In this document: in pieces, positions 1 through 64,000 of the stretch
Position numbering within the stretch: the stretch's first letter is position 1
Layout of the letters: every line of letters begins with the position of its first letter
Virus record (IMG/VR): IMGVR_UViG_3300017435_000029
Direction: 5' to 3' (one strand)
Length of the DNA: 64,000 bases
Source of the DNA: a virus
Notes under the pieces: model-generated
The model's input: the letters and a program-made list of their open reading frames with translations, nothing else
What the model was told of the DNA's origin: nothing
Database searches by the model: none
Position numbers and translations under genes: made by a program

Positions 1-1
1 G

Positions 2-235
2 AGGCCGTCGTCCGACACCCACAAGTCGCTCGTCGGCGCGCGCAGCTTCTCCAACGGGAGGAACGTGCCGCGCTACACCAACAACCACGTGCTGATCGTC
101 GACACGCCCTACCACCGGTCGGCGGTCATGCAGGATGTCGCCGAGTACTCGCAGTTCAAGGAGAAGTTGTACCAGACCAAGCGGGAGTTCGGCCACGAGA
201 ACGTACACATGCTGCGGGAGATGCGAATTGACTGA
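2..235 (+). CDS. 3' end of a gene that starts upstream of the window (hypothetical). Frame 2 reads ...HVLIVDTPYHRSAVMQDVAEYSQFKEKLYQTKREFGHENVHMLREMRID, stop TGA 233-235.
   Basis: Protein-like translation, high GC3 and a stop codon; its start lies outside the window. Confidence 0.4.
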   Translation, partial: RPSSDTHKSLVGARSFSNGRNVPRYTNNHVLIVDTPYHRSAVMQDVAEYSQFKEKLYQTKREFGHENVHMLREMRID

Positions 236-1151
236 TATTGACCTGGTCAAGCCTCAGCTGGCCCCGACGTTCAGCCCCCAGGGCAACCCCGAGTACATGC
301 CCCGCATCGAGAGAGGGCTCAAGGAGCACGGCTGGTTCGTCAGCCCGAAGATCGACGGCATCCGCTGCATGGTGCAGCAGGGTCTCTGCCTGTCGCGCCG
401 GGGCGACCCGCTGCGCAGCTACCAGCTGCAGGAGATGTTCGGCGACCTGAACGGCTACGACGGCGAGGCGGTGTGCGGCGACCCCGCCGCCCCGAACGTC
501 TACAACACGTCCTCGTCGCACATCATGGCTTACAACAAGCCCGGCGCTCTCTCTCTACACGTCTTCGACTACTTCCACCCGGACTGGCTGGCCAAGGCCT
601 ACCACCGTCGGCTGGAGGAGCTGGAGCGCGTCGACGCGTCGCTGGAGGGCGTCAACCTCGTGCCGCACGAGCTCGCCACCGACATGGACGGCCTGCTGAG
701 GGCCGAGGCGCACATGCTCGAGCTCGGCTACGAGGGCGTCATGCTGAACAACCCCGAGGCGCCCTACAAGCAGGGCCGGGGCACCGTCAAGCAGGGCATC
801 GTCTTCAAGCTGAAGCGCGAGGAGGACGTCGAGGTCGAGCTGACCGGTCTGATCGAGCGGATGCGCAACGAGAACGAGCAGGAGCGGGGCGCGCTGGGCC
901 AGGCGAAGCGCTCCACGGCCAAGGAGGGCCTCGTCCCCTGCGGCAGCGTCGGCAAGTTCCGGGGCACCTACATGGGCCGCGAGATCAGCGTCGCTCCCGG
1001 TCAGTTCAGCCACGAGGAGCTGCAGGACATCTGGGACAGCTGGCCGCGCGACAAGGGTCGCCTGCTCAAGGCGCGCCACTTCCCGCACGGCGCGAAGGAC
1101 GAGCTCCGGCAGGCCCGAGCGCTGGGCTTCCGCGAGGCCACGGACCTCTGA
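228..1151 (+). CDS. ATP-dependent DNA ligase (minimal Chlorella-virus/T7-like type)
   Basis: Motif I KIDGIR (SPKIDGIRCM), motif III LHVFDYF, motif IV EGVMLN and motif V IVFKLKR are present in the correct order. The likely start is TTG 228, overlapping the upstream stop; the ORF-track start at 135 gives non-protein-like N-terminal residues. Confidence 0.85.
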   Translation: MTDIDLVKPQLAPTFSPQGNPEYMPRIERGLKEHGWFVSPKIDGIRCMVQQGLCLSRRGDPLRSYQLQEMFGDLNGYDGEAVCGDPAAPNVYNTSSSHIMAYNKPGALSLHVFDYFHPDWLAKAYHRRLEELERVDASLEGVNLVPHELATDMDGLLRAEAHMLELGYEGVMLNNPEAPYKQGRGTVKQGIVFKLKREEDVEVELTGLIERMRNENEQERGALGQAKRSTAKEGLVPCGSVGKFRGTYMGREISVAPGQFSHEELQDIWDSWPRDKGRLLKARHFPHGAKDELRQARALGFREATDL

Positions 1152-1166
1152 CAAGGAGATGGGCGC

Positions 1167-1433
1167 ATGCCCGGTGAAAAGTACAACCTGTTCTCGCCGA
1201 TCAAGAAGTCGGACGGCGGGACCTACTGGCACAAGGTCGGCTCTGCGTGGCCGCACCGCAACGGACGCGGTTTCAACCTGAGCTTCAACTCCCTGCCCAT
1301 CACGATGGAGAACGGCCAGGTCGTGGTGTCGATGTTCCTGGACGAGGGCCCACCGCCCGACAACAAGCGGGAGGAGCCGAGGACGGGCGGCTGGGTGCCG
1401 CGCGACGACCTCGACGACGACGTGCCGTTCTGA
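1167..1433 (+). CDS. hypothetical protein (88 aa)
   Basis: RBS AAGGAG sits 8 nt upstream, GC3 is high, and the stop overlaps the next start (ATGA). Confidence 0.6.
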   Translation: MPGEKYNLFSPIKKSDGGTYWHKVGSAWPHRNGRGFNLSFNSLPITMENGQVVVSMFLDEGPPPDNKREEPRTGGWVPRDDLDDDVPF

Positions 1434-1693
1434 TGGCAGGCAACAGATCAGGCGAGCCGACGCTGGCCCGCAACTACTCGAACGACGGCAAGGACTTCTT
1501 CGGGCGCGAGCTGAAGCAGGGTGACCTCGTGGTCAAGCTGCTCGGCAACGGCGTGTCCACCCTCCTGGAGGCCCGCGAAGTGCACGGGGTCGCGGGCGAC
1601 GACGTCTGGCTCAAGCCGCGGCTCGAGACCGGACACATCAGCAAGATGACGTACTCGGGGCGGCTGGCCCTGGTGCGCAGGGCGGAGGAGTAG
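1433..1693 (+). CDS. hypothetical protein (86 aa, MAGNRSGEPT...)
   Basis: ATG 1433 is in frame with ORF 1247..1693; the translation upstream of it is RAP-rich artefact. Translationally coupled to the previous gene. Confidence 0.5.
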   Translation: MAGNRSGEPTLARNYSNDGKDFFGRELKQGDLVVKLLGNGVSTLLEAREVHGVAGDDVWLKPRLETGHISKMTYSGRLALVRRAEE

Positions 1694-1771
1694 AGTGACC
1701 AGACCAAGGGGCGCCCGGGACCCTCCCGAGAGCGCCGACAGACCGCAACCTACAACCAAGAGACTGGACAC

Positions 1772-1972
1772 ATGAAAGACTTCGAGGGAACTGAGATAAA
1801 GGCCGGCGACACCGTCATCCAGATGTCGACCGGACCCGGCACGCCGGAGATGAGGCGGCGCGAGGTGCTGGAGACGGGCGAGCGGAGCGCGCTGCTCGGC
1901 CCGTGCAAGGAGGCCAGCCGCGAGAGCACCGTCATGCGCGGCAAGAACCTGTTCGTGGTGCCGACGCGGTGA
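1772..1972 (+). CDS. hypothetical protein (66 aa)
   Basis: ORF with high GC3; an AGACTGGACACATG RBS-like purine stretch precedes it. Confidence 0.45.
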   Translation: MKDFEGTEIKAGDTVIQMSTGPGTPEMRRREVLETGERSALLGPCKEASRESTVMRGKNLFVVPTR

Positions 1973-1983
1973 CGGTCGTCGCC

Positions 1984-2184
1984 ATGGAGACGCGCTTCGA
2001 GCGCGGCGTGGAGGTGGCCTACGTCACCGAGCGTGTGAAGCAGATCGCCCCGACCGACATCTACCTGGGCGACATCCTGGTGGCCGAGCAGGGTCAGCCG
2101 TACGACGCGCTGGTCAAGACGCGCTCGGCGGACCCGACGGCGGTCCGCAAGGTGAAGGAGAGCATGACCTCATGGCTGGGATGA
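1984..2184 (+). CDS. hypothetical protein (METRFERG..., 66 aa)
   Basis: In-frame ATG inside ORF 1903..2184 where the translation becomes protein-like. Confidence 0.4.
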   Translation: METRFERGVEVAYVTERVKQIAPTDIYLGDILVAEQGQPYDALVKTRSADPTAVRKVKESMTSWLG

Positions 2185-3161
2185 AGCGCAGCACAGTCGC
2201 CAGCGTCATCCGCAAGAAGATGACGAACCTCCTGGCCAGCATCGACGACACCGCGGTCCGGGACCTGATGGCGCGCGACATCATCGTGACCGGCGGCTGC
2301 GTCGCCTCGATGATGACCGACGAGAAGGTCAACGACTACGACGTCTACTTTCGCACGCGCGAGGCGGCCCTGGCCGTCGCCAACTACTACGTGCGGAAGT
2401 TCAACGAGGCCGTCGCGACGCGCTCTAAGGTCAAGGAGTACGCGCCGGTCGTCAAGGAGATCACGCGGCAGAACGTCCTGGGCGAGGACGAGGACCGCAT
2501 CGTGATCTGGATGCAGTCGGCGGGCGTGGCAGGTGAGGTCAGCGAGGAGGCCCCCGGCAGCGTCGACTACGACTACTTCGAGAGCCGGCCCGAGCACGAG
2601 GCGGGCGAGTTCCTGGACGCCATCACCCACGACCCGGCGCAGGACGCCGAGGCCGTCAGGGAGGAGATGTCCGGGCGCGACAAGAAGACCAAGCCGCGCT
2701 ACCGGCCGGTCTTCATCTCGGAGAACGCCATCACGCTGTCCGACCAGGTGCAGCTGATGATCCGGTTCTGGGGCGAGCCCGAGCAGCTCCACCGGAACTA
2801 CGACTACGCCCACGCCATGGGCTACTACGAGCACTCGACGGGCAAGGTCACGGTCAGCGCCGAGACCATGGAGTGCATGCTCAGCAAGACCCTCAAGTAC
2901 AAGGGCTCGCTGTACCCGATCGCGTCCATCTTCCGGCTGCGCAAGTTCCTGGCGCGCGGCTGGCGGATCACCGCCGGCGAGATGCTGAAGATCGTCTGGC
3001 AACTCAAGGGTATCAACCTGGACGACCCCGCCGTGCTGAGGGAGCAGCTGCTCGGCGTGGACCAGGCCTACATGCACCAGCTCATCAGCGAGCTGTCTAA
3101 GGCGGAGGGGCGCGTCGACGCCACCTACCTCGCCAAGCTCATCGACAACCTCTTCGACTGA
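2172..3161 (+). CDS. putative nucleotidyltransferase-fold protein (Pol-beta superfamily signature), function unknown
   Basis: IIVTGGCVASMMTDEKVNDYDVYF fits the hG[GS]-x(9-13)-DhDh signature. 329-aa ORF with high GC3. Confidence 0.55.
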   Translation: MAGMKRSTVASVIRKKMTNLLASIDDTAVRDLMARDIIVTGGCVASMMTDEKVNDYDVYFRTREAALAVANYYVRKFNEAVATRSKVKEYAPVVKEITRQNVLGEDEDRIVIWMQSAGVAGEVSEEAPGSVDYDYFESRPEHEAGEFLDAITHDPAQDAEAVREEMSGRDKKTKPRYRPVFISENAITLSDQVQLMIRFWGEPEQLHRNYDYAHAMGYYEHSTGKVTVSAETMECMLSKTLKYKGSLYPIASIFRLRKFLARGWRITAGEMLKIVWQLKGINLDDPAVLREQLLGVDQAYMHQLISELSKAEGRVDATYLAKLIDNLFD

Positions 3162-3162
3162 A

Positions 3163-3552
3163 ATGGAGAACACTGAAATGGATACGAACACCATCACCGT
3201 CGTCGCCCTCGTCCTCGCCGCCGCCTACTTCGCGATGCGCACCTTCTACCTTCGCCGCGAGCTCACGTCGCAGCGCGAGGAGTTCGAGGTCATCGAGAAG
3301 GGTCTGCGCCGGGAGATTGGCTCGCACACCAGCGCGTACGGCGAGCTGGCTGAGTCGGCGCGCAAGCGCAACGACGCGCACACCACCGAGGTCGCTGCCT
3401 TCCGGGGCAGCGTGACCAAGCTGCGCGAGCGCGGCGACACGTACCGCACGGCGCTGGACGAGATCCTGGCGCTCAGCGGCAACATGATCGGGCGCGCGAA
3501 GGCGGCGCAGCACATCGCCGCGCAGGCCCGCAGCGCGACCCAGGCCGAGTGA
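3163..3552 (+). CDS. membrane-anchored coiled-coil protein (129 aa)
   Basis: N-terminal hydrophobic segment ITVVALVLAAAYFAMRTFY followed by a charged helical region. Confidence 0.6.
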   Translation: MENTEMDTNTITVVALVLAAAYFAMRTFYLRRELTSQREEFEVIEKGLRREIGSHTSAYGELAESARKRNDAHTTEVAAFRGSVTKLRERGDTYRTALDEILALSGNMIGRAKAAQHIAAQARSATQAE

Positions 3553-3776
3553 AGCTCGAGGTCGACCGCGAGTACGTCACGAGGGAGGGCCGCCCAGCGG
3601 TGGTCCTCCAGGCGTACCAGAAGAAGTCCGGCAACCGCGACTTCGTCAAGATGTCCGAGCAGGTCGGCTTCGCCGTCCGCGTCGAGGGCAAGCTGGAGAA
3701 GTACAACTATGACGGAACCTACCTCGGCGGAGGACGAGAGTCACCGATGGACATCGTGGCCGAGAAGGGCGACTAG
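3549..3776 (+). CDS. hypothetical protein (75 aa), GTG start
   Basis: GTGA overlap with the upstream stop; protein-like translation. Confidence 0.5.
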   Translation: MKLEVDREYVTREGRPAVVLQAYQKKSGNRDFVKMSEQVGFAVRVEGKLEKYNYDGTYLGGGRESPMDIVAEKGD

Positions 3777-4071
3777 GGCCGACCTCTACCACGAGCTGGC
3801 GCGGCACTGCACCTCCCCGGCCTTCGTGTGGCACAACGTGCCGTGGCTGCACCAACACGCGCCGCACGCGCCCCTCTGCGACTTCGCGGAGAACAGCTAC
3901 GAGGCCAAGCTGGCTCTCTGGCTCCTGCAGAACAACCAGGTCAACATTCAAGGGTTCCAAGATCTATGGACGCTACACTGGCGGACGCTCGGCGGGTGGA
4001 GGCTGCGAAGCCCCTCGAGCTGCGGGGCTTCAACAAGCCCACCTTCCGCACCAACGACGGGTTCATCCTGA
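3709..4071 (+). CDS. anomalous frame-1 coding segment. High-GC3 coding signal runs 3778-3965 with no canonical start after the upstream stop. It may be an overlapping gene or a frameshifted part of a larger gene.
   Basis: In frame 1 the third positions are almost all G/C from 3778 to about 3965 (DLYHELARHCTSPAFVWHNVPWLHQHAPHAPLCDFAENSYEAKLALWLLQNNQVNIQGFQDLW). Frame 0 is RAP-rich over the same stretch. Confidence 0.3.
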   Translation: MTEPTSAEDESHRWTSWPRRATRADLYHELARHCTSPAFVWHNVPWLHQHAPHAPLCDFAENSYEAKLALWLLQNNQVNIQGFQDLWTLHWRTLGGWRLRSPSSCGASTSPPSAPTTGSS

Positions 4072-4277
4072 ACCTGATCAACGTCTCGCCCTTCGGCAGC
4101 CTCGGCACGGCGTTCGTGCTGGAGGCTATCCGACACTACTCAACCACCGTCGCGGCCCAGGAGCTGGGCGAGGAGACTGAGGAGGACAAGAATGCGGTAC
4201 TGAGCAAGCATACGTGGCGGCGCGTCGCCGTAGACGTGCGCGACCGCGTGACCAACTATCTCAACACCAAGGGGTGA
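3966..4277 (+). CDS. hypothetical protein (MDATLADARRVEAAKPLELRGFNKPTFRTNDGFILNL..., 103 aa)
   Basis: Strong GC3 from 3966 onward in frame 0; the translation upstream of this ATG in the same frame is artefactual. Confidence 0.55.
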   Translation: MDATLADARRVEAAKPLELRGFNKPTFRTNDGFILNLINVSPFGSLGTAFVLEAIRHYSTTVAAQELGEETEEDKNAVLSKHTWRRVAVDVRDRVTNYLNTKG

Positions 4278-4284
4278 TCGAAGC

Positions 4285-4659
4285 ATGAGCGAGTTCGAGA
4301 ACAACCAAGTCAGGGTCATCAAGGCGTTCCGCGATCGGGACGGCAACTCGGTGCCCCGGGACACGCAGCCGCTGCTGGCCGCCTTCCTGGTCTACGGTGA
4401 GGTGAAGGACAACACCTTCCTCCACGCCGTGCTGGCCAGGGACTTCGACATGCTGTCCTCCGTTCCCATGAGCGGCGCACAGCGCGAGAAGTTCCAGACG
4501 GTGGTCGCCTGCGTAAGGGAGCTCGCCCCCGCACGCGCCTGGGGCAGCCACGAGCGCGTGTACGAATACCAGAGCTACGTGCGCTCGGGGGCGATGGCCC
4601 GAGAGCGCGCCTCCTACGAGGAGCGCGAGCGCACCAAGTCTTCCGCCACCCCCGCGTAG
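4285..4659 (+). CDS. hypothetical protein (124 aa)
   Basis: RBS-like AAGGGGTGA precedes the ATG; protein-like translation. Confidence 0.6.
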   Translation: MSEFENNQVRVIKAFRDRDGNSVPRDTQPLLAAFLVYGEVKDNTFLHAVLARDFDMLSSVPMSGAQREKFQTVVACVRELAPARAWGSHERVYEYQSYVRSGAMARERASYEERERTKSSATPA

Positions 4660-4800
4660 GGTGCGGAGAGCGCGCCGAGTCGCCGGGGCGGGGGAGAGTG
4701 ACCCCGACCCCCGCGGCGCTCACCAGCGGGGCTGAGGCGTGCCAGAACGGGCCAACCCGCCGACGGGCCGGGGAGGCCGCGTGTCACCGCGCGTGACGAA

Positions 4801-4816
4801 CCCGTTAAATTAACCC
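4801..4816 (+). promoter_or_regulatory. conserved element CCCGTTAAATTAACCC, copy 1 (candidate phage-RNAP promoter or operator)
   Basis: Exact 16-mer, AT-rich core in a GC-rich intergenic region; one of 5 identical copies. Confidence 0.6.
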
Positions 4817-4846
4817 AGGAACTGGGCAGGTTGACGGGGCGACGAG

Positions 4847-4862
4847 CCCGTTAAATTAACCC
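4847..4862 (+). promoter_or_regulatory. conserved element CCCGTTAAATTAACCC, copy 2, 52 nt upstream of the ATG at 4915
   Basis: Forms a tandem pair with copy 1, 46 bp apart, immediately upstream of a gene with a strong RBS. Confidence 0.6.
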
Positions 4863-4914
4863 TGAAAGGGTCGGCGAGACCGGCCCCGACATCCAGAGAA
4901 AGAGTGTAAGACAC

Positions 4915-5544
4915 ATGACCGACATCACCGATATCAAGCAGGTCTACATCATCGAGGGCCGTCAGTTCGAGACGAAGGCCGAGGCGCAGGACTTCCTCCG
5001 TCGCCCCAAGAAGGTCGACGCGTTCAAGACGTTCATCGCGGCCGGCGACAACCAGGACAAGATCATCGACTGGCTGCTCGACAACCAGGAGAGCGTCGAG
5101 AGCGCGTTCGAGGCGGGCGTCATCAAGCGCGTGTCGAAGTCCGAGACCAAGCAGCTCGAGGTCGCGTTCGCCGAGATCGCGGCGGCGGCAGCCGAGGGTC
5201 GCGCGATCGACACCAAGAAGGCGCGCATCGTCCTCGACAACATCGAGACCGCTCGCGACTCGTTCCGCTGGCCGACCGTCAAGCGCATGAACGACGAGGA
5301 GAAGGCCGCCGAGGCGCTGCGTCAGCTGACCGAGGTCGCCGAGGGCAACGAGCGCCTGGCTCAGTTCGTCGTCGAGAACAAGGACCGCGTCCTCGAGTCG
5401 TACGCGGCCGGCAAGCCGAAGCGCGAGGTCTCGCCGCAGGCCGCGGCTGGCCTGCAGGAGTACCGCGAGCGCATGGCCCGCGAGAAAGCGGAGCGCGAGG
5501 CGAAGGCCGCCGAGGGCGCTGACGCGACCACCGAGGCGGAGTAA
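4915..5544 (+). CDS. hypothetical protein (209 aa), probably highly expressed
   Basis: Strong RBS AGAGAAAGAG; two promoter-like elements upstream; terminator-like structure downstream. Confidence 0.7.
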   Translation: MTDITDIKQVYIIEGRQFETKAEAQDFLRRPKKVDAFKTFIAAGDNQDKIIDWLLDNQESVESAFEAGVIKRVSKSETKQLEVAFAEIAAAAAEGRAIDTKKARIVLDNIETARDSFRWPTVKRMNDEEKAAEALRQLTEVAEGNERLAQFVVENKDRVLESYAAGKPKREVSPQAAAGLQEYRERMAREKAEREAKAAEGADATTEAE

Positions 5545-5562
5545 CCCGCACACGTCCTAGGC

Positions 5563-5581
5563 ACTGACGTTAAACTGCCCC
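5563..5581 (+). promoter_or_regulatory. variant conserved element GCACTGACGTTAAACTGCCCC (type B)
   Basis: Near-identical to 9586-9605 and shares CGTTAAAyT...CCC with the type-A elements. Confidence 0.5.
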
Positions 5582-5682
5582 ACGCGCCGCGAAGGGAGGG
5601 TCGTAGTAGCTGACCGCCCTCAAACGACGACAGCCGCAGGTCTGTCCGGTCCCCGAAAGTCGCGTCCCGACGCCGCGCGGTA

Positions 5683-5738
5683 GAAGCCCCACGTACGCAT
5701 AGCCCTTGAGGTAAGCGAGCGTGGGGCTTTTATTTTGA
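5683..5738 (+). terminator. putative intrinsic terminator: 9-bp stem AAGCCCCAC/GTGGGGCTT followed by TTTATTTTG
   Basis: Inverted repeat at 5684-5692 and 5721-5729 followed by a T-run. The loop is large (28 nt), so it is atypical. Confidence 0.4.
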
Positions 5739-5754
5739 CCAAGAGGAGGTAGCA

Positions 5755-6054
5755 TTGACCGAAGAGGAGATGGCCGAGCTCCGGGAGATCTCGGACAGCA
5801 TCGTGGACGCCCGGAAGAAGCTCCGCAGGGAGGGCAACGCCACCCTGGACAACTACGACCTGTCCACCAAGATCCAGTCGCTGGCCCGTCGTCGGAAGCA
5901 GATCCTGGGCGAGAACCCCCTGGACCGCATAGACCACCCCGACCCGGACAGCCTGCCGCCCTTCCAGCGGGCGGACCCCGAGTACGTACGGGAGCTGGCG
6001 AAGGCCATCATCAGCAACCCGGACCCCAACGCAATCAAGTTCAAGAGGCTCTGA
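5755..6054 (+). CDS. hypothetical protein (99 aa)
   Basis: RBS AAGAGGAGG; TTG start as given in the ORF track. Confidence 0.6.
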   Translation: MTEEEMAELREISDSIVDARKKLRREGNATLDNYDLSTKIQSLARRRKQILGENPLDRIDHPDPDSLPPFQRADPEYVRELAKAIISNPDPNAIKFKRL

Positions 6055-6609
6055 ATGACCGACTTCCGACTGTACCAACAAGCGGTGTCGCCCGCGCTGG
6101 TCGACCTGATCAGCGGGGCGCTGCTCCACGTGCGCATGAGCCGTGACCCCAACCAGCGCATCGAGCGGAACGGGAACGCCTACATCAACCGCTGGATGCT
6201 GGCCCGCAAGGGTCAGGTTCCGCTGTACGACGACCCCGCCGAGCTGCTGGGCTACGCGGGCATGATCCCGAGCGAGCTCGAGAACCTGTACATGCACGAG
6301 TACGCCCGCAGCGACGCGGACGACCCGCACTGCCACCCGTGGCCGAACGTCACCCTCGTGGTCGACGGCTGGTACCGCGAGAACATGTACGAGGCCGGCA
6401 CCAACGTGCTGGTCGGCACCGCGACCCGCCTGCCGGGCGACGTGGTCGTGCGGTCGAGCGGCTCCGTCCACGCCATCGTGGAGACCAGCTCCGACTGCGT
6501 CAGCCTGTTCGCCACCCTGCCGAAGGAGAAGGACTGGGGCTTCCACACGGACGCTGGCTTCGTCCACTCCCGCGACTACTCCCCCAACAACGTGAGGCCG
6601 CTGTCGTGA
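6055..6609 (+). CDS. hypothetical protein (184 aa)
   Basis: ATG overlaps the upstream stop (TGAATG); high GC3. Confidence 0.6.
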   Translation: MTDFRLYQQAVSPALVDLISGALLHVRMSRDPNQRIERNGNAYINRWMLARKGQVPLYDDPAELLGYAGMIPSELENLYMHEYARSDADDPHCHPWPNVTLVVDGWYRENMYEAGTNVLVGTATRLPGDVVVRSSGSVHAIVETSSDCVSLFATLPKEKDWGFHTDAGFVHSRDYSPNNVRPLS

Positions 6610-6899
6610 GCGAGTACACCGCGCTGCTGGCCAAGATGAGCGAGCAGGACCGGGAGATCGTCCAGGCGAAGATGGCGCAGGTCCAGCTGACGGCCGCGAG
6701 GGACACCAAGAACCGCATGTACGTGGTGGCCGAGATGCGGGCCGGACCCATGCGCCTCGAGGCCGTGGACTTCGAGGGCAAGGTGACCTTCACCATGTGC
6801 TACGACAACGACGTGATGGCTCACATGGGCGAGGAGGCTGCGAGGCTGTTCAGCACCTTCGTCACCGACACCATGGAGCGACGCCCCAAGGAGGGCTGA
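6606..6899 (+). CDS. hypothetical protein (VSEYTALLAKMSEQ..., 97 aa)
   Basis: GTG 6606 overlaps the upstream stop; the earlier part of ORF 6339..6899 is RAP-rich artefact. Confidence 0.55.
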   Translation: MSEYTALLAKMSEQDREIVQAKMAQVQLTAARDTKNRMYVVAEMRAGPMRLEAVDFEGKVTFTMCYDNDVMAHMGEEAARLFSTFVTDTMERRPKEG

Positions 6900-7648
6900 T
6901 GAACATATTCTACGTGGACCTGGACCCCGCGAAGGCGGCCCAGGCCCTCCACAACCGACACATCATCAAGATGATCAGCGAGAGCTGCCAGCTGCTGTCC
7001 GTCTGGGCTAGCCGCTGGACCCCGATGGACCGGGGCAAGCTCTCGTTCATGACCGACGAACAGCACGCCGCCATGATGGCCGAGGTCGAGGCGGCGGACT
7101 TCGACCCCGAGGTGACCGACGCGATGGCGGAGGTGCCGCCCGACGTGCCCTGGACCGGCATCTCCCACCAGAACCACCCCGCCGCCCTGTGGCTCAGCGA
7201 GGGCCTCGGCAACGTGAGGTGGCTGGTGGAGCACCTCAAGGCTATGGTCGACGAGTACGACTTCCGCTACCCCGGCAACAAGGACAAGTTCGAGCGCGCG
7301 AGGGTCATCGTGCCCGCGATGCGCTACTGGCTGGGCAAGTTCGTGACGCTCAACCACACCTGCCCGAAGGCCTGCTTCCCGGACAAGTACAAGCACGAGC
7401 CCCTGGACCGCGAGAACGTGATGCAGGGCTACCGGGACTACTACCTGTCGGAGAAGATCGCCGGCAACGAGTGGGGCAAGCGGGAGCCGCCGAGCTGGGT
7501 GATCCGGTACAAGGAACTCTACAAGCCTCCTCCCCCGATCGACGTGGGCGACATCTTCGCCGTGCCGTCGAAGCCCAAGGTCGAGCACGCTCTGCCGGTC
7601 GCGGAGCCGACTCGGCAGAAGGTCAGCGCGAAGGACATCGTGTTCTAA
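6899..7648 (+). CDS. hypothetical protein (249 aa; MNIFYVDLDPAKAAQALHNRHIIKMISESCQLLS...)
   Basis: ATG 6899 overlaps the upstream stop. The N-terminus is loosely reminiscent of pyrimidine-dimer glycosylase family N-termini (L-D-Q-H-L-x-A-E), but the match is weak. Confidence 0.55.
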   Translation: MNIFYVDLDPAKAAQALHNRHIIKMISESCQLLSVWASRWTPMDRGKLSFMTDEQHAAMMAEVEAADFDPEVTDAMAEVPPDVPWTGISHQNHPAALWLSEGLGNVRWLVEHLKAMVDEYDFRYPGNKDKFERARVIVPAMRYWLGKFVTLNHTCPKACFPDKYKHEPLDRENVMQGYRDYYLSEKIAGNEWGKREPPSWVIRYKELYKPPPPIDVGDIFAVPSKPKVEHALPVAEPTRQKVSAKDIVF

Positions 7649-7848
7649 TGTTTATCGAAGTCAAGGATAAGTTCGGCGAGATGCAGACGGTGAACCTGCT
7701 CAAGGTCTGCCGTCTCATCAACCGTGCGGGCGAGGCGGTCATCTGCTTTGGCCCCTCGCCCTACAACGAGATCCTAGCCGTGGAGGAGACCTACGAGTCC
7801 CTCCGCGACAGGGTGAACCGCGCCCTCGGGTGCACAACGAAGGAGTGA
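7648..7848 (+). CDS. hypothetical protein (66 aa, MFIEVKDKFGEMQTVNLLKVCRL...)
   Basis: TAATG overlap with the previous gene; protein-like translation. Confidence 0.5.
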   Translation: MFIEVKDKFGEMQTVNLLKVCRLINRAGEAVICFGPSPYNEILAVEETYESLRDRVNRALGCTTKE

Positions 7849-7853
7849 ATCGA

Positions 7854-8168
7854 ATGGCCGACGAGATCGAAGTGAACGAGATCGAGGTCCCCGAGACGGT
7901 CGAGGACGTCGTGGAGGACACGCCCGCGCCGCAGCCGGAGCGCCGCGAGCCGCCCGCGTCGAAGACCGACGAAGACCCGGTCGACGTCATGACGCGCCAC
8001 CTGCGCGACCACCCGGAGAACACCGCCGCCGACCTCGCGGACGTGATGAACGTTCTGGTACCCGGCACCACCGGCAAGGACGAGCGCGTCCGCGTCGCCG
8101 AGGCGGCGATCCGCGCCTCCGACCACCCGCTCAAGGGCTCGCTCAGCGAGGTCCGCGAGCGCCTCTGA
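7854..8168 (+). CDS. acidic hypothetical protein (104 aa)
   Basis: RBS AAGGAG sits 8 nt before ATG 7854; very acidic N-terminus (DEIEVNEIEVPETVEDVVED). Confidence 0.55.
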   Translation: MADEIEVNEIEVPETVEDVVEDTPAPQPERREPPASKTDEDPVDVMTRHLRDHPENTAADLADVMNVLVPGTTGKDERVRVAEAAIRASDHPLKGSLSEVRERL

Positions 8169-8220
8169 CACAACCACGGGAGTGGGCCTTCGGGCCTGCT
8201 CCCTTTTAAACGGACCGGAC

Positions 8221-8505
8221 ATGAAGGTGAGACAACTCAAGGCCATGCTTGAACGCTTCGACGAGGACGCCAGCGTGTCCCTGCTCGGGGCCGTCCAGGA
8301 GGTCCAGATCACGGGCTACAGGCCGGGGCTGCGCGTCAGCTCCGTGGAAGGAGAGATACATGATAAAGCGGGCCCTGTCGTGGATATTTCGCCGCTTCCG
8401 CCGCAGAGCTACGTCGTCCTCGACGGCGGGCTCTCGCCGGACAGCGTCATCCCCGGAATTCTCGATGCCGTACGGACAGCAGGTCCGGCGAGGCTCCTCC
8501 AGTGA
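8221..8505 (+). CDS. hypothetical protein (94 aa)
   Basis: ATG 8221 inside ORF 8182..8505; high GC3. Confidence 0.5.
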   Translation: MKVRQLKAMLERFDEDASVSLLGAVQEVQITGYRPGLRVSSVEGEIHDKAGPVVDISPLPPQSYVVLDGGLSPDSVIPGILDAVRTAGPARLLQ

Positions 8506-8831
8506 GCGACCCCGCCGCTGAGCGGCTGCGGTGGGCCGAGGCGCTGGAGAGCGGCAAGTTCGAGCAGGCCGAGGGCGCGCTGAAAGACAGTGCGGGACAC
8601 TTCTGCTGCCTAGGCGTGGCGTGCGAGCTCTACGACCCGAGCAAGTGGAAGGTCGACGAAGAGCTTTACGTCGAATACGAGGGCATGCTCGGCATACCGC
8701 CCCCTCCCGTGCTGGAACGCTTCGGCATAACGGAAGACCAAGCCAACTACTTGGCGACCTTGAACGACAGCCAGGGCAAGACCTTCAAGGAGATTGCCCA
8801 GGTCATTCGTGAAGGCATCCCTTCGTGCTGA
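8502..8831 (+). CDS. conserved small Cys-containing protein, paralog 1 of 3 (W-EALESG-F...FCCLGV-CE...LATLND--G-TF--IA)
   Basis: GTGA overlap with the upstream stop; shares a motif pattern with 9636..9956 and 17187..17525. Confidence 0.6.
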   Translation: MSDPAAERLRWAEALESGKFEQAEGALKDSAGHFCCLGVACELYDPSKWKVDEELYVEYEGMLGIPPPPVLERFGITEDQANYLATLNDSQGKTFKEIAQVIREGIPSC

Positions 8832-9094
8832 CCGCGCTGGAGGGTGAGCCCACGGACGGCGTGGTCCTGTTCTGGGCAGGTTGGGCACCGCCCTCGACCG
8901 ACATGCGAGACATGATGCACGCGCTGCCGGACGAGTTCCGCCACGTGGACGTCGAGGCTAACCCCGAGGCCGCGCTCAAGAACGACGTCAGGGGGCTGCC
9001 GACCGTCGTGCTCTACAGGCGCGGCGTCGACATGTCGCGCAAGATCGGCTACATCAACGAGCAGGCCCTCCGCGCGTGGATCGCGGAGAACTGA
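8825..9094 (+). CDS. thioredoxin-fold protein lacking the CxxC active site (WAGWAPPS instead of WCGPC)
   Basis: VVLFWAGWAPPS...DVEANPEAALKNDVRGLPTVVLYRRG aligns to Trx VLVDFWAEWCGPC...[22 protein letters not shown]. Confidence 0.7.
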   Translation: MLTALEGEPTDGVVLFWAGWAPPSTDMRDMMHALPDEFRHVDVEANPEAALKNDVRGLPTVVLYRRGVDMSRKIGYINEQALRAWIAEN

Positions 9095-9198
9095 GCATCT
9101 TATATGATATCCACAGAGGAGGTCTCATGGGACCCTGACTACGTCCGACCAAGACCGGACAAGACTACACCACTCTGAACTCAAGTGAGGAATGAAAT

Positions 9199-9570
9199 AT
9201 GAAGATCGCGAACATGAACCAGGTCTGGCTCGCCAGCAAGGGCAAGCTCATCGCCTCGGCGGACGACATCGCCAACACCCTGGCCGACAAGCACAAGGTG
9301 CTGTGCGTCTGCGACCCCGACTCCGCTATCGTGATCCTCGAGACCTCCGACGAGGTCCTGGAGCAGCCCGACGACGCCGCGATCTACATCGTGGACAAGG
9401 GTGAGTTCGACGAGGTCCCCGGCGAGCTCGACCCGTTCGTCGCCACCGCCACCCCGACCGAGCGCTTCTTCGAGGAGAAGATCGAGTCGGCGTTCGGCGA
9501 GCCCGAGGAGGAGGACGAGCGGGAGACCGAGGACGCAGAGCTCAGCGAAGAGCACCAGCGGGCGCAGTAA
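9199..9570 (+). CDS. acidic hypothetical protein (123 aa)
   Basis: RBS AGTGAGGAATGAAAT upstream; acidic C-terminus EEEDERETEDAELSEE. Confidence 0.65.
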   Translation: MKIANMNQVWLASKGKLIASADDIANTLADKHKVLCVCDPDSAIVILETSDEVLEQPDDAAIYIVDKGEFDEVPGELDPFVATATPTERFFEEKIESAFGEPEEEDERETEDAELSEEHQRAQ

Positions 9571-9585
9571 GCGCCCACGTCCCGA

Positions 9586-9605
9586 GCACGACGTTAAACT
9601 GCTCC
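9586..9605 (+). promoter_or_regulatory. variant conserved element GCACGACGTTAAACTGCTCC (type B, copy 2)
   Basis: Near-identical to 5563-5581; preceded by the GGGCGC/GCGCCC hairpin that spans the stop codon. Confidence 0.5.
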
Positions 9606-9635
9606 TTCCCCCTAAATTTTTAGCGGAGTACGAGT

Positions 9636-9956
9636 ATGAAGCAGCTGGTGAGGGACGCCTTCGTGGCCAACCTCCGGAGCGGCGCGTACAAGCAGGGCAG
9701 GTTCAGCATGGGCTCCGGCCCGATGAACGAGACCATGAAGCCCCCGTGCATGTGCGCGGCGGGCGTCCTGGCCGACACTCTGGGCGCTACGTGGTGCATG
9801 TACCGAGAGGACACGTGGGTACCCACGGCCACCCGGTTCCAAGAGGCTAACGTCACGCTTCGCGAGGAGTGCGAGCTGGTGCAGATGAACGACAAGCTGG
9901 GGATGACCTTTCCCCAAATAGCAGAGGAGGTGCTCAAGTGGGAATGCACATCGTAG
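9636..9956 (+). CDS. conserved small Cys-containing protein, paralog 2 of 3 (LRSGAYKQG...CMCAAGV...NDKLGMTFPQIAEE)
   Basis: Same motif pattern as 8502..8831 and 17187..17525. Confidence 0.6.
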   Translation: MKQLVRDAFVANLRSGAYKQGRFSMGSGPMNETMKPPCMCAAGVLADTLGATWCMYREDTWVPTATRFQEANVTLREECELVQMNDKLGMTFPQIAEEVLKWECTS

Positions 9957-10267
9957 TGGGCGACGGCGGGTGGCTGCTGTCGCCCGGACTGACGCCCGAG
10001 GGACCCGCCCTCATCTTCCACAAGCTGGAGGCGGCAGGCGCCGTCGACGGCTCCCTAGGCCCGGTCCCGCAGCGCGAGCCGGACCTCTACATCGCTTTCA
10101 AGGAGATGCAAGGTGTGCACGCGTTCGTCGGAACACTCCAGGTCGTGGCCCAGCACATCGCCGCTCGTGCGGGTGCAGCTTACGGAGACGGCCCACGTGG
10201 GGCCGAGTGCGGCGGCGAAGATCCAGGACCTGGTGAGGGAGCACCCGACCCAATTCACCGCGACTGA
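9938..10267 (+). CDS. hypothetical protein; GTG start after RBS GAGGAGG. The 3' portion probably overlaps the next gene, or the two are one frameshifted gene.
   Basis: GC3 in this frame decays after about 10150 while the frame of the next gene becomes strongly GC3-rich. Confidence 0.4.
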   Translation: MGMHIVVGDGGWLLSPGLTPEGPALIFHKLEAAGAVDGSLGPVPQREPDLYIAFKEMQGVHAFVGTLQVVAQHIAARAGAAYGDGPRGAECGGEDPGPGEGAPDPIHRD

Positions 10268-10556
10268 GGTCGGCTACGGCTTCGAGCCCACGATCAAGGT
10301 CGAGACGTCGTCGGCGACCATGGCCTATGCGATCAGGCGCAAGATGTACCCGAGGGGCGACAAGCCGTCGAGCTTCTTCATGGTCATGTCCGACGACGCC
10401 TCCCGACCCCCTCCCAGGGTCCGCCACGCGGACTCCATGAAGGCGGAGACGGAGGCCACCCGGCTGGCCAAGCTGCACCCAGGGACCTCCTTCTACGTGC
10501 TGGAGGCGAGGTCTGAGTTCGTTATGACAGGGGTCGCTCGCCGTGAGCTGGCCTGA
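10167..10556 (+). CDS. hypothetical protein (start uncertain: GTG at 10167, 10173 or 10197)
   Basis: Strong GC3 and a protein-like translation (AKIQDLVREHPTQFTATEVGYGFEPTIKVET...) from about 10150. Confidence 0.45.
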   Translation: MRVQLTETAHVGPSAAAKIQDLVREHPTQFTATEVGYGFEPTIKVETSSATMAYAIRRKMYPRGDKPSSFFMVMSDDASRPPPRVRHADSMKAETEATRLAKLHPGTSFYVLEARSEFVMTGVARRELA

Positions 10557-10575
10557 ATTCAAGAGGAGAACCTAC

Positions 10576-11052
10576 GTGAAGGCAGTAATCTACGCATCCG
10601 TCATCGCCGCGTCCATGCTGGTCGCCTGCAGCCCGCAGGCCCAGGAGGACGGCTGCGCGAAGGCCAAGGACCCGACCGAGTGCCGCACCTACGTCGAGGC
10701 GGGCGGCTCCGACAACGACTACCTGCTGTACGGCCTCGGCGGCTACCTGCTCGGGCGCTCCGCCAGCGGCCAGCCGACGCTCCAGCCCCGACCGGACTAC
10801 CGGGGCTACCGCGCGCCGGTGACGACCCCGCGCCCCGTGGCCACCTACCGCGCGCCCGCGCCGTCGGCAGCTTACAAGGCACCCGCCGCGACGTACAAGG
10901 CTCCGGCTCCCTACAAGGCGCCGACCAGCTCGTACGTCTACAAGGCACCCCCGACGGTGACCTACTCGGCTCCCCGTGCGTACACCGCGCCGACCTACAC
11001 CGCCCCGGTGCGCGCCTACTCGCCGCCGCCCTCGGTGTCCTTCCGCCGCTGA
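10576..11052 (+). CDS. putative lipoprotein with Tyr-rich (A)PxYKAP repeats
   Basis: RBS AAGAGGAG sits 7 nt before GTG 10576. Signal peptide with lipobox MLVAC; C-terminal repeats YRAPAPSAAYKAPAATYKAPAPYKAPTSSYVYKAP. Confidence 0.6.
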   Translation: MKAVIYASVIAASMLVACSPQAQEDGCAKAKDPTECRTYVEAGGSDNDYLLYGLGGYLLGRSASGQPTLQPRPDYRGYRAPVTTPRPVATYRAPAPSAAYKAPAATYKAPAPYKAPTSSYVYKAPPTVTYSAPRAYTAPTYTAPVRAYSPPPSVSFRR

Positions 11053-11087
11053 TACCGCAACAACCACTCTGAAAGGTACTACCTGAC

Positions 11088-11681
11088 ATGGTAAAGGGAT
11101 ACACGAACTACCCGTTCCTCACGAAGCGGAACCTGGACAACCTCTGGAAGCTCTGCCGCCACCTCGAGCGCCTGCCGACGTGGTACGAACACTTCAACAT
11201 GGCGACGTACCACAACCAGAAGATCGCCGAGGAGCAGGTGAAGCCGCACAGCCAGTGGCCCTGCGGTACGGTCGCCTGCGCAGCCGGCCACTCGATCGAC
11301 GCGGGCGTGCCGTTCAACGCCCGCTTCATCGAGAAGCAGGAGGACCAGGAATGGGGCGAGCCGGCGTTCGAGTACCTGGCCGTCGACTGGGCCTCCTTCG
11401 CGGCGGACGCCTTCATGAATGACGAGACGCTCGAGAACAAGGAGGCGCAGCGCCTCTACTCGTGGCTGTTCAGCGGCGGGTGGCACTCGCTGGACAACAC
11501 CCACCGGGGCGCCGCGGCCCGAATCCGCTGGGTGCTGTACAACCTGCCGTTGCCGGGAGACCCCGAGGGCTACTACCCGGCGATGGACCACGGCGTCGTC
11601 GAGGCGTACCAGCCGTACGTGGTCAAGGGCGACAGCCTGCTGAACCACGCCAAGCGCTTCCTCGCCGGTCTCCGCCGGTGA
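11088..11681 (+). CDS. hypothetical protein (197 aa)
   Basis: Long ORF with a protein-like translation. Confidence 0.6.
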   Translation: MVKGYTNYPFLTKRNLDNLWKLCRHLERLPTWYEHFNMATYHNQKIAEEQVKPHSQWPCGTVACAAGHSIDAGVPFNARFIEKQEDQEWGEPAFEYLAVDWASFAADAFMNDETLENKEAQRLYSWLFSGGWHSLDNTHRGAAARIRWVLYNLPLPGDPEGYYPAMDHGVVEAYQPYVVKGDSLLNHAKRFLAGLRR

Positions 11682-11701
11682 CGGAGCGGGAGGCCAAGAG
11701 G

Positions 11702-11812
11702 ATGGGTGCCCTGGAGCAGGCGCTCCGGGACATCGCCAACGCGGCGCAAAGCGCCAACTGGCAAGTTATCAAGACCATCGCGCAGAGCGCGCTTGAGGAG
11801 AACAGAGCATGA
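11702..11812 (+). CDS. small hypothetical protein (36 aa; the alternative GTG 11678 would give 44 aa)
   Basis: RBS GGAGGCCAAGAGG before ATG 11702; its stop overlaps the start of the next gene. Confidence 0.35.
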   Translation: MGALEQALRDIANAAQSANWQVIKTIAQSALEENRA

Positions 11813-12591
11813 AGAAGATCATTGCAGCAGCGGCCCTCGCCCTCGTGTCGGCCTGCTCCAACGTCACGACCGAGGCGAACGAGGAGAAGGTGCTCAACGC
11901 CAAGCCCGTGTTCTTCGGCTCCGGCGGCGTCTACGACCAGCCCGTCAAGGGCTCGGAGTGGGTCGCGTGGTCGACCCAGGCCATCCCGGTCAACATGCAG
12001 CCCGAGCAGCACACGTTCGAGCTGAACGACCTGATGACCAGCGACGGCGTGCCGCTGGACTTCGACGCGTCCGTCGTGACCCAGGTCACGGACTCGGTCG
12101 GCCTGATCAAGCGGTTCGGCACCGGCTGGTACGACAACAACCTCCGCACCGAGCTGCTGTCGTACATCCGCGACGCCGTCAAGAAGCACGGCATGAACGA
12201 GACGGCGATCACGTCCAGCGCGGCGGCCAGCATCGACGCCGAGGTCTCGCGCCGCATCGAGGACTACCTCGCCCGCACCAAGTTCCCGGTGCGCCTCGTG
12301 CGCTTCACGATCGGCCGGGCCAACCCGCCGGACAGCGTGAAGAACCAGCGCATCGCGACGGCGGCGCAGCAGCAGCGCGTGCTGACGCTGAAGTCGGCGG
12401 TGGTCGCGGAGGAGCAGCGCGCGCTCTCCGAGGCCAAGCGCGCCAAGGCCGACCAGGCCTACAAGGAGGGCCTCGGGCTGTCGAGCGACCAGTACATGGA
12501 GAAGCTCAAGCTCGACACGCTCGGCCAGGTCTGCGGCAACAAGAACTGCACGTTCGTGCAGCAGGGCACGCCCCTGATCCTGAGCCGCTGA
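11809..12591 (+). CDS. putative lipoprotein with an SPFH/band-7-like domain
   Basis: Signal peptide with lipobox LVSAC. The C-terminal region VRLVRFTIGRANPPDSVKNQRIATAAQQQRVLTLKSAVVAEEQRALSEAKRAKADQAYKEG resembles the SPFH core plus its Ala/Glu-rich helix. Confidence 0.6.
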   Translation: MKKIIAAAALALVSACSNVTTEANEEKVLNAKPVFFGSGGVYDQPVKGSEWVAWSTQAIPVNMQPEQHTFELNDLMTSDGVPLDFDASVVTQVTDSVGLIKRFGTGWYDNNLRTELLSYIRDAVKKHGMNETAITSSAAASIDAEVSRRIEDYLARTKFPVRLVRFTIGRANPPDSVKNQRIATAAQQQRVLTLKSAVVAEEQRALSEAKRAKADQAYKEGLGLSSDQYMEKLKLDTLGQVCGNKNCTFVQQGTPLILSR

Positions 12592-12593
12592 GC

Positions 12594-12776
12594 GTGGACC
12601 TCGACTGGGGTCACGTGGACCGCATCGTCCGCTCGGTGGAGAAGCTGACACAGTCGGGGAGGGAGCGCGCCCTCTCCGACGTCTTCTCCGGCGTCTACGC
12701 GTACACCGAGGGCAGCAACGCGGAGAGGCTCGAGGCGGCCAAGGCCGCGACGGAGACCTTCAAGGAGCTGCTCTGA
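12594..12776 (+). CDS. hypothetical protein (60 aa)
   Basis: GTG 12594 is in frame with the 3' end of ORF 11706..12776; protein-like translation. Confidence 0.45.
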   Translation: MDLDWGHVDRIVRSVEKLTQSGRERALSDVFSGVYAYTEGSNAERLEAAKAATETFKELL

Positions 12777-12944
12777 TGACACCGCTCCACCTGCTCGCGG
12801 GCAGGACGGAGTACCGGCTGACCCCCTCCCAGTTCAGCTACCCTGGGAGAGGGCGCTACTTCACCCTCCGGCACCCGTCGTCGCCCCTCGTCCTGGCGGG
12901 AGGCGACCTACTGTACGTCTGGAGGGCGGCTCGGAGACACAGGG

Positions 12945-13700
12945 ATGCACTACTACGATCTGCCCTGCATGCGCGCGGGTAAGTCAACGTTCAACGACAC
13001 CATGGTGCTCGCTCACCTCCTGCGCGGCTCCACCGCCTGCACCTACGACGCGGGCTACACCACCATCACCCACAACGAGGAAGACAGCATGAACGACATC
13101 CAAATCCGCCGCGGCGACATCCTGACCTACCGCAACATGCACCCCGAGGGCAAGCCGGGGCAGGAGACCGTCAGCTCGTACTACGACGGCGTCTACCTCG
13201 CGATCGACGACAAGGTCGGCGACTTCGTGCCCGCCATCCGGTACACCGACCGGATCGGCGACTACTACTCGGCCAGCACCGAGCGGCGCACGATCGACCT
13301 GACGAAGGCCGTCGTCGAGAACCACGGGCGCGACGGCGACCGGGTCAAGCGCATGATCGACGCGCTGCGCCGCTTCTCGGAGACGCCGCCCAACCCGGTC
13401 AGCGGGAAGCGCGGCTACGTCGAATCCGTCTACACCGGGGCCGCGCACCTCGCCGACGAACTCGAGCTGCTCTTCGGCGACATGGACGACGAGCCGGACA
13501 CCCCAGAGGACGCGCGCCTCGACGAGCTGGCGACCGGGCTCGTGGTCGGCGTGGAGGTCTTCTCGGACGACGCCCCAGCTATCCAGGAGATCAGCGCCGA
13601 GCAGGCGATCGGCCTCTTCTACCTCCTGCTCAAGGACTGCGGCATGTCCCCGCAGGAGGCCGTGGCCGCGATCGAGGTCCTCGACGAGGCCCTGGGGTGA
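12945..13700 (+). CDS. hypothetical protein (start uncertain; ATG 13089 has the better RBS GAGGAAG)
   Basis: Long ORF with a protein-like translation. Confidence 0.5.
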   Translation: MHYYDLPCMRAGKSTFNDTMVLAHLLRGSTACTYDAGYTTITHNEEDSMNDIQIRRGDILTYRNMHPEGKPGQETVSSYYDGVYLAIDDKVGDFVPAIRYTDRIGDYYSASTERRTIDLTKAVVENHGRDGDRVKRMIDALRRFSETPPNPVSGKRGYVESVYTGAAHLADELELLFGDMDDEPDTPEDARLDELATGLVVGVEVFSDDAPAIQEISAEQAIGLFYLLLKDCGMSPQEAVAAIEVLDEALG

Positions 13701-14113
13701 TCTACGTCCTCGGGGAGCGACCCGGCCCCAACACGGACCCGGACTCTCCGCTCGACCCCGAGGGCAGCATGTCCGGCAAGCGCCTCAGCCAGCTCCTCGG
13801 ACTCACCCCCGAGGAGTACCTGGAACGTACGGTCCGGGTGAACGCCAACCCGGACCACCACGGCTCCACCGCCTCCAGGGGCGCTCGGGACAGGGCCGCC
13901 AACCACCTGGAAGCCAGCGCCTACAGACCGTTCCTGGTGCTCGGCAAGCAGGCCCTCAGGGCCATGCCCGAACGTTTCCGGAGCATGGAGATCGGGGACG
14001 TGCGAGAGAACGTCCTGCTGCTCCCGCACACCAGCGGGGTCTGCAGGGTGTGGAACGACAAGGAGTACATGGCCGCGCTCGGCGAGTTCGCCAGGGCGTT
14101 TGTGTCAGTCTAG
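13697..14113 (+). CDS. small UDG-superfamily-like protein (GERPGP motif A-like, HTSG motif B-like)
   Basis: IYVLGERPGP...SGKRLSQLLGL...LLLPHTSGVCRVW resembles family-4/5 uracil-DNA glycosylase motifs, but the protein is short (138 aa). Confidence 0.45.
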   Translation: MIYVLGERPGPNTDPDSPLDPEGSMSGKRLSQLLGLTPEEYLERTVRVNANPDHHGSTASRGARDRAANHLEASAYRPFLVLGKQALRAMPERFRSMEIGDVRENVLLLPHTSGVCRVWNDKEYMAALGEFARAFVSV

Positions 14114-14129
14114 CCCAGAGAGGGAACAC

Positions 14130-14345
14130 ATGGAGATCGACCGCAAGGACTTCCCGGAGACGGGCAAGTTCATGGTTATGAAGAAGCGGGGCGGCAAGAA
14201 GCCCCGCCGGATGCACGACACCTTCGACGAGGCCTCGCAGGAGGCCGTGCGCCTCAGCGGCAAGACCGACGGGGCGACGTTCATCGTGATACAACAGCAG
14301 GGCCGAGCCAAGGGGCTTCCCTCCAACCAGGAGAACACGCAATGA
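14130..14345 (+). CDS. hypothetical protein (71 aa)
   Basis: RBS GAGAGGGAAC precedes ATG 14130. Confidence 0.5.
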   Translation: MEIDRKDFPETGKFMVMKKRGGKKPRRMHDTFDEASQEAVRLSGKTDGATFIVIQQQGRAKGLPSNQENTQ

Positions 14346-14842
14346 CCGACATGCACATCCCGGAGGGGTTCCTCCGCGGGCAGACCGTGCGCGACCGGGT
14401 GACCGGCTTCACGGGCGTGCTGGTGTCCTTCGCCGAGCTGGCCAACGGCTCGGTGCACGCGCAGCTGCAGCCCAAGATGAAGGAGGGCGAGGCCTCCATC
14501 CCCGACCTCGTGAGCATGGACTTCTTCACCCTCGAGGTGGTGGACAACGCGCTGGTCGGCATCATGCCGCCGGTGGAGGGCTCTTTCGCCGTCAACCTGG
14601 GCGACCGGGTTCGCGACCGCGTCACCGGCCTCACGGGCGTCGTGAGCGAGCGCGTGGTCCAGCAGAACGGCTGCTTGTTCGTCCACGTCCAGCCCAGCAC
14701 CGACCACGGCCTCAACAGCCCGCGCGGCGCCTGGGCGGACCACAAGCAGGTCACGAAGATCGGCGGCACCAACCCGATCACCACGCCCGTGACGCCCCGC
14801 ACGTCGGGCTGCGCCACGCGGACGGGCACCCGCTGCCGTTGA
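14342..14842 (+). CDS. hypothetical protein with a tandem internal duplication (VRDRVTGFTGV / VRDRVTGLTGV; KOW-like)
   Basis: Two repeats of about 35 aa; ATGA overlap with the upstream gene. Confidence 0.55.
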   Translation: MTDMHIPEGFLRGQTVRDRVTGFTGVLVSFAELANGSVHAQLQPKMKEGEASIPDLVSMDFFTLEVVDNALVGIMPPVEGSFAVNLGDRVRDRVTGLTGVVSERVVQQNGCLFVHVQPSTDHGLNSPRGAWADHKQVTKIGGTNPITTPVTPRTSGCATRTGTRCR

Positions 14843-14901
14843 GCTGCATGATACTTGACGTCCTCGCGCTTCTCGAGGCGGAGGAACACGGGAGAGAGAA
14901 G

Positions 14902-15219
14902 ATGACCGACATCGAGGCGGCCATGCCGCCGGTCAAGCAGGAGCTGGACAGGCTGGGCCTCCGGCTGCTGCACATGAACAACACGTCGAACCCCTGGAAC
15001 GCGGGCACCCGCTCCTGGACCGCCGTGTACAAGGTCGAGGGGCCCTTCATCTACGTCTCCGTGACGTGGCTGAACCCCAAGGACAACTACTCGAGGCGTA
15101 TCGGAGCCCGCAGGGCGATCGACCTGTTCGAGAGCGGGGAGACCTTCCGGGTGCCCCGCAGCAAGGTCGTGCCGGCGGACAGGATCCTCACCGGCATGTT
15201 CAACGTACCCGTCAAGTGA
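14902..15219 (+). CDS. hypothetical protein (105 aa)
   Basis: RBS GGGAGAGAGAAG precedes ATG 14902. Confidence 0.5.
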   Translation: MTDIEAAMPPVKQELDRLGLRLLHMNNTSNPWNAGTRSWTAVYKVEGPFIYVSVTWLNPKDNYSRRIGARRAIDLFESGETFRVPRSKVVPADRILTGMFNVPVK

Positions 15220-15239
15220 TCTCAAGAGAGGAACAGAAG

Positions 15240-15686
15240 ATGAACGCACTACTCAGCTACGAGAACATGGTCGCCGCCACGCAGCGCCTGCGCGACCTCA
15301 ACACCCCCGAGGCGCTCGAGGGGGACGAGCGGGTGCTGGCCGTGGCCGAGAAGCTCGCCGCCTCGGACTTCGGCTGCCAGCACCATAACGTGCGCACCCT
15401 CGTCGCGGCCATACTCGGCGTCGACGAGGTGCCCGACCTGCGAGCCGCGGCCGTCCGCGAGTTCGTGGAAGGAGCCGTCATCAGCGTCGGCGACAGCAGG
15501 TACCTCGTTAGGGCCCTCGACGGCGACAACGACGCGCACGTCTTGCGAGAGGACTTCAGCCTGACGTACGGCCCCTCAGGCAACCGCTACGTCACGCGGC
15601 GAGATACCCTGTGGCGCGTCGCCAGCGACGAGGAGATCCGAGGCTTCTGCGTAGCGATCGGCGTGCCCGTGCCGGAGGCGGACTGA
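15240..15686 (+). CDS. hypothetical protein (148 aa)
   Basis: RBS AGAGAGGAACAGAAG precedes ATG 15240. Confidence 0.55.
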   Translation: MNALLSYENMVAATQRLRDLNTPEALEGDERVLAVAEKLAASDFGCQHHNVRTLVAAILGVDEVPDLRAAAVREFVEGAVISVGDSRYLVRALDGDNDAHVLREDFSLTYGPSGNRYVTRRDTLWRVASDEEIRGFCVAIGVPVPEAD

Positions 15687-15706
15687 ACAACCCAGGGGAG
15701 GCCAGC

Positions 15707-16435
15707 GTGGTCTCCCCACCTACAGGAGCGACTGAATTGAGCGATACAATCAAGATCGACAGCCGGGTGCGAGAGCTCGGCCAGTTCGCCATGGAGGTCC
15801 GCAACGAGGACCTCAAGAGCGAGCCCATGTTCTTCAACTGCGACCTCAACTTCGCGATGGAGGAGGGCGGAGACGTGACCCGGAGCTTCATATCGGCCCT
15901 GCCGCCGGAGTGGTTCATGGGCGACGTCGTGTTCGACAGCCGCGTCCACATGCTGATGCCCGGCTGGTACCCGGCGATCCCCGGCTTCCACCACGACGAC
16001 GTGCCCCGCCCGGAGCGCATCCCGGTGGGCCAGCACTTCGCCACGGCGGGCCAGCCCGACTACCGCGACATGCGCTACAAGGCCGAGCACATCCTTGGCC
16101 TGGTGCACGCGGAGGTGGCCCCGACGGAGTTCGCCGTCGGCGAGATCGAGCTGCCCCTGCTCGACCTGTCGGACCCGACCCAGCTGGTGTACCGCACCTG
16201 GCACTACAAGGTGCTGGAGGCGCTCGCCGAGGGCCGGATGCAGCGGTACGAGGCCCCGGACAGGACCCTCGTGCAGTTCGACTGGCAGTCGTTCCACCAG
16301 GCGGTGCGCGCGAGGGCGAACGGCTGGCGGTGGTTCGGCCGCGTGACCCGCAACAGCGACCGGACGCGCCGGATCACCAACGAGATCCGCTCGAACGCGC
16401 AGGTGTACCTCGAGTTCCCGATGGAGGGCTGGTGA
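15707..16435 (+). CDS. hypothetical protein (242 aa; His/Asp-rich segment PGFHHDDVP)
   Basis: RBS GGGGAGG sits 6 nt before GTG 15707. Confidence 0.55.
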   Translation: MVSPPTGATELSDTIKIDSRVRELGQFAMEVRNEDLKSEPMFFNCDLNFAMEEGGDVTRSFISALPPEWFMGDVVFDSRVHMLMPGWYPAIPGFHHDDVPRPERIPVGQHFATAGQPDYRDMRYKAEHILGLVHAEVAPTEFAVGEIELPLLDLSDPTQLVYRTWHYKVLEALAEGRMQRYEAPDRTLVQFDWQSFHQAVRARANGWRWFGRVTRNSDRTRRITNEIRSNAQVYLEFPMEGW

Positions 16436-16707
16436 TGGACTTCAAGATCGACCACAGGGGCAACCCGCGGCTTCACAGGCTGTACGTACGCTACGCCATC
16501 GAGCATTTGAAGCCGATGATGGAGTGCGTCGACGACCTGGAAGGCCAGAGCCGGGTCAACGCTCTCGTCACTGCGGGTCTGCTCCGGCAGCGCATGCGGG
16601 AGCTCGTCCTCGAGGACAGCGCGTACTTCGAGGCCGGCGCTCTCCTGTTCGCGGGGGCAGACACTACCTCCTACTTCGTTGATGAGAAAGGAAAACCGAG
16701 TGGTTAA
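16435..16707 (+). CDS. hypothetical protein (90 aa)
   Basis: TGATG overlap with the upstream gene. Confidence 0.5.
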   Translation: MDFKIDHRGNPRLHRLYVRYAIEHLKPMMECVDDLEGQSRVNALVTAGLLRQRMRELVLEDSAYFEAGALLFAGADTTSYFVDEKGKPSG

Positions 16708-17185
16708 GATCTTCCTGGACTGCGACGGCGTGCTCGCGGACTTCGACAGGGCCGGCGAGATGACCTTCGGCCGCCCTCCCCGCGAGGCGGAGCGCGTCCT
16801 GGGCACTTCGGTGTTCTGGACGACCCTCCAGAACGAGGGCGGCTTCTACCGGCGCATGCCGCTCATGCCGGACGCGATGGAGCTGTACGAGGGCGTGCGG
16901 CACCTGTCGCCGACCATCCTCACCGGCTGTCCCCGAGGCGACTGGGCGGAGGCGCAGAAGGTGGGCTGGGCGGAGGAGCACTTCCCCGGCGTGCCCATCA
17001 TCACCTGCCGCAGCGCGGACAAGCGCGACAGCATCGAGTCTCCGGGCGACGTGCTGATCGACGACTGGCCGCAGTACCGGCACCGCTGGATCGAGCACGG
17101 CGGCGTGTTCATCAGCCACTACGACGCGGCCAGCTCGCTGTCGGCCCTCTGGGCGCACTACCCCGAACTCAAGCGAGGAGAATGA
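16700..17185 (+). CDS. HAD-superfamily phosphatase, 5'(3')-deoxyribonucleotidase-like
   Basis: HAD motif I KIFLDCDGVLADF (DxDGVxxDF, typical of the NT5C family); RBS GAAAGGAAAA before the GTG. Confidence 0.6.
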   Translation: MVKIFLDCDGVLADFDRAGEMTFGRPPREAERVLGTSVFWTTLQNEGGFYRRMPLMPDAMELYEGVRHLSPTILTGCPRGDWAEAQKVGWAEEHFPGVPIITCRSADKRDSIESPGDVLIDDWPQYRHRWIEHGGVFISHYDAASSLSALWAHYPELKRGE

Positions 17186-17186
17186 A

Positions 17187-17525
17187 GTGGACAAGGAACT
17201 GAAGGCCAAATGGCTAGAGGCGCTGCGCTCGGGCGACTTCCCGAAGACCAAGGGAAGGCTCAAGTCGGCCCGTGCGCGCGGCACCGGCGTAGCGGGTTTC
17301 TGCTGCTTGGGCGTGCTCTGTGAGGTCATCGAGCCAGGCAGCTGCGACCGGTGGGCGCGGAACGAGGCTGGCTACTTGGCCTCCCAGCATGGCTACATCC
17401 CCGAGAAGTTGGCCGGCACTGCCGGGATCGACGAGCAAAAGCAGGTTGAGCTGGCTACCCTCAACGATGCGTTCGGCTCCAACGACTTCACGTCGGTGAT
17501 CGGGGTCATCGAACGCGATCTCTAG
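17187..17525 (+). CDS. conserved small Cys-containing protein, paralog 3 of 3 (WLEALRSGDF...FCCLGVLCE...LATLNDAFGSNDF)
   Basis: Same motif pattern as 8502..8831 and 9636..9956. Confidence 0.6.
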   Translation: MDKELKAKWLEALRSGDFPKTKGRLKSARARGTGVAGFCCLGVLCEVIEPGSCDRWARNEAGYLASQHGYIPEKLAGTAGIDEQKQVELATLNDAFGSNDFTSVIGVIERDL

Positions 17526-17544
17526 AACTCAAGCGAGGTTAACG

Positions 17545-18528
17545 ATGAAGCTATTCCCATCCATCGAGCAGTTCCGGCACGTCGTCCGCGCCGTCCGCGA
17601 CAGGGCAGCCTTCGACGACGCGCCGGTGCCCATCCTGCACTGCTCCGGCACCGTGAAGATCCACGGCACCAACGCGGGCATCCGGCGCTGCGAGGACCGC
17701 AGCCTGCGCTACTTCTCCCGCAGCCGGGAGATACAGGTCGGCAACGACAACGCCGGCTTCTGCGCGGCCATGTCCGAGCTGGCCGACAACGTCCTCCAGG
17801 ACCTGTTCGACGACCTCGAGCGGGACCTAAAGGGCGAGGGCCCCGTCACAGTGTTCGGCGAGTGGTGCGGCCCCGGCATCCAGAAGGGCGTCGGGGTGAA
17901 CCTTTTGCCGAGCAAACTGTTTGTCATCTTCGCTGCCCTGCGCGGCGACGAGTGGATGGACATCCGGCACCTCAGGCTGGCGGACTCGGCCGGCCCGCAC
18001 GGCATCTACTCCGTGTACGACTTCGGCGAGTACGCCATGGTCGTCGACTTCAGCAAGCCGGAGCTCTCGCAGAACCGTCTGGTCGAGGTCACGGAGCGGG
18101 TCGAGGCTCTCTGCCCCGTGGCGGAGTTCTTCGGCCTCGAGGGCATCGGCGAGGGCGTCGTGTGGAAGCCCACCTCGCCCGAGTACTCGGACAGCCGCTA
18201 CTGGTTCAAGGTCAAGGGCGAGAAGCACTCCTCCAGCAAGGTCGCCAAGCTGGTCGAGGTGGACGTCGAGGCCTTCCGCCGCAAGGAGGAGCTGGTCGCG
18301 GCGGTCGTCACCGAGAACCGCATGGCGCAGGGCATGGCCCTGTTCCTGCAGGAGCACGACCTCGAGCTCAAGAACATCGGGCACTTCCTGCGGTGGGTCT
18401 TCAACGACGTGCTGAAGGAGGAGCGCGACCGCATCGAGGCGAGCGGGTTCAAGGAGAAGGACCTCGGCAAGAACATCGCCGACGTCGCCAAGCGGTACTA
18501 CCTCTTGAAGATGGGAGAGAAGACTTGA
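17545..18528 (+). CDS. RNA ligase (Rnl2-like)
   Basis: Motif I KIHGTN, motif III FGEWCGPGIQKG, motif IV EGVVWK and motif V WFKVKG. Confidence 0.8.
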   Translation: MKLFPSIEQFRHVVRAVRDRAAFDDAPVPILHCSGTVKIHGTNAGIRRCEDRSLRYFSRSREIQVGNDNAGFCAAMSELADNVLQDLFDDLERDLKGEGPVTVFGEWCGPGIQKGVGVNLLPSKLFVIFAALRGDEWMDIRHLRLADSAGPHGIYSVYDFGEYAMVVDFSKPELSQNRLVEVTERVEALCPVAEFFGLEGIGEGVVWKPTSPEYSDSRYWFKVKGEKHSSSKVAKLVEVDVEAFRRKEELVAAVVTENRMAQGMALFLQEHDLELKNIGHFLRWVFNDVLKEERDRIEASGFKEKDLGKNIADVAKRYYLLKMGEKT

Positions 18529-18863
18529 AGACCATCAAGAGCGGGCACCGCTACGAGCTCGACAACCTGAAGACGGACGGCACCCAGGTGCTGCAGTTCT
18601 ACCAGGACCCCGAGATCCACGGGAGCCTCGTGCAGGGCACCTCCTCCCAGGAGGTCCTGCGGGCCCTGATCGAGCGCATGATCTCGCTCGACAAGGAGTG
18701 CCCCGGCGACGAGAACAAGAAGATCATCGAGCACCTCCGTGCGGCCCTGATCCTCCACGAGGTGCGGGCCCTGCGGCGCAAGCTCGAGAAGCGGGGCCGT
18801 CCCGAGCTCGAGTTCGTCGGGCAGGACGGCCACGTCGCCTCCATCAACGGGACACGCCGCTGA
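18525..18863 (+). CDS. hypothetical protein (TTG start; 112 aa)
   Basis: In-frame TTG overlapping the upstream stop; protein-like translation. Confidence 0.45.
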   Translation: MKTIKSGHRYELDNLKTDGTQVLQFYQDPEIHGSLVQGTSSQEVLRALIERMISLDKECPGDENKKIIEHLRAALILHEVRALRRKLEKRGRPELEFVGQDGHVASINGTRR

Positions 18864-19039
18864 TGGGTAACAAGCACCAGGTCTACGGCTGGACGTTCGG
18901 CCGCCCCTGGGGCCTCGATGACGAGCCCGAGGTGTGGTACTACAAGACGCTGTACGACGGCAACAGCCTGCTCGCGGCCCTGTGGACGGCGCTGGGCAGC
19001 AGGGGCAGCTACGGCTGCGTGAAGATCAAGATCCGCTGA
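18863..19039 (+). CDS. small Trp/Tyr-rich hypothetical protein (58 aa)
   Basis: TGATG overlap with the upstream gene; high GC3. Confidence 0.45.
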   Translation: MGNKHQVYGWTFGRPWGLDDEPEVWYYKTLYDGNSLLAALWTALGSRGSYGCVKIKIR

Positions 19040-19061
19040 CTCAAACGAGAAGGAACATAGT

Positions 19062-19547
19062 ATGCTGTACATCACGGTCGGAGACACCAACGCCTACGTC
19101 ACCCTGAGCAACGAGGCGGCGGACAAGCTGGGCGCCCGCGCGGACGTCTCGCTCGACGGCGGCTTCCTCGTCCTGGAGCCCGTCGAGAGCGGCGGCCTGA
19201 AGGTCCAGCGCAAGGCGAGTAACCGCCACATCCTCAACATCCGCGGGGTCGACGCCCAGCTGTTCGAGCTCACGTCGATGACGCCGACGCCGCGCGTGAT
19301 CAACACCCAGCGGGGCTTCCGCATCGACGTGTCGGCGTTCCTCGCGGACGCGCCGCCCAAGCCGGAGGCCAAGCCCGAGGTCGTGGAGGCCGAGGAGGTG
19401 GTCCACAAGAGCGACGCTGAGATGAACGCTAGCGAGGCCGCCAAGGCCGTCCGCGTGCTCAACGCCTGCCTGCGCCGCTTCCCCGGCCTGCTCGTGGCCA
19501 CCTTCGACAACAACAAGCGCGTCGAGGTCTACGCCAAGGTCAACTGA
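19062..19547 (+). CDS. hypothetical protein (161 aa)
   Basis: RBS GAGAAGGAAC upstream. Confidence 0.6.
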   Translation: MLYITVGDTNAYVTLSNEAADKLGARADVSLDGGFLVLEPVESGGLKVQRKASNRHILNIRGVDAQLFELTSMTPTPRVINTQRGFRIDVSAFLADAPPKPEAKPEVVEAEEVVHKSDAEMNASEAAKAVRVLNACLRRFPGLLVATFDNNKRVEVYAKVN

Positions 19548-19568
19548 ACCCAAGCCAAGGAGGCAACA

Positions 19569-19883
19569 ATGTTCTATCTTTTTAAGAAGCCGAAGGGCAA
19601 GCTGTCGGAGGTGGACTGCAGCGCCGAGGCGTTCCTCGCTTGGGCGAAGGGACGCGACCCGGACGAGGGGTACCAGTTCACCGACTGCACCGACTGTGCC
19701 TTCGCCCGGTACCTGCGCTCTCAGGGCGTCGACGCGAGCGTGTCCGTCGGCACCTGGCGGGAGAGGAAGGGCAGTTTCTACTACCCGTACGACAGGCGCC
19801 TGGACTTCTCCGGCGCTCTGCAGGCGAAAACCATGGGCGAGGCGGTCAGCCTGCTCGAGAAGAACCTCAAGGGAGACAACTGA
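19569..19883 (+). CDS. hypothetical protein (104 aa)
   Basis: RBS CAAGGAGG upstream. Confidence 0.6.
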   Translation: MFYLFKKPKGKLSEVDCSAEAFLAWAKGRDPDEGYQFTDCTDCAFARYLRSQGVDASVSVGTWRERKGSFYYPYDRRLDFSGALQAKTMGEAVSLLEKNLKGDN

Positions 19884-19884
19884 T

Positions 19885-21852
19885 ATGACCGACAACTTCC
19901 CAGCATTCGCCCGTCGCGTCGCAGACAACTGGGAGCGCATGAACGCGGGCGAGCTCTTCGTCGTCGAGGTCTCGGACCCGTTCGCGCTCTACCTGGGCGC
20001 GTTCCCCGCCGGCACCGACCCGATGTTCCGTGAACGCACCCAGCACGACTGCAACTGCTGCAAGTCGTTCGTCCGACACCTCGGCGTGGTGGTCGGCTTC
20101 ATGGACGGGCAACGCGTCACGGCCTGGGACGGCTGCGACGACCTGCCCGAACCGTACCCCACGGTGGCCCGAAGGATGCGCGACCTCGCCCTCCAGGCCC
20201 CGATCTCGGGCGTCTTCCGGGCGTCGGAGCGCGGCTACGGGGCCGAGAGGAACCTCGACAACTACATGGTCGGGCACTGGTGGCACCACTTCCACGGCGC
20301 GGTGGCCAACCGCCACTTCTCGCACCAGCCAGGCGCCGATCGCGGCGCTCGGGACACCCTCGCCAAGGTGTACCTGCGCGGCCTCCGGGAGATCCAGCCC
20401 GAGGCTCTCGCCACGGTCGTGGACCTGATCGAGTCGGACTCGCTGTACCGCGGTGCCGAGTTCCTCGAGAAGGTCAAGAAGTTCGCCGCCCTCAAGCGGC
20501 GCTTCGACGAGGCCGCGGGCGACGCCGACTTCGCGTGGCAGACCTTCTCGATCGACACGGCGGGCTTCCGCAACGAGGTCATCGGCACCCTCGTCGTGGA
20601 CCTGTCCTCGGGCGTGGAGCTCGACCAGGCCGTGCGTATGTTCGAGAGCAAGGTGGCCCCGACCAACTACCGCCGACCGACGGCCGTGGTCACCCCGAAG
20701 ATGGTCGAGTCCGCGCTCGGCACGCTGCGGGAGCTCGGCCTGGAGGACGCCGTCCAACGCCGCCACGCGCGGATGGAGGACGTGTCCGTCGACGACGTGC
20801 TGTACGTGGATAACTCCGAGAGGAGCCGCGTGCGGGGCGGGCTCGAGTCGCTGCTCATGTCAGACGCGAAGCGTCCCGCGAAAAAGAGGCCGGCGGAGGG
20901 GGCCACCGAGGTGTCCGCCGACGAGTTCTTCCGCGAGGTGGTCCCCGGAGCCTCCCTCATCGAGGCGGTCCTGGAGCCCCGCCACGGGCGCAACTTCGTG
21001 TCGCTCACGGCGGGCGACCCAGGGCTGTTCAAGTGGGACGGCGGCCTGTCGTGGTCCTACGACGGCGACGTGACCGACTCCATCAAGGAGAAGGTCAAGC
21101 GCGCGGGCGGCCGCGTGGACGCCCCCATGCGGGCGTCGTTGGCGTGGAACAACCACGACGACCTCGACCTGCACGTCGTAGAGCCGGGCGGCAGCCGGGT
21201 CTACTTCGGCAGCAAGGTGGGCCGCTACGGCACGCTGGACATCGACATGAACGCGGGCGGCCACCGGAACCGCCAGCCGGTCGAGAACGTGTACTTCCGC
21301 TCGGTCCCGCAGGGGCAGACGACGGTGCGCGTGAACCAGTTCCACAAGCGCGAGTCGGTGGACACCTCCTTCGAGCTCGAGATCGAGCTGCTGGGGGCGC
21401 TCTACCGCTTCGAGCACGACGGGCCGCTCGCCGACGGGCGCAGCCTGTCGGTGGACGTCAACGTGGTCGGCAGCAACGTGGTGGTCACCCCCGAGAAGGG
21501 CTGGCGCACCTCCGAGGGCCGACAGGTCGACAAGTGGGGCGTCCGCACGGGCGTCCCGGTCCGCGTCCGCGCCGCGATGGTCTCGCCGAACCACTCGGGG
21601 GAGACCTGGCAGGGCGGCCAGAAGCACCACTTCCTGGTGCTGGACGAGTGCCTCAACCCGGACCCGGTGCGGGGGCTCTACAACGAGCAGCTCAAGCCGG
21701 AGCTGGCGGACAAGCACAAGCGGGTGTTCGAGCTCCTCGGCTCGCGCACCAAGGCCGACTACTCGGACGAGCAGCTGAGCGGCGTGGGGTTCTCCTCGGG
21801 GGACGTCACGCTGCTGGCGGACGGTCGACCCTACAAGGTCACGTTCGCTTGA
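19885..21852 (+). CDS. large hypothetical protein (655 aa; N-terminal Cys cluster HDCNCCKSF)
   Basis: Long ORF with a protein-like translation; I could not assign a family. Confidence 0.7.
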   Translation: MTDNFPAFARRVADNWERMNAGELFVVEVSDPFALYLGAFPAGTDPMFRERTQHDCNCCKSFVRHLGVVVGFMDGQRVTAWDGCDDLPEPYPTVARRMRDLALQAPISGVFRASERGYGAERNLDNYMVGHWWHHFHGAVANRHFSHQPGADRGARDTLAKVYLRGLREIQPEALATVVDLIESDSLYRGAEFLEKVKKFAALKRRFDEAAGDADFAWQTFSIDTAGFRNEVIGTLVVDLSSGVELDQAVRMFESKVAPTNYRRPTAVVTPKMVESALGTLRELGLEDAVQRRHARMEDVSVDDVLYVDNSERSRVRGGLESLLMSDAKRPAKKRPAEGATEVSADEFFREVVPGASLIEAVLEPRHGRNFVSLTAGDPGLFKWDGGLSWSYDGDVTDSIKEKVKRAGGRVDAPMRASLAWNNHDDLDLHVVEPGGSRVYFGSKVGRYGTLDIDMNAGGHRNRQPVENVYFRSVPQGQTTVRVNQFHKRESVDTSFELEIELLGALYRFEHDGPLADGRSLSVDVNVVGSNVVVTPEKGWRTSEGRQVDKWGVRTGVPVRVRAAMVSPNHSGETWQGGQKHHFLVLDECLNPDPVRGLYNEQLKPELADKHKRVFELLGSRTKADYSDEQLSGVGFSSGDVTLLADGRPYKVTFA

Positions 21853-22253
21853 CCGACGACCTGGTGTACGGGGGCTGGGCGGCCCTCGTGCTCCTGTTCG
21901 TAATCGTCCAGCTCTGGAAGCTCTTCGAGCAAGGTAAAAGGATGCGGCCCGTGGAGGAGGCGATCGAGCGGCTGGTGTCCCACAAGGACGGCCTGCCGCT
22001 GCTGCGGATGATCGCGTCGGGCGAGGTGCGGTGGCGCACCAGGGGTCCTACGGCGGACTCGCTGGACGGGCTCATCTCGATCGACAAGGACATCTACTTC
22101 TACATGTACGTCCGCTGGCGGGGCAACCGCTACAACGTGGACAACCTCGCGCCGCACCACATGGCGAGCATGCTCACCTGCGCGGCCTTCAACCAGTCGA
22201 GGGTCTCGCGGGCGACCGACGACTACACGGCCTACCTGGAGAAGATGCAATGA
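21849..22253 (+). CDS. membrane protein (N-terminal TM GGWAALVLLFVIVQLW); ATG 21942 is an alternative start
   Basis: TTGA overlap with the upstream gene. Confidence 0.5.
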   Translation: MTDDLVYGGWAALVLLFVIVQLWKLFEQGKRMRPVEEAIERLVSHKDGLPLLRMIASGEVRWRTRGPTADSLDGLISIDKDIYFYMYVRWRGNRYNVDNLAPHHMASMLTCAAFNQSRVSRATDDYTAYLEKMQ

Positions 22254-22477
22254 GCTTCGCAGACCTGCACGAGCGGGAGACCGCTCTCAAGCACGGGAGG
22301 GTGTACGACCTGGACGGCCTGCCGCCGTACGGGGAGTCGCCGACGTCTCCCGTGGTCAAAGGAGGCCCTCCCAGGCCTCCCTGCCACGAGGGACCGGGGA
22401 AGAAGTTCTTCCTCGCCGTCTTCCTGCTCATCGTTTCCGTAGCGGTCGGCATCCTCGCCCACCGCATCTACAACTGA
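22250..22477 (+). CDS. small protein with a C-terminal TM (75 aa)
   Basis: ATGA overlap with the upstream gene; hydrophobic tail FFLAVFLLIVSVAVGILA. Confidence 0.5.
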   Translation: MSFADLHERETALKHGRVYDLDGLPPYGESPTSPVVKGGPPRPPCHEGPGKKFFLAVFLLIVSVAVGILAHRIYN

Positions 22478-22490
22478 AGGAGTGAACACC

Positions 22491-22901
22491 ATGGACAAGA
22501 TCTTCGAGACCGCCTCGCGCAAGAAGCTGCGCTTCCCCTCGGCCCGCGGCGACCTCACCGTCGAGCAGCTGTGGGACATGAAGATGACCTCGGTCAACGG
22601 CTTCTCGCTGGACGCCGTGTACCGCGGCATCAAGACCGAGCTCAACGGCCAGATCGACGAGGGCCTCGTGCCCGTCGGGTCGAACCCCGAGAAGGAGCTG
22701 AACGAGCTCCGCCTCGAGATCGTCAAGCGCGTCTTCGACGTCAAGCAGGAGGAGGCCGCGAAGGCCGCCAACCGCGTGCAGCGCTCGGAGGAGCGTCGCA
22801 AGGTGCTCGAGGCGATCGCCAACAAGAAGGACGAGCAGCTGTCGCAGGCCTCCATCGAGGACTTGGAGAAGAAGCTCGAGGCCATCGACTCGGCCGACTG
22901 A
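22491..22901 (+). CDS. hypothetical protein (136 aa)
   Basis: RBS GAAGGAG sits 9 nt before ATG 22491. Confidence 0.6.
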   Translation: MDKIFETASRKKLRFPSARGDLTVEQLWDMKMTSVNGFSLDAVYRGIKTELNGQIDEGLVPVGSNPEKELNELRLEIVKRVFDVKQEEAAKAANRVQRSEERRKVLEAIANKKDEQLSQASIEDLEKKLEAIDSAD

Positions 22902-22956
22902 GCCGCACACGGGAGGGCTCATCGGCGGGCCCTCCCCACCTCAAAGGAGAGACTAG

Positions 22957-23166
22957 TTGACACACTTCATCCCGGCCCTCTGGGCCCTATCGTTCGTCGG
23001 ACTTCTCGCGCTGTTCGCGGTCGTGTGGAGCCACTTCATGCTCTACAGGTACCTGTACTACACACGCGATTGGGACCAGGACGAGGCGGGCGCCGCCACC
23101 TTCGTCTACCTGCTCTTCTGGCTCGCGGGCGTGTTCGCCCTAGTGCTGGCGACCTCGTCGTCGTGA
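22957..23166 (+). CDS. two-TM small membrane protein
   Basis: RBS AAGGAGAG before the TTG; two hydrophobic helices. Confidence 0.5.
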   Translation: MTHFIPALWALSFVGLLALFAVVWSHFMLYRYLYYTRDWDQDEAGAATFVYLLFWLAGVFALVLATSSS

Positions 23167-23396
23167 GCGTCGACGTCAGGGAGACGAGGGAGCTCACGTT
23201 TACCCTCGGCAAGGTGACGGTGCTCGCCACCATCAAGCCCGAGAAGACGACGCTCAAAGTCATCAACAAGGAACCCAAGGAGGGCGTCACGCGCGGCCTG
23301 GGCCACACGCTCGACCTGTCCACGGAGGGCTTCCTCGACCTCGTCGAGCTGGGCCCCGAGGTGGTCCGCCGCGCGTCCATAGAGAGAAAGGAATAG
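23163..23396 (+). CDS. hypothetical protein (77 aa)
   Basis: GTGA overlap with the upstream gene. Confidence 0.45.
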   Translation: MSVDVRETRELTFTLGKVTVLATIKPEKTTLKVINKEPKEGVTRGLGHTLDLSTEGFLDLVELGPEVVRRASIERKE

Positions 23397-23399
23397 GAA

Positions 23400-23588
23400 T
23401 TGTTGATCAACGTACTGATGACGCTGCTCGTGCTCGCAGGCTTCGGCCTCCTCGTGGGGTGGACCATGGCGCGCGTCGCCCACAATAACTTCGAGGACCC
23501 GACCCTCGGCCACGGCATCGCCGGGCTGTCGTTCATCGTGTTCGTGGTCGACCTCGTCGCGCTGCTGCTGGCGACGATCTGGTCGTGA
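23400..23588 (+). CDS. two-TM small membrane protein (similar in architecture to 22957..23166)
   Basis: TTG start; two hydrophobic helices. Confidence 0.5.
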   Translation: MLINVLMTLLVLAGFGLLVGWTMARVAHNNFEDPTLGHGIAGLSFIVFVVDLVALLLATIWS

Positions 23589-23785
23589 GCGTATCCGCGA
23601 CCGCGCGCTTCACGCTCACCGTCGACGTGCCCCTGGGCACATGGGACGAGGGCGAGAAGATGTCCCACCTGCGCGAGATCGCCAGGCGCGAGGGCATACC
23701 GAAGCTCCGCAGGGAGATGGGCGAGGTCCGCTACGCCATAGTCGGTGAGCCGAAGCTCATCTCCATGATGGCGGCCGACACCTGA
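23585..23785 (+). CDS. hypothetical protein (66 aa)
   Basis: GTGA overlap with the upstream gene. Confidence 0.45.
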   Translation: MSVSATARFTLTVDVPLGTWDEGEKMSHLREIARREGIPKLRREMGEVRYAIVGEPKLISMMAADT

Positions 23786-23806
23786 ACCAAGAGGAGAACT
23801 GACGAC

Positions 23807-23983
23807 ATGTACTACCTGCTGCTCATCGTGTGCGCGCCCCAGATGCGCTGCCACGCGGAGCCCCTGACCTTCCCCTCCCTGGCCGAGTGCCAGCGTGGGC
23901 AGGCCAAGCTCCGGACGCTGCCCAACAAGGGCAACTACACCTGGAACGAGTGCCGCTCGGTCGACGAGGACTTCAAGCGGTGA
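23807..23983 (+). CDS. small Cys-rich protein (58 aa; absent from the ORF track): MYYLLLIVCAPQMRCHAEPLTFPSLAECQRGQAKLRTLPNKGNYTWNECRSVDEDFKR
   Basis: RBS AAGAGGAG sits 10 nt before ATG 23807; GC3 is very high and TGA at 23981-23983 is in frame. Confidence 0.5.
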   Translation: MYYLLLIVCAPQMRCHAEPLTFPSLAECQRGQAKLRTLPNKGNYTWNECRSVDEDFKR

Positions 23984-24189
23984 TCCACGTCTTCAGGGAC
24001 GAGACCGAGTACACCTCGGCCAACATGACCATGCGACAGCTCGCGGCGGCCACCCTCGTGGTCTTCGGCATCGGCCACGGCGTGTACAAGGTGGTCAAGA
24101 ACCGCAACAGCCCCGCGCTGTACCTCGACAGGGAGCACCTGCTCGAGCTCGTCTCGACGGCGACCCAGAAGCAGGCAGCGCCCAGCTGA
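23980..24189 (+). CDS. hypothetical protein with a TM segment (69 aa)
   Basis: GTGA overlap with the upstream gene. Confidence 0.45.
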   Translation: MIHVFRDETEYTSANMTMRQLAAATLVVFGIGHGVYKVVKNRNSPALYLDREHLLELVSTATQKQAAPS

Positions 24190-24198
24190 CCACAAACA

Positions 24199-24272
24199 GC
24201 CCCTCCGGGGACACAATCGGCGCGCCCCTCGGGGTACGTCGGTCGTGTCCTCGGAGGGGCAACCACCCTTAT
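24199..24272 (+). terminator. putative intrinsic terminator: stem CCCCTCCG...CGGAGGGG followed by a T7 run (TTATTTTTTTCC)
   Basis: Inverted repeat at 24201-24210 and 24251-24260, then seven T residues; it sits at the end of the left arm. Confidence 0.5.
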
Positions 24273-24296
24273 TTTTTTCCGACGGCCTTGGCGCGA

Positions 24297-24314
24297 CCCC
24301 GTTAAATTAACCCC
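24297..24314 (+). promoter_or_regulatory. conserved element CCCCGTTAAATTAACCCC, copy 3, upstream of the terminase module
   Basis: Exact core 16-mer. It is followed by a leader that is conserved with the one after copy 5. Confidence 0.6.
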
Positions 24315-24527
24315 TATGCCGCTCCCCCGCCGTACCCTCACGGGGTAGGGTATGAGGTATGTCCCCCTAAGAGAAGACCCTAAGGGGTGCCCTCTCCCAG
24401 GGAGGACAAGAGTGGGGAGGGGTGGGCCACCGCGCTTGGGGAAGCGAGGGGATGCCCGTTGACTTAACGATGCGCGGGCGGCGGGATGCCAGCTCGTGCC
24501 ACAACCACGCAATCGAGAGGACACGCA

Positions 24528-24986
24528 ATGGACGCGCGGAACGCCGTCATTGAGCAGCCCCGAGCGAGCGGCGGCGCGATCGACCACGTGAAGCGCTACC
24601 ACGCCGGGTCCGAGCGGTCGAAGGACAAGCTCAGGCAGCTCAGGTTCGACCCAATAGAGAGGCTCGTGGACGAGTACCACGACATCAACCGCCTGATCAA
24701 GGAGGAGGAGGACTACAGAGACGAGCGGAAGGTGCGGCTGCACCCGGAGAGCGGCAAGGCCGTGCTCTGGCGGCCGGACATGCTGCTCAAGCTCATGGAG
24801 GAGCGCTCGAAGATCTCCGACAGGCTGCTGCGCTACGGCTACGGCAGGGTGCCCGAGGTCAACGTCAACGTGGACCAGGCCCCTCCGCCGTTCATCGTGC
24901 AGACCACCCGCAAGGGCGAGGTCTACCACACCGGCGTGGCGGACATCGACATGGACGAGGTGGAGGACCTGGGGGCCGGTCTCTGA
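24528..24986 (+). CDS. putative terminase small subunit (assigned by position)
   Basis: Lies immediately upstream of the large terminase, to which it is translationally coupled (TGATG). Confidence 0.45.
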   Translation: MDARNAVIEQPRASGGAIDHVKRYHAGSERSKDKLRQLRFDPIERLVDEYHDINRLIKEEEDYRDERKVRLHPESGKAVLWRPDMLLKLMEERSKISDRLLRYGYGRVPEVNVNVDQAPPPFIVQTTRKGEVYHTGVADIDMDEVEDLGAGL

Positions 24987-26344
24987 TGAGCGGCGTCCAC
25001 CTCCACGAGGGCCAGACCGAGGCCTACGAGGACCTGTTCGTGGACCAGCTGCACCGCTTCGTGGTGGTCAACTGCGCCCGCGGCTGGGGCAAGAGCTACT
25101 TCATGGCCGCCTGCGCCGTGACCGCAGCGTACGAGCTCATGGCGCTCCCCGCGACCGTGCCCAACAAGCGCGTCGCCGTGATCGCCCCGACGTACGACCA
25201 GGTGACGGACATCTACTGGCCCGTGCTGGCCTACGACATGGGCCTCGAGGCGCTGGCCGTGAAGTCCTCCCAGGACCAGGCCCGCTTCCTGCTGCCCAAC
25301 AACGTCGAGGTCCGCCTGCTGTCCTACGAGGCGGTCGAGCGGATGCGCGGCAAGGGCTACTACTTCGTGGCCTGGGACGAGGTCACCAGCTGCGTGCGCG
25401 GGCAGGACCCGAAGAAGGCCTGGGAGAAGATCATCAGGCCGTGCATCTCCACCCGCTGGTCCCCGAAGAACGCTGCCCGGCTGGGCGCGAGGTCGGCGGG
25501 CAGGGCGGTGATCGCCTCGACCCCCAACGGCTTCGACTACTTCTACGACCTGTTCAACATGCAGGACGGCGACCCCGCGAACTGGAAGTCGTACCACTAC
25601 GACTACACCGGCTCGCCCTTCCTGGACCCCGACGAGATCGAGTCCATCAGGGGCTCCATCGACACCCGCGCCTTCGCGGCGGAGTACCTGGCCCAGTTCA
25701 AGGACTCGGGCAACAGCGTGTTCTACTGCTTCGACCGCAAGGTCCACGTGCGCAGGGACCTGGAGCCTTTCAGGCCGCCGACCCACAGGACCGTCCAGGA
25801 CGGCGAGGACGTGCACGCCTGCATCGACTTCAACGTCGGCATCCAGGCCACGAGCATCTTCGCCAAGAGGGGCGACCAGATGCACTTCCTGGACGAGCTC
25901 CACGGGCACCCGGACACCGAGCAGCTGGCCGTGGCCCTCAGGGGCCGCTACCCAGGGCACAAGATCTACGCCTACCCCGACCCCAGCGGGCGGGCGAGGA
26001 AGACCTCCAGCCCGGTGGGCACGACCGACTTCGCCATCCTCGAGAGCAACGGGATCAGGTGCCTGGCCCACGCCAAGGCTCCCCCGCTGGTGGACTCCGT
26101 GAACGCCGTCAACGGTCTGCTGATGAACTGCAGGGACGAGTCCCGCATGTTCTTCCACCCGGACTGCAAGCGGACGATCGAGAGCATGGAGAGGTCCCGC
26201 TGGGTCGACAACAACCCGAACACCGCGACCATAGACAAGAGCGAGGGCGTGGAGCACCACTCGGACGGCGTCAGGTACGCCTCCGACTACCTGTTCCCCG
26301 TCAGGAGCGCCAAGAGGGCCTCCGCGCGCGGGTTCAACTTCTAG
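24986..26344 (+). CDS. terminase large subunit
   Basis: Deviant Walker A VVVNCARGWGKS, a Walker-B-like YYFVAWDE, and a C-terminal nuclease region containing DPSG. Confidence 0.85.
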   Translation: MSGVHLHEGQTEAYEDLFVDQLHRFVVVNCARGWGKSYFMAACAVTAAYELMALPATVPNKRVAVIAPTYDQVTDIYWPVLAYDMGLEALAVKSSQDQARFLLPNNVEVRLLSYEAVERMRGKGYYFVAWDEVTSCVRGQDPKKAWEKIIRPCISTRWSPKNAARLGARSAGRAVIASTPNGFDYFYDLFNMQDGDPANWKSYHYDYTGSPFLDPDEIESIRGSIDTRAFAAEYLAQFKDSGNSVFYCFDRKVHVRRDLEPFRPPTHRTVQDGEDVHACIDFNVGIQATSIFAKRGDQMHFLDELHGHPDTEQLAVALRGRYPGHKIYAYPDPSGRARKTSSPVGTTDFAILESNGIRCLAHAKAPPLVDSVNAVNGLLMNCRDESRMFFHPDCKRTIESMERSRWVDNNPNTATIDKSEGVEHHSDGVRYASDYLFPVRSAKRASARGFNF

Positions 26345-26354
26345 GAGGGCTGAG

Positions 26355-26654
26355 ATGCTCGACAACACTGAGTACGCGCTCAGGAGCCTGGCCATCTTGG
26401 TCTGGGGCCTGGCCGCGCTGGGGGCCTTCGCGACGGCGGTCCCCCGCATCTTCTTCGGGCACAGGACCGAGGAGAGGGACACGCTGGTCGCCGTCCTCGG
26501 GCTGGCGGCGCTGCTGTTCGTCGGCTACAGCACCAACATCGTATTCCTGTCCACCGACACGGACGTGGCCTCGGCGCTGACCGCCCTGTCCATCTGCCTG
26601 TCGTTCTACTCCGTCAACATGGTGTACCGCTACTGGAAGGACAAGCGCTCGTGA
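26355..26654 (+). CDS. three-TM membrane protein (99 aa)
   Basis: Hydrophobic helices; ORF with high GC3. Confidence 0.55.
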   Translation: MLDNTEYALRSLAILVWGLAALGAFATAVPRIFFGHRTEERDTLVAVLGLAALLFVGYSTNIVFLSTDTDVASALTALSICLSFYSVNMVYRYWKDKRS

Positions 26655-27205
26655 GCGGCCCCGCGCAGGTAGCCATCGACGGCATCAGCATGGGCTCCGC
26701 CATCACGGGCGCGGGCGTGTGGACGGGCGTGCTGACCCTGTTCGGCATCATCTGGAAGAGCCGCGTCCCCATGCGCAAGCTCAACCTGGACGCCGACGAG
26801 ACGCTCCGCAAGGACCTGATGGAGCAGATCAACAAGAAGGACGCCGAGCACGGGGAGCGCGTGAAGGACCTCGAGACGAAGATCGAGGGGATGCGCAAGA
26901 GCTACGAGGGCAAGCTCGAGGCCATGCGGGCGGGCTACGAGGCGAAGCTCGAGGCGGAGAGGGCGACCCACGCCGCGGAGCTCGCCATCGTGCGCCACCG
27001 CATGAACAACCTGGACCAGTGTCTGACGATGATGCTGGCCCTCATCGAGTCCAACCCCGACAAGGCGGGCTCCGTAGTCCAGAAGGTCACGGAGATGCGC
27101 GTCAGGCAGGAGCAGATGGAGGCCGACGAGAAGGCCCGCATCAGGGAGGCCCAGATCACGTCCAGCGCGGCGGCGGCGGCCTTCGCAGAGACGAAGGAGG
27201 AGTAG
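26651..27205 (+). CDS. TM plus coiled-coil protein (184 aa)
   Basis: GTGA overlap with the upstream gene; N-terminal TM followed by charged helices. Confidence 0.55.
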   Translation: MSGPAQVAIDGISMGSAITGAGVWTGVLTLFGIIWKSRVPMRKLNLDADETLRKDLMEQINKKDAEHGERVKDLETKIEGMRKSYEGKLEAMRAGYEAKLEAERATHAAELAIVRHRMNNLDQCLTMMLALIESNPDKAGSVVQKVTEMRVRQEQMEADEKARIREAQITSSAAAAAFAETKEE

Positions 27206-27208
27206 CAC

Positions 27209-27790
27209 ATGGCGCGTTCCCTCATCGCACAGACCACGCTGGACCCCGCCTCCGACCCAGGCTCCGTCCTGTTCTCGCTGGTCATGGGCGAGCAGCTGGA
27301 GTTCCCGGTGGACCTCAGCTTCTACCCGGACGCCAGCCAGCTGGTGTTCAAGCCCGTGGTCATGGAGTCGGACAACCAGCCGGGCCAGAGCTCGCCTCCC
27401 CTGTCGGTCAAGACGGGAGGGGCGTCCACCCTGCTCACCACCCGGCTGCCCTCCTTCAGGGGCGACTGGACCAACACGGTGTACAGCAGGGGCGACCTCG
27501 TGCAGTACGCGGGCACCTACTGGGAGCTCTCCCAGGGCGGCTCGTACAAGACGCTCACCGACCCCGCCCGCGACCCGCTGTGGAGGCCCTCGGGGCTGAA
27601 CCGGGTCTACGTGCGCTTCCCGCTCACGCTGGGCTCGAACTGGTCGCAGAAGCCGACCCCGACAAGCAGCGTGTACGGGTTCGTCGAGCTGGCCTGCACC
27701 GAGAACCCCATGACTAGCTTCCCCTACACCTGGAAGCCCGTGCGCGGCGTGGTCGAGCTGCAGTTCTCGCCGACGCAGCTGGTGACGTAG
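27209..27790 (+). CDS. hypothetical protein (193 aa)
   Basis: RBS GAAGGAGG upstream. Confidence 0.55.
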   Translation: MARSLIAQTTLDPASDPGSVLFSLVMGEQLEFPVDLSFYPDASQLVFKPVVMESDNQPGQSSPPLSVKTGGASTLLTTRLPSFRGDWTNTVYSRGDLVQYAGTYWELSQGGSYKTLTDPARDPLWRPSGLNRVYVRFPLTLGSNWSQKPTPTSSVYGFVELACTENPMTSFPYTWKPVRGVVELQFSPTQLVT

Positions 27791-27791
27791 C

Positions 27792-28037
27792 GTGAGGGCG
27801 GACTCCAGGCCGGAGGTCGTCAGCGCCTCGTCGGACAGGCCGCCCCTCGTGGCGTCCAGGGCTCCCGAGGCCGTGAGGTCAGGGGGAGCGCCCACCGCGC
27901 AGCAGGCGCAGGTGTCCCCGGACGCCAGCACCGTCGGGCCCCAGAGGCCGGGCGGGATACAGAACCAGGCCACGGGGGGTGCCAACCAGTACCTACTCCA
28001 CAACTACGTGGCCAACAACTACACGGGGACCTCGTAA
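27792..28037 (+). CDS. low-complexity hypothetical protein (81 aa)
   Basis: ORF is present but the composition is weakly protein-like. Confidence 0.35.
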   Translation: MRADSRPEVVSASSDRPPLVASRAPEAVRSGGAPTAQQAQVSPDASTVGPQRPGGIQNQATGGANQYLLHNYVANNYTGTS

Positions 28038-28040
28038 GAC

Positions 28041-28250
28041 ATGGCTCAGCCAGCCTACCCCACGCTGAGGAGCACCAACGGCGGCCCCATCTCGTTCGCG
28101 CAGATGGACGCCAACCTGCTCCTCCTCAACAACCTCTTCATCGGGGACACGCCGCCCGTGGGGCAGCAGGGCAAGCCGTACGTCTGGATCCAGACCAACG
28201 TCAACGGCGTCACCGGTGACCTAGCCATCTGGGTAGAGGACGGCAACTAG
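28041..28250 (+). CDS. hypothetical protein (69 aa)
   Basis: ORF with a protein-like translation. Confidence 0.45.
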   Translation: MAQPAYPTLRSTNGGPISFAQMDANLLLLNNLFIGDTPPVGQQGKPYVWIQTNVNGVTGDLAIWVEDGN

Positions 28251-28505
28251 ATGCTGCAGAACGTATTCGGCGACGTCGCCAGCGAGCGGACGACGGGCAT
28301 CGTCTCCGTGCTGCTGGGCCGCATCGCCAACATCCTGGGCTACCTCAGCCCTGACACCAGCGGCAGGCTCCGCGTCGTCCTGGCCGACGGTGCCAGCTCC
28401 ATCGCGGGCATGGGCTCGGTCGGGGGCTACAACGCCCAGTACGACCAGTACGGCCAGATGATGCAGGGCGCCATGAACAACCGCGCATTCATCCAGGTGA
28501 GCTGA
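28251..28505 (+). CDS. hypothetical protein (84 aa)
   Basis: ORF that directly abuts the previous stop. Confidence 0.45.
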   Translation: MLQNVFGDVASERTTGIVSVLLGRIANILGYLSPDTSGRLRVVLADGASSIAGMGSVGGYNAQYDQYGQMMQGAMNNRAFIQVS

Positions 28506-28508
28506 CAC

Positions 28509-29909
28509 ATGCCGACGCAAGTAAACCTCCGCAAGCTGCTGGACCGGAAGCAGTGGGAGCCCTGCTCCTTCGCCCCCGGCAACAGCGGCCCCAACACCTT
28601 CGTGGCCGCGAGCAAGGCCGACAGCCACAAGTTCATGGCCACCTCGAGCACGAACGTGTTCATGTACGACCCCCTGGACGACGGCTGGACCTACCTGCCG
28701 AACCCGGCGATGGGCGGCACCTTCGGCGGCGGCACCTGCGGGGGCTGCGGGCTGCAGGGGCCTTCCGGGACCGCCACCGGCGGCGGCGCGAGCTCGATCA
28801 ACACCAACCTCAACCTGCCGATCGACCTGCGCGGCTACCGCGTGCGGATCATCTCGGGCCCTGGGGCGGGCTCCGAGCGCGTCATCCGGTCGAACACCAT
28901 CGGCGCGAACTCGGTCATCACCGTCACCGCGCCCTTCTCGGCCGCCATCACCAGCGCCAGCCAGTACGTGCTGCTGACGGGCCGCTTCTACTTCTTCAAC
29001 GGCGGCACGCTGTCCGCGACGAGCTTCAAGTACTACGACACCGCGACCAACGCGTGGGTGGCCCTCTCGGTCACCGGCCTCCCGGCCTCGTTCGGCACCG
29101 ACGCCAAGCTCATCGTCACGGACTCCGTGGCCACGTACATCTCCGGCACCGCCACCGGGGGCAGCGCCAACACGCTGGTCAACTCGGGCAAGACCTGGGC
29201 AACCAACGCCTGGGCCAACATGCAGATCCGCGTGACCGAGGGCACCGGCGCCGGCCAGGTGAGGACGATCGCCAGCAACAACGGCACGACCCTCACGACG
29301 ACCGCTAACTGGGCCATCAACCCGGACAGCACCAGCAAGTACGTGGTCGAGGGCAACGACGACTACATCTACCTGCTGGGCAACAACTCGACGGCGATGT
29401 ACCGCTACAGCCTGACGGCGAACGCGTGGACCACGCTGGCCCCCACGACGGCCCGCGCCGCGCAGCCCTCCTCGGGCATGACCGCCAACTGGATCAACGG
29501 CGTCACCGCCGCGGACTGGCTGGACGAGAGCGTGCCCGTGAGCAACGGCCGGTACATCTACTCGTTCCGGGGCAACGGCTCCCAGAACCTGGACGTCTAC
29601 GACATCTCCCTGAACACCTGGGTGGCACAGCCCTACGCGCCGGCCAACGACGCGATCGGCAGCTCCGGGTGCGCGGAGAGCATCGGCGGCTTCATCTACT
29701 TGATGCTCGGCTCCGGCGGGCGCATGATCAAGTTCAACATCGCCACCAACACGATGGAGCCCTGCGGGCAGCTCTGGTACTCCCAGGCTAGCGCGATCAC
29801 GGGCGACCGCATGTTCAGCCACTCGTACATCGACGGGGCTACCCGGCTGGACTTCCTGTACTACAACACCGCATCGCAGAACATGCTGTTCCGCATGCTC
29901 ATCATCTGA
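28509..29909 (+). CDS. Kelch-like beta-propeller repeat protein (466 aa)
   Basis: About five repeats of the pattern [RD]YIY/FYF..G........Y.YS...N.W (RFYFFNGG...KYYDTATNAW; DYIYLLGNN...YRYSLTANAW; RYIYSFRGN...DVYDISLNTW; GFIYLMLGS...IKFNIATNTM). Confidence 0.6.
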   Translation: MPTQVNLRKLLDRKQWEPCSFAPGNSGPNTFVAASKADSHKFMATSSTNVFMYDPLDDGWTYLPNPAMGGTFGGGTCGGCGLQGPSGTATGGGASSINTNLNLPIDLRGYRVRIISGPGAGSERVIRSNTIGANSVITVTAPFSAAITSASQYVLLTGRFYFFNGGTLSATSFKYYDTATNAWVALSVTGLPASFGTDAKLIVTDSVATYISGTATGGSANTLVNSGKTWATNAWANMQIRVTEGTGAGQVRTIASNNGTTLTTTANWAINPDSTSKYVVEGNDDYIYLLGNNSTAMYRYSLTANAWTTLAPTTARAAQPSSGMTANWINGVTAADWLDESVPVSNGRYIYSFRGNGSQNLDVYDISLNTWVAQPYAPANDAIGSSGCAESIGGFIYLMLGSGGRMIKFNIATNTMEPCGQLWYSQASAITGDRMFSHSYIDGATRLDFLYYNTASQNMLFRMLII

Positions 29910-29922
29910 AGGAACGAGTGAA

Positions 29923-30195
29923 ATGAGCGACATCGACATGAACGACGACGTGTTCGACCCGAAGCCCGCCGCAGAGGCGCCGGACCGTCCCCAGGTGCTG
30001 ATCGACGACGACCAGAAGTTCGACGTCCAGCCCGAGAACTCGGCGAACCCCGACGCCGCGCCCTTCCGCGACCGCGTGCCGGCCAACTGGATCGTGCACG
30101 AGATGGAGGACGGCCGCGTCGCGGCGCGCAACCCGCTCACCCAGGAGCGCTTCGAGGGCACCCGTGAGGCCCTGAACGAGAAGCTCGCCGGCTAA
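29923..30195 (+). CDS. acidic hypothetical protein (90 aa)
   Basis: ORF with a protein-like translation. Confidence 0.5.
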   Translation: MSDIDMNDDVFDPKPAAEAPDRPQVLIDDDQKFDVQPENSANPDAAPFRDRVPANWIVHEMEDGRVAARNPLTQERFEGTREALNEKLAG

Positions 30196-31832
30196 TGGAC
30201 GAGGCCACCTTCGACCAGCTCAGGGGAGCCGGCTTCCGTAACAGGACCTCAACGGCCAAGACCTCTGCTGCGGCGGAGGTGGCCAAGACCGTCGCCGACC
30301 CGTCGCTGGCCTACGAGAGCCTCGCCTACAGCAGGCTCAAGGCCAGGGCGGTGTGCTCGGGCGAGCAGGCGGTGAAGGACATGGACTCCGTGCTGGACGT
30401 CTACGCCTTCACCAACCTGCTGATCCCCTTCTCCCCGAGCATGACGCAGCAGCAGTACAACTTCTACAAGGCCGAGGCGGAGCTGCCCGGCATCTGCGCG
30501 CAGTTCGCCAAGACGCTCGTGGGCGGCCTCCTGCGCAAGCAGCCGACCCTGGAGCTCCCGGACTCCGTGCCCGACGACGCCAAGAGCTGGATCGTGGACG
30601 AGTTCGGCAAGGACGACAGCCCGCTGTCCGCCTTCATGGACGAGGCCATCTACGAGGAGGTCAAGACCTCCGGCGCGTGGGTCTTCGTCGACTACCCCGA
30701 CGTGGACGACAAGGTGGAGGGCGCGAAGCCCTACCCCGTGCTGCAGCCCGCCGAGGCCGTCATCCGCGCCCGCACCAGGACCAGCCCCACGGGCAGGACC
30801 GTGCTGGACCGCGTCATCGTGCGCGGCTACGTGGAGCGATACGACGAGGACGAGTACGAGTTCCACCCGCGCTACGTGCCCACGATCTGGGTGCACGAGC
30901 TGAACTCAGCCGGCAAGTACCAGGTGCGCATCTTCGAGGTGCCCGAGAGCACCGACAGCGTGGAGAGCACCTCGGGACGCACCCAGGTGGACCCGAGCAC
31001 GACCAAGCGCCCGGTCCTGGTGGACACAGTCAAGGTGGAGATCAGGGGCGAGGAGATCGACATGATCCCCGCCTGGCCGCTGAACGGCAGCATCGACGGG
31101 CAGGAGCCCATGCTGACGCCGATCATCGACAAGGAGGTCGCGCTCTACAACAAGATCAGCCGCCGCAACCACCTGATGTACGGGGCGGCTACCTACACGC
31201 CCGTCATCTCGTCCAACATGACCGACGACAAGTTCGACGACGTGGTCAAGGGTGGGCTCGGCACCTGGCTCCACCTGGAGCAGGGCGACACCGCCGACGT
31301 GCTGGAGACGCCCACCGCGGCGCTCGACAACATGGAGAAGGCCATCGCCGCCGGCTACGAGGAGATCGCTCGGCTGGGCGTCCGCATGCTGGCCCCGGAG
31401 ACGGGCGACCAGAGCGGCGTGGCGCTGGAGCTGAGGAACGCGGCGCAGACGGCCCAGATGGGCAGCCTGAACACGAAGGTCAGCAACGTCATGCGGCAGG
31501 TCATCTGCTTCATGATCAACTGGGAGTACGGCCTGGACATCAAGGTCGCGGACGTCGACTTCGAGCTGTCCAGCGACTTCAACCCAACGCCGCAGGGGCC
31601 GGACTGGCTCAGGCTGGCCACGGAGTGGTACCAGCAGGGCCTGCTCCCGCGCACCACGTGGCTGCTGATCCTCAAGCAGAACGACATGCTGCCGCCGGAC
31701 TACGACGACGAGGACGGCCAGAAGGAGATCAACGCCGACGACCGCATCGTGTCAGCCCGCGAGCAGAACGACCAGCAGCAGGACAACTTCGCTGCCGGGA
31801 TGGAACAGAAGCTGAAGACCCAGGAGAAGTAG
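30195..31832 (+). CDS. putative portal protein (assigned by position and size)
   Basis: 545-aa protein located between the terminase and the MuF-domain gene, the canonical terminase-portal-MuF order. Confidence 0.55.
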   Translation: MDEATFDQLRGAGFRNRTSTAKTSAAAEVAKTVADPSLAYESLAYSRLKARAVCSGEQAVKDMDSVLDVYAFTNLLIPFSPSMTQQQYNFYKAEAELPGICAQFAKTLVGGLLRKQPTLELPDSVPDDAKSWIVDEFGKDDSPLSAFMDEAIYEEVKTSGAWVFVDYPDVDDKVEGAKPYPVLQPAEAVIRARTRTSPTGRTVLDRVIVRGYVERYDEDEYEFHPRYVPTIWVHELNSAGKYQVRIFEVPESTDSVESTSGRTQVDPSTTKRPVLVDTVKVEIRGEEIDMIPAWPLNGSIDGQEPMLTPIIDKEVALYNKISRRNHLMYGAATYTPVISSNMTDDKFDDVVKGGLGTWLHLEQGDTADVLETPTAALDNMEKAIAAGYEEIARLGVRMLAPETGDQSGVALELRNAAQTAQMGSLNTKVSNVMRQVICFMINWEYGLDIKVADVDFELSSDFNPTPQGPDWLRLATEWYQQGLLPRTTWLLILKQNDMLPPDYDDEDGQKEINADDRIVSAREQNDQQQDNFAAGMEQKLKTQEK

Positions 31833-31833
31833 A

Positions 31834-32295
31834 GTGCTCGACGAGGTCAAGTTCATGAGGGCGCGCCCGTACCCGGTCTCGGTGGGCGTCGTCGACAACA
31901 AGAAGGCCTTCCGTAAGGCGCTCAAGGAGATGGGCGTCCCGAAGAACATGCGGGACACGGACCCCAACGGCTACGCCACGACGCACTTCTTCGGCACCCC
32001 GAAGGGCACGTTCGTCGTCATGCAGTTCCCAAAGGACATGACCAAGAACGCCGAGGAGATGTGCCCCGCAAGCGTGATCGCGCACGAGTGCATGCACGCT
32101 GTGCAGATCATCTTCCAGACGGTGGGCGAGGACAGCCCGAGCATGGAGGCCGAGGCGTACCTGCTGGACGAGATCGTCGAGTTCGCCTTCCGCGAGCTCG
32201 GCTACGCCGTCGTCAAGCGGGACCAGCTGGCGGCGCAGGCTGAGGAGCCCGCCGAGGAGCAGATCGAGATGGACCTACCAACGAAGGACGACTGA
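31834..32295 (+). CDS. small HExxH-motif protein (possible zinc metallopeptidase)
   Basis: Contains IAHECMHAVQ, plus an E about 25 aa downstream. Confidence 0.5.
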   Translation: MLDEVKFMRARPYPVSVGVVDNKKAFRKALKEMGVPKNMRDTDPNGYATTHFFGTPKGTFVVMQFPKDMTKNAEEMCPASVIAHECMHAVQIIFQTVGEDSPSMEAEAYLLDEIVEFAFRELGYAVVKRDQLAAQAEEPAEEQIEMDLPTKDD

Positions 32296-32296
32296 C

Positions 32297-35200
32297 ATGG
32301 CCGAGGCCGTCAACGCAAACACACAGATGTACGATCGCGTGATCGATCGCGCCGCCATGATCCGCATGTACGAGGATCGTGTGCAGGGTAAGGTCACCCT
32401 GACGCTGGACGGTCACGAGAAGCGCCTGGACGACCTTGTCCGGGCAGCGCGCACCGACGTCAAGGGGCTGGACCGGCTGAGGGAGGCCGTGGACCAGGAG
32501 CTGCAGCGCACCTACCAGGAGGCGCACGCCGTCACCAAGAGGTCGCTAGTGGATCTGGCCGTGGACCAGCTGTCCTTCGCCTACCAGAACGTCGAGGTCG
32601 CCATGGGGCCGATCTGGCGCACCGCCCGCCCGACGCGGAGGGTCGCCGAGGAGATCGCCCTGGAGCGGCCGCTGTACGAAGACCGGACGCTGTCGCAGGG
32701 GTGGGCCGGCGTCTCGCTCTCCGAGAGGAAGCGGCTGGACGCCCTCATCCGCAGGGGCGTGGCCCAGGGTTGGACCGTGGACGAGATCGCCCTAGAGGTC
32801 CGCCGAGGCAACGTACACAACATCACGAGGATGCAGGCCAGGACGCTCGTCACGACGGCGGTCACCAGCGTGCACAACCAGGCAGATCATGAAGTCTACA
32901 AAGCGAACGCGAAGGCCCTGCAGGGGTGGCAGTACGTGGCTGTTCTGGACAGCCGTACTACTTCTCTATGCGCCCATCGCGACGGACATATTTACCCGAT
33001 CGGCGACGTGGAGCACCTACCTCCAGCTCACTGGAACTGTCGCAGCACTTCTGTTCCTGTGTTCAAGAGCTGGGAGGACATCGCCAACCTCGAGGGCGCG
33101 GCGGAGGTCCGCAAGAGGAACCTGCGCAACCTGACCCCGGAGGAGCGCGCCTTCTACGACGGCCTGACGCCGGCTCGAGAGGGCTACGAGGCGTGGCTCA
33201 AGAGGCAGCCCGTGCCCGTACAGCTCAGGCACCTGGGCGAGTACAAGAAGGTGGAGATGCTGAACGCCGGGGAGCTGTCCCTGGACAAGTTCACCAAGCC
33301 CGACGGCGCGACGCTCGGCATCCGAGAGCTGCGAAAGCTCACCGACCAGGACGCCGTGGTGCCGGGCGACACGAGGCGCTTCGCCAACGCGAAGGCGCGA
33401 CTGGACGCGATGCGCCTGGGCGCCTCCACGCCCGAGGACCTGTACAAGATGCAGGGCACCCTCGTCGACTACTACCTCCTGCAGGCGGGCGACCTGAACG
33501 GCAACCTCGCCGTCACCAGCTACCGCGGCACCCTGCTGCACAACAAGCGCAACACCCGTAACCGCGTGCTCTCGTCGCCCCCGACCGAGGAGCAGCTGCG
33601 CTACAACCCGCTGACCCAGCGCTACGACGACGTGCGCATCTACCAGCCCAACGCCGACGTCTACGACGGGGCGCTCAGGCGCGTGAGGGACAGCGAGGAC
33701 CTGTTGCAGGGCGACAAGGACTTCGTGCTGTCCACGCTGGACAAGCTGTCCATGAAGATGGGCATGAACGAGCGGGCCGCGGTGGCGGACAACCTCCGCG
33801 TGACCATCGGCCGCTTCCGCAAGAACGGCGAGGTCTGGGGCAACTTCAAGGCCGTCTCTAACAGCCAGATGAAGTTCGACGTGATGAACGTGTCGGACGC
33901 CATCGAGACCCAGCTGCGCCGCGACGGCGACGTGCTGAGGAAGCTGTCCAGGGACGTGTACGTGGACCCGGTACTCGGGGAGACCCAGCTGAGCGAGCTC
34001 GGCGGCGACCTCGTGAAGAACATCAAGGAGCGCAACAGGTGGGACGACACGGTGGCCCCGGCCATCGCCCGAGAGCTCCGCGACTACTTCGACCTCGCCA
34101 TCCCGAAGAAGATCCGCTCCCGCCTGTCCGAGAGGCAGGTGCAGGGCTTCTACCAGCGCTTCGCCGAGAGGCTGGGCGCGGCGGACAGCCCCGACAGGGA
34201 CGCCCTGGCAGTGGCGCTGGGCCGCGACCTGTACAACAGCGCGAACTACAACGGCAACCGCCGGGACTGGTACAACCTGGGGCTCAAGCTCCTGGAGCAG
34301 AAGGCGGGCCACCTCTTCCAGATCGACACCTTCGGCGTGCAGAAGCGCCGGATGCGGTCGAGGCTGAGCGGCGCCTACTTCGGGCCGTACTACGACACCG
34401 TCAGCTACTACATCAAGGTCGAGGACCCGCGCATCGTCCGCTACGCCCGCCTCAACAGGCAGGTGGAGATCGGGCTGCGCGTGCCCGTCACGTCCGAGGG
34501 CCAGAGGCTGACGCTCCGGGAGGGCTACAAGACGTACTTCGTGAGGGACGGGCTGGGCTGGTACGACACCCGCCTTCCGATCGTCTCCTCGTCGAGCTTC
34601 AGCAACTTCCCCACCGAGTTCGTGGACAAGGACTTCGTGTCCGCCATGAACTGGGCGTCGGAGACTAAGTACAAGATCGACCCGGAGTTCCACGAGTTCA
34701 TCCGCAAGCTGCTGTACTTCAAGGACGACCGCGGCAACGCGAAGAAGTACGACGAGCTCAACCACTACCGGAAGTACATGCTGGGGCGCGGCGACGCGTA
34801 CGAGCACTTCAAGACGATGCAGTGGCTCACCGAGGGCGACCGCACGTTCTCCAACCACACCTTCATCGACATGCGCGGGCGCGTCTACTCGCGGGGCTTC
34901 GTGACCCCGCAGAGCGGCGAGAGCTTCCGCCCGTTCTTCAACACCGAGCGCAAGAAGCCCCTCGGGGAGGCCGGGCACGACGCCCTGGTCGACCAGATCG
35001 GCTCCTTCCTCGGGGGCCTGACCGACTACTTCGAGGGCAACTTCGACTCGCTCACCTTCGTGGGGCGCAGGCGGATCGCCGAGAAGTGGCGGCCCGAGCT
35101 GAGGAGGCTGGGTCAGGCCATGTTGTCGGGCAAGCCCGCGGACATGCGCTACGTGCTGGAGAGCCCGGTCGTGGCCCAGGTGGACGGCGAGGAGCTCGGC

Positions 35201-36955
35201 AAGTTCTTCCGCTTCGCAATGGAGGTGGCCCGCATCGACGGTCACCTGCAGGACGGCGGGACGCTGGGCAACTTCTACACGGCGCTGGCCATGGAGCAGG
35301 ACGCCTCGTCCTCGGGGGCGCAGATCATCGCGCTCACGACCAGGAACAAGCAGCTGGCCGGCCTTTCGAACGTGGTGCCTACCAACCAGAAGCGCCGCCT
35401 CTACGACGAGATCGCGGCGGCCACCTACAACGACCCGCGCTTCAAGGTGCTGAACGAGAGGCTCGGCCTCAAGCTCAAGGACCTGCAGAAGGCCGCGAAG
35501 GCCCAGAACATGGTCACGTTCTACGGCGCGGGCGAGAAGACCGGCATCCTCAACGTCGAGGGCAAGCTCGGCAAGGTGCTCAACAAGCGCGAGGGTACCT
35601 TGGTGGTGACCGCCTCGGACAGGCAGAAGGTCTTGAACGAGATCGACGCCCGCATCGCACGCGTGGAGCGGTACGACCCCGAGGGCGGCCAGATGCTCCG
35701 GGTGCTGCGCCAGGACGTGCGCGACATCTTCAACAAGGGGCAGGACCCCGGCGACGACATCATGGAGTCGCTGTACTTCCTGGACCCCGCCACGAAGGAG
35801 CTCGTGGAGAAGCTCACCCGCAGCTACGAGCAGGTGGTCACCCCGGACGACTTCAAGGGCATCGCCAAGATCATGTCCGAGCACCTGGCGGAGCAGGTCC
35901 CCATCCTCAAGGACTTCACCCGCTTCTTCGGCCGCCTCGCGAGGGCGTACCTGGAGACGGCCAAGCCCGCCAACGCCGACTTCGACTGGAAGAAGATCGC
36001 CACGCTGGCGACGAGGGGTTCCGAGAGGGGCAGGGCCAAGCTGCCTCCCCTCGTGGCCGAGACCCTGGGGCTCCCCGCGAACACCCCCGTGACGGAGCAG
36101 CTGCTGTCCCGCCTCTTCACCGACTGGAACCCCAACTCGGGGCTGGCCCAGCTGGTGTTCGGCGCTAAGAAGTCCGACACGAGGGCCGTGGGCAGACGCC
36201 TGTGGAAGCTGGACCTCGGCAGCGCCCCCGACATAGCGTCCAAGTACCTGGGCACCGACGTGCTCAAGGACGCGACGAAGGCGAGCGAGGTCAGCCTGCT
36301 GTACACCGACCAGAACGACCTGCCGAAGAGCTGGTCGAACGTGCCGTGGGTCAACTTCGACGGCAAGACGATCGAGCAGAACTTCACCCAGAGCTTCGAG
36401 GAGAGACTGGTCTACAAGGACAAGGAGGGCAACTGGATCACCAACATCCTGATGATCCCCCAGAAGACCGAGGCCAGCTACTGGGACCAGGTGCTGAACA
36501 AGGCGGGCTCCATCAACGACATCGCGGACGCCGGCAAGGCCAACACCGCGTTCGCCGTGAACGGGAACCACTCGAACGACGCCGTGATCGTCAAGCGCTT
36601 CCACCTGTGGGGCCGCGACAACAACGTGCCGACCAGCACGGTGCACGACGCGTTCTTCACCCACATCGCGGACCTGCTGCCCGGCAGGACGGCCCTCCGC
36701 GGCATCTACGCCAAGACCCTGGACAAGAACGTGGTCAAGATGACGCTCGACGAAATGAGGGCGCGCGGGCTGTCCAAGGAGTTGTACGACGCCTTCCTTG
36801 ACGAGGCCATCGACAAGGGGCTGATACCCGTCGCGGGTCGGTCTGTCGTCGGCGGGAAGGTGCTGGCCGAGGAGGACATCCTCACCCAGGACGATGTGCT
36901 CGAGGAGGTCCCCTACGACTTCGAGCGTAACTACGGCTGGTACGGGGTCGGGTAG
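32297..36955 (+). CDS. fusion of a Mu-F/SPP1-gp7-like minor head domain (N-terminus) to a T7-like single-subunit DNA-dependent RNA polymerase (C-terminal, about 1000 aa)
   Basis: MuF signature VLDSRTTSLCAHRDGHIYPIGDVEHLPPAHWNCRST. RNAP motif A LAMEQDASSSGAQIIALTTRNKQLAGLSNVVP (T7: [30 protein letters not shown]), motif B KAQNMVTFYGAG (T7: KRSVMTLAYGS), and motif C TVHDAFFT (T7: IHDSFGT). The C-terminal ...VPYDFE is analogous to the T7 FAFA foot. Confidence 0.85.
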   Translation: MAEAVNANTQMYDRVIDRAAMIRMYEDRVQGKVTLTLDGHEKRLDDLVRAARTDVKGLDRLREAVDQELQRTYQEAHAVTKRSLVDLAVDQLSFAYQNVEVAMGPIWRTARPTRRVAEEIALERPLYEDRTLSQGWAGVSLSERKRLDALIRRGVAQGWTVDEIALEVRRGNVHNITRMQARTLVTTAVTSVHNQADHEVYKANAKALQGWQYVAVLDSRTTSLCAHRDGHIYPIGDVEHLPPAHWNCRSTSVPVFKSWEDIANLEGAAEVRKRNLRNLTPEERAFYDGLTPAREGYEAWLKRQPVPVQLRHLGEYKKVEMLNAGELSLDKFTKPDGATLGIRELRKLTDQDAVVPGDTRRFANAKARLDAMRLGASTPEDLYKMQGTLVDYYLLQAGDLNGNLAVTSYRGTLLHNKRNTRNRVLSSPPTEEQLRYNPLTQRYDDVRIYQPNADVYDGALRRVRDSEDLLQGDKDFVLSTLDKLSMKMGMNERAAVADNLRVTIGRFRKNGEVWGNFKAVSNSQMKFDVMNVSDAIETQLRRDGDVLRKLSRDVYVDPVLGETQLSELGGDLVKNIKERNRWDDTVAPAIARELRDYFDLAIPKKIRSRLSERQVQGFYQRFAERLGAADSPDRDALAVALGRDLYNSANYNGNRRDWYNLGLKLLEQKAGHLFQIDTFGVQKRRMRSRLSGAYFGPYYDTVSYYIKVEDPRIVRYARLNRQVEIGLRVPVTSEGQRLTLREGYKTYFVRDGLGWYDTRLPIVSSSSFSNFPTEFVDKDFVSAMNWASETKYKIDPEFHEFIRKLLYFKDDRGNAKKYDELNHYRKYMLGRGDAYEHFKTMQWLTEGDRTFSNHTFIDMRGRVYSRGFVTPQSGESFRPFFNTERKKPLGEAGHDALVDQIGSFLGGLTDYFEGNFDSLTFVGRRRIAEKWRPELRRLGQAMLSGKPADMRYVLESPVVAQVDGEELGKFFRFAMEVARIDGHLQDGGTLGNFYTALAMEQDASSSGAQIIALTTRNKQLAGLSNVVPTNQKRRLYDEIAAATYNDPRFKVLNERLGLKLKDLQKAAKAQNMVTFYGAGEKTGILNVEGKLGKVLNKREGTLVVTASDRQKVLNEIDARIARVERYDPEGGQMLRVLRQDVRDIFNKGQDPGDDIMESLYFLDPATKELVEKLTRSYEQVVTPDDFKGIAKIMSEHLAEQVPILKDFTRFFGRLARAYLETAKPANADFDWKKIATLATRGSERGRAKLPPLVAETLGLPANTPVTEQLLSRLFTDWNPNSGLAQLVFGAKKSDTRAVGRRLWKLDLGSAPDIASKYLGTDVLKDATKASEVSLLYTDQNDLPKSWSNVPWVNFDGKTIEQNFTQSFEERLVYKDKEGNWITNILMIPQKTEASYWDQVLNKAGSINDIADAGKANTAFAVNGNHSNDAVIVKRFHLWGRDNNVPTSTVHDAFFTHIADLLPGRTALRGIYAKTLDKNVVKMTLDEMRARGLSKELYDAFLDEAIDKGLIPVAGRSVVGGKVLAEEDILTQDDVLEEVPYDFERNYGWYGVG

Positions 36956-36962
36956 GGCCCAC

Positions 36963-36979
36963 CCCGTTAAATTAACCCG
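36963..36979 (+). promoter_or_regulatory. conserved element CCCCGTTAAATTAACCC, copy 4, upstream of the scaffold and capsid operon
   Basis: Exact core; a small hairpin CCCGCaaGCGGG follows it. Confidence 0.6.
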
Positions 36980-37088
36980 CAAGCGGGCGCGACAGGCTGT
37001 GCCTCACCCGCGCTCCCTCGCGGACAACATTCCAGGCGACGGGCTGTGCCCTTAGCCGCATGCGAGCTGTGCTCGAAGGAAGACACGA

Positions 37089-37814
37089 ATGAAGGTGAAT
37101 CCGAAGCAGATCGAAGACCCCGACAACGAGGGTCAGATGATCGACAACCCGAACTACGACTCGACCAAGGACGAGGACGGCAACCCGATCGAGGGCGGCG
37201 GAGACGACGACGACGAGGACGACGCTCCTGCAGGCCAGACCGAGATCGAGAAGGCGGTAGCTGCCGCCCTGAAGCCGATCAAGGCCAAGCTGAACAAGGC
37301 CTACGAGGAGCGCAACACCGCGCTGACCGAGAAGGCCAAGCTCGAGAAGGCCGAGCGTGACCGGGAGACCCAGCGCCTCAAGGACGCGGGCGAGGCCGAC
37401 AAGGCACACGCACGCGAGCTCGAGGACCGCGACCAGGAGCTGGAGCAGCTCCGCGAGGCCAACGTCAAGCTCACTCGCGACCGCGACGTGGGTGACGCGC
37501 TGGCAGCGTACGACTTCAAGACGCCCCGCGCGAAGGCCAACGCGATCCGTGACATCACGGAGGACCTGACCCGCAACGAAGACGGCACTTGGACGACGCG
37601 GGCGGGGGAGTCGATCGAGGAGTTCGCCAAGGCTTTCATGGAACAGGAGGATAACTCCTACCTGCTCAAGCCGAAGCAGAACCGTGGATCTGGCACGGAC
37701 CGCACCAAGACCGACCAACAGGTTCGCCAGGACGGCAAGCCGAAGTCGTTGTTCGACATGTCCACCGAGGACGTGATGCGCAACATCCTTGCGGGCAAGC
37801 CGCCCCAGGGATAA
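37089..37814 (+). CDS. putative scaffolding protein
   Basis: Acidic, coiled-coil-rich 241-aa protein immediately upstream of the major capsid gene; RBS GAAGGAAGACACGA. Confidence 0.6.
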   Translation: MKVNPKQIEDPDNEGQMIDNPNYDSTKDEDGNPIEGGGDDDDEDDAPAGQTEIEKAVAAALKPIKAKLNKAYEERNTALTEKAKLEKAERDRETQRLKDAGEADKAHARELEDRDQELEQLREANVKLTRDRDVGDALAAYDFKTPRAKANAIRDITEDLTRNEDGTWTTRAGESIEEFAKAFMEQEDNSYLLKPKQNRGSGTDRTKTDQQVRQDGKPKSLFDMSTEDVMRNILAGKPPQG

Positions 37815-37836
37815 CCATACACAAGGACACGAATAG

Positions 37837-39021
37837 ATGCCCGCACTCCAGGTACCGCCCGGTGCCGAGAACTTCGTTCTTCGTTCGACCATCGGCGCGT
37901 ACAGCGACGAGGCGTACACGAACGCTAAGAAGATCTCCACCACGGCGGTCGTCGGCGGCAACTCGCTGATCGACAAGAACACCGAAACCTTCGTCGGCCA
38001 GATGCGCTGGTTCACGCCGATGAACCCCGTCATCAACATCGCGTCGATCACCGACCCGACCGACGGTCTGTACAACGACTTCGCGAGCGAGTTCTCGCAG
38101 TACATCAAGACCGCGCGCACGTGGGGCGCCAAGCGCCGCAACCTGAGCGAGCTGATCACCAAGGTCGACGACATCAAGCAGATGTCGAAGAGCTTCGGCG
38201 AGCACCGCGCGCAGGACGAGGACAACGCCGTACGCGCCGTGCTCAAGGGCGTGGCCGTCGCCGAGATCCTCCACGGCGCAGGCACCGCAGGCGGCGGCGC
38301 AGGCAAGGGCGGCCAGACGTTCTACAACGACCCGAACGACAAGAAGTTCGGCTTCTACGTCGACCTCGGCAACGACAAGCTCGTCGAGGACCGCGGCTCG
38401 TACGAGGGCGCTGCCCGCGCCGAGGCGATGATCCGCGCGGTCGGCATGGCCTACAAGGACTACGAGCCGGACTACATGTACTGGGTCATCGACCCGGCCG
38501 TCCGCGCCAGCATCCGCTCGGCCAACCTGATCGACGGTGACAAGGTCGTCGACGGCGACGTCGAGTTCGAGACCGTGTTCAACGGCAAGTTCCGCCTCCT
38601 GCACTCGCGCGCGGACACCTCGTTCTCGCCCGAGGAGATCGCTGCCCTGAACGGCGGCGGCGGCGTCGACATCGTCGGCCGGTACACCTCGTACCTGATC
38701 CTGCCGGGCGCGATCGCCATGGAGCAGCTGGACATCCCGAACCCGGTCGGCGTGGACAACCGCGAGGCCAGCTACCACGGCACCGGCGTGGCGGAGATCT
38801 GGCACCGCTGGGGCTTCGTCATCCATCCGGGCGGCTACACCTGGGCTGGCGACGAGGAGCACTTCCCGACCAACCAGGACTACGCCTCGGTCCGCGTGGG
38901 CAGCACGACCAAGCGCGTCGCTGACCTCCAGGCCGGCGACCACGCGACCGTAAAGGGCGTCTGGCAGCGCAAGACCGCCTCGGTCCTGTCGCTCGGCATC
39001 CTGCCCGTCTTCCACGGGTAA
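37837..39021 (+). CDS. putative major capsid protein (HK97-like, assigned by position)
   Basis: 394-aa protein that follows the scaffold; RBS AAGGACACGAATAG; Gly-rich loops. Confidence 0.65.
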   Translation: MPALQVPPGAENFVLRSTIGAYSDEAYTNAKKISTTAVVGGNSLIDKNTETFVGQMRWFTPMNPVINIASITDPTDGLYNDFASEFSQYIKTARTWGAKRRNLSELITKVDDIKQMSKSFGEHRAQDEDNAVRAVLKGVAVAEILHGAGTAGGGAGKGGQTFYNDPNDKKFGFYVDLGNDKLVEDRGSYEGAARAEAMIRAVGMAYKDYEPDYMYWVIDPAVRASIRSANLIDGDKVVDGDVEFETVFNGKFRLLHSRADTSFSPEEIAALNGGGGVDIVGRYTSYLILPGAIAMEQLDIPNPVGVDNREASYHGTGVAEIWHRWGFVIHPGGYTWAGDEEHFPTNQDYASVRVGSTTKRVADLQAGDHATVKGVWQRKTASVLSLGILPVFHG

Positions 39022-39027
39022 GCGGCC

Positions 39028-39504
39028 ATGGTCACCCTCGTGGTAGGTTTGAACAGCAACGTGACGTACGAGCAGGCGGTCGAGTACTTCACCACCCGCA
39101 TCGACGTCGCGGCCTGGGACGAGGCTCCGGAGGATGACCAGAAGAAGGCGGTCGCCACCGCTACGGCCATGCTCGACCAGCTGGACTGGGAGGGCAGGGC
39201 TCTGGACGCGTCTCAGCGCGGCGCGTTCCCCCGCAAGCTGTGCTTCTTCGACCCCCGCCTGGGCTTCCGGGTAGAGGTCGAGGGGGTGCCCGACCGGGTG
39301 GAGCAAGCCACCTGCGAGTTGGCGTACCACCTCCTGAACAACGACGGCGTGCTCGACGAGACGGGCGGGGTGCAGAGCCTCAGCCTGGGACCGATCGAGC
39401 TGTCCGGCGTGACCTCGGCAGCCCCGATACCGGAGAACGTCCGGCGTCTGGTCAAGCCGCTCCTGCTCAGCAGGAAGCGCCCTCCGGTGTGGAGGGCCTG
39501 GTGA
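39028..39504 (+). CDS. putative head-tail connector/adaptor protein
   Basis: 158-aa protein after the capsid gene; its N-terminus YEQAVEYFTTRIDVAAWDE is typical of head-tail joining proteins. Confidence 0.5.
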   Translation: MVTLVVGLNSNVTYEQAVEYFTTRIDVAAWDEAPEDDQKKAVATATAMLDQLDWEGRALDASQRGAFPRKLCFFDPRLGFRVEVEGVPDRVEQATCELAYHLLNNDGVLDETGGVQSLSLGPIELSGVTSAAPIPENVRRLVKPLLLSRKRPPVWRAW

Positions 39505-39505
39505 C

Positions 39506-39859
39506 GTGGGGTACTCCAACCTAGTCGACAGGCAGGTTGCCCTGGCCTTCAACAAGGTCAAGGACCTCGCCGTGGTGGCTACGCTGCGCAAGGCCACGGA
39601 CGTCAAGTTCGACTTCAACGCGGGCGAGGTGAGAGCCTCCGGTCCCGGCGACAAGGCCGTCAAGGTCGTGGTCGTAGACGAGAAGAAGCCGAACAAGGGG
39701 TCTAACACCCTGGTCCGCAGCCTCATGGCCAAGGCGTCCGACCTCGGGGAGCTCAACGGCTCCGACGTCTTCGTCATGGACGGCTACGAGTGGTCGGTCG
39801 GCGGAGTCCTTCACAGGACCGGCCGCGTCTGGCTGTTCGAGGTCTACAGGGAGACGTAG
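39506..39859 (+). CDS. putative head-closure or tail-completion protein (117 aa)
   Basis: Assigned by position; GTG start. Confidence 0.45.
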   Translation: MGYSNLVDRQVALAFNKVKDLAVVATLRKATDVKFDFNAGEVRASGPGDKAVKVVVVDEKKPNKGSNTLVRSLMAKASDLGELNGSDVFVMDGYEWSVGGVLHRTGRVWLFEVYRET

Positions 39860-39861
39860 AC

Positions 39862-40266
39862 GTGGGTCGCTTCGAAGACACACAGAAGGCGGTCTTCTCC
39901 GTGTTCGGCAGCCCCGCCTGGGTCACCGAGGACATACAGACCGTCCCCCAGGACGTCGCCCTGACCAGCCTCGGCAACGAGTTCGTCAGGGTCAGCGTCG
40001 TGGCTTCCGGACTGAGCGTTAACTCTCTGTCCGTATCAGGCGTCGTTATAGCAGACATCTTCACGGCCGCAGGCAAGGGTCCGACCCGAGCCATGCAGAT
40101 CGCCGACGCCCTCGACCGTCACCTACTGGACAAGCTGGTGCCCATCTCGCCGACCCGCTCGGTGCAGTTCAGGCAGTCCACGCTCTCGCCCAGGGGCACC
40201 GACGGCGACAACAACACGCTCTCGAGGTCACAGTACACTGTGCCCTTCAACATGTTCGGAGTTTGA
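39862..40266 (+). CDS. putative neck or tail-terminator protein (134 aa)
   Basis: RBS AGGGAGA sits 8 nt before GTG 39862. Confidence 0.45.
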   Translation: MGRFEDTQKAVFSVFGSPAWVTEDIQTVPQDVALTSLGNEFVRVSVVASGLSVNSLSVSGVVIADIFTAAGKGPTRAMQIADALDRHLLDKLVPISPTRSVQFRQSTLSPRGTDGDNNTLSRSQYTVPFNMFGV

Positions 40267-40270
40267 ACGA

Positions 40271-40843
40271 ATGGCTCACTTCACCGGCATCGGCGCCGGC
40301 ATCTACACCGACCTCGCGGTCGCGACGCCCGCCGCCGAGCTGACCGTATTCCCGACCACGCAGGCCGGCTTCGCCGCTCTGTTCGCGACGGAGATCCAGA
40401 ACCAGGGCGGTACCCGCGCAGCCGGCGCGTTCGTCCGCATCAAGAACGTCCGCGAGTTCCCGCCCATCGGCACCCCGGCGAACATCGTCAACGTGCCCGT
40501 CTACGGCGCGCCGACGAGCTCGCAGGTCCAGGGCCAGTCGGACGCACCGACGCTGGAGCTGACGCTCAACTACGTCTCCAACGACTGGGGCAAGGACGCG
40601 ACCACGATCACGTCCTACATGGTCGGCGACGGCATCCAGCGCGTCTTCCGCTTCTCGCTGCTCAACGCGCAGCCGGCGGACTACGGCCACGCGGCGGCGA
40701 AGATGGGCGCGGTGCCCAACTCGTCGTACTTCTTCATCGGCCGCATGGAGGCGCTGCAGGTCAACCCGCAGCTCACCGACGCCAACACCGCCACGCTGAC
40801 CCTGTCGATGCAGGGCCAGTTCTACGGCGCGTACACCGTCTAA
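40271..40843 (+). CDS. putative major tail (tube) protein
   Basis: 190-aa protein immediately upstream of the chaperone genes and the tape measure gene. Confidence 0.55.
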   Translation: MAHFTGIGAGIYTDLAVATPAAELTVFPTTQAGFAALFATEIQNQGGTRAAGAFVRIKNVREFPPIGTPANIVNVPVYGAPTSSQVQGQSDAPTLELTLNYVSNDWGKDATTITSYMVGDGIQRVFRFSLLNAQPADYGHAAAKMGAVPNSSYFFIGRMEALQVNPQLTDANTATLTLSMQGQFYGAYTV

Positions 40844-40881
40844 TCGACGGCAGGGAGGGTCCTCAGGGCTCTCCCTCTTGT

Positions 40882-40956
40882 GGGGAGGTCGTCCAGTAGG
40901 TAGGACTCCGGTCTCCAAAACCGGCAACTCTGGTTCGAGCCCAGACCGCCCCGCCA
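40882..40956 (+). tRNA. tRNA-Trp (anticodon CCA), 75 nt, CCA end encoded
   Basis: Hand-folded cloverleaf: acceptor GGGGAGG/CCGCCCC (one A.G mismatch), D arm GTCC-AGTAGGTA-GGAC, anticodon arm CCGGT-CTCCAAA-ACCGG, variable loop CAAC, T arm TCTGG-TTCGAGC-CCAGA, discriminator G, then CCA. Confidence 0.75.
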
Positions 40957-40974
40957 ACCATATAGAGAAACATC

Positions 40975-41214
40975 ATGCCAGACGATCAGGCCGCCAAGCC
41001 GTTCGACACCGGCTACGTGATGCGTACCACGGCCAAGCACTGCCGCCGTGACATCGACATCTCGATCCGGAAGACGTACGACCGGGTGCAAGACTTCCCT
41101 GCGGACAGTCCGCAGTCGCGCGAGGTGTTCAAGGCTCTCGGAGCCCTGCACGCTTTCCGCAAGATGCTGGACGATTTCCAGCGCATCAACCAGATATATT
41201 TCAAGAGTGAGTGA
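40975..41214 (+). CDS. hypothetical protein (79 aa)
   Basis: ORF between the tRNA and the chaperone genes. Confidence 0.5.
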   Translation: MPDDQAAKPFDTGYVMRTTAKHCRRDIDISIRKTYDRVQDFPADSPQSREVFKALGALHAFRKMLDDFQRINQIYFKSE

Positions 41215-41221
41215 GGACGAC

Positions 41222-41557
41222 ATGGACGACACGACCAACAAGAGCGCGCCGACCGGCATCATGGCGCTGCTCGGCCGGAAGATGCACAAGACCGTCAAGT
41301 TCCTGGGCGCCGACGTCAAGATCTACAAGCTGACGGTCGCCGAGGTCAAGGAGATCCAGGACAAGGCCAAGAGCCTGGAGTCGGACGAGGAGGCGGGCCT
41401 CGACATCCTGCGCACGGTGATCCGTCGCGCGGTCGAGGGGGGCGCGGAGCTCCAGGACGCCGACTTCGAGGCGTGGCCCATGGACGAGCTGTCGAAGCTG
41501 TCGAACGAGATCATGAAGTTCTCGGGCATCGCCGGTGACCAGGGAAAGTCCGACTAA
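41222..41557 (+). CDS. tail assembly chaperone (G-like)
   Basis: Lies between the major tail and tape measure genes; RBS GAGGACGAC; ends just after the slippery heptamer. Confidence 0.6.
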   Translation: MDDTTNKSAPTGIMALLGRKMHKTVKFLGADVKIYKLTVAEVKEIQDKAKSLESDEEAGLDILRTVIRRAVEGGAELQDADFEAWPMDELSKLSNEIMKFSGIAGDQGKSD

Positions 41558-41883
41558 CAGACGAACAGCTGGCCCTGTACGAGGTCGCCCACAACCTAGG
41601 CAAGTTCGTCTGGGAGGTGGCCGACCTGCCGTACACGGAGCTGCTCGGCTGGTACGACTACTTCGAGCGCCGCCCGCACGGCTGGAGGGAGGACGACAGG
41701 GCCTCCAAGATAATCCAGTCCGCGGGCGTGAAGGAGAAGCCGTGGGTGCTGTTCCCGTCGCTGGAGCGCATCTACAAGCCCGAGAGCGCGGTCGAGGGCG
41801 ACGAGGCCGGGAAGAGCCTCGGAGGCTCCGCGTTCTTCCAGAAGATGATGCAGGCCGTAGGAGGGGACAAGATCGCGCTATGA
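41222..41883 (+). CDS. tail assembly chaperone G-T fusion, produced by a -1 programmed frameshift at GGGAAAG (41542-41548)
   Basis: Canonical X XXY YYZ heptamer G GGA AAG in the zero frame, 9 nt before the G stop. The -1 frame is open from 41539 to 41883 and is protein-like (LTDEQLALYEVAHNLGKFVWEV...). Confidence 0.55.
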
Positions 41884-42176
41884 TCAAGGTCAAGATAAAG
41901 GGCGACCTGTCCCGCGAGATAGCCGCCAAGGTGGCTGCCTCGACCACGACGGTCGTGAAGAGTGCCGTCGAGGCGCTCAGGGACGCTACCCCGGTCGACA
42001 CCGGGGAGGCGAGGGACGGGTGGCGCCTGGAGAAGGACGCCATCGTGAACGACGTGGAGCACGTCTCGTTCCTCAATGATGGAAGCTCGCAGCAGGCCCC
42101 GGCCTACTTCATCGAGCAAACTCTGTTGTCACAGAAGGGCGTAGTCCCTAGTGGAACAATCGTTAGGCCGCAATGA
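41880..42176 (+). CDS. tail-component protein (98 aa, HK97-gp10-like DTGEARDGWRLE)
   Basis: ATGA overlap with the upstream gene; weak DTG motif. Confidence 0.45.
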   Translation: MIKVKIKGDLSREIAAKVAASTTTVVKSAVEALRDATPVDTGEARDGWRLEKDAIVNDVEHVSFLNDGSSQQAPAYFIEQTLLSQKGVVPSGTIVRPQ

Positions 42177-42236
42177 CCTACACCCCTGCTAGGCTGTTAT
42201 GTCTGGCGGGGGTTTAATTTTAGAGAAGGAGGTACT

Positions 42237-45200
42237 ATGTCGGGCGTTATTATCGACGTAGAAACGAACTCTGAGAAGGCCAAGAGCGACCTGCGTTCAC
42301 TGAACCGGTCGCTGGCAGACATGGTACTGTCCGGCAACAAGGCCGGTCGCTCGCTGTCCACCGTGGACAACGGGCAGTTCAAGCAGCTCGACAAGAGCGT
42401 GCAGCGGTCCACCGAGAGCATGAAGAGCTTCGGTCGCTCCGGCTCCTCCTCGCTGAGGGCCGTCGCCAGCGACACCGCCGCGCTCCGGGCCAACATCGAC
42501 ATCCTCAAGGGCTCCGTGCTCGCGGTCGCGGGCGTCTTCGCGGCCACGCAGGGCGCTAGGCTCTTCACCCGCGCGGGCGACGACCTGCTCGAGATGCAGA
42601 ACCGCCTCAAGCTGGTGACCGAGGGCACCCGCGAGCTGGCCACGCGCCAGCGGCAGCTGTTCTCGACCGCGCGCGACACCCGGACCTCGTTCGCGGCCAA
42701 CGTCCAGATCTTCACGACCTTCTCGAAGGCGCTGGAGAAGGCGAACGTGTCGGGCGACCGGGTCGTCAAGATCAACAAGACCATCCAGCAGGCGGGCACC
42801 CTCTCGGGCGCCTCCGTGGAGGGCCTCAACGCCGCGCTCATCCAGCTCGGCCAGGGCATCGGCTCCGGCGTCCTCCGCGGCGAGGAGTTCAACTCCGTCA
42901 TGGAGCAGATGATGTACCTCGGCAACGGGCTCGCGAAGAGCCTCGGGGTGAGCATCTCCCAGCTGCGCAAGATGGCCAACGACGGTGAGCTGACCACCGA
43001 GAAGCTGGTCGGGGCGCTGGAGAAGATGGCGTCCACCACGGAGCGCGACTTCCAGAAGACCGCCGTGTCGACGTCGAAGGGCATCGCCTCGCTCCGCCAG
43101 TCGCTGGCCTACTTCTTCGGAGACCTGAACCAGACCGTCGGCGTCAGCCAGACGATGGGCTCGGCCTTCCAGAAGATGAGCGAGCGGGTGAGCTTCGGGG
43201 CGGACGGCATGGTGATCCGCCTGACGACGGTCCGCCGAGCTTTCAAGAACTACTTCGACCAGCTGCGCACCGTCGCCGGCTCGGGGTTCGACCTCAAGAA
43301 GGCGTTCTACCTCAGCGACGACGACCGCGTGAACGAGACCCAGCGCGCCCTCAAGGAGCGCAGCGCCTCGATGGTCAAGCGCATCCAGGAGCTCATGCGG
43401 GGCCAGCGCGACGCCGACTCGCAGGCGGGCAACCTCGTCAGCAAGCTCTTCGGACGAATCAAGCGTCCGTCGAAGGAGGACGGGGGCTTCTTCGACATGG
43501 GCGACACCCGCCGTACCGTCCGGGCCATCGTCGACACCTCCGCCCAGATCGCCAAGGCGGTCGAGACCACGGGCTGGATGATCAAGCGCATCGTCCCCAC
43601 GGTCCGCACCCCGATGATCCGCTTCCGCGAGGAGATCCTCAGCAGCTTCGCCGTCACCAACAAGGAGATGGAGACCTCCGTCTACAAGAAGATGCTGCCC
43701 CTCATCCGCAAGGTCGAGGTGGCGCGCGACGCCTTGACGGTGGGTATCAACGACGACGCGGCGCCCCGCGCCTTCGTGGAGCTGTTCAAGTCGGCTGACA
43801 TCGAGCAGTTCGCGGAGCGCCTGTCGCGCCTGAACGACCTGATGGACAACCACTTCATCCGCTGGAACAGCATGGGCTACTTCCTCGGGGAGAAGCGCCG
43901 CGCCCTGGTCTACAGCTGGCTGTTCCCGACGCAGGACCTCCTGGTCAAGCTCGGTCTGATGCAGAACCGGCTGTTCATGATCCGCGACACCAAGCTGGAT
44001 CGCACGGTCGCGTACTTCAAGCTCATCGGCGACATGATCGCCCGCGCGTACAACGACCTCGTAGCGCCTGACCTGAACCTCTTCGCCTACAAGGTGAAGA
44101 TCGGCATCCTCGTGGTCGCCAAGACCGCGCTGGACATGCTCAAGGATACCTTCAACTTCGCGAACGGCAAGGCCCTCGGGGCCGGTCTCGTGAAGGGCGT
44201 GGGGGCGGCGCTCGGTGCCGTCGTCTCGGTGGCTAAGCGGCTGGTCAGCTTCGACTTCGGCTCAGACGCCGAGAGCAAGAAGCTCGCCGCCCGCCTCCGC
44301 GACTCACTCATGGGCGCGATGGCGAGCATCCCCGGCTTCTTCGGGGGCCTGGTGACCGGCATCGGCCGTCAGCTCGCCGACGCGTTCGAGAGCATCGACT
44401 TCTCGGCGCTGCTGGACGGTCTGCGGGGCACCCTGACCGCGGCCGTGGGCTGGGTCAAGAAGATGTTCGATGACATCCTCGGGTACACCGACAAGCCGCT
44501 GGCCTCGGTGGAGCGGCGCGTTCGCGCGTTCGGGGACCGCGTCAAGGGTGTCTTCTACGACGCGTGGGACGCGGTCGTGGGCCACAGCTACTGGCCCGAC
44601 CTCGTGGACGACGTCAACGACTACACTAAGCACCTGTTCAAGTCGAACAAGCTGGTGGACCAGTTCAAGGAGATCATTCTCCGCAGCTTCCGCAGCCTGT
44701 ACGAGTCCGTCTCGAAGATGGGCGGCAAGGCGGCGGACACTCTGAGTCAGGTCAGCCTCACCATCCGCAAGGTGGACTGGGGCCAGAGCGCCAAGAACAT
44801 CGCCGGCCAGCTTGGCACCGTGCTGTACGCCGCCTTCACGATCCTCCGCTCGAGCTCCGGCCCGCTGCGACTGATCTCGGCGGCCTACCTCCTGTCTATC
44901 ATGGACACCGCGACGGGCGGCCTGCTCCGCAACCTCGCGCCGACCATCGGCGACGTGGGCGGTGCCATGGGCGCCCAGCTGGCGGTCATGATGGGCAAGG
45001 GCCTGTTCGAGGGCTTCGTGCTCATCGGCCACGCGCTGCCTAAGTTCCTGGAGTCGATGTTCGTCAACCTGGGGCAGGCCACCTTCGGGTTCGACCTGTT
45101 CGGCAACATCTTCCGCGCGCTGGACAACTTCGTCCCGGTGTTCAGCAACAACATGATCGGGGCCATCGCCGCCATCACCGTGGCGTGGCTGAAGTTCACC

Positions 45201-48200
45201 GGGCAGCTCAAGGTCGACAAGCTCAAGGGCTTGATGGAGATCTTCACCGGGACCAAGAAGAAGGACGGCTCCGTCAAGGAGCACGGCGTCGGCGCGGCCT
45301 TCTTCGAGGGCTACGCGGGTCCGCTGGTCGGCAACGCCGCCAAGTTCCTGCCGTCCGGCCAGATCGCCAAGAAGCTCATCGACCAGCCCGCGTTCGCGCT
45401 GGCGGCGGCGGGCATCCTCAGCGCGGGCCTGACCGACGCCTTCAAGATGACCGACGCCTTCTCGGCGGCCGTCCCGTTCATGGCCATCGCGGTCATGGGC
45501 AAGGGCGGCGGCGCGCGGCTCCTCAAGGACATCGCGTCTGGCCTGTTCAAGGTCGTCAGGGGCGCGTCGGCCATCGTGGCGAGGGAGGTGGCGACCACCG
45601 TCCTGCCCCGCGAGACCGGTGCCGCGTTTCTGCGCTTCATGGACAACTTCGACCTGTCAAAGTACAGGCCGAGGGTCGCCCCAGGCGCCCAGGCCGGCAT
45701 GTTCTCCGACGTCAGCCGCAACTTCAAGCAGATGCTGGTTAACCTCGAGATGAACCGGAAGCGGTACGCCGAGGGTGCCATCGACCTCAGCGAGACGCTG
45801 TTCAAGAGCTCGCCCGTCGGGCCCAACGGACCCGTCCAGCCCGTCGACACGAGCTTCAAGCGCAGCTTCGACGACCTGCTGAACCAGATGGGCTACACCG
45901 AGGGCGCGGTGGCGCGTACTCGGGACCGCATCCGCACCGGGATGGACAACTTCTACCTCGGGCTGCAGGCGGCGGCGACCAACGCCAACGTCGGCCTCCG
46001 TGCCGCGTTCTCGCGGCTGTCCGAGATGATGCTGTCGATACTCCGCAACAAGGCCCTGCTGGTCGCCCTCGCGGCGGCCATCGCTGTGGGCATGGCCGGC
46101 ACCGCCAACGCGGCCACCGGCACCGCCGACGCCTTCTCCCAGCTGGGCGACCGCCTGGCTCCCGTGGCCATCGCGGCTGCGGCCCTCTACGCCACGTTCA
46201 AGGGCATCAAGCTCCTGGCCGGGGCCAGCCGCATCGACATGAAGGTCAAGAGGGACTACTACTCGGAGAACGTTGGCCCCGAGGTCGACCGCTACCGAGA
46301 CGTCCTGCGCGGCAAGGCTAGGGACCGCATCGACGAGTACGACTCCATGTCGCGCTCGGAGCGCAAGGCTAACGGCTACACCACGCGGTCGGCGCTCAGC
46401 GACTCGCTGGACGAGGACATCGCCCGCAAGGCGGCGGCCCGCGAGAAGGAGCTCAAGGGCTACTACAAGAAGGACGCCGACGCGGCGGGTGGCTCCGCCA
46501 TGAAGGCGTACCTGCTGGCCCCGTTTCAGTCCCTCAAGGACGCCCTGACCCAGAAGCCCTCGGTGGACACCGGGGCGCTCAAGGAGAACGCGTCCTACCT
46601 CAAGGGGTTCGCCAGCGCCCTCCGCGCGGCCACCATCGCGACGCTGTTCAACACCAAGGCTCAGGCGGCCCAGGCCGCGCAGGGCACCCGCAGGGCCACC
46701 CAGGGCGCGTTCAGGGACCTCGTCCCGGCCAACCGTCGCCTCGCCGACAACAGCTTCAAGCCCGCCGGGCTGCTGACCTACCGTCTGGACGACGCCGAGA
46801 AGAAGGGGGCCTCCGCGGCCGCCTCCATGCTCAGCGGAGCCGGGCTGGCCGGCGGCCTCAAGAAGATGGGCGGCGCTCTCGCCAAGGGTGCGGGCGGCAT
46901 CGTAGGGTTCGTCCCCAAGCTGCTCGGCTTCCTCGGCCCGTGGGGCAAGCTCGCGGCCGTGGCCCTCACGCTGGGCGGTGTCCTCTACGGGGCGATCGGC
47001 CCTATGGAGGGCTTCATGGACAACCTGAAGCTCGCAGCCGCTAACCTAGCCGCGCTGTTCGGCATCGAGATCAAGACGAAGGCCAAGGAGCTGAACTCGC
47101 TCGTCACCGACTTCGGCAAGTCCGAGGTGGACGGCGACAAGTTCGACATCACCGAGCAGCTGCGCAACATCGACGGCAACAAGCTGTCCGACGCGCAGAT
47201 CGAGGGCCTCCGCAACGCGCTGGCCGCGTCCAACGACACCTTCAAGATGCTGAACGACGCCTCCGTGGCGCAGGGCGGCAAGCTGACGGCGGCGCAGGAG
47301 GCGGAGAAGCAGCGCACCCGCTCCGAGGTGGAGGGGCTCCTGGTCCGCTACCCGCAGAGGGAGACGGCCTCTTCCAAGGACTTCGGCCAGCAGATGGCCA
47401 TCATGCAGCGTCGCCGGGTGCAGGGGGACAACTCGTTCTCCGGCAACTTCAGCAGGCTGCTGGGCGGCGACACCTCCAACGTGGTCGCCAGCGGCAACGG
47501 CGCCTTCTCGCTGTTCTACGACGTACGCGACAACCTGTCCGACTTCTCCACCGGCCTGCAGGGCGCGGTGGCGGCCCTCGGCGCTTGGGTCACGGGAGTG
47601 GCCACCTTCGACGTCGCCAAGTGGCTGGTCCAGAAGGGTCGGGAGAATTCCGAGACGTTCACGGCGGTCGACGACTTCCTGAACGGCATCGGCCCCGCGA
47701 TCCGCGAGCGCATCCGGGACAAGGACAACGCTCCCGCCCAGATGTACAACGAGTTCGAGAAGGGCTTCATGGGTGACACCACGAAGTACTTCAAGGACCT
47801 GCAGCGGGCCCAGCCGGACGTCGCCAACAAGGTGATCTCGGCCCGTGACCAGTACGACAAGGCGGCTCGTCAGGCCGAGTCCACCCGCAAGGTGGTGCAG
47901 GCGGGCGGCTACGACAGGTCCATGGGCGACCGCGACCCCGAGGACGCGCAGAGGCGCTACCAGAGGGAGCTGGCGTTCCTGGCCCGGATCGAGCAGTCCT
48001 ACCGCCGCATCGGCATCGCGGCCGGCAAGATCGGCAAGTTCGAGAACCAGAAGGAGGCCCTCCGGGTCGGCCTGAAGAACTTCGCGAACCGCACCAAGGA
48101 CCTGGGCGTCGACTTCGGTAAGGAGGGCGAGAAGTTCTTCGGGACCGACCGCAACATGGCCTCCTTCGACGCCTACGCGCAGCAGCGCGACCGCGGACAG

Positions 48201-51200
48201 AAGGCGCTCTCTCGGGTGACCGACAACGCGGGCAGGCTCCGCGCCTCCAACATGGTCTACTCCGCCGAGCAGGGCGCTGCCGGGCTCAAGGAGCAGATGG
48301 ACGCTCGTCGTCTGTTCTCCGGTGCCGTCAAGCAGGGCAGCGAGGCCAACGGCGTGTCCAGCGCCACGCTGGCCGCACTGGCGGTCTCCGGCTCTGCGGC
48401 GGGCAAGGCGCTCAAGCAGGCCAGCGAGAGCTACCTAGAGCTCAAGACCCGCCTAGACACCGCGCCCTCGGACGCTACCCCCGCGCAGCTCCGCAAGCTG
48501 CAGGAGGACGCCGACAGGGCCGAGGCCAAGATGCGGTCGCTCGCGACCAGCTTCACCGGCTTCGAGGGGCTGAACCAGGCCCTCAGTGGCCAGGGTCTGC
48601 AGGGCCTCGACCTCAACCAGTACGTTAAGCTCCCCGACCAGAAGATCCTGGGCCTGAACAAGCTGCTCATGGAGGACATCCCCAGGGCGTCCGACGCGGC
48701 GGCCAGGGCTTTGGCGAAGGTTGGCAAGGACGGCAGCGGCCTGGACGAGTACAAGGCCGCCCTCCAGGGCGTGCTGCGCCTCCAGCGTCAGGCCGAGACC
48801 GTACGGGCTACCGGCATCAGGGACGCAGTCGCGGCCGTGAGCATCGGTGGACCCGCTGGGACCGCCGTCGCAGCTGACGTGGCCGGCGTGCAGCTCAACT
48901 CGAGGCAGCTCCGTAACAAGGGTACGCAGGGCGCGGTGGGCAAGCTCACCACCGCCAACGCCTCCGTGGCAGGCTTCCGGGAGCTCATGGCTACCCGGCC
49001 GCTGAGCGCGGACGAGGCTACCAAGTACGGCAACGCCGTGAGAGACGCGGCGGACGCCCAGGAGGCGCTCGACAAGCTCGGCGAGAAGCCCGAGAAGGTC
49101 AAGAAGGACAAGTACGGCTTCAAGGAGCTCCTCGCCGACGTGAACGAGGCGGGCGTCGCCATAGACGCCCTCGGGTTCTCGCGGCTGGAGGCCACCTCCC
49201 GCAAGTCGCTGTCCAGCATCGCCTCCCAGATCCACGGGATCGAGAAGCAGCTGGAGAAGGCGACCCCGACGCAGGATGTGTCGGGCCTGCTGGTCCGCAA
49301 GGCCAAGCTGCTGGCCGACATGCGCCAGAAGCTGGTCGACGCCTTCGACAAGACGGGCAAGGCCATCGGCGAGTCGCTGTCCCGCTCGGGCCTCAGCGAC
49401 AAGGCGCAGCTCGCGCAGCTCAGCGCGGGCCAGGTGAAGCAGATCGTCGAGTACGACAAGCTGATCACCCTGCGCCAGGCCGACCTGGACGACGCCACGG
49501 GGCCGGAGGAGTACGCGCAGGCTCTCCGCAAGGTCCTCAACCTCGAGCAGGAGCGCGCCGCCTACCTCGACCGAGCGACCTCGTCGCCCGACAAGTGGGC
49601 GGAGCGGATCAACGCGATCTTCTCCAGCAGCCTGGACACCACCTCCGCCGACCTCATCGGCTCGGGGCTGGCCGAGTACCTCTCCTCCGCGGCCGACGCC
49701 GTAAAGGCCAAGCTCGAGGAGATGCGCTCTAAGGGGCTGGTCTCGTTCGAGTGGATGCGCGACATCAAGCGCCAGGGCGAGTACATCTCGCTGTTCAGCG
49801 ACGTCGCGACCTCGATGGAGGACTCGATGGTGCGGGGCTCCCGTGCCGCCTTCAAGAAGATCAAGGACCTCGTCCCCGACTACGGCGTCAGCGAGCGCAA
49901 GTTCCGCCGGTTCAGCCCGGACCAGCGGCGCGAGGCGCTCTCCAACGCCGTGAACCTGGACGCGCTCGACAGGGCGCAGTCCCTGCCGAACCTGACGAAG
50001 CCCCTCGCGGACATCCTGAACTCCTTCGACGGCTCTAACCAGGCCGACGTGATGGAGCGCTTCCGCGAGGAGTGGGTTAAGGAGTTCAAGACCAAGTTCG
50101 AGGCGACGCCGCTGGAGTCCTCGATGGACCGGCTGACGACCGCCGTGGACGGCCTGAACACCACCCTCACCGGCAAGAGCGTCATGCCCGCGACCCTGTC
50201 GGCCACCCCGGCCGGCGTCGCTGCCACCCCCGACGACTTCGGCAAGCTGGTCGACATCACCCTGAACACCGAGAGCGGCGGTCGTCGCTACGGCAAGGGC
50301 GGGAAGCTCCTGCGGTCCTCCAAGGGCGCGCAGGGCGAGATGCAGGTCATGCCGGGCACCGCGAGGGACCCCGGCTTCGGGGTGAGGGCTGCTCGGGACG
50401 GCTCGGCGGACGAGCTGGCTCGGGTGGGCAAGGACTACCTGTCCGCCCTCCTCAAGATCTACGGCTCCGTTGACAAGATGTGGGCTGCCTACAACGCTGG
50501 CCCCGGCAACCTGAACAAGGCGATGCGCAGGGGCGGCGAGGACTGGCTCAAGCGGCTCCCCAAGGAGACGCAGGACTACGTGGCCAAGAACATGGCGGCC
50601 TACAAGCCGTCGGTCGCGAGGTCTCCGGAGGCTGAGGGTCAGGACATCGTCGTCACGGCGAACCCTCTCGTGGACTACGGCAGGGGTGAGGTGAACGCCG
50701 ACACGGCCGACAAGATCGACCGTGCTCGCAAGCGCTTCACCGGGGCGAACGGCGGCGGGCTGAAGGACAAGCTGGCTACGGCCGGCATGGACCTGAAGAC
50801 CCTCGACCTCTTCGACCCGAAGCAGCTGGCGAAGCTGGGCGCGTACCAGGAGCGGATCGACGACCTCAACGAGGCCATCGCGGCCGCGGACGCTACCGGG
50901 CAGGACACCTCCGTCCTCGCGCGAGAGCTCCAGAACGTGCAGGGCAACATGGACCGGTTCACCGACCGGGTCGTGCACATGGGCGACTCTCTCCGGCAGG
51001 CCGGGGAGCAGCTGGCCCAGTCCCTGGACCGCAACCTCAACGACGCGCTGTTCAACGCCTTCACCGGTAAGGGCGGCTTCTTCAAGTCGATCTTCAACGG
51101 TCTGTCCCAGGACATCCTCCGTCAGGCCACGGGCGCCATCACCGCCCCGATCACGGGCGAGAACGGCGTCGTGACGCAGGGCATCCGTAGCATCTTCGGA

Positions 51201-52037
51201 GGCAACAAGGACGGCAAGCTCGACCTCGGCGGTGTGGGAGGCTTCTTCGGCGGCCTGTTCGGCAAGAAGAAGAAGAAGGAAGGCCCGCTGGGCTCGTTCA
51301 TGTCGGGCTGGGACTTCAACCCCATCTCCGACAGCCCGGAGAGCGGCGGCATCGGGGGCAACCTCCTGTCCGCCGGCACCAGCGGTATCGGCAAGATCTT
51401 CGGCAAGGGGGCAGGCCTCCTGGACACCGGGATCACCGACGCGGGCACCGGCATCGCCGACCTGTTCGGCAGCACCGGGGGCGACGTCGCCGGCCTGCTG
51501 GGCGACAGCCTGACCAGCGCCGGGACAGACGTTGCCAAGAGCATCGGCGGCTCCCTCAGCGGCATGTCCGCTGGAGGGGTGGTCGGCGCTGCGGCCGGTC
51601 TCGGCTCCCTGTTCGGCACCCTCATCGGGGGCTTCTTCGCAGAGGGCGGGGCCGTCTCGACCAACGGCAAGATCAGCGGCCCCGGCACCGGGACCAGCGA
51701 CAGCATCCTGGCCATGGTCTCCGACGACGAGCACATCATCAAGGCACGGCAGGCACGCAAGTACCGGCCGCTCCTGAACGCCATCAACAACGACACCCTC
51801 CCGAAGTTCGCCACCGGCGGCGTGGTGGGCGCGTCTGAGTCCAGCATGCTAGCCCTGCCCACCGTGGGCACGATCGACGAGTCGAAGCTGCCCTCCCGCC
51901 AGGAGAGCGGCAAGACCGAGATCAACCTTGGCATCACCGGGGACATCAACCGGCAGACCAAGGCGACCATCTACGAGATGCTCCCGCAGATCGCTGCGGG
52001 GGTCAGGCAGCACAATAAGGAACAGGGATACAGGTAA
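42237..52037 (+). CDS. tape measure protein, 3266 aa, with an internal lytic transglycosylase (SLT-like) domain
   Basis: Giant helical ORF downstream of the chaperones. SLT motifs AQGEMQVMPGTA and AAYNAGPGNL lie at about 50330-50520; a Gly-rich C-terminal region follows. Confidence 0.85.
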   Translation: MSGVIIDVETNSEKAKSDLRSLNRSLADMVLSGNKAGRSLSTVDNGQFKQLDKSVQRSTESMKSFGRSGSSSLRAVASDTAALRANIDILKGSVLAVAGVFAATQGARLFTRAGDDLLEMQNRLKLVTEGTRELATRQRQLFSTARDTRTSFAANVQIFTTFSKALEKANVSGDRVVKINKTIQQAGTLSGASVEGLNAALIQLGQGIGSGVLRGEEFNSVMEQMMYLGNGLAKSLGVSISQLRKMANDGELTTEKLVGALEKMASTTERDFQKTAVSTSKGIASLRQSLAYFFGDLNQTVGVSQTMGSAFQKMSERVSFGADGMVIRLTTVRRAFKNYFDQLRTVAGSGFDLKKAFYLSDDDRVNETQRALKERSASMVKRIQELMRGQRDADSQAGNLVSKLFGRIKRPSKEDGGFFDMGDTRRTVRAIVDTSAQIAKAVETTGWMIKRIVPTVRTPMIRFREEILSSFAVTNKEMETSVYKKMLPLIRKVEVARDALTVGINDDAAPRAFVELFKSADIEQFAERLSRLNDLMDNHFIRWNSMGYFLGEKRRALVYSWLFPTQDLLVKLGLMQNRLFMIRDTKLDRTVAYFKLIGDMIARAYNDLVAPDLNLFAYKVKIGILVVAKTALDMLKDTFNFANGKALGAGLVKGVGAALGAVVSVAKRLVSFDFGSDAESKKLAARLRDSLMGAMASIPGFFGGLVTGIGRQLADAFESIDFSALLDGLRGTLTAAVGWVKKMFDDILGYTDKPLASVERRVRAFGDRVKGVFYDAWDAVVGHSYWPDLVDDVNDYTKHLFKSNKLVDQFKEIILRSFRSLYESVSKMGGKAADTLSQVSLTIRKVDWGQSAKNIAGQLGTVLYAAFTILRSSSGPLRLISAAYLLSIMDTATGGLLRNLAPTIGDVGGAMGAQLAVMMGKGLFEGFVLIGHALPKFLESMFVNLGQATFGFDLFGNIFRALDNFVPVFSNNMIGAIAAITVAWLKFTGQLKVDKLKGLMEIFTGTKKKDGSVKEHGVGAAFFEGYAGPLVGNAAKFLPSGQIAKKLIDQPAFALAAAGILSAGLTDAFKMTDAFSAAVPFMAIAVMGKGGGARLLKDIASGLFKVVRGASAIVAREVATTVLPRETGAAFLRFMDNFDLSKYRPRVAPGAQAGMFSDVSRNFKQMLVNLEMNRKRYAEGAIDLSETLFKSSPVGPNGPVQPVDTSFKRSFDDLLNQMGYTEGAVARTRDRIRTGMDNFYLGLQAAATNANVGLRAAFSRLSEMMLSILRNKALLVALAAAIAVGMAGTANAATGTADAFSQLGDRLAPVAIAAAALYATFKGIKLLAGASRIDMKVKRDYYSENVGPEVDRYRDVLRGKARDRIDEYDSMSRSERKANGYTTRSALSDSLDEDIARKAAAREKELKGYYKKDADAAGGSAMKAYLLAPFQSLKDALTQKPSVDTGALKENASYLKGFASALRAATIATLFNTKAQAAQAAQGTRRATQGAFRDLVPANRRLADNSFKPAGLLTYRLDDAEKKGASAAASMLSGAGLAGGLKKMGGALAKGAGGIVGFVPKLLGFLGPWGKLAAVALTLGGVLYGAIGPMEGFMDNLKLAAANLAALFGIEIKTKAKELNSLVTDFGKSEVDGDKFDITEQLRNIDGNKLSDAQIEGLRNALAASNDTFKMLNDASVAQGGKLTAAQEAEKQRTRSEVEGLLVRYPQRETASSKDFGQQMAIMQRRRVQGDNSFSGNFSRLLGGDTSNVVASGNGAFSLFYDVRDNLSDFSTGLQGAVAALGAWVTGVATFDVAKWLVQKGRENSETFTAVDDFLNGIGPAIRERIRDKDNAPAQMYNEFEKGFMGDTTKYFKDLQRAQPDVANKVISARDQYDKAARQAESTRKVVQAGGYDRSMGDRDPEDAQRRYQRELAFLARIEQSYRRIGIAAGKIGKFENQKEALRVGLKNFANRTKDLGVDFGKEGEKFFGTDRNMASFDAYAQQRDRGQKALSRVTDNAGRLRASNMVYSAEQGAAGLKEQMDARRLFSGAVKQGSEANGVSSATLAALAVSGSAAGKALKQASESYLELKTRLDTAPSDATPAQLRKLQEDADRAEAKMRSLATSFTGFEGLNQALSGQGLQGLDLNQYVKLPDQKILGLNKLLMEDIPRASDAAARALAKVGKDGSGLDEYKAALQGVLRLQRQAETVRATGIRDAVAAVSIGGPAGTAVAADVAGVQLNSRQLRNKGTQGAVGKLTTANASVAGFRELMATRPLSADEATKYGNAVRDAADAQEALDKLGEKPEKVKKDKYGFKELLADVNEAGVAIDALGFSRLEATSRKSLSSIASQIHGIEKQLEKATPTQDVSGLLVRKAKLLADMRQKLVDAFDKTGKAIGESLSRSGLSDKAQLAQLSAGQVKQIVEYDKLITLRQADLDDATGPEEYAQALRKVLNLEQERAAYLDRATSSPDKWAERINAIFSSSLDTTSADLIGSGLAEYLSSAADAVKAKLEEMRSKGLVSFEWMRDIKRQGEYISLFSDVATSMEDSMVRGSRAAFKKIKDLVPDYGVSERKFRRFSPDQRREALSNAVNLDALDRAQSLPNLTKPLADILNSFDGSNQADVMERFREEWVKEFKTKFEATPLESSMDRLTTAVDGLNTTLTGKSVMPATLSATPAGVAATPDDFGKLVDITLNTESGGRRYGKGGKLLRSSKGAQGEMQVMPGTARDPGFGVRAARDGSADELARVGKDYLSALLKIYGSVDKMWAAYNAGPGNLNKAMRRGGEDWLKRLPKETQDYVAKNMAAYKPSVARSPEAEGQDIVVTANPLVDYGRGEVNADTADKIDRARKRFTGANGGGLKDKLATAGMDLKTLDLFDPKQLAKLGAYQERIDDLNEAIAAADATGQDTSVLARELQNVQGNMDRFTDRVVHMGDSLRQAGEQLAQSLDRNLNDALFNAFTGKGGFFKSIFNGLSQDILRQATGAITAPITGENGVVTQGIRSIFGGNKDGKLDLGGVGGFFGGLFGKKKKKEGPLGSFMSGWDFNPISDSPESGGIGGNLLSAGTSGIGKIFGKGAGLLDTGITDAGTGIADLFGSTGGDVAGLLGDSLTSAGTDVAKSIGGSLSGMSAGGVVGAAAGLGSLFGTLIGGFFAEGGAVSTNGKISGPGTGTSDSILAMVSDDEHIIKARQARKYRPLLNAINNDTLPKFATGGVVGASESSMLALPTVGTIDESKLPSRQESGKTEINLGITGDINRQTKATIYEMLPQIAAGVRQHNKEQGYR

Positions 52038-52630
52038 TGCCCTACGGTATCGTCGACAACGGGGTCGTCATCGCGCAGTTCGTGGTGCCCATGACGCTAC
52101 GCTCCAACCGGCCCGTGTTCGTCTCCGATACCCTGTCTCTCCGGAGGCAGGTCGGGCGGCGGGCGGCTCAACGCTGGGAACTAGAGACCCGGCTCGAGCC
52201 GCTCGGCGCTGGCGCGCAGGACCTGATGGTCAACCTGGTGACCAGCGGCCACTCGGAGCCGGTTACGATCTACGTCCCCCAGAACGGGGGCGTCATAAAG
52301 AGGCGAACGTCGAACTCGGCGTTCACGGCGACGGGGGCGGCGGGGGCTACGGCCCTCACCGTCTCCGGTAACGGCGGGCTCGTGCCCAAGGGTACGTTCA
52401 TCCGCTTCGCCAACCATTCGAAGGTATATATGCTGACCGCCGACCTGAACGGCAACGGGACGATGAGGATCTTCCCGGAGCTGCGCGTGGCGGTCAACGC
52501 GACATCGCTGACCCACCGAGACAACGTCGTCATGAATTGCCTCTACGACACCGACACAGTGATCGGTATGTCGTACGAGGACGGCGTCCTCATGGACGCG
52601 GGTACGGTCAAGCTAATTGAGAGGATTTGA
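52037..52630 (+). CDS. tail protein (distal tail-like, 197 aa)
   Basis: TAATG overlap with the tape measure gene; assigned by position. Confidence 0.5.
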   Translation: MPYGIVDNGVVIAQFVVPMTLRSNRPVFVSDTLSLRRQVGRRAAQRWELETRLEPLGAGAQDLMVNLVTSGHSEPVTIYVPQNGGVIKRRTSNSAFTATGAAGATALTVSGNGGLVPKGTFIRFANHSKVYMLTADLNGNGTMRIFPELRVAVNATSLTHRDNVVMNCLYDTDTVIGMSYEDGVLMDAGTVKLIERI

Positions 52631-52633
52631 GAT

Positions 52634-53221
52634 ATGTTGCTGTTCAGCCCGAGGGTTCGACAGCTCATCGCCGACGGGCGGGCGAGGGCGTTCTTCTGCC
52701 TTCACCTGCTCAACGCCGATTTGAGCGTCTACCGGGCCTCGACGACCCACTACAACACCGTGAAGCTCGGCAACGACATCACGTACGCCGCGGACGACTT
52801 CATCGTCTCCGTGGACCCACCCAAGATCAGCTCCAACGTCGACCGGGAGCAGTACCGCGTGACGCTGGCCGACCCCGAGTTCCAGGGGGCCGCGGACGCG
52901 GAGAACGGCCTCGTCGGCAAGAGGATGGAGGTTCGCCTCTGCTTCCTGGACCCCGACACCAACCTGCCCCTGACCGACATCGAGGACACGTTCATCGTGT
53001 ACAAGGGGCGGGTCGACGGCATGACGTCCAACGTCAGCACGGAGGAGGTCGGCGAGTCGCTGTTCGACATGACCGGGGCGAGCCCCATGGTCTCGTTGGA
53101 CATGAGCAAGGGCACCTACCTGTCCCGCGACGTCATGCGCGCGAGGGACCCGGAGGACTCGAGCTGCGATAAGATCTATAACGGCTCGGGCGCGCTCGTG
53201 CTAAAGTGGGGGAGGTCCTAA
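52634..53221 (+). CDS. tail protein (195 aa)
   Basis: Assigned by position, between the tape measure and the fibre. Confidence 0.5.
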   Translation: MLLFSPRVRQLIADGRARAFFCLHLLNADLSVYRASTTHYNTVKLGNDITYAADDFIVSVDPPKISSNVDREQYRVTLADPEFQGAADAENGLVGKRMEVRLCFLDPDTNLPLTDIEDTFIVYKGRVDGMTSNVSTEEVGESLFDMTGASPMVSLDMSKGTYLSRDVMRARDPEDSSCDKIYNGSGALVLKWGRS

Positions 53222-56200
53222 TGGGTCTCGAAGTAATCATCATCGCGGCAGCGGCGTTCGTCATCTCGGCGGCGTCCGCAGCCTACCAGGTCGTGCAGGC
53301 CAAGAAGATGAAGGCGCAGGCGCAGGCCGCGGCGGACGCCCGCAAGGGCTTCGAGCTGGTGGTCGAGGGCGAGCCCGAGTACCTGCCCATCGTCTACGGT
53401 CGCGCCATGATCGGCGGCACCCGCACGTACCACAACACGCGCAACGACTTCGCTTTCGATGCGCCGAACTCGGACAAGAGCTTCCTGACGGGCTCCCCGG
53501 CCTACGCCGGGTACAACTACACCTACTCCATCTGGGACGCGAACCTGTACGCTCAGCTGGGGATGCTCGGCACCGTATCGCAGCAGGGGTCCGGCTACAT
53601 GTCCGGCCCGCTGTCCGGCGGCAAGAACGACTTCCTCGCGTACCAGCAGGCCCTCTGCGTGGGGCCGATCAACGCCGTCAGGGACGTGATCATCGACGGC
53701 GCGCGGTTCATCGACGACCCCACCCTGGGGACGTACGGCGAGATCCAGGCCACCACGGGCAAGAAGAAGACGTCCGGGGTCAAGGCCGCGCTGCGCCTGG
53801 ACTACCACTACAACGGCGGGGCGGACTCCGTCATGGCCGCCAACTTCCCCGAGCGCAAGGACTCCAAGTTCACTCGGGCGGCCTACCTGTCGGCCTTCTT
53901 CCGCATCGACCGGGACGACCCCCAGTTCCAGGGCGTCCCCGGCGTGCAGAGCTACATCGAGGGCCGCAAGGTCCGCTGGGTGGCGAACGGCGTCCTGTCG
54001 ACCACCAAGTCGTACGAGGAGGACCCGACCAAGTACCGCTACACGACGAGCCCGTCGCTCTGCCTGCTCGACTACCTGCTCGACAGGGAGAACGGGAAGG
54101 GCTGTGACGTCGGCGACTTGGACCTGTTCAGCTTCGAGGCGGCCGACGCGCTCTGCCGCAAGGTGGTGCAGTCGGGCGTGGCCGTCGGGGGCAAGTTCTG
54201 GAAGCCGACCGACGGGATCGGCGCGACGGACACCCGCGACCTGCCGCTCTACGAGTGCAACATCGTCGTGGACACCAGCAAGCCCGTCCGCGAGAACGTG
54301 GAGGCCATCCTCTCCACGATGGGCGACGCGCGGCTGGTCTGGTCGGGCGGCAAGTACCGTCTGAGCATGCAGTACCCGGAGACGAACGACAAGATCGTTC
54401 TGGCCGGCGTGATCACCGACGACGACCTCGTGATGGGCGAGGACGTCAGCATCGCGTGGCCGACCGCCAGCGACCGCTACAACCACTGCAAGATCCGCTT
54501 CCACAACGAGTACGAGGGGTTCAAGGAGGACAGCGTCTCCTGGCCGCCCAAGTACAACAACAGCTACGCCCGAGGCATCGGTGCCCAGAGCTACCCGCAG
54601 GGCGTGGGCGGCTGGGACGAGCTCAAGGAGGGCGGCCGCCTGCTGAGCGCCTACGGCGTCTGGAACGGGGCCGGCGACAGCACCAGCATGACCTGGAAGC
54701 TGCGCGTGAACCCGGACCAAGCCGGCACCTACGCCCTCGCGGCCACCGGCGACAACACCATCAGCGTCAGCATCAAGGACGACCAGAGCGGGGCCAGCGT
54801 GCTGTCCCTCAGCAACAACAACTGGAAGGTCCCCGCTAAGCGGTCGGTGACGCTCGGCTCCTCGGCGGGCGTCCGGGTCTACACCATCACCGTCAGCGGC
54901 ACGAACGACGGCAACGCGGCCAAGGCGGTGGCGGTCAAGATCGACAACGCCAACGTGGTGCTCTGGACGACCCGCAGCACGTCCTACGACAGCTACGCCC
55001 AGGTCACCGAGAGCGACGCGGTCTACAAGGAGATGCTGGCCGAGGACAACGGGCTGGAGCTCGAGGCCGACATCTTCTCGGACGGCATCACCGACACCCA
55101 GCACGCGCTGGCAAAGGCGGAGGAGCTCGTCCGGTCGAGCCGCACGGCGGCCGGGTACAAGTTCAAGTACGTGGTCACCGACCGCTTCTACGAGCCCGGC
55201 GACTTCGTTCAGCTGAAGAGCCTGACCCTGAACGTCGGCTACGCACAGCCCCTGTACCTCCGTGTCGAGGGCGTCAAGGTGGTCGGCGACGACCGCTGCG
55301 AGGTCGAGGCGTCTCGCTTCGACTACACCCAGCTCGCCTGGAACGTCAAGGACGACGTCAACATCAGCGCCCCGCCGGTGTACAACATCGTCCTGCCGCA
55401 GCCCTACGAGATCAGGTACCTGGCCCCGAACAAGGACAACACGGACAGCTCGGGACGGCTGGAGTGCGACCCCGTCGCGTTCCCGGAGTTCTCGGCCTAC
55501 GTGTGGTTCATGCACAGGGCCGGGGTGGACGGCACGGACGGGGACGGCAAGCCGATCCTCACCGAGATCGCCCGCACCACCACGCCCAGCTACGACCTGC
55601 CGAGCGTCAACGCGGCGAGCGCGTTCTTCGGCGTCAAGGCGCTGTCGTCCAACGGTCGCATGTCTCGGATCACGACGACGGACCCCCGCGCCGCGATCAC
55701 GCTGACCCACAACTGGCTCCGCGCCGTCACCATCGACGCGCCCGTGACCACCTTCCTGAAGCAGGACGGCGGCGGCTTCGCCCCGGTCACCCTCTCCCTC
55801 GTGGCGAGGGCCCAGGGCTTCGTCAGCCCCACGTTCGAGTGGTACCTCGGCTCGACCCGCGTGGGCACGGGCGGGACGCTCGTGGTGGCCGGCTTCAACG
55901 AGAGCTCGCGCGTCTACTCCCTGCTGGCCAAGGAGGCGTCCGACCCGACCGGCGTGACCGCCGACGCGGACGTGACCATCCTGTCCTACTCAGCGGCCGA
56001 GGCGGGCTCCACCCGCGGCTCTCCCAACGACACCTACGTCGCCGGCCAGAAGGCCCAGGACCTCGTCAAGAGCGCCAAGGACAGCAAGGACGCCATCGGG
56101 GACGCCAACAGCGGCCTCACCAAGGCCCTGAACGACACCGCCACTGCCATCAGCAGCGCCGACTCGGCCATCAACAGGTCGATCACCGCCGCAAAGAAGG

Positions 56201-59200
56201 TGGCCGACGACGCGGCCCTGGCGATCAGCAGCTCGACCTCCACCCTGAACGTCAGCATAGCGAACGCCAAGAAGGCGGGCGACGACGCCAGCGCGAAGGT
56301 CGACACCACGGCGAGCGCGCTGCAGGTCAACATCAACGCCGCTAAGAAGGCGGGCGACGACGCGGCGGCCGGGGTGACGGCGGAGGTCAACAACCGGCTG
56401 GCCGATACGCAGTCCATACGCACGACCCTTATCGGGAGCATCCAGAGCGGCAAGACCGTCTCTAGCCTGCTGACCGACGAGGCCGTCACTCGAGCGGCCG
56501 ACGACAGCGCCATGAGCGCCCGCATCACGGTCAACGAGACCAACTACGGCTGGACCGGCTTCACGCCCAACCCGAAGTTCGGCCAGTACGCGACGACCAG
56601 CGGTCGCCCCGCCTACTGGAACAACGAGGGCGACCCCGGAGCCGCCCGCCTGACGCGCGTCCTGGGGGAGGGCGGCGTGGGCTACGCGCTGCGCGCCAGC
56701 ACGACGGCGGGCGTGGGGACCTACATGAGCGCGGCTAGCCCGATGGGTGTCGTGCGCCAGAGCCAGTGGATCGTCCTCGAGATGGACGTGAAGCTGATCT
56801 CCGGCACGCTGCAGGGGCTGGGGATCTTCGCCCGCACCCGGACCAGCGGCGGCGCCAACTCCAACGAGTACTCCCTGAAGTGCGGATCCGACCCGGACAC
56901 CAGCGGCGGCGCTCCTGGGGACGGGGCGGCGGGCAAGACCTACCGATTCCGCAAGCTGATGCAGATCACCAACGCCGACGCGGACCAGCTGGTCACCTTC
57001 CTGGGCCTCAAGATGGGCCAGACCAGCAGCCCGAGCAACAACACCGGCGTGGACAGCGTCTACGAGCTGTACCTGGTCAACGTGCGCCCCGCCACGGACC
57101 CCGAGATCAAGGCGCAGAAGGCCGACGACACCCTCAACACGCCCCAGTCCGGCGTGGTGGCTCGGCTCCAGACGGTCCAGACGACCCTGGGCGACAGCAC
57201 CTCGGGTCTCGTCAAGTCGTTCAACGACCTCAACGTCCAGATCAACCCGACCGGCGGTCCCAGCGTTACGGCGCGCCTGAGCACCGCCGAGCTCGCCATC
57301 GGCGACAGCACCAAGGGGCTAGTGAAGAAGACCAACGACCTCAGCACGAGCGTCACTAAGTCCGGCCAGCAGATCATGCCGGAGAACATGCTCAACCCCG
57401 GCAACTGGACGAGCCAGGAGCTCGTTCTCCAGCCGACGGTGTTCGACCTGACGGAGTCGCGCTTCTACCTCAACGGCGAGGGCGTGATGACCTTCACCAC
57501 CAACGCGGGCGAGAGCATCAAGCTGGCACCGACCTGGTTCTTCAAGCCGCAGAAGGACCGTACCTACCGCGTCACGTGGAAGGTCCGTCGCTGGAACGCG
57601 GCGACGAGCGGGACGTCCCTCGTGGATTTCGGCTTCGTCTGGAAGGGCACCAACGGCGGTGACAACTACGCCACCAAGTCGGTAGACGCCTCCACGCTCA
57701 AGGGCAGCGCGACGGACTACGACGAGCTGTCCTACGAGATGAAGGGCATCGACGGTATGGGCTGGGCTCGGCCCCGCGTCCACCTGAACAACGGCGGCGG
57801 CGCGGGGGCGCGCTTCATGGTGGCCGGGTGCAGCGTCCAAGACGTGACGGAGATCCTGGACACTCGCGCCAGCGTCAAGGACATCTCGACGGCCATCAGC
57901 ACCCCCGGCACCGGCTACGCGGCGAAGATCAGCGCGCTGGAGACCTCGGTAGGCAACAACACCACGGGCAAGAGCCTGACCGCGCGGCTGGAGGCTACGG
58001 AGAGCGCTCTCAACGACGGCACCACCGGCGTAGTGGCGCGCACGAGCAAGCTCGAGGTGCGGCCTATCCCGGCGGGCAACATGCTGCCCAACACCAGCTG
58101 GCCGAACAAGAAGACCACCGGTTGGAACGTTCCGACGGGGCTCAACATCGGGGTGAACAACCCTACCGACGAGTGGCATCCCAAGGACGAGAACGTCTTC
58201 TCCCTGTACTCGCAGGGGGACGCCGGCGTCACCGGCTACGCGGCGGCGCAGATCAGCGAGCGGTTGCCCGTGGACGACACCCGCTGGTACCAGTTCTACT
58301 CCTTCAACGCCGCGCACCGCTGCAGGGCCGAGATGCGGATGATCTGGTTCGACGCCTCGGGTGCGCAGATCACCAGCCAGACCAACTGGACGGGCGGGGC
58401 CACCGTGGCCACCGGCGGCGTGGATCCGAAGAACTACACTCAGATGGGCTTCAAGTCGGTCAAGCCGCCTGCAGGCGCGGTGCAGGTCGAGGTGGGGCTC
58501 GGCAAGTGGGGGACGGTCTCGGGCGAGACTAACAGCTGGATGTTCATCTGGCGCCCCTACTTCGGTGAGACCTACGAGGGCAACACCGCCTGGAACCCCT
58601 ACGTGCCCGGCAACGGCACCACGGTCTTGGACGACACGTCCTCACGCCTCGCTACGGCCGAGACGGTCATCGGCACGGCCAGCTCGGGGCTCGTCAAGAA
58701 GACCGAGGACCTGAACGTCCAGATCAACAAGGCGGGCGACGGCATCAACGCAAAGTTGACCGACACCCGGCTGGTGGTGGGCGACGCCAACAGCGGCCTA
58801 GTCCAGAAGGTCACCTCGCTGGACAGCCAGCTCAACACCCAGGGCACCGGCGTGGCGGCCAAGCTCACGGACCTGACCACCACGGTCACAGATCCGACTA
58901 ACGGTCTCACCAGCCGGATGAGCAGGGCTGAGACGCGTTACGGGCAGCTGCCCGTTCGCTTTCTGGTCAGGTCGGCGGGCTACGCCGGAACGGATGCTCC
59001 CTGGGGCAACACGAGCACGGGCCTGTACGCTGCTGACGGGACGGCTCTGTTTGCCGTGGGTCGCAGCTACGGTGCGGTCGTGTTCGGCAGCGGCAGCAAC
59101 GCCATCTCGTTTTCGAAGGTGTACGACGTCTACGGGAGCACCGCTGCGGCCACCGAGCTGGCCAACATGCTGAACGGCGTGACGAAGGGCCAGACGATCG

Positions 59201-62200
59201 TCATCATGACGAACGACGAGCCTGTCAACAACCACTTGCAGGCCGACCTGCTCGCCGCCATGGAGGGCATCGGCGCTGGACAGGGCTACCGCAACATCAA
59301 GAACCGGGGCGCGTACGTGCTCATCGGTCGTGCGGGCCTGGGCAAGGGCAGGGGCCTGGAGCTGGTCGGCGGCCTCGTCGACAGCGACCCCAAGGCCTTC
59401 GTGGAGACCTACTTCGACCTGTACAAGGGCATCCCCGACCTGTCGGGCAACGGCGACGCCGTCGGCACCAACGCGCGCCTGACCACGACGGAGAGCACCC
59501 TCTCCGACCCGAGCACGGGCGTGGTGAAGCGCCTCGCGGACCTCTACACGGACGTCAACACGGGCTCCACCAGCGTCAAGGGTCGCCTCAGCACCGCCGA
59601 GACGGCCATCAGCACCAACGACACCGCCATCACGAAGCGGGCGTCGGTGCTGGAGAGCGCTGCGCTGCTGGACGGCGCTGCCCTGAACGCGAACCCACGC
59701 TTCGGCGTCTGGCCCACCGACCAGGAGCTGCCGCTGGGCTACAACTGGTGGAACAAGCCCTCGGGCGCCTCTGCTACCCGCATCACGCAGGACGCCTTCG
59801 GCACCGGCTCGAAGAACGTGCGCATCGTCGCGCCCGCCTCCGAGTGCGGCTTGGGTATGGTTAACGTGCCGTTCATTGTCAAGGGCTGGTACGTCATCGA
59901 CGTCGCGGCGGCCATCCGCAGCGGCGACTGGAGGGGTGCCGGCGTGACGGCCGGGGGCCAGGCGAGCATCGACTTTGCCTCTACGCCCGATAACGACGGC
60001 GTGACCACCAGCTCCGCGAGCGTGGTGGACAGGCGGTGGACGCAGCTGGTGTACATCGGCACCGGCGGCAACGTCAACTTCCACTGCATGGCCAATTGGA
60101 CGCCGTTCAACAAGGGGTTGGTGGCTAAGACCGTAGACTTCGTGTCGGCCTCGATCCGCCCCGCCTCCCGCGCGGAGGTGCTGGGTCAGCAGGCCAGCGA
60201 GTCGCTGCTCGGAGACAACGGCGTGATCGCGCGCCTCGGCAGCACCGAGACGGCCATCGGCAACAAGGACAGCGGTCTCGTGAAGAAGACCGAGGACCTG
60301 TCGGTGCTGCTCAACGCCGCCAACACTGGTGTCGTGGCCCGGCTCGGCAGCGTGGTAACCGCGGTGGGTGACGCCAACAGCGGCCTCACGCAGCGCGTGA
60401 ACACTGCGGATACCATCTTCAAGAAGTCGGCGCAGAGCATCCTGCCCACCAGCATCGGCAACCCGAGCCAGTGGACCAACGATGAGGGCAACATCAACGC
60501 CACCGGCTTCGTGATGAACGACGGCCACTTCATCATGATGGACGAGAACTTCCCGGCGTTCGTGTCGGCGGCGGGCGAGTCCATCCTGATCTCGGCGATG
60601 TGGTTCTTCAAGCCGCAGAAGGACCGCACCTACCGCATCGTGTGGAAGGTGCGTCGCCTGGGCAACGTGTCCAGCGGCAACTCGCAGGTTCACGCTGGCT
60701 TCTTCTGGCGGGCGTCCAACAACACCGGCAACTACTCGCAGAGGCAGCTGCAGTCGTCGGAGATCGTGGACAACGCGTGGGACTATACCACGATCGTCCA
60801 CGACATGAGGGCCATCGCCAACATGGCCTGGGCTCGCCCTCGCATCCACCTCAACGTGAACGCGGGCGGTGGCGTGAGGTACGCCGTCGCCGGCTGCGAG
60901 GTCTATGACGTCACCGAGGAGTACGCCTCGAACGGTCGCATCACCAACGTCGAGACGACGCTGGGCGACGACACCAAGGGTCTGGTCAAGCGCACCAACG
61001 ACATGCTGGCCACGTTCAACACCCCGACGACGGGCGTGCTGGCGCGCATCGGCACGGCGGAGACGGCCATCGCCGCCAACGACAGTGCGATCACCCAGAG
61101 GGCGAGCGTGCTGGAGTCGTCGGTGGGCCGGAAGGAGTACCTCAACAGGAACGCGGCCTTCACCGAGCCGGGCTACACGGGCGCGCAGAACAGCCTGCCC
61201 GCGTACTGGGACGTGTGGAGCATGGACGGCGGGGGCTACCGCGGCGGCTGGATCAGCCAGAGCCCCAGCAACTACGGGGCCGTCCGACCGGTCCAGGTGG
61301 ACAGGCAGGGCACCAACTGCGGCCTCCGCAACACCCTGTACGGCCAGTTCCCCAAGGGCTGGTACGTGCTGGAGTGCGAGGTGCGCCTGGAGGACGGCAA
61401 CTCCCTGGGCGCGGGCGTGTACACGGAGTTCAACAACGGCCACACCGGCCGCCTGAACTTCAACACCGACCCCGACACCGACGGCTACACTGGACCGCAC
61501 GGCACGGGCAACTACAGCTTCACCAAGCTGGTGTACAACGGCAACAACACGGGTCAGATCCAGCTCTACATGATGGCTGGCTGGGACGGGTTCGCCGGGT
61601 ACCAGGGCTTCCTGCGCACCATCTGGCAGAAGTGCGGCATCAGGCCGGCGACCACCGCCGAGGTGGAGTCGGGCAAGGTGTCGGGCATCAGCGCCAAGGT
61701 GAGCACGCTGGAGGGCACCGTAGCCGACCAGACCGGCAAGCTGACGGCGTACTTCAGCAAGACGGCCTCCGTGCCGGGGGCGGACGCGACGGTTGAGATC
61801 GTCGCCACCAACGCCTCCGGTCAGCCCACGTCTAACGTGGCGCTCACGGCGACCACCATCTCGCTGAAGAACAAGGCCGACGGCAGGGTGATCCCGGCTC
61901 TCACCGCTGAGGGCGGCAACGTGATCATCGCCAACGACCTGGTGGGCGGTAACGGCCGCATCATCTGGAAGTCGAGCACCCACATGAAGGTGAGCGGGAC
62001 GGGCTTCGGCTCGGCCAACCAGTTCATCGAGTGGTACGGGCCCGTCAAGAACAGCGTCAGCGAGTGCACCGAGGCCCAGGCCGTGTACTACCTGCGCACG
62101 GACGGTCAGGCCTTCTTCAACGGCAGCATCGCCGAGGGCCAGCTCCGCAACCAGAAGACCACCTACGACTACGGCAACAGCTCCGTCGCGGTGGGTCCCT

Positions 62201-62595
62201 TCGTAACCAACGGCAAGACGCGCTACTTCGTGGCGAGCCTGGCCTTCTCGCTCACGGGCACCCGCTGGTCCAACCACGCGGACGGAGGCGCCACCAGGGG
62301 CAACTTCCTGCTGGAGCGTCTGAACAGCGACAACACCTGGACCACGCTAGGCACCGGCTCCCTCGGGAACTACCGCTACGAGAGCGCCAACAACGGCGTC
62401 GCCAACGAGGGCGAGCCGTCTCTCGTGCGCAAGTCCGCTTCCGGGACGATCGAGTTCACCGACACCACCGGCGGCACGAACCCGATCCAGCTGCGCGCGA
62501 GGGTGTACGACTTCAGCGACGGGGGCGTCACCGGCAAGGCCTACCAGGCCGACGTCGTCGTGGAGCAGCTGCAGATCACCACCTACGAGCCCTAG
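53221..62595 (+). CDS. giant central tail fibre / host-specificity protein (about 3124 aa) with internal domain duplications and 30-aa shaft repeats
   Basis: RBS GGGGGAGG sits 7 nt before ATG 53221. Contains repeats T-GD--SGLVKKT-DL-VQIN and a duplicated domain of about 105 aa, WFFKPQKDRTYR...AGC-V-DVTE. Confidence 0.8.
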   Translation: MGLEVIIIAAAAFVISAASAAYQVVQAKKMKAQAQAAADARKGFELVVEGEPEYLPIVYGRAMIGGTRTYHNTRNDFAFDAPNSDKSFLTGSPAYAGYNYTYSIWDANLYAQLGMLGTVSQQGSGYMSGPLSGGKNDFLAYQQALCVGPINAVRDVIIDGARFIDDPTLGTYGEIQATTGKKKTSGVKAALRLDYHYNGGADSVMAANFPERKDSKFTRAAYLSAFFRIDRDDPQFQGVPGVQSYIEGRKVRWVANGVLSTTKSYEEDPTKYRYTTSPSLCLLDYLLDRENGKGCDVGDLDLFSFEAADALCRKVVQSGVAVGGKFWKPTDGIGATDTRDLPLYECNIVVDTSKPVRENVEAILSTMGDARLVWSGGKYRLSMQYPETNDKIVLAGVITDDDLVMGEDVSIAWPTASDRYNHCKIRFHNEYEGFKEDSVSWPPKYNNSYARGIGAQSYPQGVGGWDELKEGGRLLSAYGVWNGAGDSTSMTWKLRVNPDQAGTYALAATGDNTISVSIKDDQSGASVLSLSNNNWKVPAKRSVTLGSSAGVRVYTITVSGTNDGNAAKAVAVKIDNANVVLWTTRSTSYDSYAQVTESDAVYKEMLAEDNGLELEADIFSDGITDTQHALAKAEELVRSSRTAAGYKFKYVVTDRFYEPGDFVQLKSLTLNVGYAQPLYLRVEGVKVVGDDRCEVEASRFDYTQLAWNVKDDVNISAPPVYNIVLPQPYEIRYLAPNKDNTDSSGRLECDPVAFPEFSAYVWFMHRAGVDGTDGDGKPILTEIARTTTPSYDLPSVNAASAFFGVKALSSNGRMSRITTTDPRAAITLTHNWLRAVTIDAPVTTFLKQDGGGFAPVTLSLVARAQGFVSPTFEWYLGSTRVGTGGTLVVAGFNESSRVYSLLAKEASDPTGVTADADVTILSYSAAEAGSTRGSPNDTYVAGQKAQDLVKSAKDSKDAIGDANSGLTKALNDTATAISSADSAINRSITAAKKVADDAALAISSSTSTLNVSIANAKKAGDDASAKVDTTASALQVNINAAKKAGDDAAAGVTAEVNNRLADTQSIRTTLIGSIQSGKTVSSLLTDEAVTRAADDSAMSARITVNETNYGWTGFTPNPKFGQYATTSGRPAYWNNEGDPGAARLTRVLGEGGVGYALRASTTAGVGTYMSAASPMGVVRQSQWIVLEMDVKLISGTLQGLGIFARTRTSGGANSNEYSLKCGSDPDTSGGAPGDGAAGKTYRFRKLMQITNADADQLVTFLGLKMGQTSSPSNNTGVDSVYELYLVNVRPATDPEIKAQKADDTLNTPQSGVVARLQTVQTTLGDSTSGLVKSFNDLNVQINPTGGPSVTARLSTAELAIGDSTKGLVKKTNDLSTSVTKSGQQIMPENMLNPGNWTSQELVLQPTVFDLTESRFYLNGEGVMTFTTNAGESIKLAPTWFFKPQKDRTYRVTWKVRRWNAATSGTSLVDFGFVWKGTNGGDNYATKSVDASTLKGSATDYDELSYEMKGIDGMGWARPRVHLNNGGGAGARFMVAGCSVQDVTEILDTRASVKDISTAISTPGTGYAAKISALETSVGNNTTGKSLTARLEATESALNDGTTGVVARTSKLEVRPIPAGNMLPNTSWPNKKTTGWNVPTGLNIGVNNPTDEWHPKDENVFSLYSQGDAGVTGYAAAQISERLPVDDTRWYQFYSFNAAHRCRAEMRMIWFDASGAQITSQTNWTGGATVATGGVDPKNYTQMGFKSVKPPAGAVQVEVGLGKWGTVSGETNSWMFIWRPYFGETYEGNTAWNPYVPGNGTTVLDDTSSRLATAETVIGTASSGLVKKTEDLNVQINKAGDGINAKLTDTRLVVGDANSGLVQKVTSLDSQLNTQGTGVAAKLTDLTTTVTDPTNGLTSRMSRAETRYGQLPVRFLVRSAGYAGTDAPWGNTSTGLYAADGTALFAVGRSYGAVVFGSGSNAISFSKVYDVYGSTAAATELANMLNGVTKGQTIVIMTNDEPVNNHLQADLLAAMEGIGAGQGYRNIKNRGAYVLIGRAGLGKGRGLELVGGLVDSDPKAFVETYFDLYKGIPDLSGNGDAVGTNARLTTTESTLSDPSTGVVKRLADLYTDVNTGSTSVKGRLSTAETAISTNDTAITKRASVLESAALLDGAALNANPRFGVWPTDQELPLGYNWWNKPSGASATRITQDAFGTGSKNVRIVAPASECGLGMVNVPFIVKGWYVIDVAAAIRSGDWRGAGVTAGGQASIDFASTPDNDGVTTSSASVVDRRWTQLVYIGTGGNVNFHCMANWTPFNKGLVAKTVDFVSASIRPASRAEVLGQQASESLLGDNGVIARLGSTETAIGNKDSGLVKKTEDLSVLLNAANTGVVARLGSVVTAVGDANSGLTQRVNTADTIFKKSAQSILPTSIGNPSQWTNDEGNINATGFVMNDGHFIMMDENFPAFVSAAGESILISAMWFFKPQKDRTYRIVWKVRRLGNVSSGNSQVHAGFFWRASNNTGNYSQRQLQSSEIVDNAWDYTTIVHDMRAIANMAWARPRIHLNVNAGGGVRYAVAGCEVYDVTEEYASNGRITNVETTLGDDTKGLVKRTNDMLATFNTPTTGVLARIGTAETAIAANDSAITQRASVLESSVGRKEYLNRNAAFTEPGYTGAQNSLPAYWDVWSMDGGGYRGGWISQSPSNYGAVRPVQVDRQGTNCGLRNTLYGQFPKGWYVLECEVRLEDGNSLGAGVYTEFNNGHTGRLNFNTDPDTDGYTGPHGTGNYSFTKLVYNGNNTGQIQLYMMAGWDGFAGYQGFLRTIWQKCGIRPATTAEVESGKVSGISAKVSTLEGTVADQTGKLTAYFSKTASVPGADATVEIVATNASGQPTSNVALTATTISLKNKADGRVIPALTAEGGNVIIANDLVGGNGRIIWKSSTHMKVSGTGFGSANQFIEWYGPVKNSVSECTEAQAVYYLRTDGQAFFNGSIAEGQLRNQKTTYDYGNSSVAVGPFVTNGKTRYFVASLAFSLTGTRWSNHADGGATRGNFLLERLNSDNTWTTLGTGSLGNYRYESANNGVANEGEPSLVRKSASGTIEFTDTTGGTNPIQLRARVYDFSDGGVTGKAYQADVVVEQLQITTYEP
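57529..57852 (+). repeat. intragenic duplicated domain, copy 1 (PTWFFKPQKDRTYRVTWKVRRW...AGCSVQDVTE); coordinates approximate
   Basis: About 60% amino-acid identity with copy 2 at 60595-60918. Confidence 0.6.
60595..60918 (+). repeat. intragenic duplicated domain, copy 2 (AMWFFKPQKDRTYRIVWKVRRL...AGCEVYDVTE); coordinates approximate
   Basis: Paralogous to 57529-57852. Confidence 0.6.
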
Positions 62596-62656
62596 GGGGC
62601 CTCTCGGGGGAGGGCAATCCCGCCCTCCCTCCACGATAGACAGAGTGAGACAAGTA

Positions 62657-62938
62657 ATGGCTACCAAGGAAGAGCTCGACAACTTCTACGCCGCGATCCG
62701 GGCCTCCGAGAAGGAGCTCGTCGAGGCGATCGACGCCATCGCCAAGGACGTCACCGGTCGGCTCGACGCGCTGGCGGAGGGCGTGCCCACCAACGGCCAG
62801 GACAGCGCGGCGTGCCAGCTGCTGAACCGGGTGCGCGGCGCTGTTGGCATGGCCTTCGGCTTCGACCTCGAGAACGTGAAGCGCTCGTACGGGGTCGGCG
62901 CGGACGAGGCCGCCGAAGCGCCCGCGACCGAGGCGTGA
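62657..62938 (+). CDS. hypothetical protein (93 aa)
   Basis: ORF downstream of the fibre gene. Confidence 0.45.
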   Translation: MATKEELDNFYAAIRASEKELVEAIDAIAKDVTGRLDALAEGVPTNGQDSAACQLLNRVRGAVGMAFGFDLENVKRSYGVGADEAAEAPATEA

Positions 62939-63519
62939 CCATACGGAGGGCTCGCAGGAGCGACCTGCCGGCCCTCTCGAGGCTGTCGAGGTCGCTCTTC
63001 GAGAAGTACAACGACCCCGACTTCCCCGTGACGGAGGCGTCGTGCGCCGAGGCGTTCGAGACCTTCGCACGCATGCCCTACTTCAGGGTGATGGAGCGCG
63101 GGGACGCGGTGGTGGGGTGGCTGGCGGCGGGCGAGGGGGCTGGCATGTTCCACTCTTCGACCAAGGCGCTGAGCCAGCTGTACTACCACAGCGAGCTGTC
63201 CGGCCTCTCCGCCGCGAGGGCGCTGGTGGAGTTCCACGAGAACCTGTTCCTGTTCGCGGAGTCCAGGGGCTACGAGGTCGTCGTCACGAGCAGCGTGCTG
63301 CCTTCGTCCGAGACGTTCTCAAGGCTCCTGGAGAGGGCGGGGTGGACGCGCGGGGAGCGCCGCCTCACCCGGCGGACCCGCTGGCACCCGCTCGCCAAGG
63401 CAGGGGCGGCTCGGGCGGCTCCCCGGTGCGAGGGTGCCGGGTCGGCGTCGCGCCGCTCTCCGGGGCTCTCTGCTAGGGGCGCGGACCTGCGCACCCGCGA
63501 GGAAGCCGACGCGGGCTGA
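62935..63519 (+). CDS. GNAT-like acetyltransferase (tentative) with a low-complexity C-terminal tail
   Basis: The N-terminus IRRARRSDLPALSRLSRSLFEKY is typical of GNAT proteins; the last ~50 aa are R/A-rich and may not be coding. Confidence 0.4.
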   Translation: MTIRRARRSDLPALSRLSRSLFEKYNDPDFPVTEASCAEAFETFARMPYFRVMERGDAVVGWLAAGEGAGMFHSSTKALSQLYYHSELSGLSAARALVEFHENLFLFAESRGYEVVVTSSVLPSSETFSRLLERAGWTRGERRLTRRTRWHPLAKAGAARAAPRCEGAGSASRRSPGLSARGADLRTREEADAG

Positions 63520-63545
63520 CCGCGTGCGGGGCCGGCTTCGCGCCA

Positions 63546-63562
63546 CCCCGTTAAATTAACCC
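63546..63562 (+). promoter_or_regulatory. conserved element CCCCGTTAAATTAACCC, copy 5, upstream of the holin-like gene
   Basis: Exact core, plus a downstream leader that is conserved with the one after copy 3. Confidence 0.6.
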
Positions 63563-63650
63563 TTAGGCGCCCTCCCCTGCGGCTCCCTAGCGTGAGCTGG
63601 TATAGAGGGGTAGACCCTAAGAGAGACCCTCCCCTAAGGGATGAGATGAG

Positions 63651-63941
63651 ATGGAAGAGGACACGGGTGGTGTGGAGATCCCCACCCAGTCGCAGAGGCG
63701 GGCGGGCCGGTTCATGTACTGGCTCGGCGGCAGCTGGAGCGCGTTTGCGGCCAGCTACATCACCGCCATCACCTTCTTCGACGTTCCGAAGGAGAACGTA
63801 CGCTTCGCCGACACGGTGCTAGGCTTCCTGCTGGGCACGGTAGTGACGAGCGTCCTGAACTTCTACTTCGGGTCGAGCAAGTCGGCACACAACCAGGAGG
63901 AGATACTGATCGCCACCGCCAAGAATGGAGAGCTGAAGTGA
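63651..63941 (+). CDS. holin-like two-TM membrane protein
   Basis: Two hydrophobic helices and a charged C-terminus; lies after the tail genes, at the start of a probable lysis cassette. Confidence 0.45.
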   Translation: MEEDTGGVEIPTQSQRRAGRFMYWLGGSWSAFAASYITAITFFDVPKENVRFADTVLGFLLGTVVTSVLNFYFGSSKSAHNQEEILIATAKNGELK

Positions 63942-64000
63942 TGAAGATCCTGAAGATGCTGGTGGGCCTGTACGAGCTGTACAAGGTCCAGCAGAAGGTG
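63941..64000 (+). CDS. 5' end of a gene that continues beyond the window (MMKILKMLVGLYELYKVQQKV...)
   Basis: TGATG overlap with the upstream gene. Confidence 0.3.
   Translation, partial: MKILKMLVGLYELYKVQQKV

Follow-up and report, generated by a model that had tools for sequence, protein, structure and literature searches.

What is the short sequence CCCGTTAAATTAACCC that recurs at the module boundaries of this viral genome, and which protein reads it? We analysed a stretch of 64,000 nt (the window), whose GC content is 64-69% and whose plausible genes all lie on the + strand. The original prediction had proposed five identical, intergenic + strand elements, each upstream of a functional block, as candidate promoters of a phage RNA polymerase (RNAP), with the operator of a dimeric repressor as a second possibility.

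Copies of the element and their surroundings

An exact-match search of the window recovered five copies of the 16-mer, all on the + strand and all intergenic (between ORFs 4659/4915, 23983/24486, 36955/37089 and 63519/63651), as had been proposed. The chance expectation is 0.06 copies, and five or more occurred in none of 100 shuffles. The starts first given at 4801, 4847 and 63547 are correct; those given at 24299 and 36964 lie one nucleotide further upstream, at 24298 and 36963, and an extra C flanks these two copies (Table 1). A scan for further copies, suggested with the original prediction, gave no more matches in the window at up to three mismatches. The same phage carries a sixth copy (CCGTTAGATTAACCC, one mismatch) some 9.06 kb past the right end of the window, at L174 19409. 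The count of at least six for the whole genome is a lower bound, as it covers 78 kb of known sequence that lie outside the stretch between L174 and L178, where the DNA polymerase and primase genes probably are. The sequence after the CCC is completely different in each of the five window copies: TGAAAGGGT follows copy 2, and also the extra copy outside the window, the C-rich leader GCCGCTCCCCC comes after copy 3, and GCGCCCTCCCC after copy 5.

Table 1 Features of the window and of the adjoining early region. Positions are those of the window unless L174 is given.
Feature	Position	Strand	Description
16-mer copy 1	4801-4816	+	Exact match; first of two tandem copies whose starts are 46 nt apart
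Extended motif gAmC-CCGTTAAATTAACCC-w at copy 1	4799-4817	+	Flank conservation
16-mer copy 2	4847-4862	+	Exact match; a 209-aa gene (4915-5544) has its ATG 53 nt downstream
Copy of D5, the second family-wide promoter-like class and the rival partner for either RNAP, cGCGGAgAAn5-ATCTTATATGAta	9082-9109	+	
Intrinsic-terminator-like hairpin and run of seven T	24254-24279	+	Ends about 20 nt before copy 3
16-mer copy 3	24298-24313	+	Exact match; precedes the operon of packaging and head-accessory genes
ORF opening the packaging operon	24486-24986	+	Downstream of copy 3
TerL	24986-26344	+	Pfam
Portal-like gene	30195-31832	+	Packaging operon downstream of copy 3
MuF-RNAP, 1552 aa	32297-36955	+	MuF head-morphogenesis domain, aa 149-251; T7/mitochondrial-type single-subunit RNAP, aa ~400-1552
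16-mer copy 4	36963-36978	+	8 nt past the MuF-RNAP stop; 110 nt before the scaffold ATG at 37089
Scaffold	37089-37814	+	PHROGs
Major capsid	37837-39021	+	PHROGs
16-mer copy 5	63547-63562	+	Between the tail-fibre block and 63651-63941 with the lysozyme-like gene
Stand-alone T7-type RNAP, 744 aa	L174 16494-18728		Gene start about 6.5 kb beyond the right end of the window

The blocks downstream of the copies are mostly those originally described, namely the terminase, the scaffold and capsid genes, and a lysis block in which ORFs of 96 aa and 78 aa precede a lysozyme-like ORF of 180 aa that starts just past the window end (at about window position 64174). The stem ahead of copy 3 is the only one on the + strand with a clean run of T (seven consecutive) in the regions scanned, where the other three + strand terminator-like matches have none; relatives show the same order of terminator and then 16-mer. 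An Rfam search of the window returned only a tRNA. No sigma-70-like site was found on the + strand of the regions scanned, which were 60 kb of the window and L174 9800-20291 in the early region, and a host promoter of this type (-35 and -10 hexamers spaced by 16-18 nt) was rejected, since no such site lies near any copy.

Conservation across the phage family

As a megablast search with two 8-kb pieces of the window against 50,697 phage records gave no matches, relatives were found through their proteins. The exact 15-mer is present in at least 117 IMG/VR stretches, 84 of which carry homologues of window proteins. Among 122 distinct contexts, an A occupies position -3 in 117 and a C position -1 in 116, which indicates that these contexts are homologous and not chance matches; the positions past the CCC hold no more than 0.58 bit of information. 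The motif is exact in 123 of 137 family contexts, despite genomes of 33-66% GC and RNAPs that are 50-73% identical, which argues for recognition by a conserved phage protein. Those variants that do occur retain AmCCCGTTAAATTA and differ beyond it. A putative lineage-specific variant, CCCGCTAAATTAGGGG in L006/L007, is present once in the sequence examined, and no recurrence of it was found there.

The copies also keep their places. Orientation in related genomes, on which the original prediction had staked its promoter reading, is largely fixed: 135 of the 146 family instances run with the flanking ORFs and only 2 lie inside long ORFs. The next ORF begins at a median of 89 nt, with a shortest gap of 17 nt to a ribosome-binding site, and the upstream stop codon lies at a median of 73 nt (only 2-40 nt for the MuF-RNAP stop). 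A synteny comparison places the 16-mer at the same four gene boundaries across the family: upstream of homologues of the 4915 gene (12 distinct contexts, and gp9 of EBPR siphovirus 1), upstream of homologues of the 24486 gene (16 contexts), between MuF-RNAP and scaffold (about 20 of 40 RNAP-anchored loci and 42 distinct contexts), and at the boundary of copy 5 (5 contexts), where the syntenic copy of EBPR siphovirus 1 precedes the lysozyme gene gp72. Tandem pairs are common, at spacings of 46-156 nt and most often 114, and a comparison of family loci shows the motif to have been passed down together with the polymerase. A near-invariant motif, four syntenic boundaries and a shared orientation thus favour, as originally suggested, a transcription-coupled and orientation-specific element, and the comparative data are most likely best read as a phage-RNAP promoter.

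Two RNA polymerases and a second class of motif

The only RNA polymerase inside the window is MuF-RNAP, a protein with Pfam matches to both of its parts (PF04233, 2.4e-14; PF00940, 2.6e-7), which also matches PHROG RNA polymerase families and has catalytic motifs that are invariant in its family. Because phmmer found nothing among PDB sequences and the family profile reached T7 RNAP only at E=0.035, we compared folds. The AF2 model (pLDDT 73.9) matches T7 RNAP in Foldseek with E=1.4e-18 and a probability of 1.00, and N4 vRNAP is absent from its top 50 matches. Public data contain at least 417 MuF-RNAP proteins, in a siphovirus family that is large and globally distributed, and the protein is presumed to be packaged in the virion. 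The second enzyme, the stand-alone RNAP of 744 aa, aligns with T7 RNAP (PDB, E=3.5e-43) over motifs A, B and C and the specificity-loop region, and has 2732 phage matches. The same genome thus encodes two phage RNAPs with intact catalytic motifs.

Exactly two motif classes are conserved family-wide. The second, which we call the early class, has the consensus GCGGAAAA-N5-6-ATCTTATATGA, and the 78 kb of sequence known from this phage contain six copies of the 16-mer and four of the early class. With its TATAT followed by G/A, the early class resembles the classical T7/SP6 promoters more than the 16-mer does. Around the gene of the 744-aa RNAP, the early class lies before and the next 16-mer after. 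The family repeats this layout: the early class occurs within 3.8 kb upstream of the small RNAP gene in 17 of the 18 loci whose upstream sequence extends over 1 kb or more, and the next 16-mer follows 0.4-2.8 kb downstream of that gene in 14 of 22 loci. In 12 of 14 loci a 16-mer also precedes the early region, in many relatives 60-180 nt ahead of the first early-class motif. About a quarter of the RNAP-anchored loci have no recognisable 16-mer in the sequence examined, and a de novo repeat search in these loci gave a clear alternative in lineage L048 only, where an early-class-like motif (CCTTATATAGAAAG) stands ahead of the late genes; the mapping of class to stage is therefore not fixed.

Comparison with known systems

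The original prediction had pointed to the T3 promoter. Indeed, AATTAACCC equals positions -17 to -9 of the T3 consensus. The T3/T7-group consensus is a 23-bp block from -17 to +6, with (T/C)CACTA(T/A)A at -8 to -1 and a GGG start at +1. Only AATTAACCC matches, and we rejected this register, as the region just past the CCC, which would correspond to -8 to +1, is almost unconserved. Since nothing is conserved downstream of the CCC, the resemblance is coincidental and not one of homology; conservation runs upstream instead, to the A and C of the flank. The likeness to T7, T3 and SP6 is one of organisation: multiple near-identical, short duplex copies (about 17-23 bp), intergenic, co-oriented with the genes and at times tandem, which follow the RNAP gene and precede the replication, structural and lysis modules of a genome that encodes a T7-fold RNAP. 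The consensus is unrelated save for the 9-nt T3 coincidence, without a conserved TATA-GGG block or an AT-rich -17 element and with a GC-rich upstream half, and the phage, which has two T7-fold RNAPs, belongs to the siphoviruses and not to the autographiviruses.

A further comparison is with cyanophage Syn5, whose RNAP of 779 aa uses a 15-nt promoter, ATTGGGCACCCGTAA, followed by G at +1 (PMC3950665). That promoter is likewise short and GC-rich, is read by a small T7-type RNAP similar in length to the 744-aa enzyme, and ends in CCCGTAA right before the start, to be compared with ACCCCGTTAAA here and GCGTTAAA in DSS3_VP1. Compared with the published sequence, the likeness covers 8-9 nt; the 16-mer continues with a conserved TTAACCC, and Syn5 has two copies only.

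For two polymerases acting in turn there is coliphage N4, with vRNAP and then RNAPII. In Thermus phage P23-45 a vRNAP fused to the tape measure is followed by an nvRNAP (PMC10770324). These phages share with ours a polymerase fused to a virion protein and delivered with the DNA (presumably so for MuF-RNAP), a second phage RNAP gene in the early region, and distinct promoter classes per stage, whereas the virion enzyme is here fused to a MuF head protein and has a fold closest to the T7 and mitochondrial RNAPs. The N4 hairpin promoter has a stem of 5-7 bp and a loop of 3 nt, and neither motif class forms one. For the 16-mer a hairpin of this type was rejected: its best fold, an A/T-rich stem of 4 bp, reaches -0.1 kcal/mol and does not surpass those of shuffles, and compensatory variants are lacking.

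Two named relatives, the distant roseophage DSS3_VP1 (Naomviridae; MuF-RNAP 29% and small RNAP 35% identical to those of our phage) and EBPR siphovirus 1 (MuF-RNAP 54% identical), have the same gene order, both RNAPs, and analogous motif sets at analogous places. DSS3_VP1 carries 13 + strand copies of aTAGGGTGCGTTAAAGAGGGG, which shares only CGTTAAA with the 16-mer and is distributed like it, with none over 29.4-45.9 kb, a span that extends from the tail genes over the early region and the RNAP gene; its early region is headed by copies of ATCTATAATGA. RNAPs and motif have both diverged there, and the distribution is the same. Pelagibacter phage Kolga (30% GC) has a T7-type RNAP related to the 744-aa enzyme and a MuF protein without an RNAP domain, and shows no repeated motif of either class. 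In the literature we found no mention of the RNAPs or promoter motif of DSS3_VP1 or EBPR siphovirus 1, nor a description of the 16-mer or of the MuF-RNAP fusion.

Which polymerase reads the element

From comparative genomics we infer promoter function for the 16-mer, its polymerase and its start site. We hold it slightly on the probable side that a promoter of some 19 bp (gAmC-CCGTTAAATTAACCC-w), read by a phage single-subunit RNAP, has the 16-mer as its core; the reader would most likely be the stand-alone 744-aa enzyme, and transcription would probably start at or just past the A of the terminal ACCC. The consensus would then be a new one of a known kind. The original prediction had implicitly taken the phage RNAP domain as the cognate enzyme; the MuF-fused RNAP is real, but the genome layout makes the second RNAP, encoded outside the window, the likelier reader. 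MuF-RNAP would be packaged and ejected with the DNA, and the early region, including the 744-aa RNAP gene, would be transcribed from GCGGAAAA-N5-6-ATCTTATATGA by MuF-RNAP or, less likely, by the host enzyme. Newly made 744-aa RNAP would then fire at the 16-mers ahead of the DNA-metabolism genes, the terminase/portal/MuF-RNAP operon, the scaffold/capsid/tail operon and the lysis genes, and the tandem copies would drive the 4915 product, which this scheme takes to be abundant. With the early class before the 744-aa RNAP gene and the 16-mer driving the MuF-RNAP operon, each polymerase would transcribe the gene of the other. The small RNAP cannot be the sole reader of the early class, because these are the only conserved promoters before its own gene and it would have to bootstrap itself. 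Whether the scheme extends to a circuit independent of host RNAP, in which the ejected MuF-RNAP reads GCGGAAAA-N-ATCTTATATGA and makes the small RNAP, which reads ACCCCGTTAAATTAACCC for everything else including the virion RNAP of the next generation, is more doubtful, and we put this forward as a tentative proposal somewhat short of even likelihood.

The assignment could also be reversed, as the original prediction implied, with the 16-mers, including the early-region copy, read by the virion RNAP (first injected, later newly made) and the early class by the stand-alone RNAP. The MuF-fused enzyme has a complete T7/mitochondrial-like fold and its catalytic motifs are invariant, so that it too could act on duplex promoters; its gene lies within a 16-mer-driven operon, with a 16-mer past its stop in about half of the relatives; and the 16-mer ahead of the early class stands where a virion polymerase would need its entry promoter. 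A T7/SP6-like class of TATA plus G would moreover suit a small T7-type RNAP, and this look counts against our preferred assignment, as do the motif use in L048 and the quarter of loci without a 16-mer. Phage KP34, in which one RNAP reads two unrelated promoter classes (PMC6834552), is a precedent that we also count against it. Reversal would, however, restrict the small RNAP to the promoters ahead of its own gene and leave no source for a first transcript where the 16-mer is not nearby, as in L191 and DSS3_VP1, whose nearest copy is 13 kb upstream and beyond a terminator-like run of T. It would also mean that an injected enzyme turns on the genes for capsid and lysis from the very start, and that a few virion copies bear the bulk of late transcription until new enzyme builds up. 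We therefore regard reversal as unlikely, with perhaps the standing of a minority view, and prefer the 744-aa enzyme as reader of the 16-mer.

Readings without a direct RNAP promoter fare worse. The core GTTAA-A-TTAAC is, as the original prediction had noted, a perfect inverted repeat in the genome of the window, and many small ORFs have no assigned function, so that the 16-mer might be the site of another phage DNA-binding protein: a repressor or activator, a stoperator-like roadblock, or a host-RNAP specificity factor. Cluster A mycobacteriophage stoperators are likewise asymmetric, oriented, intergenic short sites repeated through the genome; they are the lineage-specific repressor sites of temperate phages, whereas the 16-mer is invariant across very different GC contents, and Pfam finds no HTH, repressor, integrase or sigma domain in the window ORFs and ten early-region or flank ORFs. 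The dyad is broken without compensating change in the family variants GTTGAATTAAC, GTTAGATTAAC, GTTACATTAAC, GTTATTTTAAC and GTAAAATTAAC, and the conserved flanks are asymmetric. Together with the co-directional orientation, these broken dyads, in EBPR siphovirus 1 and IMG/VR variants, led us to disfavour the dimeric repressor operator. As no sigma-70-like core promoter adjoins any copy, and the genome has two dedicated RNAPs and exactly two family-wide motif classes, we judge a DNA-binding site of any such kind improbable. Least credible is an action on the elongating polymerase or the RNA, as a pause or termination signal (like T7 class II) or a processing site at operon boundaries. The position at module boundaries and the closeness of upstream stop codons would suit it, while several copies already have a conventional hairpin-plus-T-run terminator upstream, hairpin potential is essentially nil (-0.1 kcal/mol, z = -0.26), tandem copies sit directly before genes that need expression without another conserved promoter after them, and a terminator placed right ahead of scaffold and capsid would work against their expression; we give this reading very little weight.

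Implications

Should this reading be confirmed, the motif would be the promoter of a T7-type RNAP so far uncharacterised, one that is conserved in phages whose hosts differ widely in base composition. The two could serve as an orthogonal RNAP/promoter pair in synthetic biology and in vitro transcription, and the motif as a sequence tag with which to annotate the transcription units of uncultured phage genomes by the hundreds. The family, which includes the Naomviridae roseophages, for whose transcription programme we found no description in the literature, appears to follow an undescribed siphovirus strategy based on two T7-fold RNAPs, one joined to the capsid-internal MuF protein. This strategy would be analogous to those of N4, crAss-like phages and P23-45, built from different parts. 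If the reciprocal circuit holds, it would yield two orthogonal RNAP/promoter pairs, both new, and long-tailed phages would have a new protein-primed route of infection. In template form, the candidate 16-mer promoter is written gACCCCGTTAAATTAACCCT, and the two candidate classes gACCCCGTTAAATTAACCCt and cGCGGAAAAgcgGGTATCTTATATGAta.

Distribution of the 16-mer in the phage genome

A mismatch-tolerant search with the 16-mer CCCGTTAAATTAACCC returned exactly five matches in the window, all of them exact and on the + strand, as the original prediction had it; three of its coordinates were right, while two were each one base too high (24298 and 36963 are the correct positions). The expected count in dinucleotide-preserving shuffles is 0.06, and five copies were reached in 0 of 100 shuffles. 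All five copies are indeed intergenic, in a genome that is as GC-rich as had been claimed (64-69% GC throughout the window) and in which codon-position GC places every plausible gene on the + strand. Their proposed location upstream of functional blocks also largely agrees with the annotation: we find an operon for packaging and head-accessory functions (TerL, a portal-like DUF4055 protein, and MuF-RNAP, a 1552-aa protein in which a MuF head-morphogenesis domain is joined to a Pfam RNA_pol domain), genes for the scaffold and the major capsid protein downstream of the 36963 copy, and, downstream of the 63547 copy, two small ORFs followed by a lysozyme-like ORF whose start, at ~64174, falls just beyond the window end. 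Among the window ORFs, Pfam detected neither a sigma factor nor an HTH regulator, an integrase, or another RNAP.

The window's last gene is also found on contigs that match the window at 100% identity over 10.35 kb and extend 9.9 kb further (contig L174); there, a series of small early-type ORFs is followed by a stand-alone 744-aa RNAP (small RNAP). This protein aligns with T7 RNAP in motifs A, B, and C and in the specificity-loop region, has an N-terminus ~140 aa shorter, and matches 2732 phage records, with DSS3_VP1 gp080 at 35% identity. The phage encodes two single-subunit RNAPs. The suggested scan for further copies yielded a sixth one, CCGTTAGATTAACCC, one gene past the small RNAP and followed by TGAAAGGGT, as at 4847; the left extension (L178, 4.1 kb, with ribonucleotide reductase genes) adds none. 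In all, the known sequence of this phage, 78,030 nt, has six copies, each on the + strand.

Coordinates of the repeated elements and neighboring features. Positions refer to the window unless a contig extending it (L174, L178) or a relative is named.
Feature	Position	Strand	Remark
16-mer, five copies	4801, 4847, 24298, 36963, 63547	+	exact match
Unknown 209-aa gene	starts 4915	+	downstream of 4847 copy
TerL	24986-26344	+	Pfam
Small RNAP	L174 16494-18728		start ~6.5 kb past window's right end; T7 RNAP E=3.5e-43
D5, four copies in this phage	9082-9109; L174 11071-11098, 14958-14985, 15146-15173	+
Third repeat	~9593-9625 (+); L174 12765-12799, 15611-15645, 15662-15696
Variant TCCGTTGAATTAACCC	EBPR siphovirus 1		upstream of gp9 (homologue of 4915 gene)
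Variant ACCGTTACATTAACCC	EBPR siphovirus 1		upstream of terminase region
Variant ACCGTTATTTTAACCC	EBPR siphovirus 1		between RNAP and capsid genes
Variant CCCGTTAAATTACCCC	EBPR siphovirus 1		upstream of lysozyme gene
gatacCCGTTAAATTAagga	L014 1269, L020 8053, L034 11808		inside MuF-RNAP ORF
g(t/g)a..CCTTATATAGAaag	L048 632, 15036, 16690, 19751		upstream of late genes
GC-rich segment	L193 6561-6680, L195 6549-6668		ends in hairpin + T-run terminator, then 16-mer
TGT-loop hairpins	36994-37004, 37041-37051, 37063-37075	+	aggcTGTgcct, gggcTGTgccc, cgagcTGTgctcg
tRNA-Trp (CCA)	40882-40956	+	within head-tail gene block
Giant ORF 1	42237-52037		3266-aa tape-measure protein, SLT lytic transglycosylase domain
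Giant ORF 2	53206-62595		3129-aa tail-fibre-like protein, ILEI domain
Nucleotide-metabolism/DNA-repair-like cluster	6797-7648, 8825-9094, 13697-14113, 16679-17185; L178 688-3481
MuF-RNAP gene	32297-36955	+
Interrupted MuF-RNAP gene	L001 25771-31144

Conservation of the 16-mer in relatives

No deposited phage is related to the window at the nucleotide level. At the protein level, MuF-RNAP matches EBPR siphovirus 1 (54% identity), the Naomviridae roseophages DSS3_VP1 and DSS3_PM1 (29%), and 54 IMG/VR loci, and no fewer than 417 database proteins share its two-domain architecture. Variant 16-mers occur in EBPR siphovirus 1 at the same four boundaries as in the window, and in about half of the IMG/VR loci CCGTTAAATTAACCC, with 0-2 mismatches, is found 2-40 nt past the RNAP stop codon, always on the gene strand, in loci that span 33-66% GC.

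The exact 15-mer is present in at least 117 IMG/VR stretches. Among the matches listed, 122 distinct contexts show A at -3 (117), C at -1 (116), and T or A directly 3' of the terminal CCC (108), with flanks further out unconserved. Genes for homologues of window proteins are present on 84 of the 117 stretches, and on the source contigs of most others. The shared flanks and protein homologues indicate that these matches are homologous rather than due to chance. The next gene, again among the matches listed, is the scaffold gene in 42 distinct contexts, a small-terminase-like gene in 16, and a homologue of the 4915 gene in 12 or of the 63651 gene in 5. The fixed orientation also extends to the relatives, where the motif is co-oriented with the flanking long ORFs in 135 of 146 distinct instances; the other 11 comprise three apparent exceptions in GC-rich genomes with shadow ORFs and eight ties or cases with no long flanking ORF. 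Only two of the 146 lie within a long ORF. The next ORF lies at a median distance of 89 nt, the shortest gap to a ribosome-binding site is 17 nt, and tandem pairs spaced by 46-156 nt are common. Near-variants are rare (14 of 137 contexts), with changes clustered at the central AA and position 2, and none restores the dyad; other variants keep AmCCCGTTAAATTA, followed by aaga, agga, atga, cccc, or, in CCCGCTAAATTAgggg, gggg.

In one AT-rich lineage, a copy that retains the conserved flanks (gatacCCGTTAAATTAagga) lies ~600 codons into the MuF-RNAP ORF, where it may be an internal promoter, and the stretch between RNAP and scaffold genes is without a 16-mer. Some relatives (L001, L033, L036, L052, L053) have an interrupted MuF-RNAP gene: in EBPR siphovirus 1 its two parts, gp47 and gp49, are separated by the HNH endonuclease gp48, and several IMG/VR homologues are 5.7-6.9 kb long instead of 4.6 kb. 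These interruptions hint at homing introns or inteins within the gene.

Nature of the 16-mer

The 16-mer is very probably a phage-RNAP promoter. Given that conservation stops sharply 3' of CCC(T/A), that variants part ways after ...AAATTA, that G-runs take the place of ACCC in the DSS3_VP1 and L006 versions, and that a ribosome-binding site can follow within 17 nt, transcription probably starts at the A of ACCC or within the next few bases, as judged from sequence. Two downstream subclasses call to mind the class II and class III promoters of T7: nnAAGCsGyCCCCC comes after the copies at 24298 and 63547 and, in many tandem pairs, after the first member, and TGAAAGGGT comes after the copy at 4847 and the one beyond the window.

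A dimeric operator, suggested by the inverted repeat, seems unlikely because the symmetry is not kept, the flanks are asymmetric, and the orientation is strict; the last two points agree with the earlier preference for a promoter or other transcription-coupled element. The likeness to the T3 promoter did not hold, since only 9 nt are shared and the family shows no conservation where the T3 register would put its best-conserved part, which makes it a coincidence. An N4-type hairpin promoter is not supported, the 16-mer having no meaningful hairpin potential, nor is a sigma-70 promoter, such sites being absent near every copy and from the + strand across 60 kb. A terminator role is also unlikely, because hairpin-plus-T-run terminators already precede several copies (24254-24279 here, and in relatives) and the genes directly downstream of the copies need to be expressed.

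In 37% GC genomes, a striking ~100-nt GC-rich segment, which may be a structured RNA or a genome-end feature, lies upstream of the 16-mer at the late/early boundary.

Candidate polymerases for the 16-mer

The early region has no 16-mer and carries a second class of intergenic repeat, D5 (aAA-yGCGgAAAa-N-GGT-ATCTTATATGA-(A/T)(A/G)), with three copies upstream of the small RNAP gene, one in the window, and 61 distinct contexts in relatives. Its spacing and key positions are not sigma-70-like, and we regard it as a candidate early promoter for a virion RNAP. D5 occurs within 3.8 kb upstream of the small RNAP gene in 17 of the 18 loci whose upstream sequence covers 1 kb or more, and the next 16-mer lies 0.4-2.8 kb downstream of that gene in 14 of 22 loci. 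Usually another 16-mer lies upstream of these D5 copies, in several genomes just past a terminator and only 60-180 nt before the first D5. DSS3_VP1 mirrors this arrangement: 13 + strand copies of aTAGGGTGCGTTAAAGAGGGG, which has CGTTAAA in common with the 16-mer, cover the replication and structural genes, none occurs in 29.4-45.9 kb (tail, lysis, early genes, RNAP gene), and two of three ATCTATAATGA copies stand at the head of the early region, the equivalent place of D5.

Both polymerases could read duplex promoters, since MuF-RNAP has a T7-type fold and invariant motifs. The AF2 model of its C-terminal 1153 aa (pLDDT 73.9, pTM 0.69) aligns over its whole length to T7 and mitochondrial RNAPs (Foldseek, E about 1e-18, probability 1.00), with N4 vRNAP absent from the top 50 matches, and the family-invariant residues match motifs A, B, and C.

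We lean slightly towards the small RNAP as the reader of the 16-mer. D5 alone precedes its gene, and therefore the reader of D5 has to be present at time zero, which would be the ejected MuF-RNAP or the host enzyme; the only other family-wide class is the 16-mer. With the MuF-RNAP gene itself in a 16-mer operon, the two polymerases would form a coherent reciprocal cascade, and the layout, an RNAP gene and then the first phage promoters as in T7, follows the paradigm of N4 and P23-45 (PMC10770324). The motif, which is short and GC-rich and ends in CCCGTTAAA, further bears some resemblance to the promoter that the small Syn5 RNAP uses, ATTGGGCACCCGTAA with a +1 G after it (PMC3950665). Several observations nevertheless point away from the small RNAP: D5 is closer in appearance to T7/SP6 promoters (TATAT, with G/A next), many relatives have a 16-mer at the head of the early region, the L048 lineage lacks the 16-mer and has CCTTATATAGAAAG before late genes, and one RNAP can read two unrelated promoter classes, as in KP34 (PMC6834552). 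That MuF-RNAP reads the 16-mer is distinctly less likely than that the small RNAP does.

In the L048 lineage, whose MuF-RNAP is 52% identical, one of the four g(t/g)a..CCTTATATAGAaag copies, with an SP6/T7-like TATA-G, lies directly past the MuF-RNAP stop codon.

The motif is absent from the searched literature, in which we also found no description of the MuF-RNAP fusion or of the transcription strategy of DSS3_VP1 or EBPR siphovirus 1. The 16-mer represents a new consensus within a familiar class of elements, the promoters of phage single-subunit RNAPs. The system around it, a siphovirus with two T7-fold RNAPs, one fused to head-internal MuF, seems to be a hitherto undescribed form of the virion-RNAP strategy.

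Additional features

The scaffold-gene leader contains three hairpins with 3-nt TGT loops, the last abutting the ribosome-binding site; only one other + strand TGT-loop hairpin occurs in the window, at 39235. In nearly all relatives, also where this site has no 16-mer, equivalent hairpins with a YGT loop (such as GAGTTGTACTC and GGGCCGTGCCC) lie upstream of the scaffold gene. The TGT-loop hairpins may act as an mRNA stabiliser, processing site, or translational element. Besides the tRNA-Trp gene and two giant structural ORFs of the window, we note that a tRNA-Asn adjoins the MuF-RNAP gene of DSS3_VP1.

The nucleotide-metabolism and DNA-repair-like cluster includes pyrimidine-dimer glycosylase-like, thioredoxin, UDG-superfamily-like, 5'-nucleotidase, and ribonucleotide reductase genes. 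Naomviridae relatives contain dU in place of dT (PMC8323127), and such a modification, if true of this phage, would affect the T-rich promoter core. A third, less conserved intergenic repeat, CC(C/T)ACCTAAT(T/A)T(C/T)TT(A/T)AC, is directly followed by GGAG and a start codon.

Follow-up and report, generated by a model that had tools for sequence, protein, structure and literature searches.

The window, that is, the whole 64,000-nucleotide stretch of viral record IMGVR_UViG_3300017435_000029 that we analysed, has a G+C content of 66% and carries every one of its genes on the + strand. Upstream of its packaging genes, an intrinsic-terminator-like hairpin with a T-run (24254..24278, +), found in a terminator scan, closes a nucleic-acid metabolism region that encodes ligases and a DNA-binding protein. 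Behind it stands an exact match to the 16-mer CCCGTTAAATTAACCC (24298..24313, +), the third of five such copies and the putative first promoter (P1) of the terminase operon. The leader that follows copy 3 can be divided into a series of + strand blocks: Box 1, GCCGCTCCCCC (24318..24328), a G+C block with a C-run that fits the consensus of the class A promoters described below and is the presumed initially transcribed sequence; a small 5'-proximal hairpin, UACCCU-CAC-GGGGUA (24333..24347), predicted by RNAfold; Box 2, GGGGTAGGGTATGAGGTATG (24342..24361), a GGTAG/GGTAT cluster recognized through the enrichment of KTAG repeats in class A leaders; Box 3, CCCTAAGAGAAGA (24365..24377), of the type CCCTAAGAGA(A)GA, delimited by alignment and present also in L367, L096 and L114 of related phages; and Box 4, CCCTAAGGGGTG (24378..24389), of the type CCCTAAGGG(G/A)TG, which contains a Shine-Dalgarno-like UAAGGGG with no usable start codon behind it. 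A module tail (24390..24420, +) resembles, in global alignment, the first eight codons of the first lysis gene. Further downstream, a variant promoter, CCGTTGACTTAACGAT (P2; 24456..24471, +), forms a sixth site 57 nt upstream of the start codon of a terS-like gene encoding 152 aa (24528-24986, +), which lies directly before the large terminase gene TerL (24986-26344, +; PHROG 2, 1e-31). Homologous P2 sites (CCGTTNNNTTAAYGAT) occur 70-120 nt upstream of terS in L221, L438, L441, L442 and L443, and the full layout of terminator, P1, class A leader, P2 and terS is found in the window, L221, L438 and L441, with L442 and L443 too short to reveal more than P2 and terS.

Copy 5 (63547..63562, +; exact match) heads the lysis operon, and its leader is likewise composed of + strand blocks. 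Box 1, GGCGCCCTCCCC (63566..63577), a G+C block with a C-run, was identified by alignment and the class A consensus; a small hairpin with a GNRA-type loop, CUAGC-GUGA-GCUGG (63587..63600), was read from the sequence; Box 2, GGTATAGAGGGGTAGA (63599..63614), with its GGTAG/GGTAT cluster, was placed by alignment, and Box 3, CCCTAAGAGAGA (63615..63626), by motif search, both Box 3 and Box 4 being of the same types as in the terminase leader. Box 4, CCCTAAGGGATG (63632..63643), contains the probable Shine-Dalgarno sequence UAAGGG, which ends 10 nt before the ATG at 63651; Box 4 of copy 3 is the paralogue of this lysis gene ribosome-binding site. The gene itself (63651..63941, +), with the start called in public assemblies, encodes a 96-aa holin-like membrane protein with two hydrophobic segments (sequence reading) and is the first of a lysis cassette that continues with a 78-aa protein and a 180-aa lysozyme/endolysin-like protein. 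Viral contigs encoding relatives of the 96-aa protein were discarded as phage relatives, since all 68 loci were without the 16-mer and these homologues thus belong to other phages.

The remaining exact copies are without the leader module. Copies 1 and 2, a tandem pair 46 nt apart (4801..4862, +), head a nucleic-acid metabolism region with genes for a DNA ligase, a DNA-binding protein and an RNA ligase. Copy 4 (36963..36978, +) heads the scaffold and capsid operon, following the gene for a 1552-aa head-protein/polymerase fusion, and has small TGT-loop hairpins 3' of it instead. Public assemblies that contain the exact 96-aa copy-5 protein carry the genome past the window end, through the 78-aa gene, the 180-aa lysozyme/endolysin-like gene and ~20 small genes, to a 744-aa free-standing T7-like RNA polymerase just beyond the window (PF00940, 5e-66; L361:16494-18728). 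The first site of the 16-mer type after the early region, a 16-mer variant, stands shortly 3' of this polymerase gene, one 194-aa gene later, in front of an SSB-like gene (identity from N-terminal sequence). In the 1552-aa fusion (32297-36955), a head domain of the SPP1 gp7 / Mu F type is joined to a further PF00940 domain, the second in this phage, at roughly residues 780-1552. A 718-aa ORF at 19696, once considered as the second polymerase, showed neither similarity to the DSS3_VP1 polymerase nor a Pfam domain, and was dropped; the second polymerase proved to be the free-standing one beyond the window. The early region also carries a second, separate family-wide promoter-like motif, GCGGAAAA...TATCTTATATGA.

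Similarity of the terminase and lysis leaders

Copies 3 (24298) and 5 (63547) are followed by collinear 3' similarity over ~90 nt, at ~65% identity with several indels. The preliminary description had proposed that some 90 nt beyond the 16-mer are conserved at these two sites, one preceding the packaging block and the other the lysis block, and that both contain direct CCTAAG repeats; alignment of the two loci confirms the conservation (p about 0.01), the repeats are present in both leaders and gene content agrees with the two placements. Smith-Waterman comparison of the leaders against dinucleotide shuffles gave p = 0.012 and, in a second run, z = 3.5 and p = 0.007, while the other pairs of copies mostly showed no similarity, apart from the tandem duplicate of copies 1 and 2 and one short patch between copies 4 and 5. 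CCCTAAG occurs four times in the 64 kb, twice in each of these leaders and nowhere else, and the two leaders are the densest 100-nt stretches of the window for CCCT/AGGG (8-9 against a mean of 1.03). By TA-step content, too, they are in the top three of all 90-nt windows, and no periodicity of those steps is obvious. A BLASTN search of one leader against the whole window returned an E of only about 1; the significance of the similarity depends entirely on the two leaders being collinear from the promoter motif that anchors both. It extends weakly to ~24420 in copy 3, where global alignment matches the tail in frame to the first eight codons of the copy-5 gene (AGG GAG GAC AAG AGT GGG GAG GGG versus GAA GAG GAC ACG GGT GGT GTG GAG in the lysis gene).

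Resemblance between two late-operon leaders of one genome was found in 5/5 phages examined (z 3.5-19). For terminase versus lysis leaders, scores reached z = 3.5 in the window (66% G+C), z = 8.0 in L221/L367 (63% G+C), z = 19.3 in L438/L368 (45% G+C) and z = 5.8 in L223/L369 (40% G+C), and the terminase and scaffold leaders of EBPR siphovirus 1 gave z = 9.4. Orthologous leaders of different phages reached only z 2-4, the exception being an AT-rich box in some terminase leaders that is absent from the window. By eye, the blocks shared within the window recur between phages: a C-run appears in all class A leaders, CCCTAAGAG and CTAAGGG are found again in L367, L096 and L114 (L096 and L114 at 38% G+C), and GGTATAGAGACCCTAAGAGA is common to copy 5 and L367. 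Since the within-genome blocks are those that recur between phages, the pattern points to constraint and away from a recent copying event. The likeness within a genome may in part reflect degenerate boxes under the same G+C bias, or gene conversion.

The 16-mer and a late promoter subclass in related phages

All five exact copies of the 16-mer (4801, 4847, 24298, 36963 and 63547, + strand) are intergenic, where chance would yield 0.06 matches in the window even with ≤3 mismatches. Among the matches listed, the exact 16-mer occurs in >116 IMG/VR viral contigs, mostly of 33-49% G+C and many derived from 70-81 kb genomes. Because it stays identical across this G+C range and always lies just 5' of genes, the likeliest explanation of the 16-mer is a promoter read by a single-subunit (T7-like) RNA polymerase conserved in these phages. 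The first G falls 1-7 nt past the 16-mer in 90/118 instances, a weak signal relative to chance expectation. Matches in bacterial genomes, considered as a clue to the host, were mostly single occurrences; a group of contigs, mostly Comamonadaceae/Hydrogenophaga, has an unrelated repeat in common, with CCGGACTCCAAAGCCCAGTGCTACTGAAAACGGGGGGACGTCG after the motif, and none of these matches points to a host. Among named phages, those closest to the window are EBPR siphovirus 1, with 54% identity in the fusion protein, and, as more distant relatives, the roseophages DSS3_VP1 and DSS3_PM1 of the Naomviridae. Our literature search returned no account of the transcription signals of this family, the papers that contain the motif doing so in unrelated contexts, and phage polymerases and their promoters are absent from the discussion in the Naomviridae paper. 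As far as could be searched, the leader module and the family promoter code are undescribed, whilst phage-polymerase promoters that include a late subclass and have a leader in common are a known general kind.

In ~29/118 distinct promoter instances, a G+C block with a C-run follows at +5 to +16. The 29 non-redundant instances of this subclass, here called class A, come mostly from ~36% G+C genomes and, aligned on the first G, give the consensus GCCGCCCCCCC (G-C-C-G-C-C-C-C-C-C-C); copies 3 and 5 of the window are members (GCCGCTCCCCC and GGCGCCCTCCCC). When each promoter instance was assigned to the first recognizable downstream gene, class A and other promoters preceded terS in 10 and 18 cases, scaffold in 8 and 35, a holin-like gene in 2 and 3, an SSB-like gene in 1 and 15, and the gene behind copies 1 and 2 (w4915) in 0 and 11, respectively. 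Late genes (terS, scaffold, lysis) thus lie behind 20/21 assignable class A instances (late versus middle, Fisher p = 0.012). Of the 18 class A instances at terS or scaffold, 17 form the distal member of a tandem pair, made up of P1, a leader of 65-140 nt and then P2, and in AT-rich relatives a class A leader heads an apparent lysis cassette with a holin-like gene and a peptidase that looks M15-type from its protein sequence. A KTAG-repeat motif is present in 11/29 class A leaders versus 7/92 others (p = 0.0003), and Boxes 3 and 4 in only 3-6/29 class A leaders. The C-run block is not strictly universal, as it is missing from one lysis leader (L368), and two EBPR leaders have a G-run in its place; copy 4, the window's late promoter for the scaffold and capsid genes, is without the module. 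Two further analyses were set aside. A decayed second promoter copy in Box 1 and its next 15 nt was rejected as a general explanation, the mean best match being 8.9/16 versus 8.0 for shuffles (7/16 for the window copies, with L081 reaching 13/16), and k-mer enrichment across leaders was dominated by AT-rich words and uninformative.

Predicted RNA folding of the leaders

The leader had been described as structured, with hairpins at both sites. Hairpins are indeed predicted in both, although neither leader is more stable than shuffled sequence (MFE z of -1.4 and +1.2), and the folds that RNAfold predicts for copies 3 and 5 differ, so that the two regions do not form comparable structures. Across eight leaders, MFE z ranged from -2.7 to +1.2, with one alone below -2. 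RNAalifold gave -1.26 kcal/mol for nine related leaders; three pairs change on both sides, all in the same number of sequences and seemingly in one closely related trio, close relatives being few. Neither leader had a credible match in Rfam 15 at the gathering threshold or with E up to 10, the only hit to reach a gathering score being tRNA-Trp. Of the shared 5' leader proposed earlier, what stands is the tie to late operons across a large family and the likeness of paralogues, and what finds no support is the structured fold.

A small hairpin 10-50 nt after the start recurs with unrelated stems in the window, L221 (GGCC-GUAA-GGCC), L367, L438 and EBPR siphovirus 1. The EBPR paralogues, AGGC-GUGA-GCCU and GUGC-GUGA-GCAC, differ by two compensatory pairs and share a GC-GUGA-GC core with the copy-5 hairpin. 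Such hairpins are common by chance in G+C-rich sequence, and we regard their recurrence as suggestive only. Pairing of CCCTAAG with CTAAGGG would retain an A-A mismatch, and direct repeats therefore fit these boxes better than a stem. Pairing between the C-run and a G-run is possible in G+C-rich members only, and was rejected as a general function because AT-rich members are without the G-run. A role for the C-run as an anti-Shine-Dalgarno mask was also discarded, since in copy 5 it could form 4-5 bp at most by eye and the MFE fold pairs the C-run elsewhere.

Candidate roles of the leader in late-gene expression

The shared leader is probably a late-gene control element. Its transcription start, the polymerase used and any effects on initiation, stability or translation are proposed below from sequence comparison. 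Our preferred reading, to which we give an even chance, is that the two leaders are paralogous late-operon expression cassettes, each made up of a 16-mer promoter and the ~90 nt transcribed first. A phage single-subunit polymerase, likely the 744-aa enzyme, would bind the 16-mer and initiate at the first G, located 2-5 nt beyond it. Transcripts of the late subclass would open with a fixed G+C block of 12-16 nucleotides that ends in the C-run (GSSGYYCCCCC), and this Box 1 would distinguish late from middle promoters, possibly by acting on promoter escape or early elongation, a role we liken to the difference around the start site between T7 class III and class II promoters. A C-rich initially transcribed sequence runs against this reading, as it is not a known preference of T7-type polymerases. 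The remainder of the leader would be untranslated, comprising the small hairpin, the GGTAG/GGTAT cluster and two Shine-Dalgarno-like UAAG(A/G)G boxes, the last of which (UAAGGG) would serve in the lysis operon as the ribosome-binding site of the first gene. The terminase copy would be a duplicated cassette that retains an orphan Shine-Dalgarno-like box, together with a remnant of the lysis start, and is placed 5' of an older, weaker P2, such that the terminase genes would be served by tandem promoters. Similarity that continues into the first lysis codons is what would be expected of a duplicated cassette.

That same continuation, together with the orphan box in the terminase copy and the occurrence of promoter duplications in this family (copies 1 and 2 in the window, P1-P2 pairs in relatives), would also suit a functionless relic, in which a promoter and its flank were duplicated and kept similar by recombination between promoter copies. 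We consider this very unlikely, given that the arrangement recurs in 5/5 phages spanning 40-66% GC, that the C-run block is retained in ~36% GC genomes and that the blocks conserved within genomes are, by eye, those that recur between them; the ~65% identity with several indels also indicates that the window copies are not a recent duplication. The leader might instead act as a cis-acting structured RNA, namely a processing site for RNase III or RNase E, a protective stem-loop at the 5' end, or a put-/nut-like element that modifies the polymerase or brings in an RNA-binding regulator of the phage. Its position wholly inside the presumed 5' UTR would allow this, as would the short hairpin that recurs in mid- and high-GC relatives, the compensatory pairs of the EBPR paralogues with the similar CUAGC-GUGA-GCUGG of copy 5, the capacity of C-rich 5' segments to pair with later G-rich segments, and the parallel of T7, in which several late promoters are followed by mutually similar RNase III sites. 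Against these points stand the ordinary folding energies of the eight leaders and the differing folds of copies 3 and 5, the weak RNAalifold consensus with few covarying pairs from a single trio, the lack of an Rfam match, the C-run that is without a G-run partner in AT-rich relatives and the A-A mismatch between CCCTAAG and CTAAGGG, which together leave a structured RNA fairly unlikely. Most improbable is an independent small RNA, an idea raised in the preliminary description, whose gene would be read from P1 and terminate ahead of P2 or of the ribosome-binding site. The module does form a self-contained unit of 65-140 nt flanked by two promoters in relatives, as such a gene would, but our reading of both leaders found no hairpin with a U-run in the interval from the promoter to the following promoter or ribosome-binding site, + strand terminator-like sites from the scans lie only upstream of copy 3, the lysis module runs straight into a ribosome-binding site and start codon, and Rfam gave no match.

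It is also conceivable, if unlikely, that the CCCTAAG and GGTAG boxes are bound as double-stranded DNA by a phage protein, for example a late regulator or the small terminase, with a possible pac- or origin-like function in the terminase leader. Direct repeats occur within each leader, the leaders are rich in TA steps, and paralogues are more alike than orthologues, as would be expected if sites co-evolve with a genome-specific binder. Leaders upstream of terS in relatives are 250-400 nt long, AT-rich and provided with phage-specific direct repeats (AAGGACGTCTTTAA 3-4 times in L227, TAACTAT ~7 times in L323 and ATGAACTAT 3 times in L339), and the T7 primary origin, which consists of tandem phage promoters followed by AT-rich DNA, offers a parallel. 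The module, however, also heads the lysis operon and elsewhere the scaffold operon, where neither pac nor an origin is expected; its boxes keep one orientation and a fixed position from the promoter, the window terminase leader is without the AT-rich island and long repeat arrays of its relatives, each window leader holding only two copies of CCCTAAG, and no candidate binding protein was found. A further idea, which we hold to be distinctly improbable, is that a signal in the leader reprogrammes the single-subunit polymerase soon after initiation, either in a put-like manner (antitermination or processivity) or through a class-II-type pause.

Among known systems, the late (class III) promoters of T7, T3 and SP6 are alike in that a phage-encoded single-subunit polymerase would read one invariant motif repeated on the coding strand, with a late-gene subclass conserved past the start and a first promoter shortly 3' of the polymerase gene. 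The 16-mer contains AATTAACCC, which we take to be the upstream nine bases of the T3 promoter (positions -17 to -9), although a T3-like geometry was judged unlikely because it would put the start inside the G+C block. Conservation in T7 ends at ~+6 and is purine-rich (GGGAGA), whereas here a C-run block extends to +12 to +16 and is followed by ~70 similar nucleotides. The RNase III sites of T7 (R1.1, R6.5, R13 and others) resemble the leaders as paralogous, mutually similar elements directly behind phage promoters, but are stable hairpins of ~20 bp with an internal loop, and the window leaders show no fold that is comparable to these or significantly stable. HK022 putL/putR and lambda nut (boxA and boxB) likewise comprise two paralogous leader elements of ~70 nt just 3' of two promoters, with a conserved linear box and then a small GNRA-type hairpin; they act on the multisubunit host polymerase through well-defined stem-loops, in contrast to the leaders, which show no conserved stem-loop pair and for which no downstream terminators needing antitermination were identified.

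The SAS/ESAS sites of cluster K mycobacteriophages and STAB-SD elements are comparable in that the leader boxes overlap or mimic Shine-Dalgarno sequences, and some copies of those elements are without a start codon behind them. SAS sites are 13-mers beside many start codons with no tie to promoters, unlike the promoter-anchored ~90-nt module, and STAB-SD is known from Gram-positive bacteria. Phage N4 shares with this family the possession of two phage T7-like polymerase genes, here one fused to a head protein (SPP1 gp7 / Mu F-like) and one free-standing and early, and two different promoter-like motifs, here family-wide. The N4 virion polymerase, in contrast, is a protein of 3,500 aa that recognizes hairpin promoters, and late transcription in N4 relies on the host polymerase.

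The window comes from a widespread, uncultured phage family, for which this analysis provides a 16-mer promoter code, a late subclass defined by the C-run block and ~90-nt leader, and a second promoter-like motif in the early region. Together, these make it possible to assign genes to temporal classes across hundreds of phage genomes from metagenomes, and as short, well-delimited sequences they lend themselves to in vitro tests with a compact T7-like polymerase of 744 aa. If the leader did reprogramme the polymerase, the module would define the late transcripts of a large uncultured family with two T7-like polymerases and two promoter codes, and a class-II-type pause would couple late transcription to the timing of packaging and lysis. 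More generally, if the leader changes polymerase behaviour or mRNA fate, it would amount to a form of late-gene control new to single-subunit polymerases; should it have no such effect, it would still be a useful marker of late operons.

Two phage RNA polymerases

One RNA polymerase of this phage is encoded within the window and another on L361, the public assembly locus that extends the genome past the window's end. The former belongs to a 1552-aa fusion protein (32297-36955). Its residues 6-359 form an SPP1 gp7/Mu F-like head-morphogenesis domain, and roughly residues 780-1490 form an RNA polymerase domain of T7/N4-like type (PHROG 414, PF00940); the fusion may be a polymerase that is packaged in the virion. 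The homologous gene of EBPR siphovirus 1, one of the nearest named relatives, is interrupted by an HNH endonuclease gene. The polymerase on L361 is a free-standing 744-aa T7-like enzyme (L361:16494-18728), about 6.5 kb beyond the window end, whose gene comes last in a series of about 20 small genes. Downstream lie one 194-aa gene, the first site resembling the 16-mer promoter motif, CCCGTTAGATTAACCC (L361:19408), and an SSB-like gene. This order, with the polymerase gene preceding the 16-mer-type site, is like that of T7 gene 1 and T7's first promoters.

Promoter variants and the terminase leader

Copies 1 and 2 of the 16-mer form a tandem pair spaced 46 nt apart (4801-4862), and copy 2 shares the start region TGAAAGGGT with the L361 site ahead of the SSB-like gene; this start region may mark a middle promoter subclass. 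A variant promoter that the preliminary description did not list, CCGTTGACTTAACGAT (24456-24471), lies 57 nt upstream of terS, and its position and GAT ending are kept in five related phages (L221, L438, L441, L442 and L443).

Terminase leaders of relatives carry additional elements. An AT-rich box, AAATATA(T)AATATAWCTAT, is kept inside those of three relatives that differ in G+C content, namely L221 (3075-3110; 63%), L223 (40%) and L441 (47%); the window's terminase leader lacks it. Phage-specific direct-repeat arrays occupy the terminase leaders of L227, L323, L339 and L334, and both the box and the arrays look pac- or origin-like.

Boundaries, repeats and the 16-mer in bacteria

Two independent assemblies, L365 and L366 (JGI 3300032593 and SRR10376307), share an exact first base at window position 63505; copy 5 of the 16-mer begins 42 nt downstream of it. 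The position could mark the edge of a repeat or of a recombined segment beside the variable tail genes, or else a physical end of the DNA. The tail region contains two giant ORFs, of 3266 aa (42237-52037) and 3129 aa (53206-62595), the second with internal repeats of about 94-101 nt, and a tRNA-Trp(CCA) gene (40882-40956) has head genes on one side and tail genes on the other.

The 16-mer was also found at bacterial loci, mostly of Comamonadaceae/Hydrogenophaga (L125, L147, L151, L162, L186, L187, L189, L192 and L207), where it is part of a different repeat and is followed by CCGGACTCCAAAGCCCAGTGCTACTGAAAACGGGGGGACGTCG. This repeat may be a mobile-element end, and it has no relation to the phage promoter.

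Leader hairpins and a second promoter-like motif

Downstream of copy 4, the scaffold/capsid leader holds three small TGT-loop hairpins, AGGC-TGT-GCCT (36993-37003), GGGC-TGT-GCCC (37041-37051) and GAGC-TGT-GCTC (37065-37075), the last directly 5' of the ribosome-binding site. AT-rich relatives have such hairpins with differing stems (GGAT-TGT-ATCC, GAGT-TGT-ACTC). In shape they resemble the hairpin promoters of the N4 virion polymerase, having a 4-5 bp stem and a 3-nt loop whose middle base is G.

The early region directly beyond the lysis cassette contains a third repeated motif, ...CCCACCTAATTTTTTAAC, present three times (L361 12765-12799, 15611-15645 and 15662-15696), and three occurrences (L361 11071-11113, 14958-15000 and 15146-15188) of GCGGAAAA-N3-4-(G)TATCTTATATGAWATCC, the second motif found across the phage family, which occurs once in the window (9086-9115). 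The 11-nt core of this second motif gave 99 matches with at most one mismatch among AT-rich relatives, part of them due to chance, and several of these relatives' contigs each hold two or three full copies. The motif is probably a marker either of the kind of promoter that the other phage polymerase uses or of an early class of promoters.

Follow-up and report, generated by a model that had tools for sequence, protein, structure and literature searches.

A MuF head-morphogenesis domain fused to a predicted, highly divergent T7-fold RNA polymerase in a family of long-tailed phages

Why would a phage build an RNA polymerase (RNAP) onto a protein of its own head? The question is raised by a gene on the + strand (32297..36955) of a 64,000-nucleotide viral DNA stretch (IMG/VR record IMGVR_UViG_3300017435_000029), referred to here as the window. 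The initial annotation read this gene as a MuF domain fused to a complete T7-like RNAP that is packaged, ejected with the DNA and served by seven T3-like promoters. The gene itself is real: the ORF has an ATG start and a translation of 1552 aa, and its GC content by codon position (0.62/0.40/0.95) is that of real genes in this window of 66% GC. A protein identical to the 1552-aa fusion is also present on other metagenome contigs (P0001).

The N-terminal part (aa 1-359; 32297..33373, +) is a MuF, or SPP1 gp7-type, head-morphogenesis module. It matches the 'head morphogenesis' family phrog_241 over aa 6-359 (E 1e-69), and the Pfam search that had been proposed for this end of the protein returned Phage_Mu_F (PF04233) at aa 149-251, spanning profile positions 5-110 of 112 with 54.4 bits (E 2.4e-14) against a curated cut-off of 29.6. 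The MuF motif lies at the residues where it had been reported, with LDSRTTSLCAHRDGH at aa 217-231 and PPAHWNCRS at aa 242-250. An AF2 model of aa 1-420 has a pLDDT of 83, falling below 50 at aa 354-359 and 410-420. This model has no significant neighbour in the PDB, where there is no solved MuF structure to compare (best Foldseek E 0.45).

The remainder of the chain, from about aa 500 to aa 1552 (33797..36952, +), is predicted by AF2, Foldseek and hhalign to comprise the N-terminal domain, palm, fingers and thumb of a single-subunit RNAP. The C-terminal profile match that the initial annotation expected was found: Pfam RNA_pol (PF00940) scores 30.3 bits against its curated cut-off of 22, covering only aa 1401-1490 (90 residues), and phrog_414, 'RNA polymerase', matches with E 1.1e-18. 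A phmmer search of the fusion protein against PDB sequences gave no match and only a profile of the family reached T7 RNAP, with E 2.8e-7 over four collinear stretches; when the two were aligned with hhalign, the family profile matched T7 RNAP 397-877 with a probability of 96.7% (E 4.3e-10, 449 columns). The AF2 model of aa 401-1552 has a pLDDT of 80.5 and a pTM of 0.77, with a low-confidence insertion of about 115 aa at aa 1230-1345. All of its top 50 Foldseek matches in the PDB, with E from 5e-18 to 3e-15, belong to T7 or mitochondrial RNAPs; the best are POLRMT and T7 RNAP (E 5e-18 to 1e-17), and the alignments extend over more than 1000 columns with a TM score of about 0.5 per target. The description 'T7-like' holds at the level of fold and motifs, but not at that of sequence family. 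Searched with phmmer against 1.84 billion proteins, the polymerase part matched only the protein's own family and not one canonical-length T7-like RNAP. In the long matches from this search the polymerase part aligns C-terminally, at least 370 residues from the N-terminus.

The three palm motifs are where they had been placed. Motif A, DASSSGAQ (aa 1002-1009; 35300..35323, +), aligns by BLASTP and hhalign to T7 DGSCSGIQ, so that D1002 corresponds to T7 D537. Motif B, KAQNMVTFYGAG (aa 1068-1079; 35498..35533, +), pairs K1068 with T7 K631 and Y1076 with T7 Y639, with a K-to-Y spacing equal to that of T7 KRSVMTLAYG. Motif C, HDAFFT (aa 1450-1455; 36644..36661, +), aligns to T7 HDSFGT, matching H1450-D1451 to T7 H811-D812. 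Both catalytic aspartates are therefore present, D1002 and D1451 aligning to T7 D537 and D812. Across 32 homologs, down to about 30% identity, D1002, K1068, Y1076, H1425, D1428, H1450 and D1451 (T7 D537, K631, Y639, H784, D787, H811 and D812) are invariant, as is G1077 of motif B. A beta-hairpin region at aa 1348-1387 (36338..36457, +), with strands at AF2 model residues 948-987, aligns to T7 725-770 and is equivalent to the T7 specificity loop. The C-terminus, ...NYGWYGVG, is unlike the FAFA 'foot' of T7 RNAP, and this aromatic-Gly tail is conserved in the family, with Y and G invariant. From these alignments and models, the polymerase is predicted to be catalytically intact, highly divergent and of T7 fold.

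The fusion gene belongs to a late, structural operon that starts with the large terminase gene TerL (24986..26344, +; phrog_2, E 1.3e-31; Pfam Terminase_6N). The portal gene (30195..31832, +; phrog_145, E 3.8e-54; Pfam DUF4055) is followed by a 153-aa ORF of phrog_1365, a family of unknown function (31834..32295, +; E 9e-15), the fusion gene, the scaffolding protein gene (37089..37814, +; phrog_206, E 1.8e-11) and the major capsid protein gene (37837..39021, +; phrog_247, E 1.6e-17). The previously noted order of portal, MuF, scaffold and capsid therefore holds, although the small ORF between portal and fusion had gone unmentioned, and the same portal-fusion-scaffold-capsid order is found in roseophage DSS3_VP1 and in EBPR siphovirus 1 (EBPR, enhanced-biological-phosphorus-removal metagenome). 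We found no head protease able to free the polymerase from its MuF handle, which speaks against the virion-polymerase model proposed below. The tail genes are of siphovirus type and include a 3266-aa tape measure. Pfam, PHROG, hhalign and gene order agree, and they confirm a long-tailed phage whose head operon encodes a MuF head-module domain fused to a complete, very divergent single-subunit RNAP.

This architecture is not a one-off. Homolog searches recovered about 480 protein clusters (334 plus 146) that carry the fusion, in two deep clades at about 29% identity. A precomputed Phage_Mu_F match is present in 240 of 240 listed proteins and an RNA_pol match in all but about 25, and five of the six most divergent representatives tested retain the N-terminal MuF domain. 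Besides hundreds of uncultured phages, the carriers include the cultured roseophages DSS3_VP1 and PM1 (Naomviridae), and EBPR siphovirus 1 also has the fusion. One relative is thus an alphaproteobacterial roseophage, another comes from an EBPR metagenome and a third is a contig that was binned with a gammaproteobacterial metagenome-assembled genome (MAG); the others are metagenomic phages of 33-66% GC. As a group they lend no support to the earlier label 'actinophage'. A megablast search of the fusion gene against 50,697 phage records found nothing, as did a related-locus scan using the DNA ligase, and an exact 46-mer from the window end is absent from the JGI metagenome collection. Only two matches were obtained in 185,579 species genomes, both in one MAG, and the family therefore looks lytic. 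In some relatives, group I introns interrupt the orthologous gene exactly at the catalytic motifs, which is typical of essential, strongly conserved enzyme genes. Many homologs also have in-frame inserts of 70-165 aa before motif A; we considered inteins, and rejected them because the inserts lack Cys/Ser...His-Asn boundaries and are unrelated in sequence.

The fusion is not the only RNAP of this phage. About 7.2 kb past the window end lies the gene for a canonical T7-like enzyme of 744 aa (PF00940; L061 17488-19722), which we call RNAP2. Between the two RNAPs of a single phage, identity is only about 23% over 200 aa. DSS3_VP1 likewise has a second RNAP (gene 00056), which is 29% identical to T7 RNAP and ends in FAFS. 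Within the 64-kb window itself tblastn detected no second RNAP, and a 718-aa protein that was considered for this role (19696-21852; phrog_1735) has no similarity to the RNAP2 of DSS3_VP1.

There are at least two conserved promoter-like classes in these genomes, and their distributions differ. The count of seven CGTTAAAYT elements in the initial annotation was borne out: the window contains seven copies, all on the + strand, against 0.07 expected, none of 100 shuffles reaches seven, and 7/7 lie in gaps between ORFs. We divide the CGTTAAA-core elements into two classes. In class I (all +), two elements form a tandem pair at 4801..4816 and 4847..4862. Another (24298..24313) closely follows a terminator-like hairpin at 24254-24270 and precedes the terminase module, a fourth (CCCGTTAAATTAACCC, 36963..36978) lies upstream of the scaffold and capsid genes 8 nt past the fusion stop codon, and a fifth (63547..63562) lies between the tail genes and a membrane-protein-like ORF. 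The class I 16-mer, or a variant of it differing by 1-2 nt, sits directly 3' of the orthologous gene in relatives of 33-66% GC, and in most relatives RNAP2 has a class I element 3-6.6 kb upstream of it. Class II is represented by cacgtcc..ggcac.gaCGTTAAACTGCCCC (5551..5581, +) and by an element with a conserved leader, CGTTAAACTGCTCC...CCTAAATTTTTAGCGGAG (9576..9628, +); degenerate class II copies (family D7) are found in the early region outside the window, and degenerate CGTTAAA-like elements also occur within the early region. In DSS3_VP1, the corresponding CGTTAAAG class has about 13 copies, before phoH, portal, ribonucleotide reductase and replication genes, and has a T3-like ...TTAAAG start.

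Class III has the form AACGCGGAAA-N5-6-GGTATCTTATATGA, with GGTATCTTATATGA as its conserved core, and has the appearance ...C-T-TATA-T|G(A) of canonical T7-type promoters. Its sole copy in the window is ATCTTATATGATATCC at 9097..9112 (+; 0.01 expected). Three further copies lie upstream of RNAP2 at window-equivalent positions of about 64.7, 68.6 and 68.8 kb, that is, 1.3-5.4 kb from the gene. Fifteen relatives of 33-52% GC have one to three copies 0.8-3.8 kb upstream of RNAP2, the early region of DSS3_VP1 is headed by the similar GGCATCTATAATGA, and the class is absent from all fetched loci around the MuF-RNAP gene. The non-fused RNAP2 gene is thus preceded by a promoter-like class of its own in the phage studied, in the 15 relatives and in DSS3_VP1. 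On the coding strand, neither the late nor the early region yielded a sigma-70-like promoter. Class III could possibly be used by a host sigma factor.

The pairing of the seven CGTTAAA promoters with the fused enzyme is not supported by this arrangement. With two RNAPs and at least two promoter classes, the CGTTAAA promoters, which front the middle and late modules (terminase, capsid, lysis), may belong to the other polymerase, and could equally, or more probably, be assigned to the canonical RNAP2. That MuF proteins leave together with the DNA, as the initial annotation assumed, also needs tempering. In vitro, co-ejection of SPP1 gp7 was reportedly not detectable (Vinga et al., 2006). SPP1 gp7 binds the portal and is present in few copies per capsid, and delivery of MuF cargo into cells is put forward only as a hypothesis in the MuF-toxin literature (PMC5576092).

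We propose that the fusion is a virion RNAP on a MuF packaging handle that would start an N4-like cascade, in which class III promoters drive the early genes and RNAP2, and RNAP2 drives the CGTTAAA modules; we put the probability of this model at roughly 0.55. The fusion would be made late, alongside the head proteins, a few copies would enter the procapsid through the MuF-portal interaction, and when the virion infects another cell the protein would exit the capsid together with the DNA. There it would transcribe the early cluster of about 25 small genes between the tail/lysis genes and the RNAP2 gene, most probably initiating at class III promoters. This cluster ends in RNAP2, which would then transcribe the middle and late modules from the class I and class II promoters. 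All genes lie on one strand, so that transcription may in addition assist genome entry, as it does in T7 and N4. Packaging, ejection, promoter assignment and temporal order are steps that we infer, and an injected RNAP analogous to that of N4, as first suggested, is the most economical and most likely reading. It gains support from the second, non-fused RNAP gene having its own promoter class. N4 and P23-45 provide precedents, since in each the virion RNAP transcribes the gene for a further RNAP that is not part of the virion (PMC5512222, PMC10770324).

The promoter assignment could be the reverse of the one in this model, given the T7-like look of class III and the position of class I upstream of RNAP2; the degenerate CGTTAAA-like elements of the early region also count against the model. 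The fusion would then still be packaged and injected, but would read class I and II promoters and hence all modules, including the early cluster from 63547, leaving RNAP2 to use class III or to fill a narrower role. The class I 16-mer is kept nearly letter for letter across relatives of 33-66% GC, directly past the MuF-RNAP stop codon, an injected enzyme starting from class I could reach RNAP2 by read-through over the 2.9-6.6 kb, and a T7-type class III would suit a canonical RNAP2. We nevertheless consider this arrangement unlikely. An injected enzyme acting on class I would turn on the terminase, capsid and lysis modules at once, the roughly 13 copies with a T3-like start in DSS3_VP1 are the pattern of a main, abundant polymerase, and class III, like known virion-RNAP promoters, is restricted to the stretch immediately preceding RNAP2.

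It is also conceivable, and to our minds rather improbable, that the fusion is not delivered to the next cell at all. It would instead act in the cell that makes it, held at the portal or procapsid by MuF, where it might couple late transcription to the initiation of packaging or prime replication, with encapsidated copies as by-products. T7 RNAP has documented parts in DNA packaging and concatemer processing, and T7 and mitochondrial RNAPs prime replication. The fusion gene is co-expressed with the head genes, a dedicated non-fused RNAP is already present for ordinary transcription, and SPP1 gp7 reportedly stayed with the capsid in vitro. Against this, all capsid- or tail-borne phage RNAPs known to us act after injection. 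Moreover, the RNAP2 gene, with its own promoter class and no nearby sigma-70-like promoter, needs a pre-existing phage polymerase, and the retention of the fusion for a very long time, in clades only about 29% identical, argues that the MuF linkage is central to function. A polymerase part that is a degenerate, catalytically dead relic, with no role beyond that of ejection protein or ballast inside the capsid, would account for the very low similarity to characterised RNAPs (nothing by phmmer against the PDB and 90 residues covered by Pfam), the low-confidence insertion of about 115 aa, and the exchange of FAFA for WYGVG. We regard this as extremely improbable, since every catalytic and NTP-binding residue is invariant among the 32 homologs at about 30% identity, the whole fold is confidently predicted and matches T7 and mitochondrial RNAPs, and group I introns target the catalytic motifs of the orthologous gene.

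Whether the packaged-polymerase model extends to a worldwide family of long-tailed phages of about 480 clusters, running a fully host-RNAP-independent two-polymerase cascade that a capsid-borne T7-fold RNAP on MuF begins, is to us an even call. To our knowledge, virion-borne RNAPs come from few phage lineages (N4-like, crAss-like, phiKZ/AR9-like and P23-45-like), and each such discovery altered the understanding of early infection in its phage group. If the model is true, a large, environmentally widespread siphovirus lineage would join this short list, a T7-fold virion RNAP would have been invented a second time, independently of N4, and a transcription enzyme would for the first time be shown as MuF cargo. 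The common MuF minor-head domain would be a delivery handle for a 120-kDa enzyme; this would show directly that large folded cargo reaches cells on MuF domains, and would directly support the hypothesis that MuF cargo domains are injected. Two new orthogonal polymerase/promoter pairs, with short, sharp promoters and operating across hosts of very different GC, would be of use in synthetic biology. The model would also help to explain how the genomes of Naomviridae, in which dU replaces dT (PMC8323127), are transcribed. Ruegeria pomeroyi DSS-3 serves as the culture host of both DSS3_VP1 and DSS3_PM1, which opens the hypothesis to test at once. A search for proteomics of these two phages found none, and in the Naomviridae paper virion mass spectrometry is absent and an RNA polymerase is nowhere mentioned. 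We could not find an earlier description of a virion RNAP on a MuF handle: literature searches for the fusion returned nothing relevant, and we found no source or paper naming the protein a polymerase. Database labels are of the 'head protein' type only (for example, 'head morphogenesis protein' or 'minor head protein-like protein'), so that a polymerase is hidden in hundreds of entries named as head proteins.

Each known system resembles the fusion in part. MuF proteins and toxins share the N-terminal Phage_Mu_F domain, the gene position near the portal and the C-terminal cargo, which in the toxins is small (ADP-ribosyltransferase, RelA/SpoT or nucleases; PMC5576092, PMC5512222, PMC7302621) whereas here it is a polymerase of about 1050 aa; RNAP cargo is absent from the MuF-toxin survey and from the polyvalent-protein survey. 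The T7, T3, SP6 and mitochondrial RNAPs (PF00940) share the fold, the A-B-C motif order, the catalytic residues, DxRGRxY and a specificity-loop-like hairpin. The fusion is nevertheless only about 13% identical to T7 and mitochondrial enzymes in structural alignments and forms its own sequence family. Between motifs A and C it has about 170 aa more, its C-terminal tail differs, and its N-terminus is extended by 500 aa that include a head-protein domain; its gene lies in the structural operon and not with early genes. AR9/PBS2 and phiKZ-type phages similarly combine a virion-carried with a non-virion polymerase, and AR9 and PBS2 DNA has dU in place of dT, as in the Naomviridae relatives; their enzymes, however, are multisubunit, two-barrel RNAPs of jumbo myoviruses, and we know of no MuF fusion among them. 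In Thermus phage P23-45, a very long-tailed siphovirus, the virion RNAP gp96 is fused to the tape-measure protein and transcribes pre-early genes, including that of the non-virion RNAP, from AT-rich promoters that form a class of their own (PMC10770324). In that phage, however, the fusion partner is a tail protein and the enzymes are two-barrel (cellular-type) RNAPs, in contrast to a T7-fold (Pol A-type) enzyme on a head protein here.

A functional parallel is coliphage N4 gp50 (Schitoviridae), a T7-fold single-subunit RNAP within a larger virion protein that is made late, packaged and used to transcribe early genes, as is proposed for the fusion. In N4 another phage RNAP then takes over for the next class of genes, and the two-polymerase logic and the small number of promoter copies agree with what is seen here (PMC5512222). 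At 3500 aa, gp50 has N- and C-terminal regions of its own for injection and encapsidation, along with a metallopeptidase, and lacks a MuF domain; it belongs to podoviruses and uses hairpin promoters, in contrast to the 1552-aa MuF fusion and siphovirus-type tail genes described here, and N4 RNAPII is a heterodimer rather than a single 744-aa chain. In sequence, hhalign of the family profile against N4 gp50 residues 998-2103 gave a probability of 0.1% (E 0.52), N4 vRNAP is not among the PDB profile matches, and the only trace of it is a weak PHROG match (E 1.3e-4). The N4 early promoters are hairpins with a 5-7 bp stem and a 3-nt loop. Class III elements have no conserved hairpin.

Small hairpins of a similar kind do occur in the leader of the scaffold gene, where three with a 3-nt TGT loop (aggcTGTgcct, gggcTGTgccc and cgagcTGTgctcg) lie at 36994..37075 (+). 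As a genome-wide, N4-style promoter the TGT-loop hairpin was rejected, since it shows no overall enrichment (four copies on the + strand and five on the - strand) and is restricted to this one intergenic region. Conserved hairpins with a 4-7 bp stem and a 3-nt loop are found nowhere but in this leader, which belongs to a late gene. Counterparts whose stems covary are present there in 25 of 31 relatives and number 45 altogether, compared with 0.04 per 250 bp elsewhere.

The gene under study is a single unbroken ORF of 1552 codons that begins with ATG (window 32297-36955, + strand), and its product joins a MuF head domain to a T7-fold RNA polymerase (RNAP); we refer to it as MuF-RNAP. Its codon-position GC values of 0.62/0.40/0.95 are the signature of a genuine gene in a 66% GC window. 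The + strand carries all credible genes of the 64-kb window. Upstream of the fusion gene lie the large terminase (24986-26344), a 466-aa Kelch-repeat protein (28509-29909), the portal (30195-31832) and a 153-aa ORF, and downstream the scaffold (37089-37814), the major capsid protein (37837-39021), a head-tail adaptor and the major tail protein, a 3266-aa tape measure (42237-52037) with an internal lytic transglycosylase-like segment at residues ~2650-2800, a distal tail protein and a tail protein of ~3125 aa with an ILEI-domain match (53206-62595). This gene order is that of a siphovirus structural operon, with a very long tail as judged from the length of the tape measure, and the fusion gene occupies the classical MuF slot. 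The Kelch-repeat protein is unusual for a phage head module in both place and domain.

We used profile searches, alignments and structure prediction to analyse the two parts of the protein. At the N terminus, Phage_Mu_F (PF04233) matches residues 149-251 (Pfam, E 2.4e-14) and phrog_241, "head morphogenesis", matches residues 6-359 (PHROG, E 1e-69), with a dozen further minor-head families also matching; by these matches the N-terminal part is a MuF module. The C-terminal part is matched by RNA_pol (PF00940) at residues 1401-1490 (Pfam, E 2.6e-7) and by RNA-polymerase PHROG families at residues 854-1082 (E 1e-18), making the fusion protein a member of both PF00940 and PF04233. In BLASTP alignment with T7 RNAP, DMRGRVY pairs with DWRGRVY, DASSSGAQ with DGSCSGIQ (containing D537) and VHDAFFT with IHDSFGT (containing D812), and the Lys-to-Tyr spacing of KAQNMVTFYG is that of T7 K631-Y639. 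In 32 aligned homologs, with identities down to ~30%, residues D1002, K1068, Y1076, H1425, D1428, H1450 and D1451 do not vary. The profile built from these homologs matched T7 RNAP among PDB sequences over four collinear segments (E 2.8e-7), and aligned to T7 residues 397-877 with a probability of 96.7% (hhalign). An AlphaFold model of residues 401-1552 (pLDDT 80.5, pTM 0.77) had as its 50 listed Foldseek neighbours in the PDB only T7 RNAP or human or yeast mitochondrial RNAP (E 5e-18 to 3e-15, more than 1000 aligned columns). All parts of a polymerase are thus present (N-terminal domain, palm, fingers, thumb and a specificity-loop-like hairpin), and by every sequence criterion the enzyme should be active. 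The ORF, the Pfam and PHROG matches, the fold model and the T7 profile alignment thus confirm the fusion proposed in the initial annotation.

Within this fold, MuF-RNAP is far from the canonical enzymes. A phmmer search with residues 401-1552 against 1.84 billion representative proteins returned only 156 matches, and no canonical T7-like RNAP was found among those examined; in the long matches the aligned region always lay in their C-terminal part. The interval between motifs A and C is ~170 residues longer than in T7 and includes a low-confidence insertion (residues 1230-1345), and the C-terminal end is WYGVG versus FAFA in T7.

The fusion is widespread among phages. A word-indexed search retrieved 334 clusters (90% identity), of which the best 120 are 56-100% identical, are ~1540 aa long and come from contigs of up to 80-90 kb; PF04233 and PF00940 occur together in 119 of them. 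A search seeded with the homolog from the cultured roseophage DSS3_VP1 added 146 clusters, and among those listed the MuF domain was present in all and an RNA_pol match in most. Even among the six most distant representatives tested (25-28% identity), all but one retain an N-terminal MuF domain. Full-length homologs are present in the annotated records of EBPR siphovirus 1, from an EBPR metagenome (54% identity), and of DSS3_VP1 and DSS3_PM1 (29% each); the latter two belong to the Naomviridae, in whose DNA dU replaces dT. The sole names given to the protein by any source are "SPP1 gp7 family putative phage head morphogenesis protein", "minor head protein-like protein" and "minor capsid protein". 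The GC content of the relatives spans 33% to 66%, and we saw no basis for calling the window phage an actinophage. Among 185,579 species genomes the fusion occurs in one MAG only, on a phage-sized contig of 74 kb, and the family looks lytic and free-living.

In relatives the gene is interrupted, with shifted frames, at recurring positions: residue ~248 in the MuF PPAHWNCRS motif, 695, 877, 1055-1075 in motif B, 1426 adjoining H1425, and 1451 in the His-Asp of motif C. Group I introns (Rfam RF00028, 58-98 bits) lie at these breaks in relatives (loci L055 8468-17159, with up to six, L038, L035, L037, L034, L043, L046 and L001 11198-12049), and in EBPR siphovirus 1 an HNH endonuclease gene lies inside the motif B interruption. 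The window copy is intron-free. Mobile introns typically home into the best-conserved sites of essential phage enzyme genes, and their placement at conserved and catalytic motifs therefore indicates that the MuF-RNAP gene matters. In many homologs a surface loop just N-terminal to motif A (residues ~985-990) also accommodates in-frame inserts of 70-165 aa with unrelated sequences; insert-bearing homologs P0020, P0024, P0085, P0118, P0063 and P0312 have them at the equivalents of residues ~985-990 and ~1105. Inteins were considered and rejected, and the inserts are accessory domains, one of which has a ParB-like ...IDGLHR... motif.

There is no RNAP paralogue inside the window. Contigs that overlap the right end of the window (2 mismatches in 11.3 kb) and extend beyond it carry, past the tail genes, a probable lysis cassette, then ~25 small genes and then a free, canonical T7-like polymerase of 744 aa with PF00940, RNAP2 (L061 17488-19722, window-equivalent ~70144-72378), ~7.2 kb past the last window gene. 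A MazG-like gene and a WYL-domain gene are found in the small-gene cluster. In DSS3_VP1 the order is the same: downstream of the tape-measure gene, a series of small genes leads to a 732-aa protein annotated as "RNA polymerase", which is 29% identical to T7 RNAP residues 267-883 and ends in FAFS; the Naomviridae paper mentions neither RNA polymerase nor virion proteomics. Identity between the fused and the free polymerase within one phage is only ~23% (200 residues). The two are old, distinct lineages, each kept in both clades.

The CGTTAAAYT motif noted in the initial annotation is real, with seven copies, all intergenic and on the + strand, against 0.07 expected, and it divides into two classes. 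Class I, CCCGTTAAATTAACCC, occurs five times: in tandem at 4801 and 4847, and singly at 24298 ahead of the terminase module, at 36963 directly 3' of the fusion gene and at 63547 past the tail genes. Class II, cacgtcc..gcac.gaCGTTAAACTGCYCC, is found at 5568 and 9592. In relatives whose GC content ranges from 33 to 66%, the class I 16-mer, or a 1-2 nt variant, lies directly 3' of the ortholog, and it is also found 2.9-6.6 kb upstream of RNAP2. In DSS3_VP1, ~13 copies of ATAGGnTnCGTTAAAGAGGGGGA precede phoH, portal, ribonucleotide reductase and replication genes. Both the CGTTAAA core that these elements have in common and the T3-like ...TTAAAG ending point to a T7-type promoter. A terminator-like hairpin on the coding strand (24254-24270) directly 5' of the 24298 element forms with it a terminator-then-promoter module boundary. 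Three copies of a separate class III, CGCGGAAAAGC..CATCTTATATGATATCC, lie among the small genes upstream of RNAP2, and one more is in the window (9097, + strand). In 15 relatives (33-52% GC), one to three + strand copies of its core GGTATCTTATATGA, preceded by AACGCGGAAA, lie 0.8-3.8 kb upstream of RNAP2, and none of the loci fetched around the fusion gene has this core; in DSS3_VP1, GGCATCTATAATGA occurs twice at the head of the early region and once elsewhere. A simple scan found no sigma-70 promoter on the coding strand of the late and early regions. At L061 12100-12123, the first class III element beyond the window has immediately 3' of it a perfect 10-bp stem-loop, GGGAGGTCTC-TTCG-GAGGTCTCCC, with a T-rich tail, which could be a transcript 5' stem-loop or an attenuator.

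With a pair of conserved polymerases and a pair of conserved promoter classes, a one-to-one assignment suggests itself. We infer that class III belongs to MuF-RNAP as the proposed virion enzyme, by analogy with N4 and P23-45, as its copies are few and confined ahead of the RNAP2 gene, and that the CGTTAAA class, with many copies at module boundaries, belongs to RNAP2. The initial annotation had taken those same boundary elements as fitting the fused enzyme; this reverse assignment, in which MuF-RNAP would use the CGTTAAA-core class (in the roseophages, its CGTTAAAG sites) and RNAP2 class III, is less likely. In the proposed mechanism, the MuF module would carry a few copies into the procapsid via the portal, as SPP1 gp7 is portal-bound at 1-2 copies (PMC5576092). 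The fusion protein would leave the capsid along with the DNA and transcribe the early cluster including the RNAP2 gene, perhaps assisting genome entry, and RNAP2 would transcribe the remaining genes. The early cluster would be expected at the genome end that enters first. Delivery is the weakest link of this cascade. Co-ejection of SPP1 gp7 was reportedly not seen in vitro. In the literature, injection of MuF cargo is a hypothesis only (PMC5576092). What stands of the initial interpretation is a MuF handle fused to a predicted-active T7-fold RNAP that is probably virion-borne; its promoter assignment, its premise that MuF domains are ejected and its host label do not stand in the form given.

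The closest analogue by function is N4 gp50. No sequence relationship between MuF-RNAP and N4 mini-vRNAP was detectable (hhalign probability 0.1%), and membership of the N4 vRNAP family was rejected on sequence, size and context. MuF-toxin fusions and the tape-measure-fused RNAP of P23-45 are the closest by architecture, and T7 and mitochondrial RNAPs are closest by fold. No MuF-fused RNAP appears in the surveys of MuF cargo or in those of polyvalent virion proteins, and full-text searches of literature other than subscription-only sources returned no description of the fusion. MuF-RNAPs are a large, hitherto unrecognised family, and the existence of a cultured relative makes our reading directly testable.

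Small hairpins, two or three in number, lie in the scaffold-gene leader (window 36994-37075). Their 3-nt loop is constant (TGT, in some cases CGT) and their stems of 4-7 bp covary, as in gagtTGTactc, gggcTGTgccc and taagtTGTactta, the last of which adjoins the Shine-Dalgarno sequence. Within the 250 bp after the fusion gene (loci L002 and L005-L056), 25 of 31 relatives, DSS3_VP1 included, have such hairpins, which number 45 altogether, versus 0.04 per 250 bp elsewhere. They resemble N4 promoter hairpins in shape, but here precede late genes, and may serve RNA stability, RNA processing or the binding of a protein. Another terminator-like hairpin, with a strong 13-bp stem, lies on the coding strand just 5' of the tape-measure gene (42182-42213).

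The left arm encodes a DNA ligase (135-1151), a cysteine-dioxygenase-like protein (6055-6609), a 5'-3' deoxyribonucleotidase (16679-17185), an RNA ligase (17545-18528) and a 718-aa member (19696-21852) of phrog_1735, a conserved family of unknown function. Among the ORFs of at least ~150 aa in this arm (window 1-24000), neither a DNA polymerase nor a primase/helicase was found; such genes may be located outside the window. Amid the tail genes is a gene for tRNA-Trp (CCA) (40882-40956); in DSS3_VP1 a tRNA-Asn is encoded between the portal gene and the MuF-RNAP gene.
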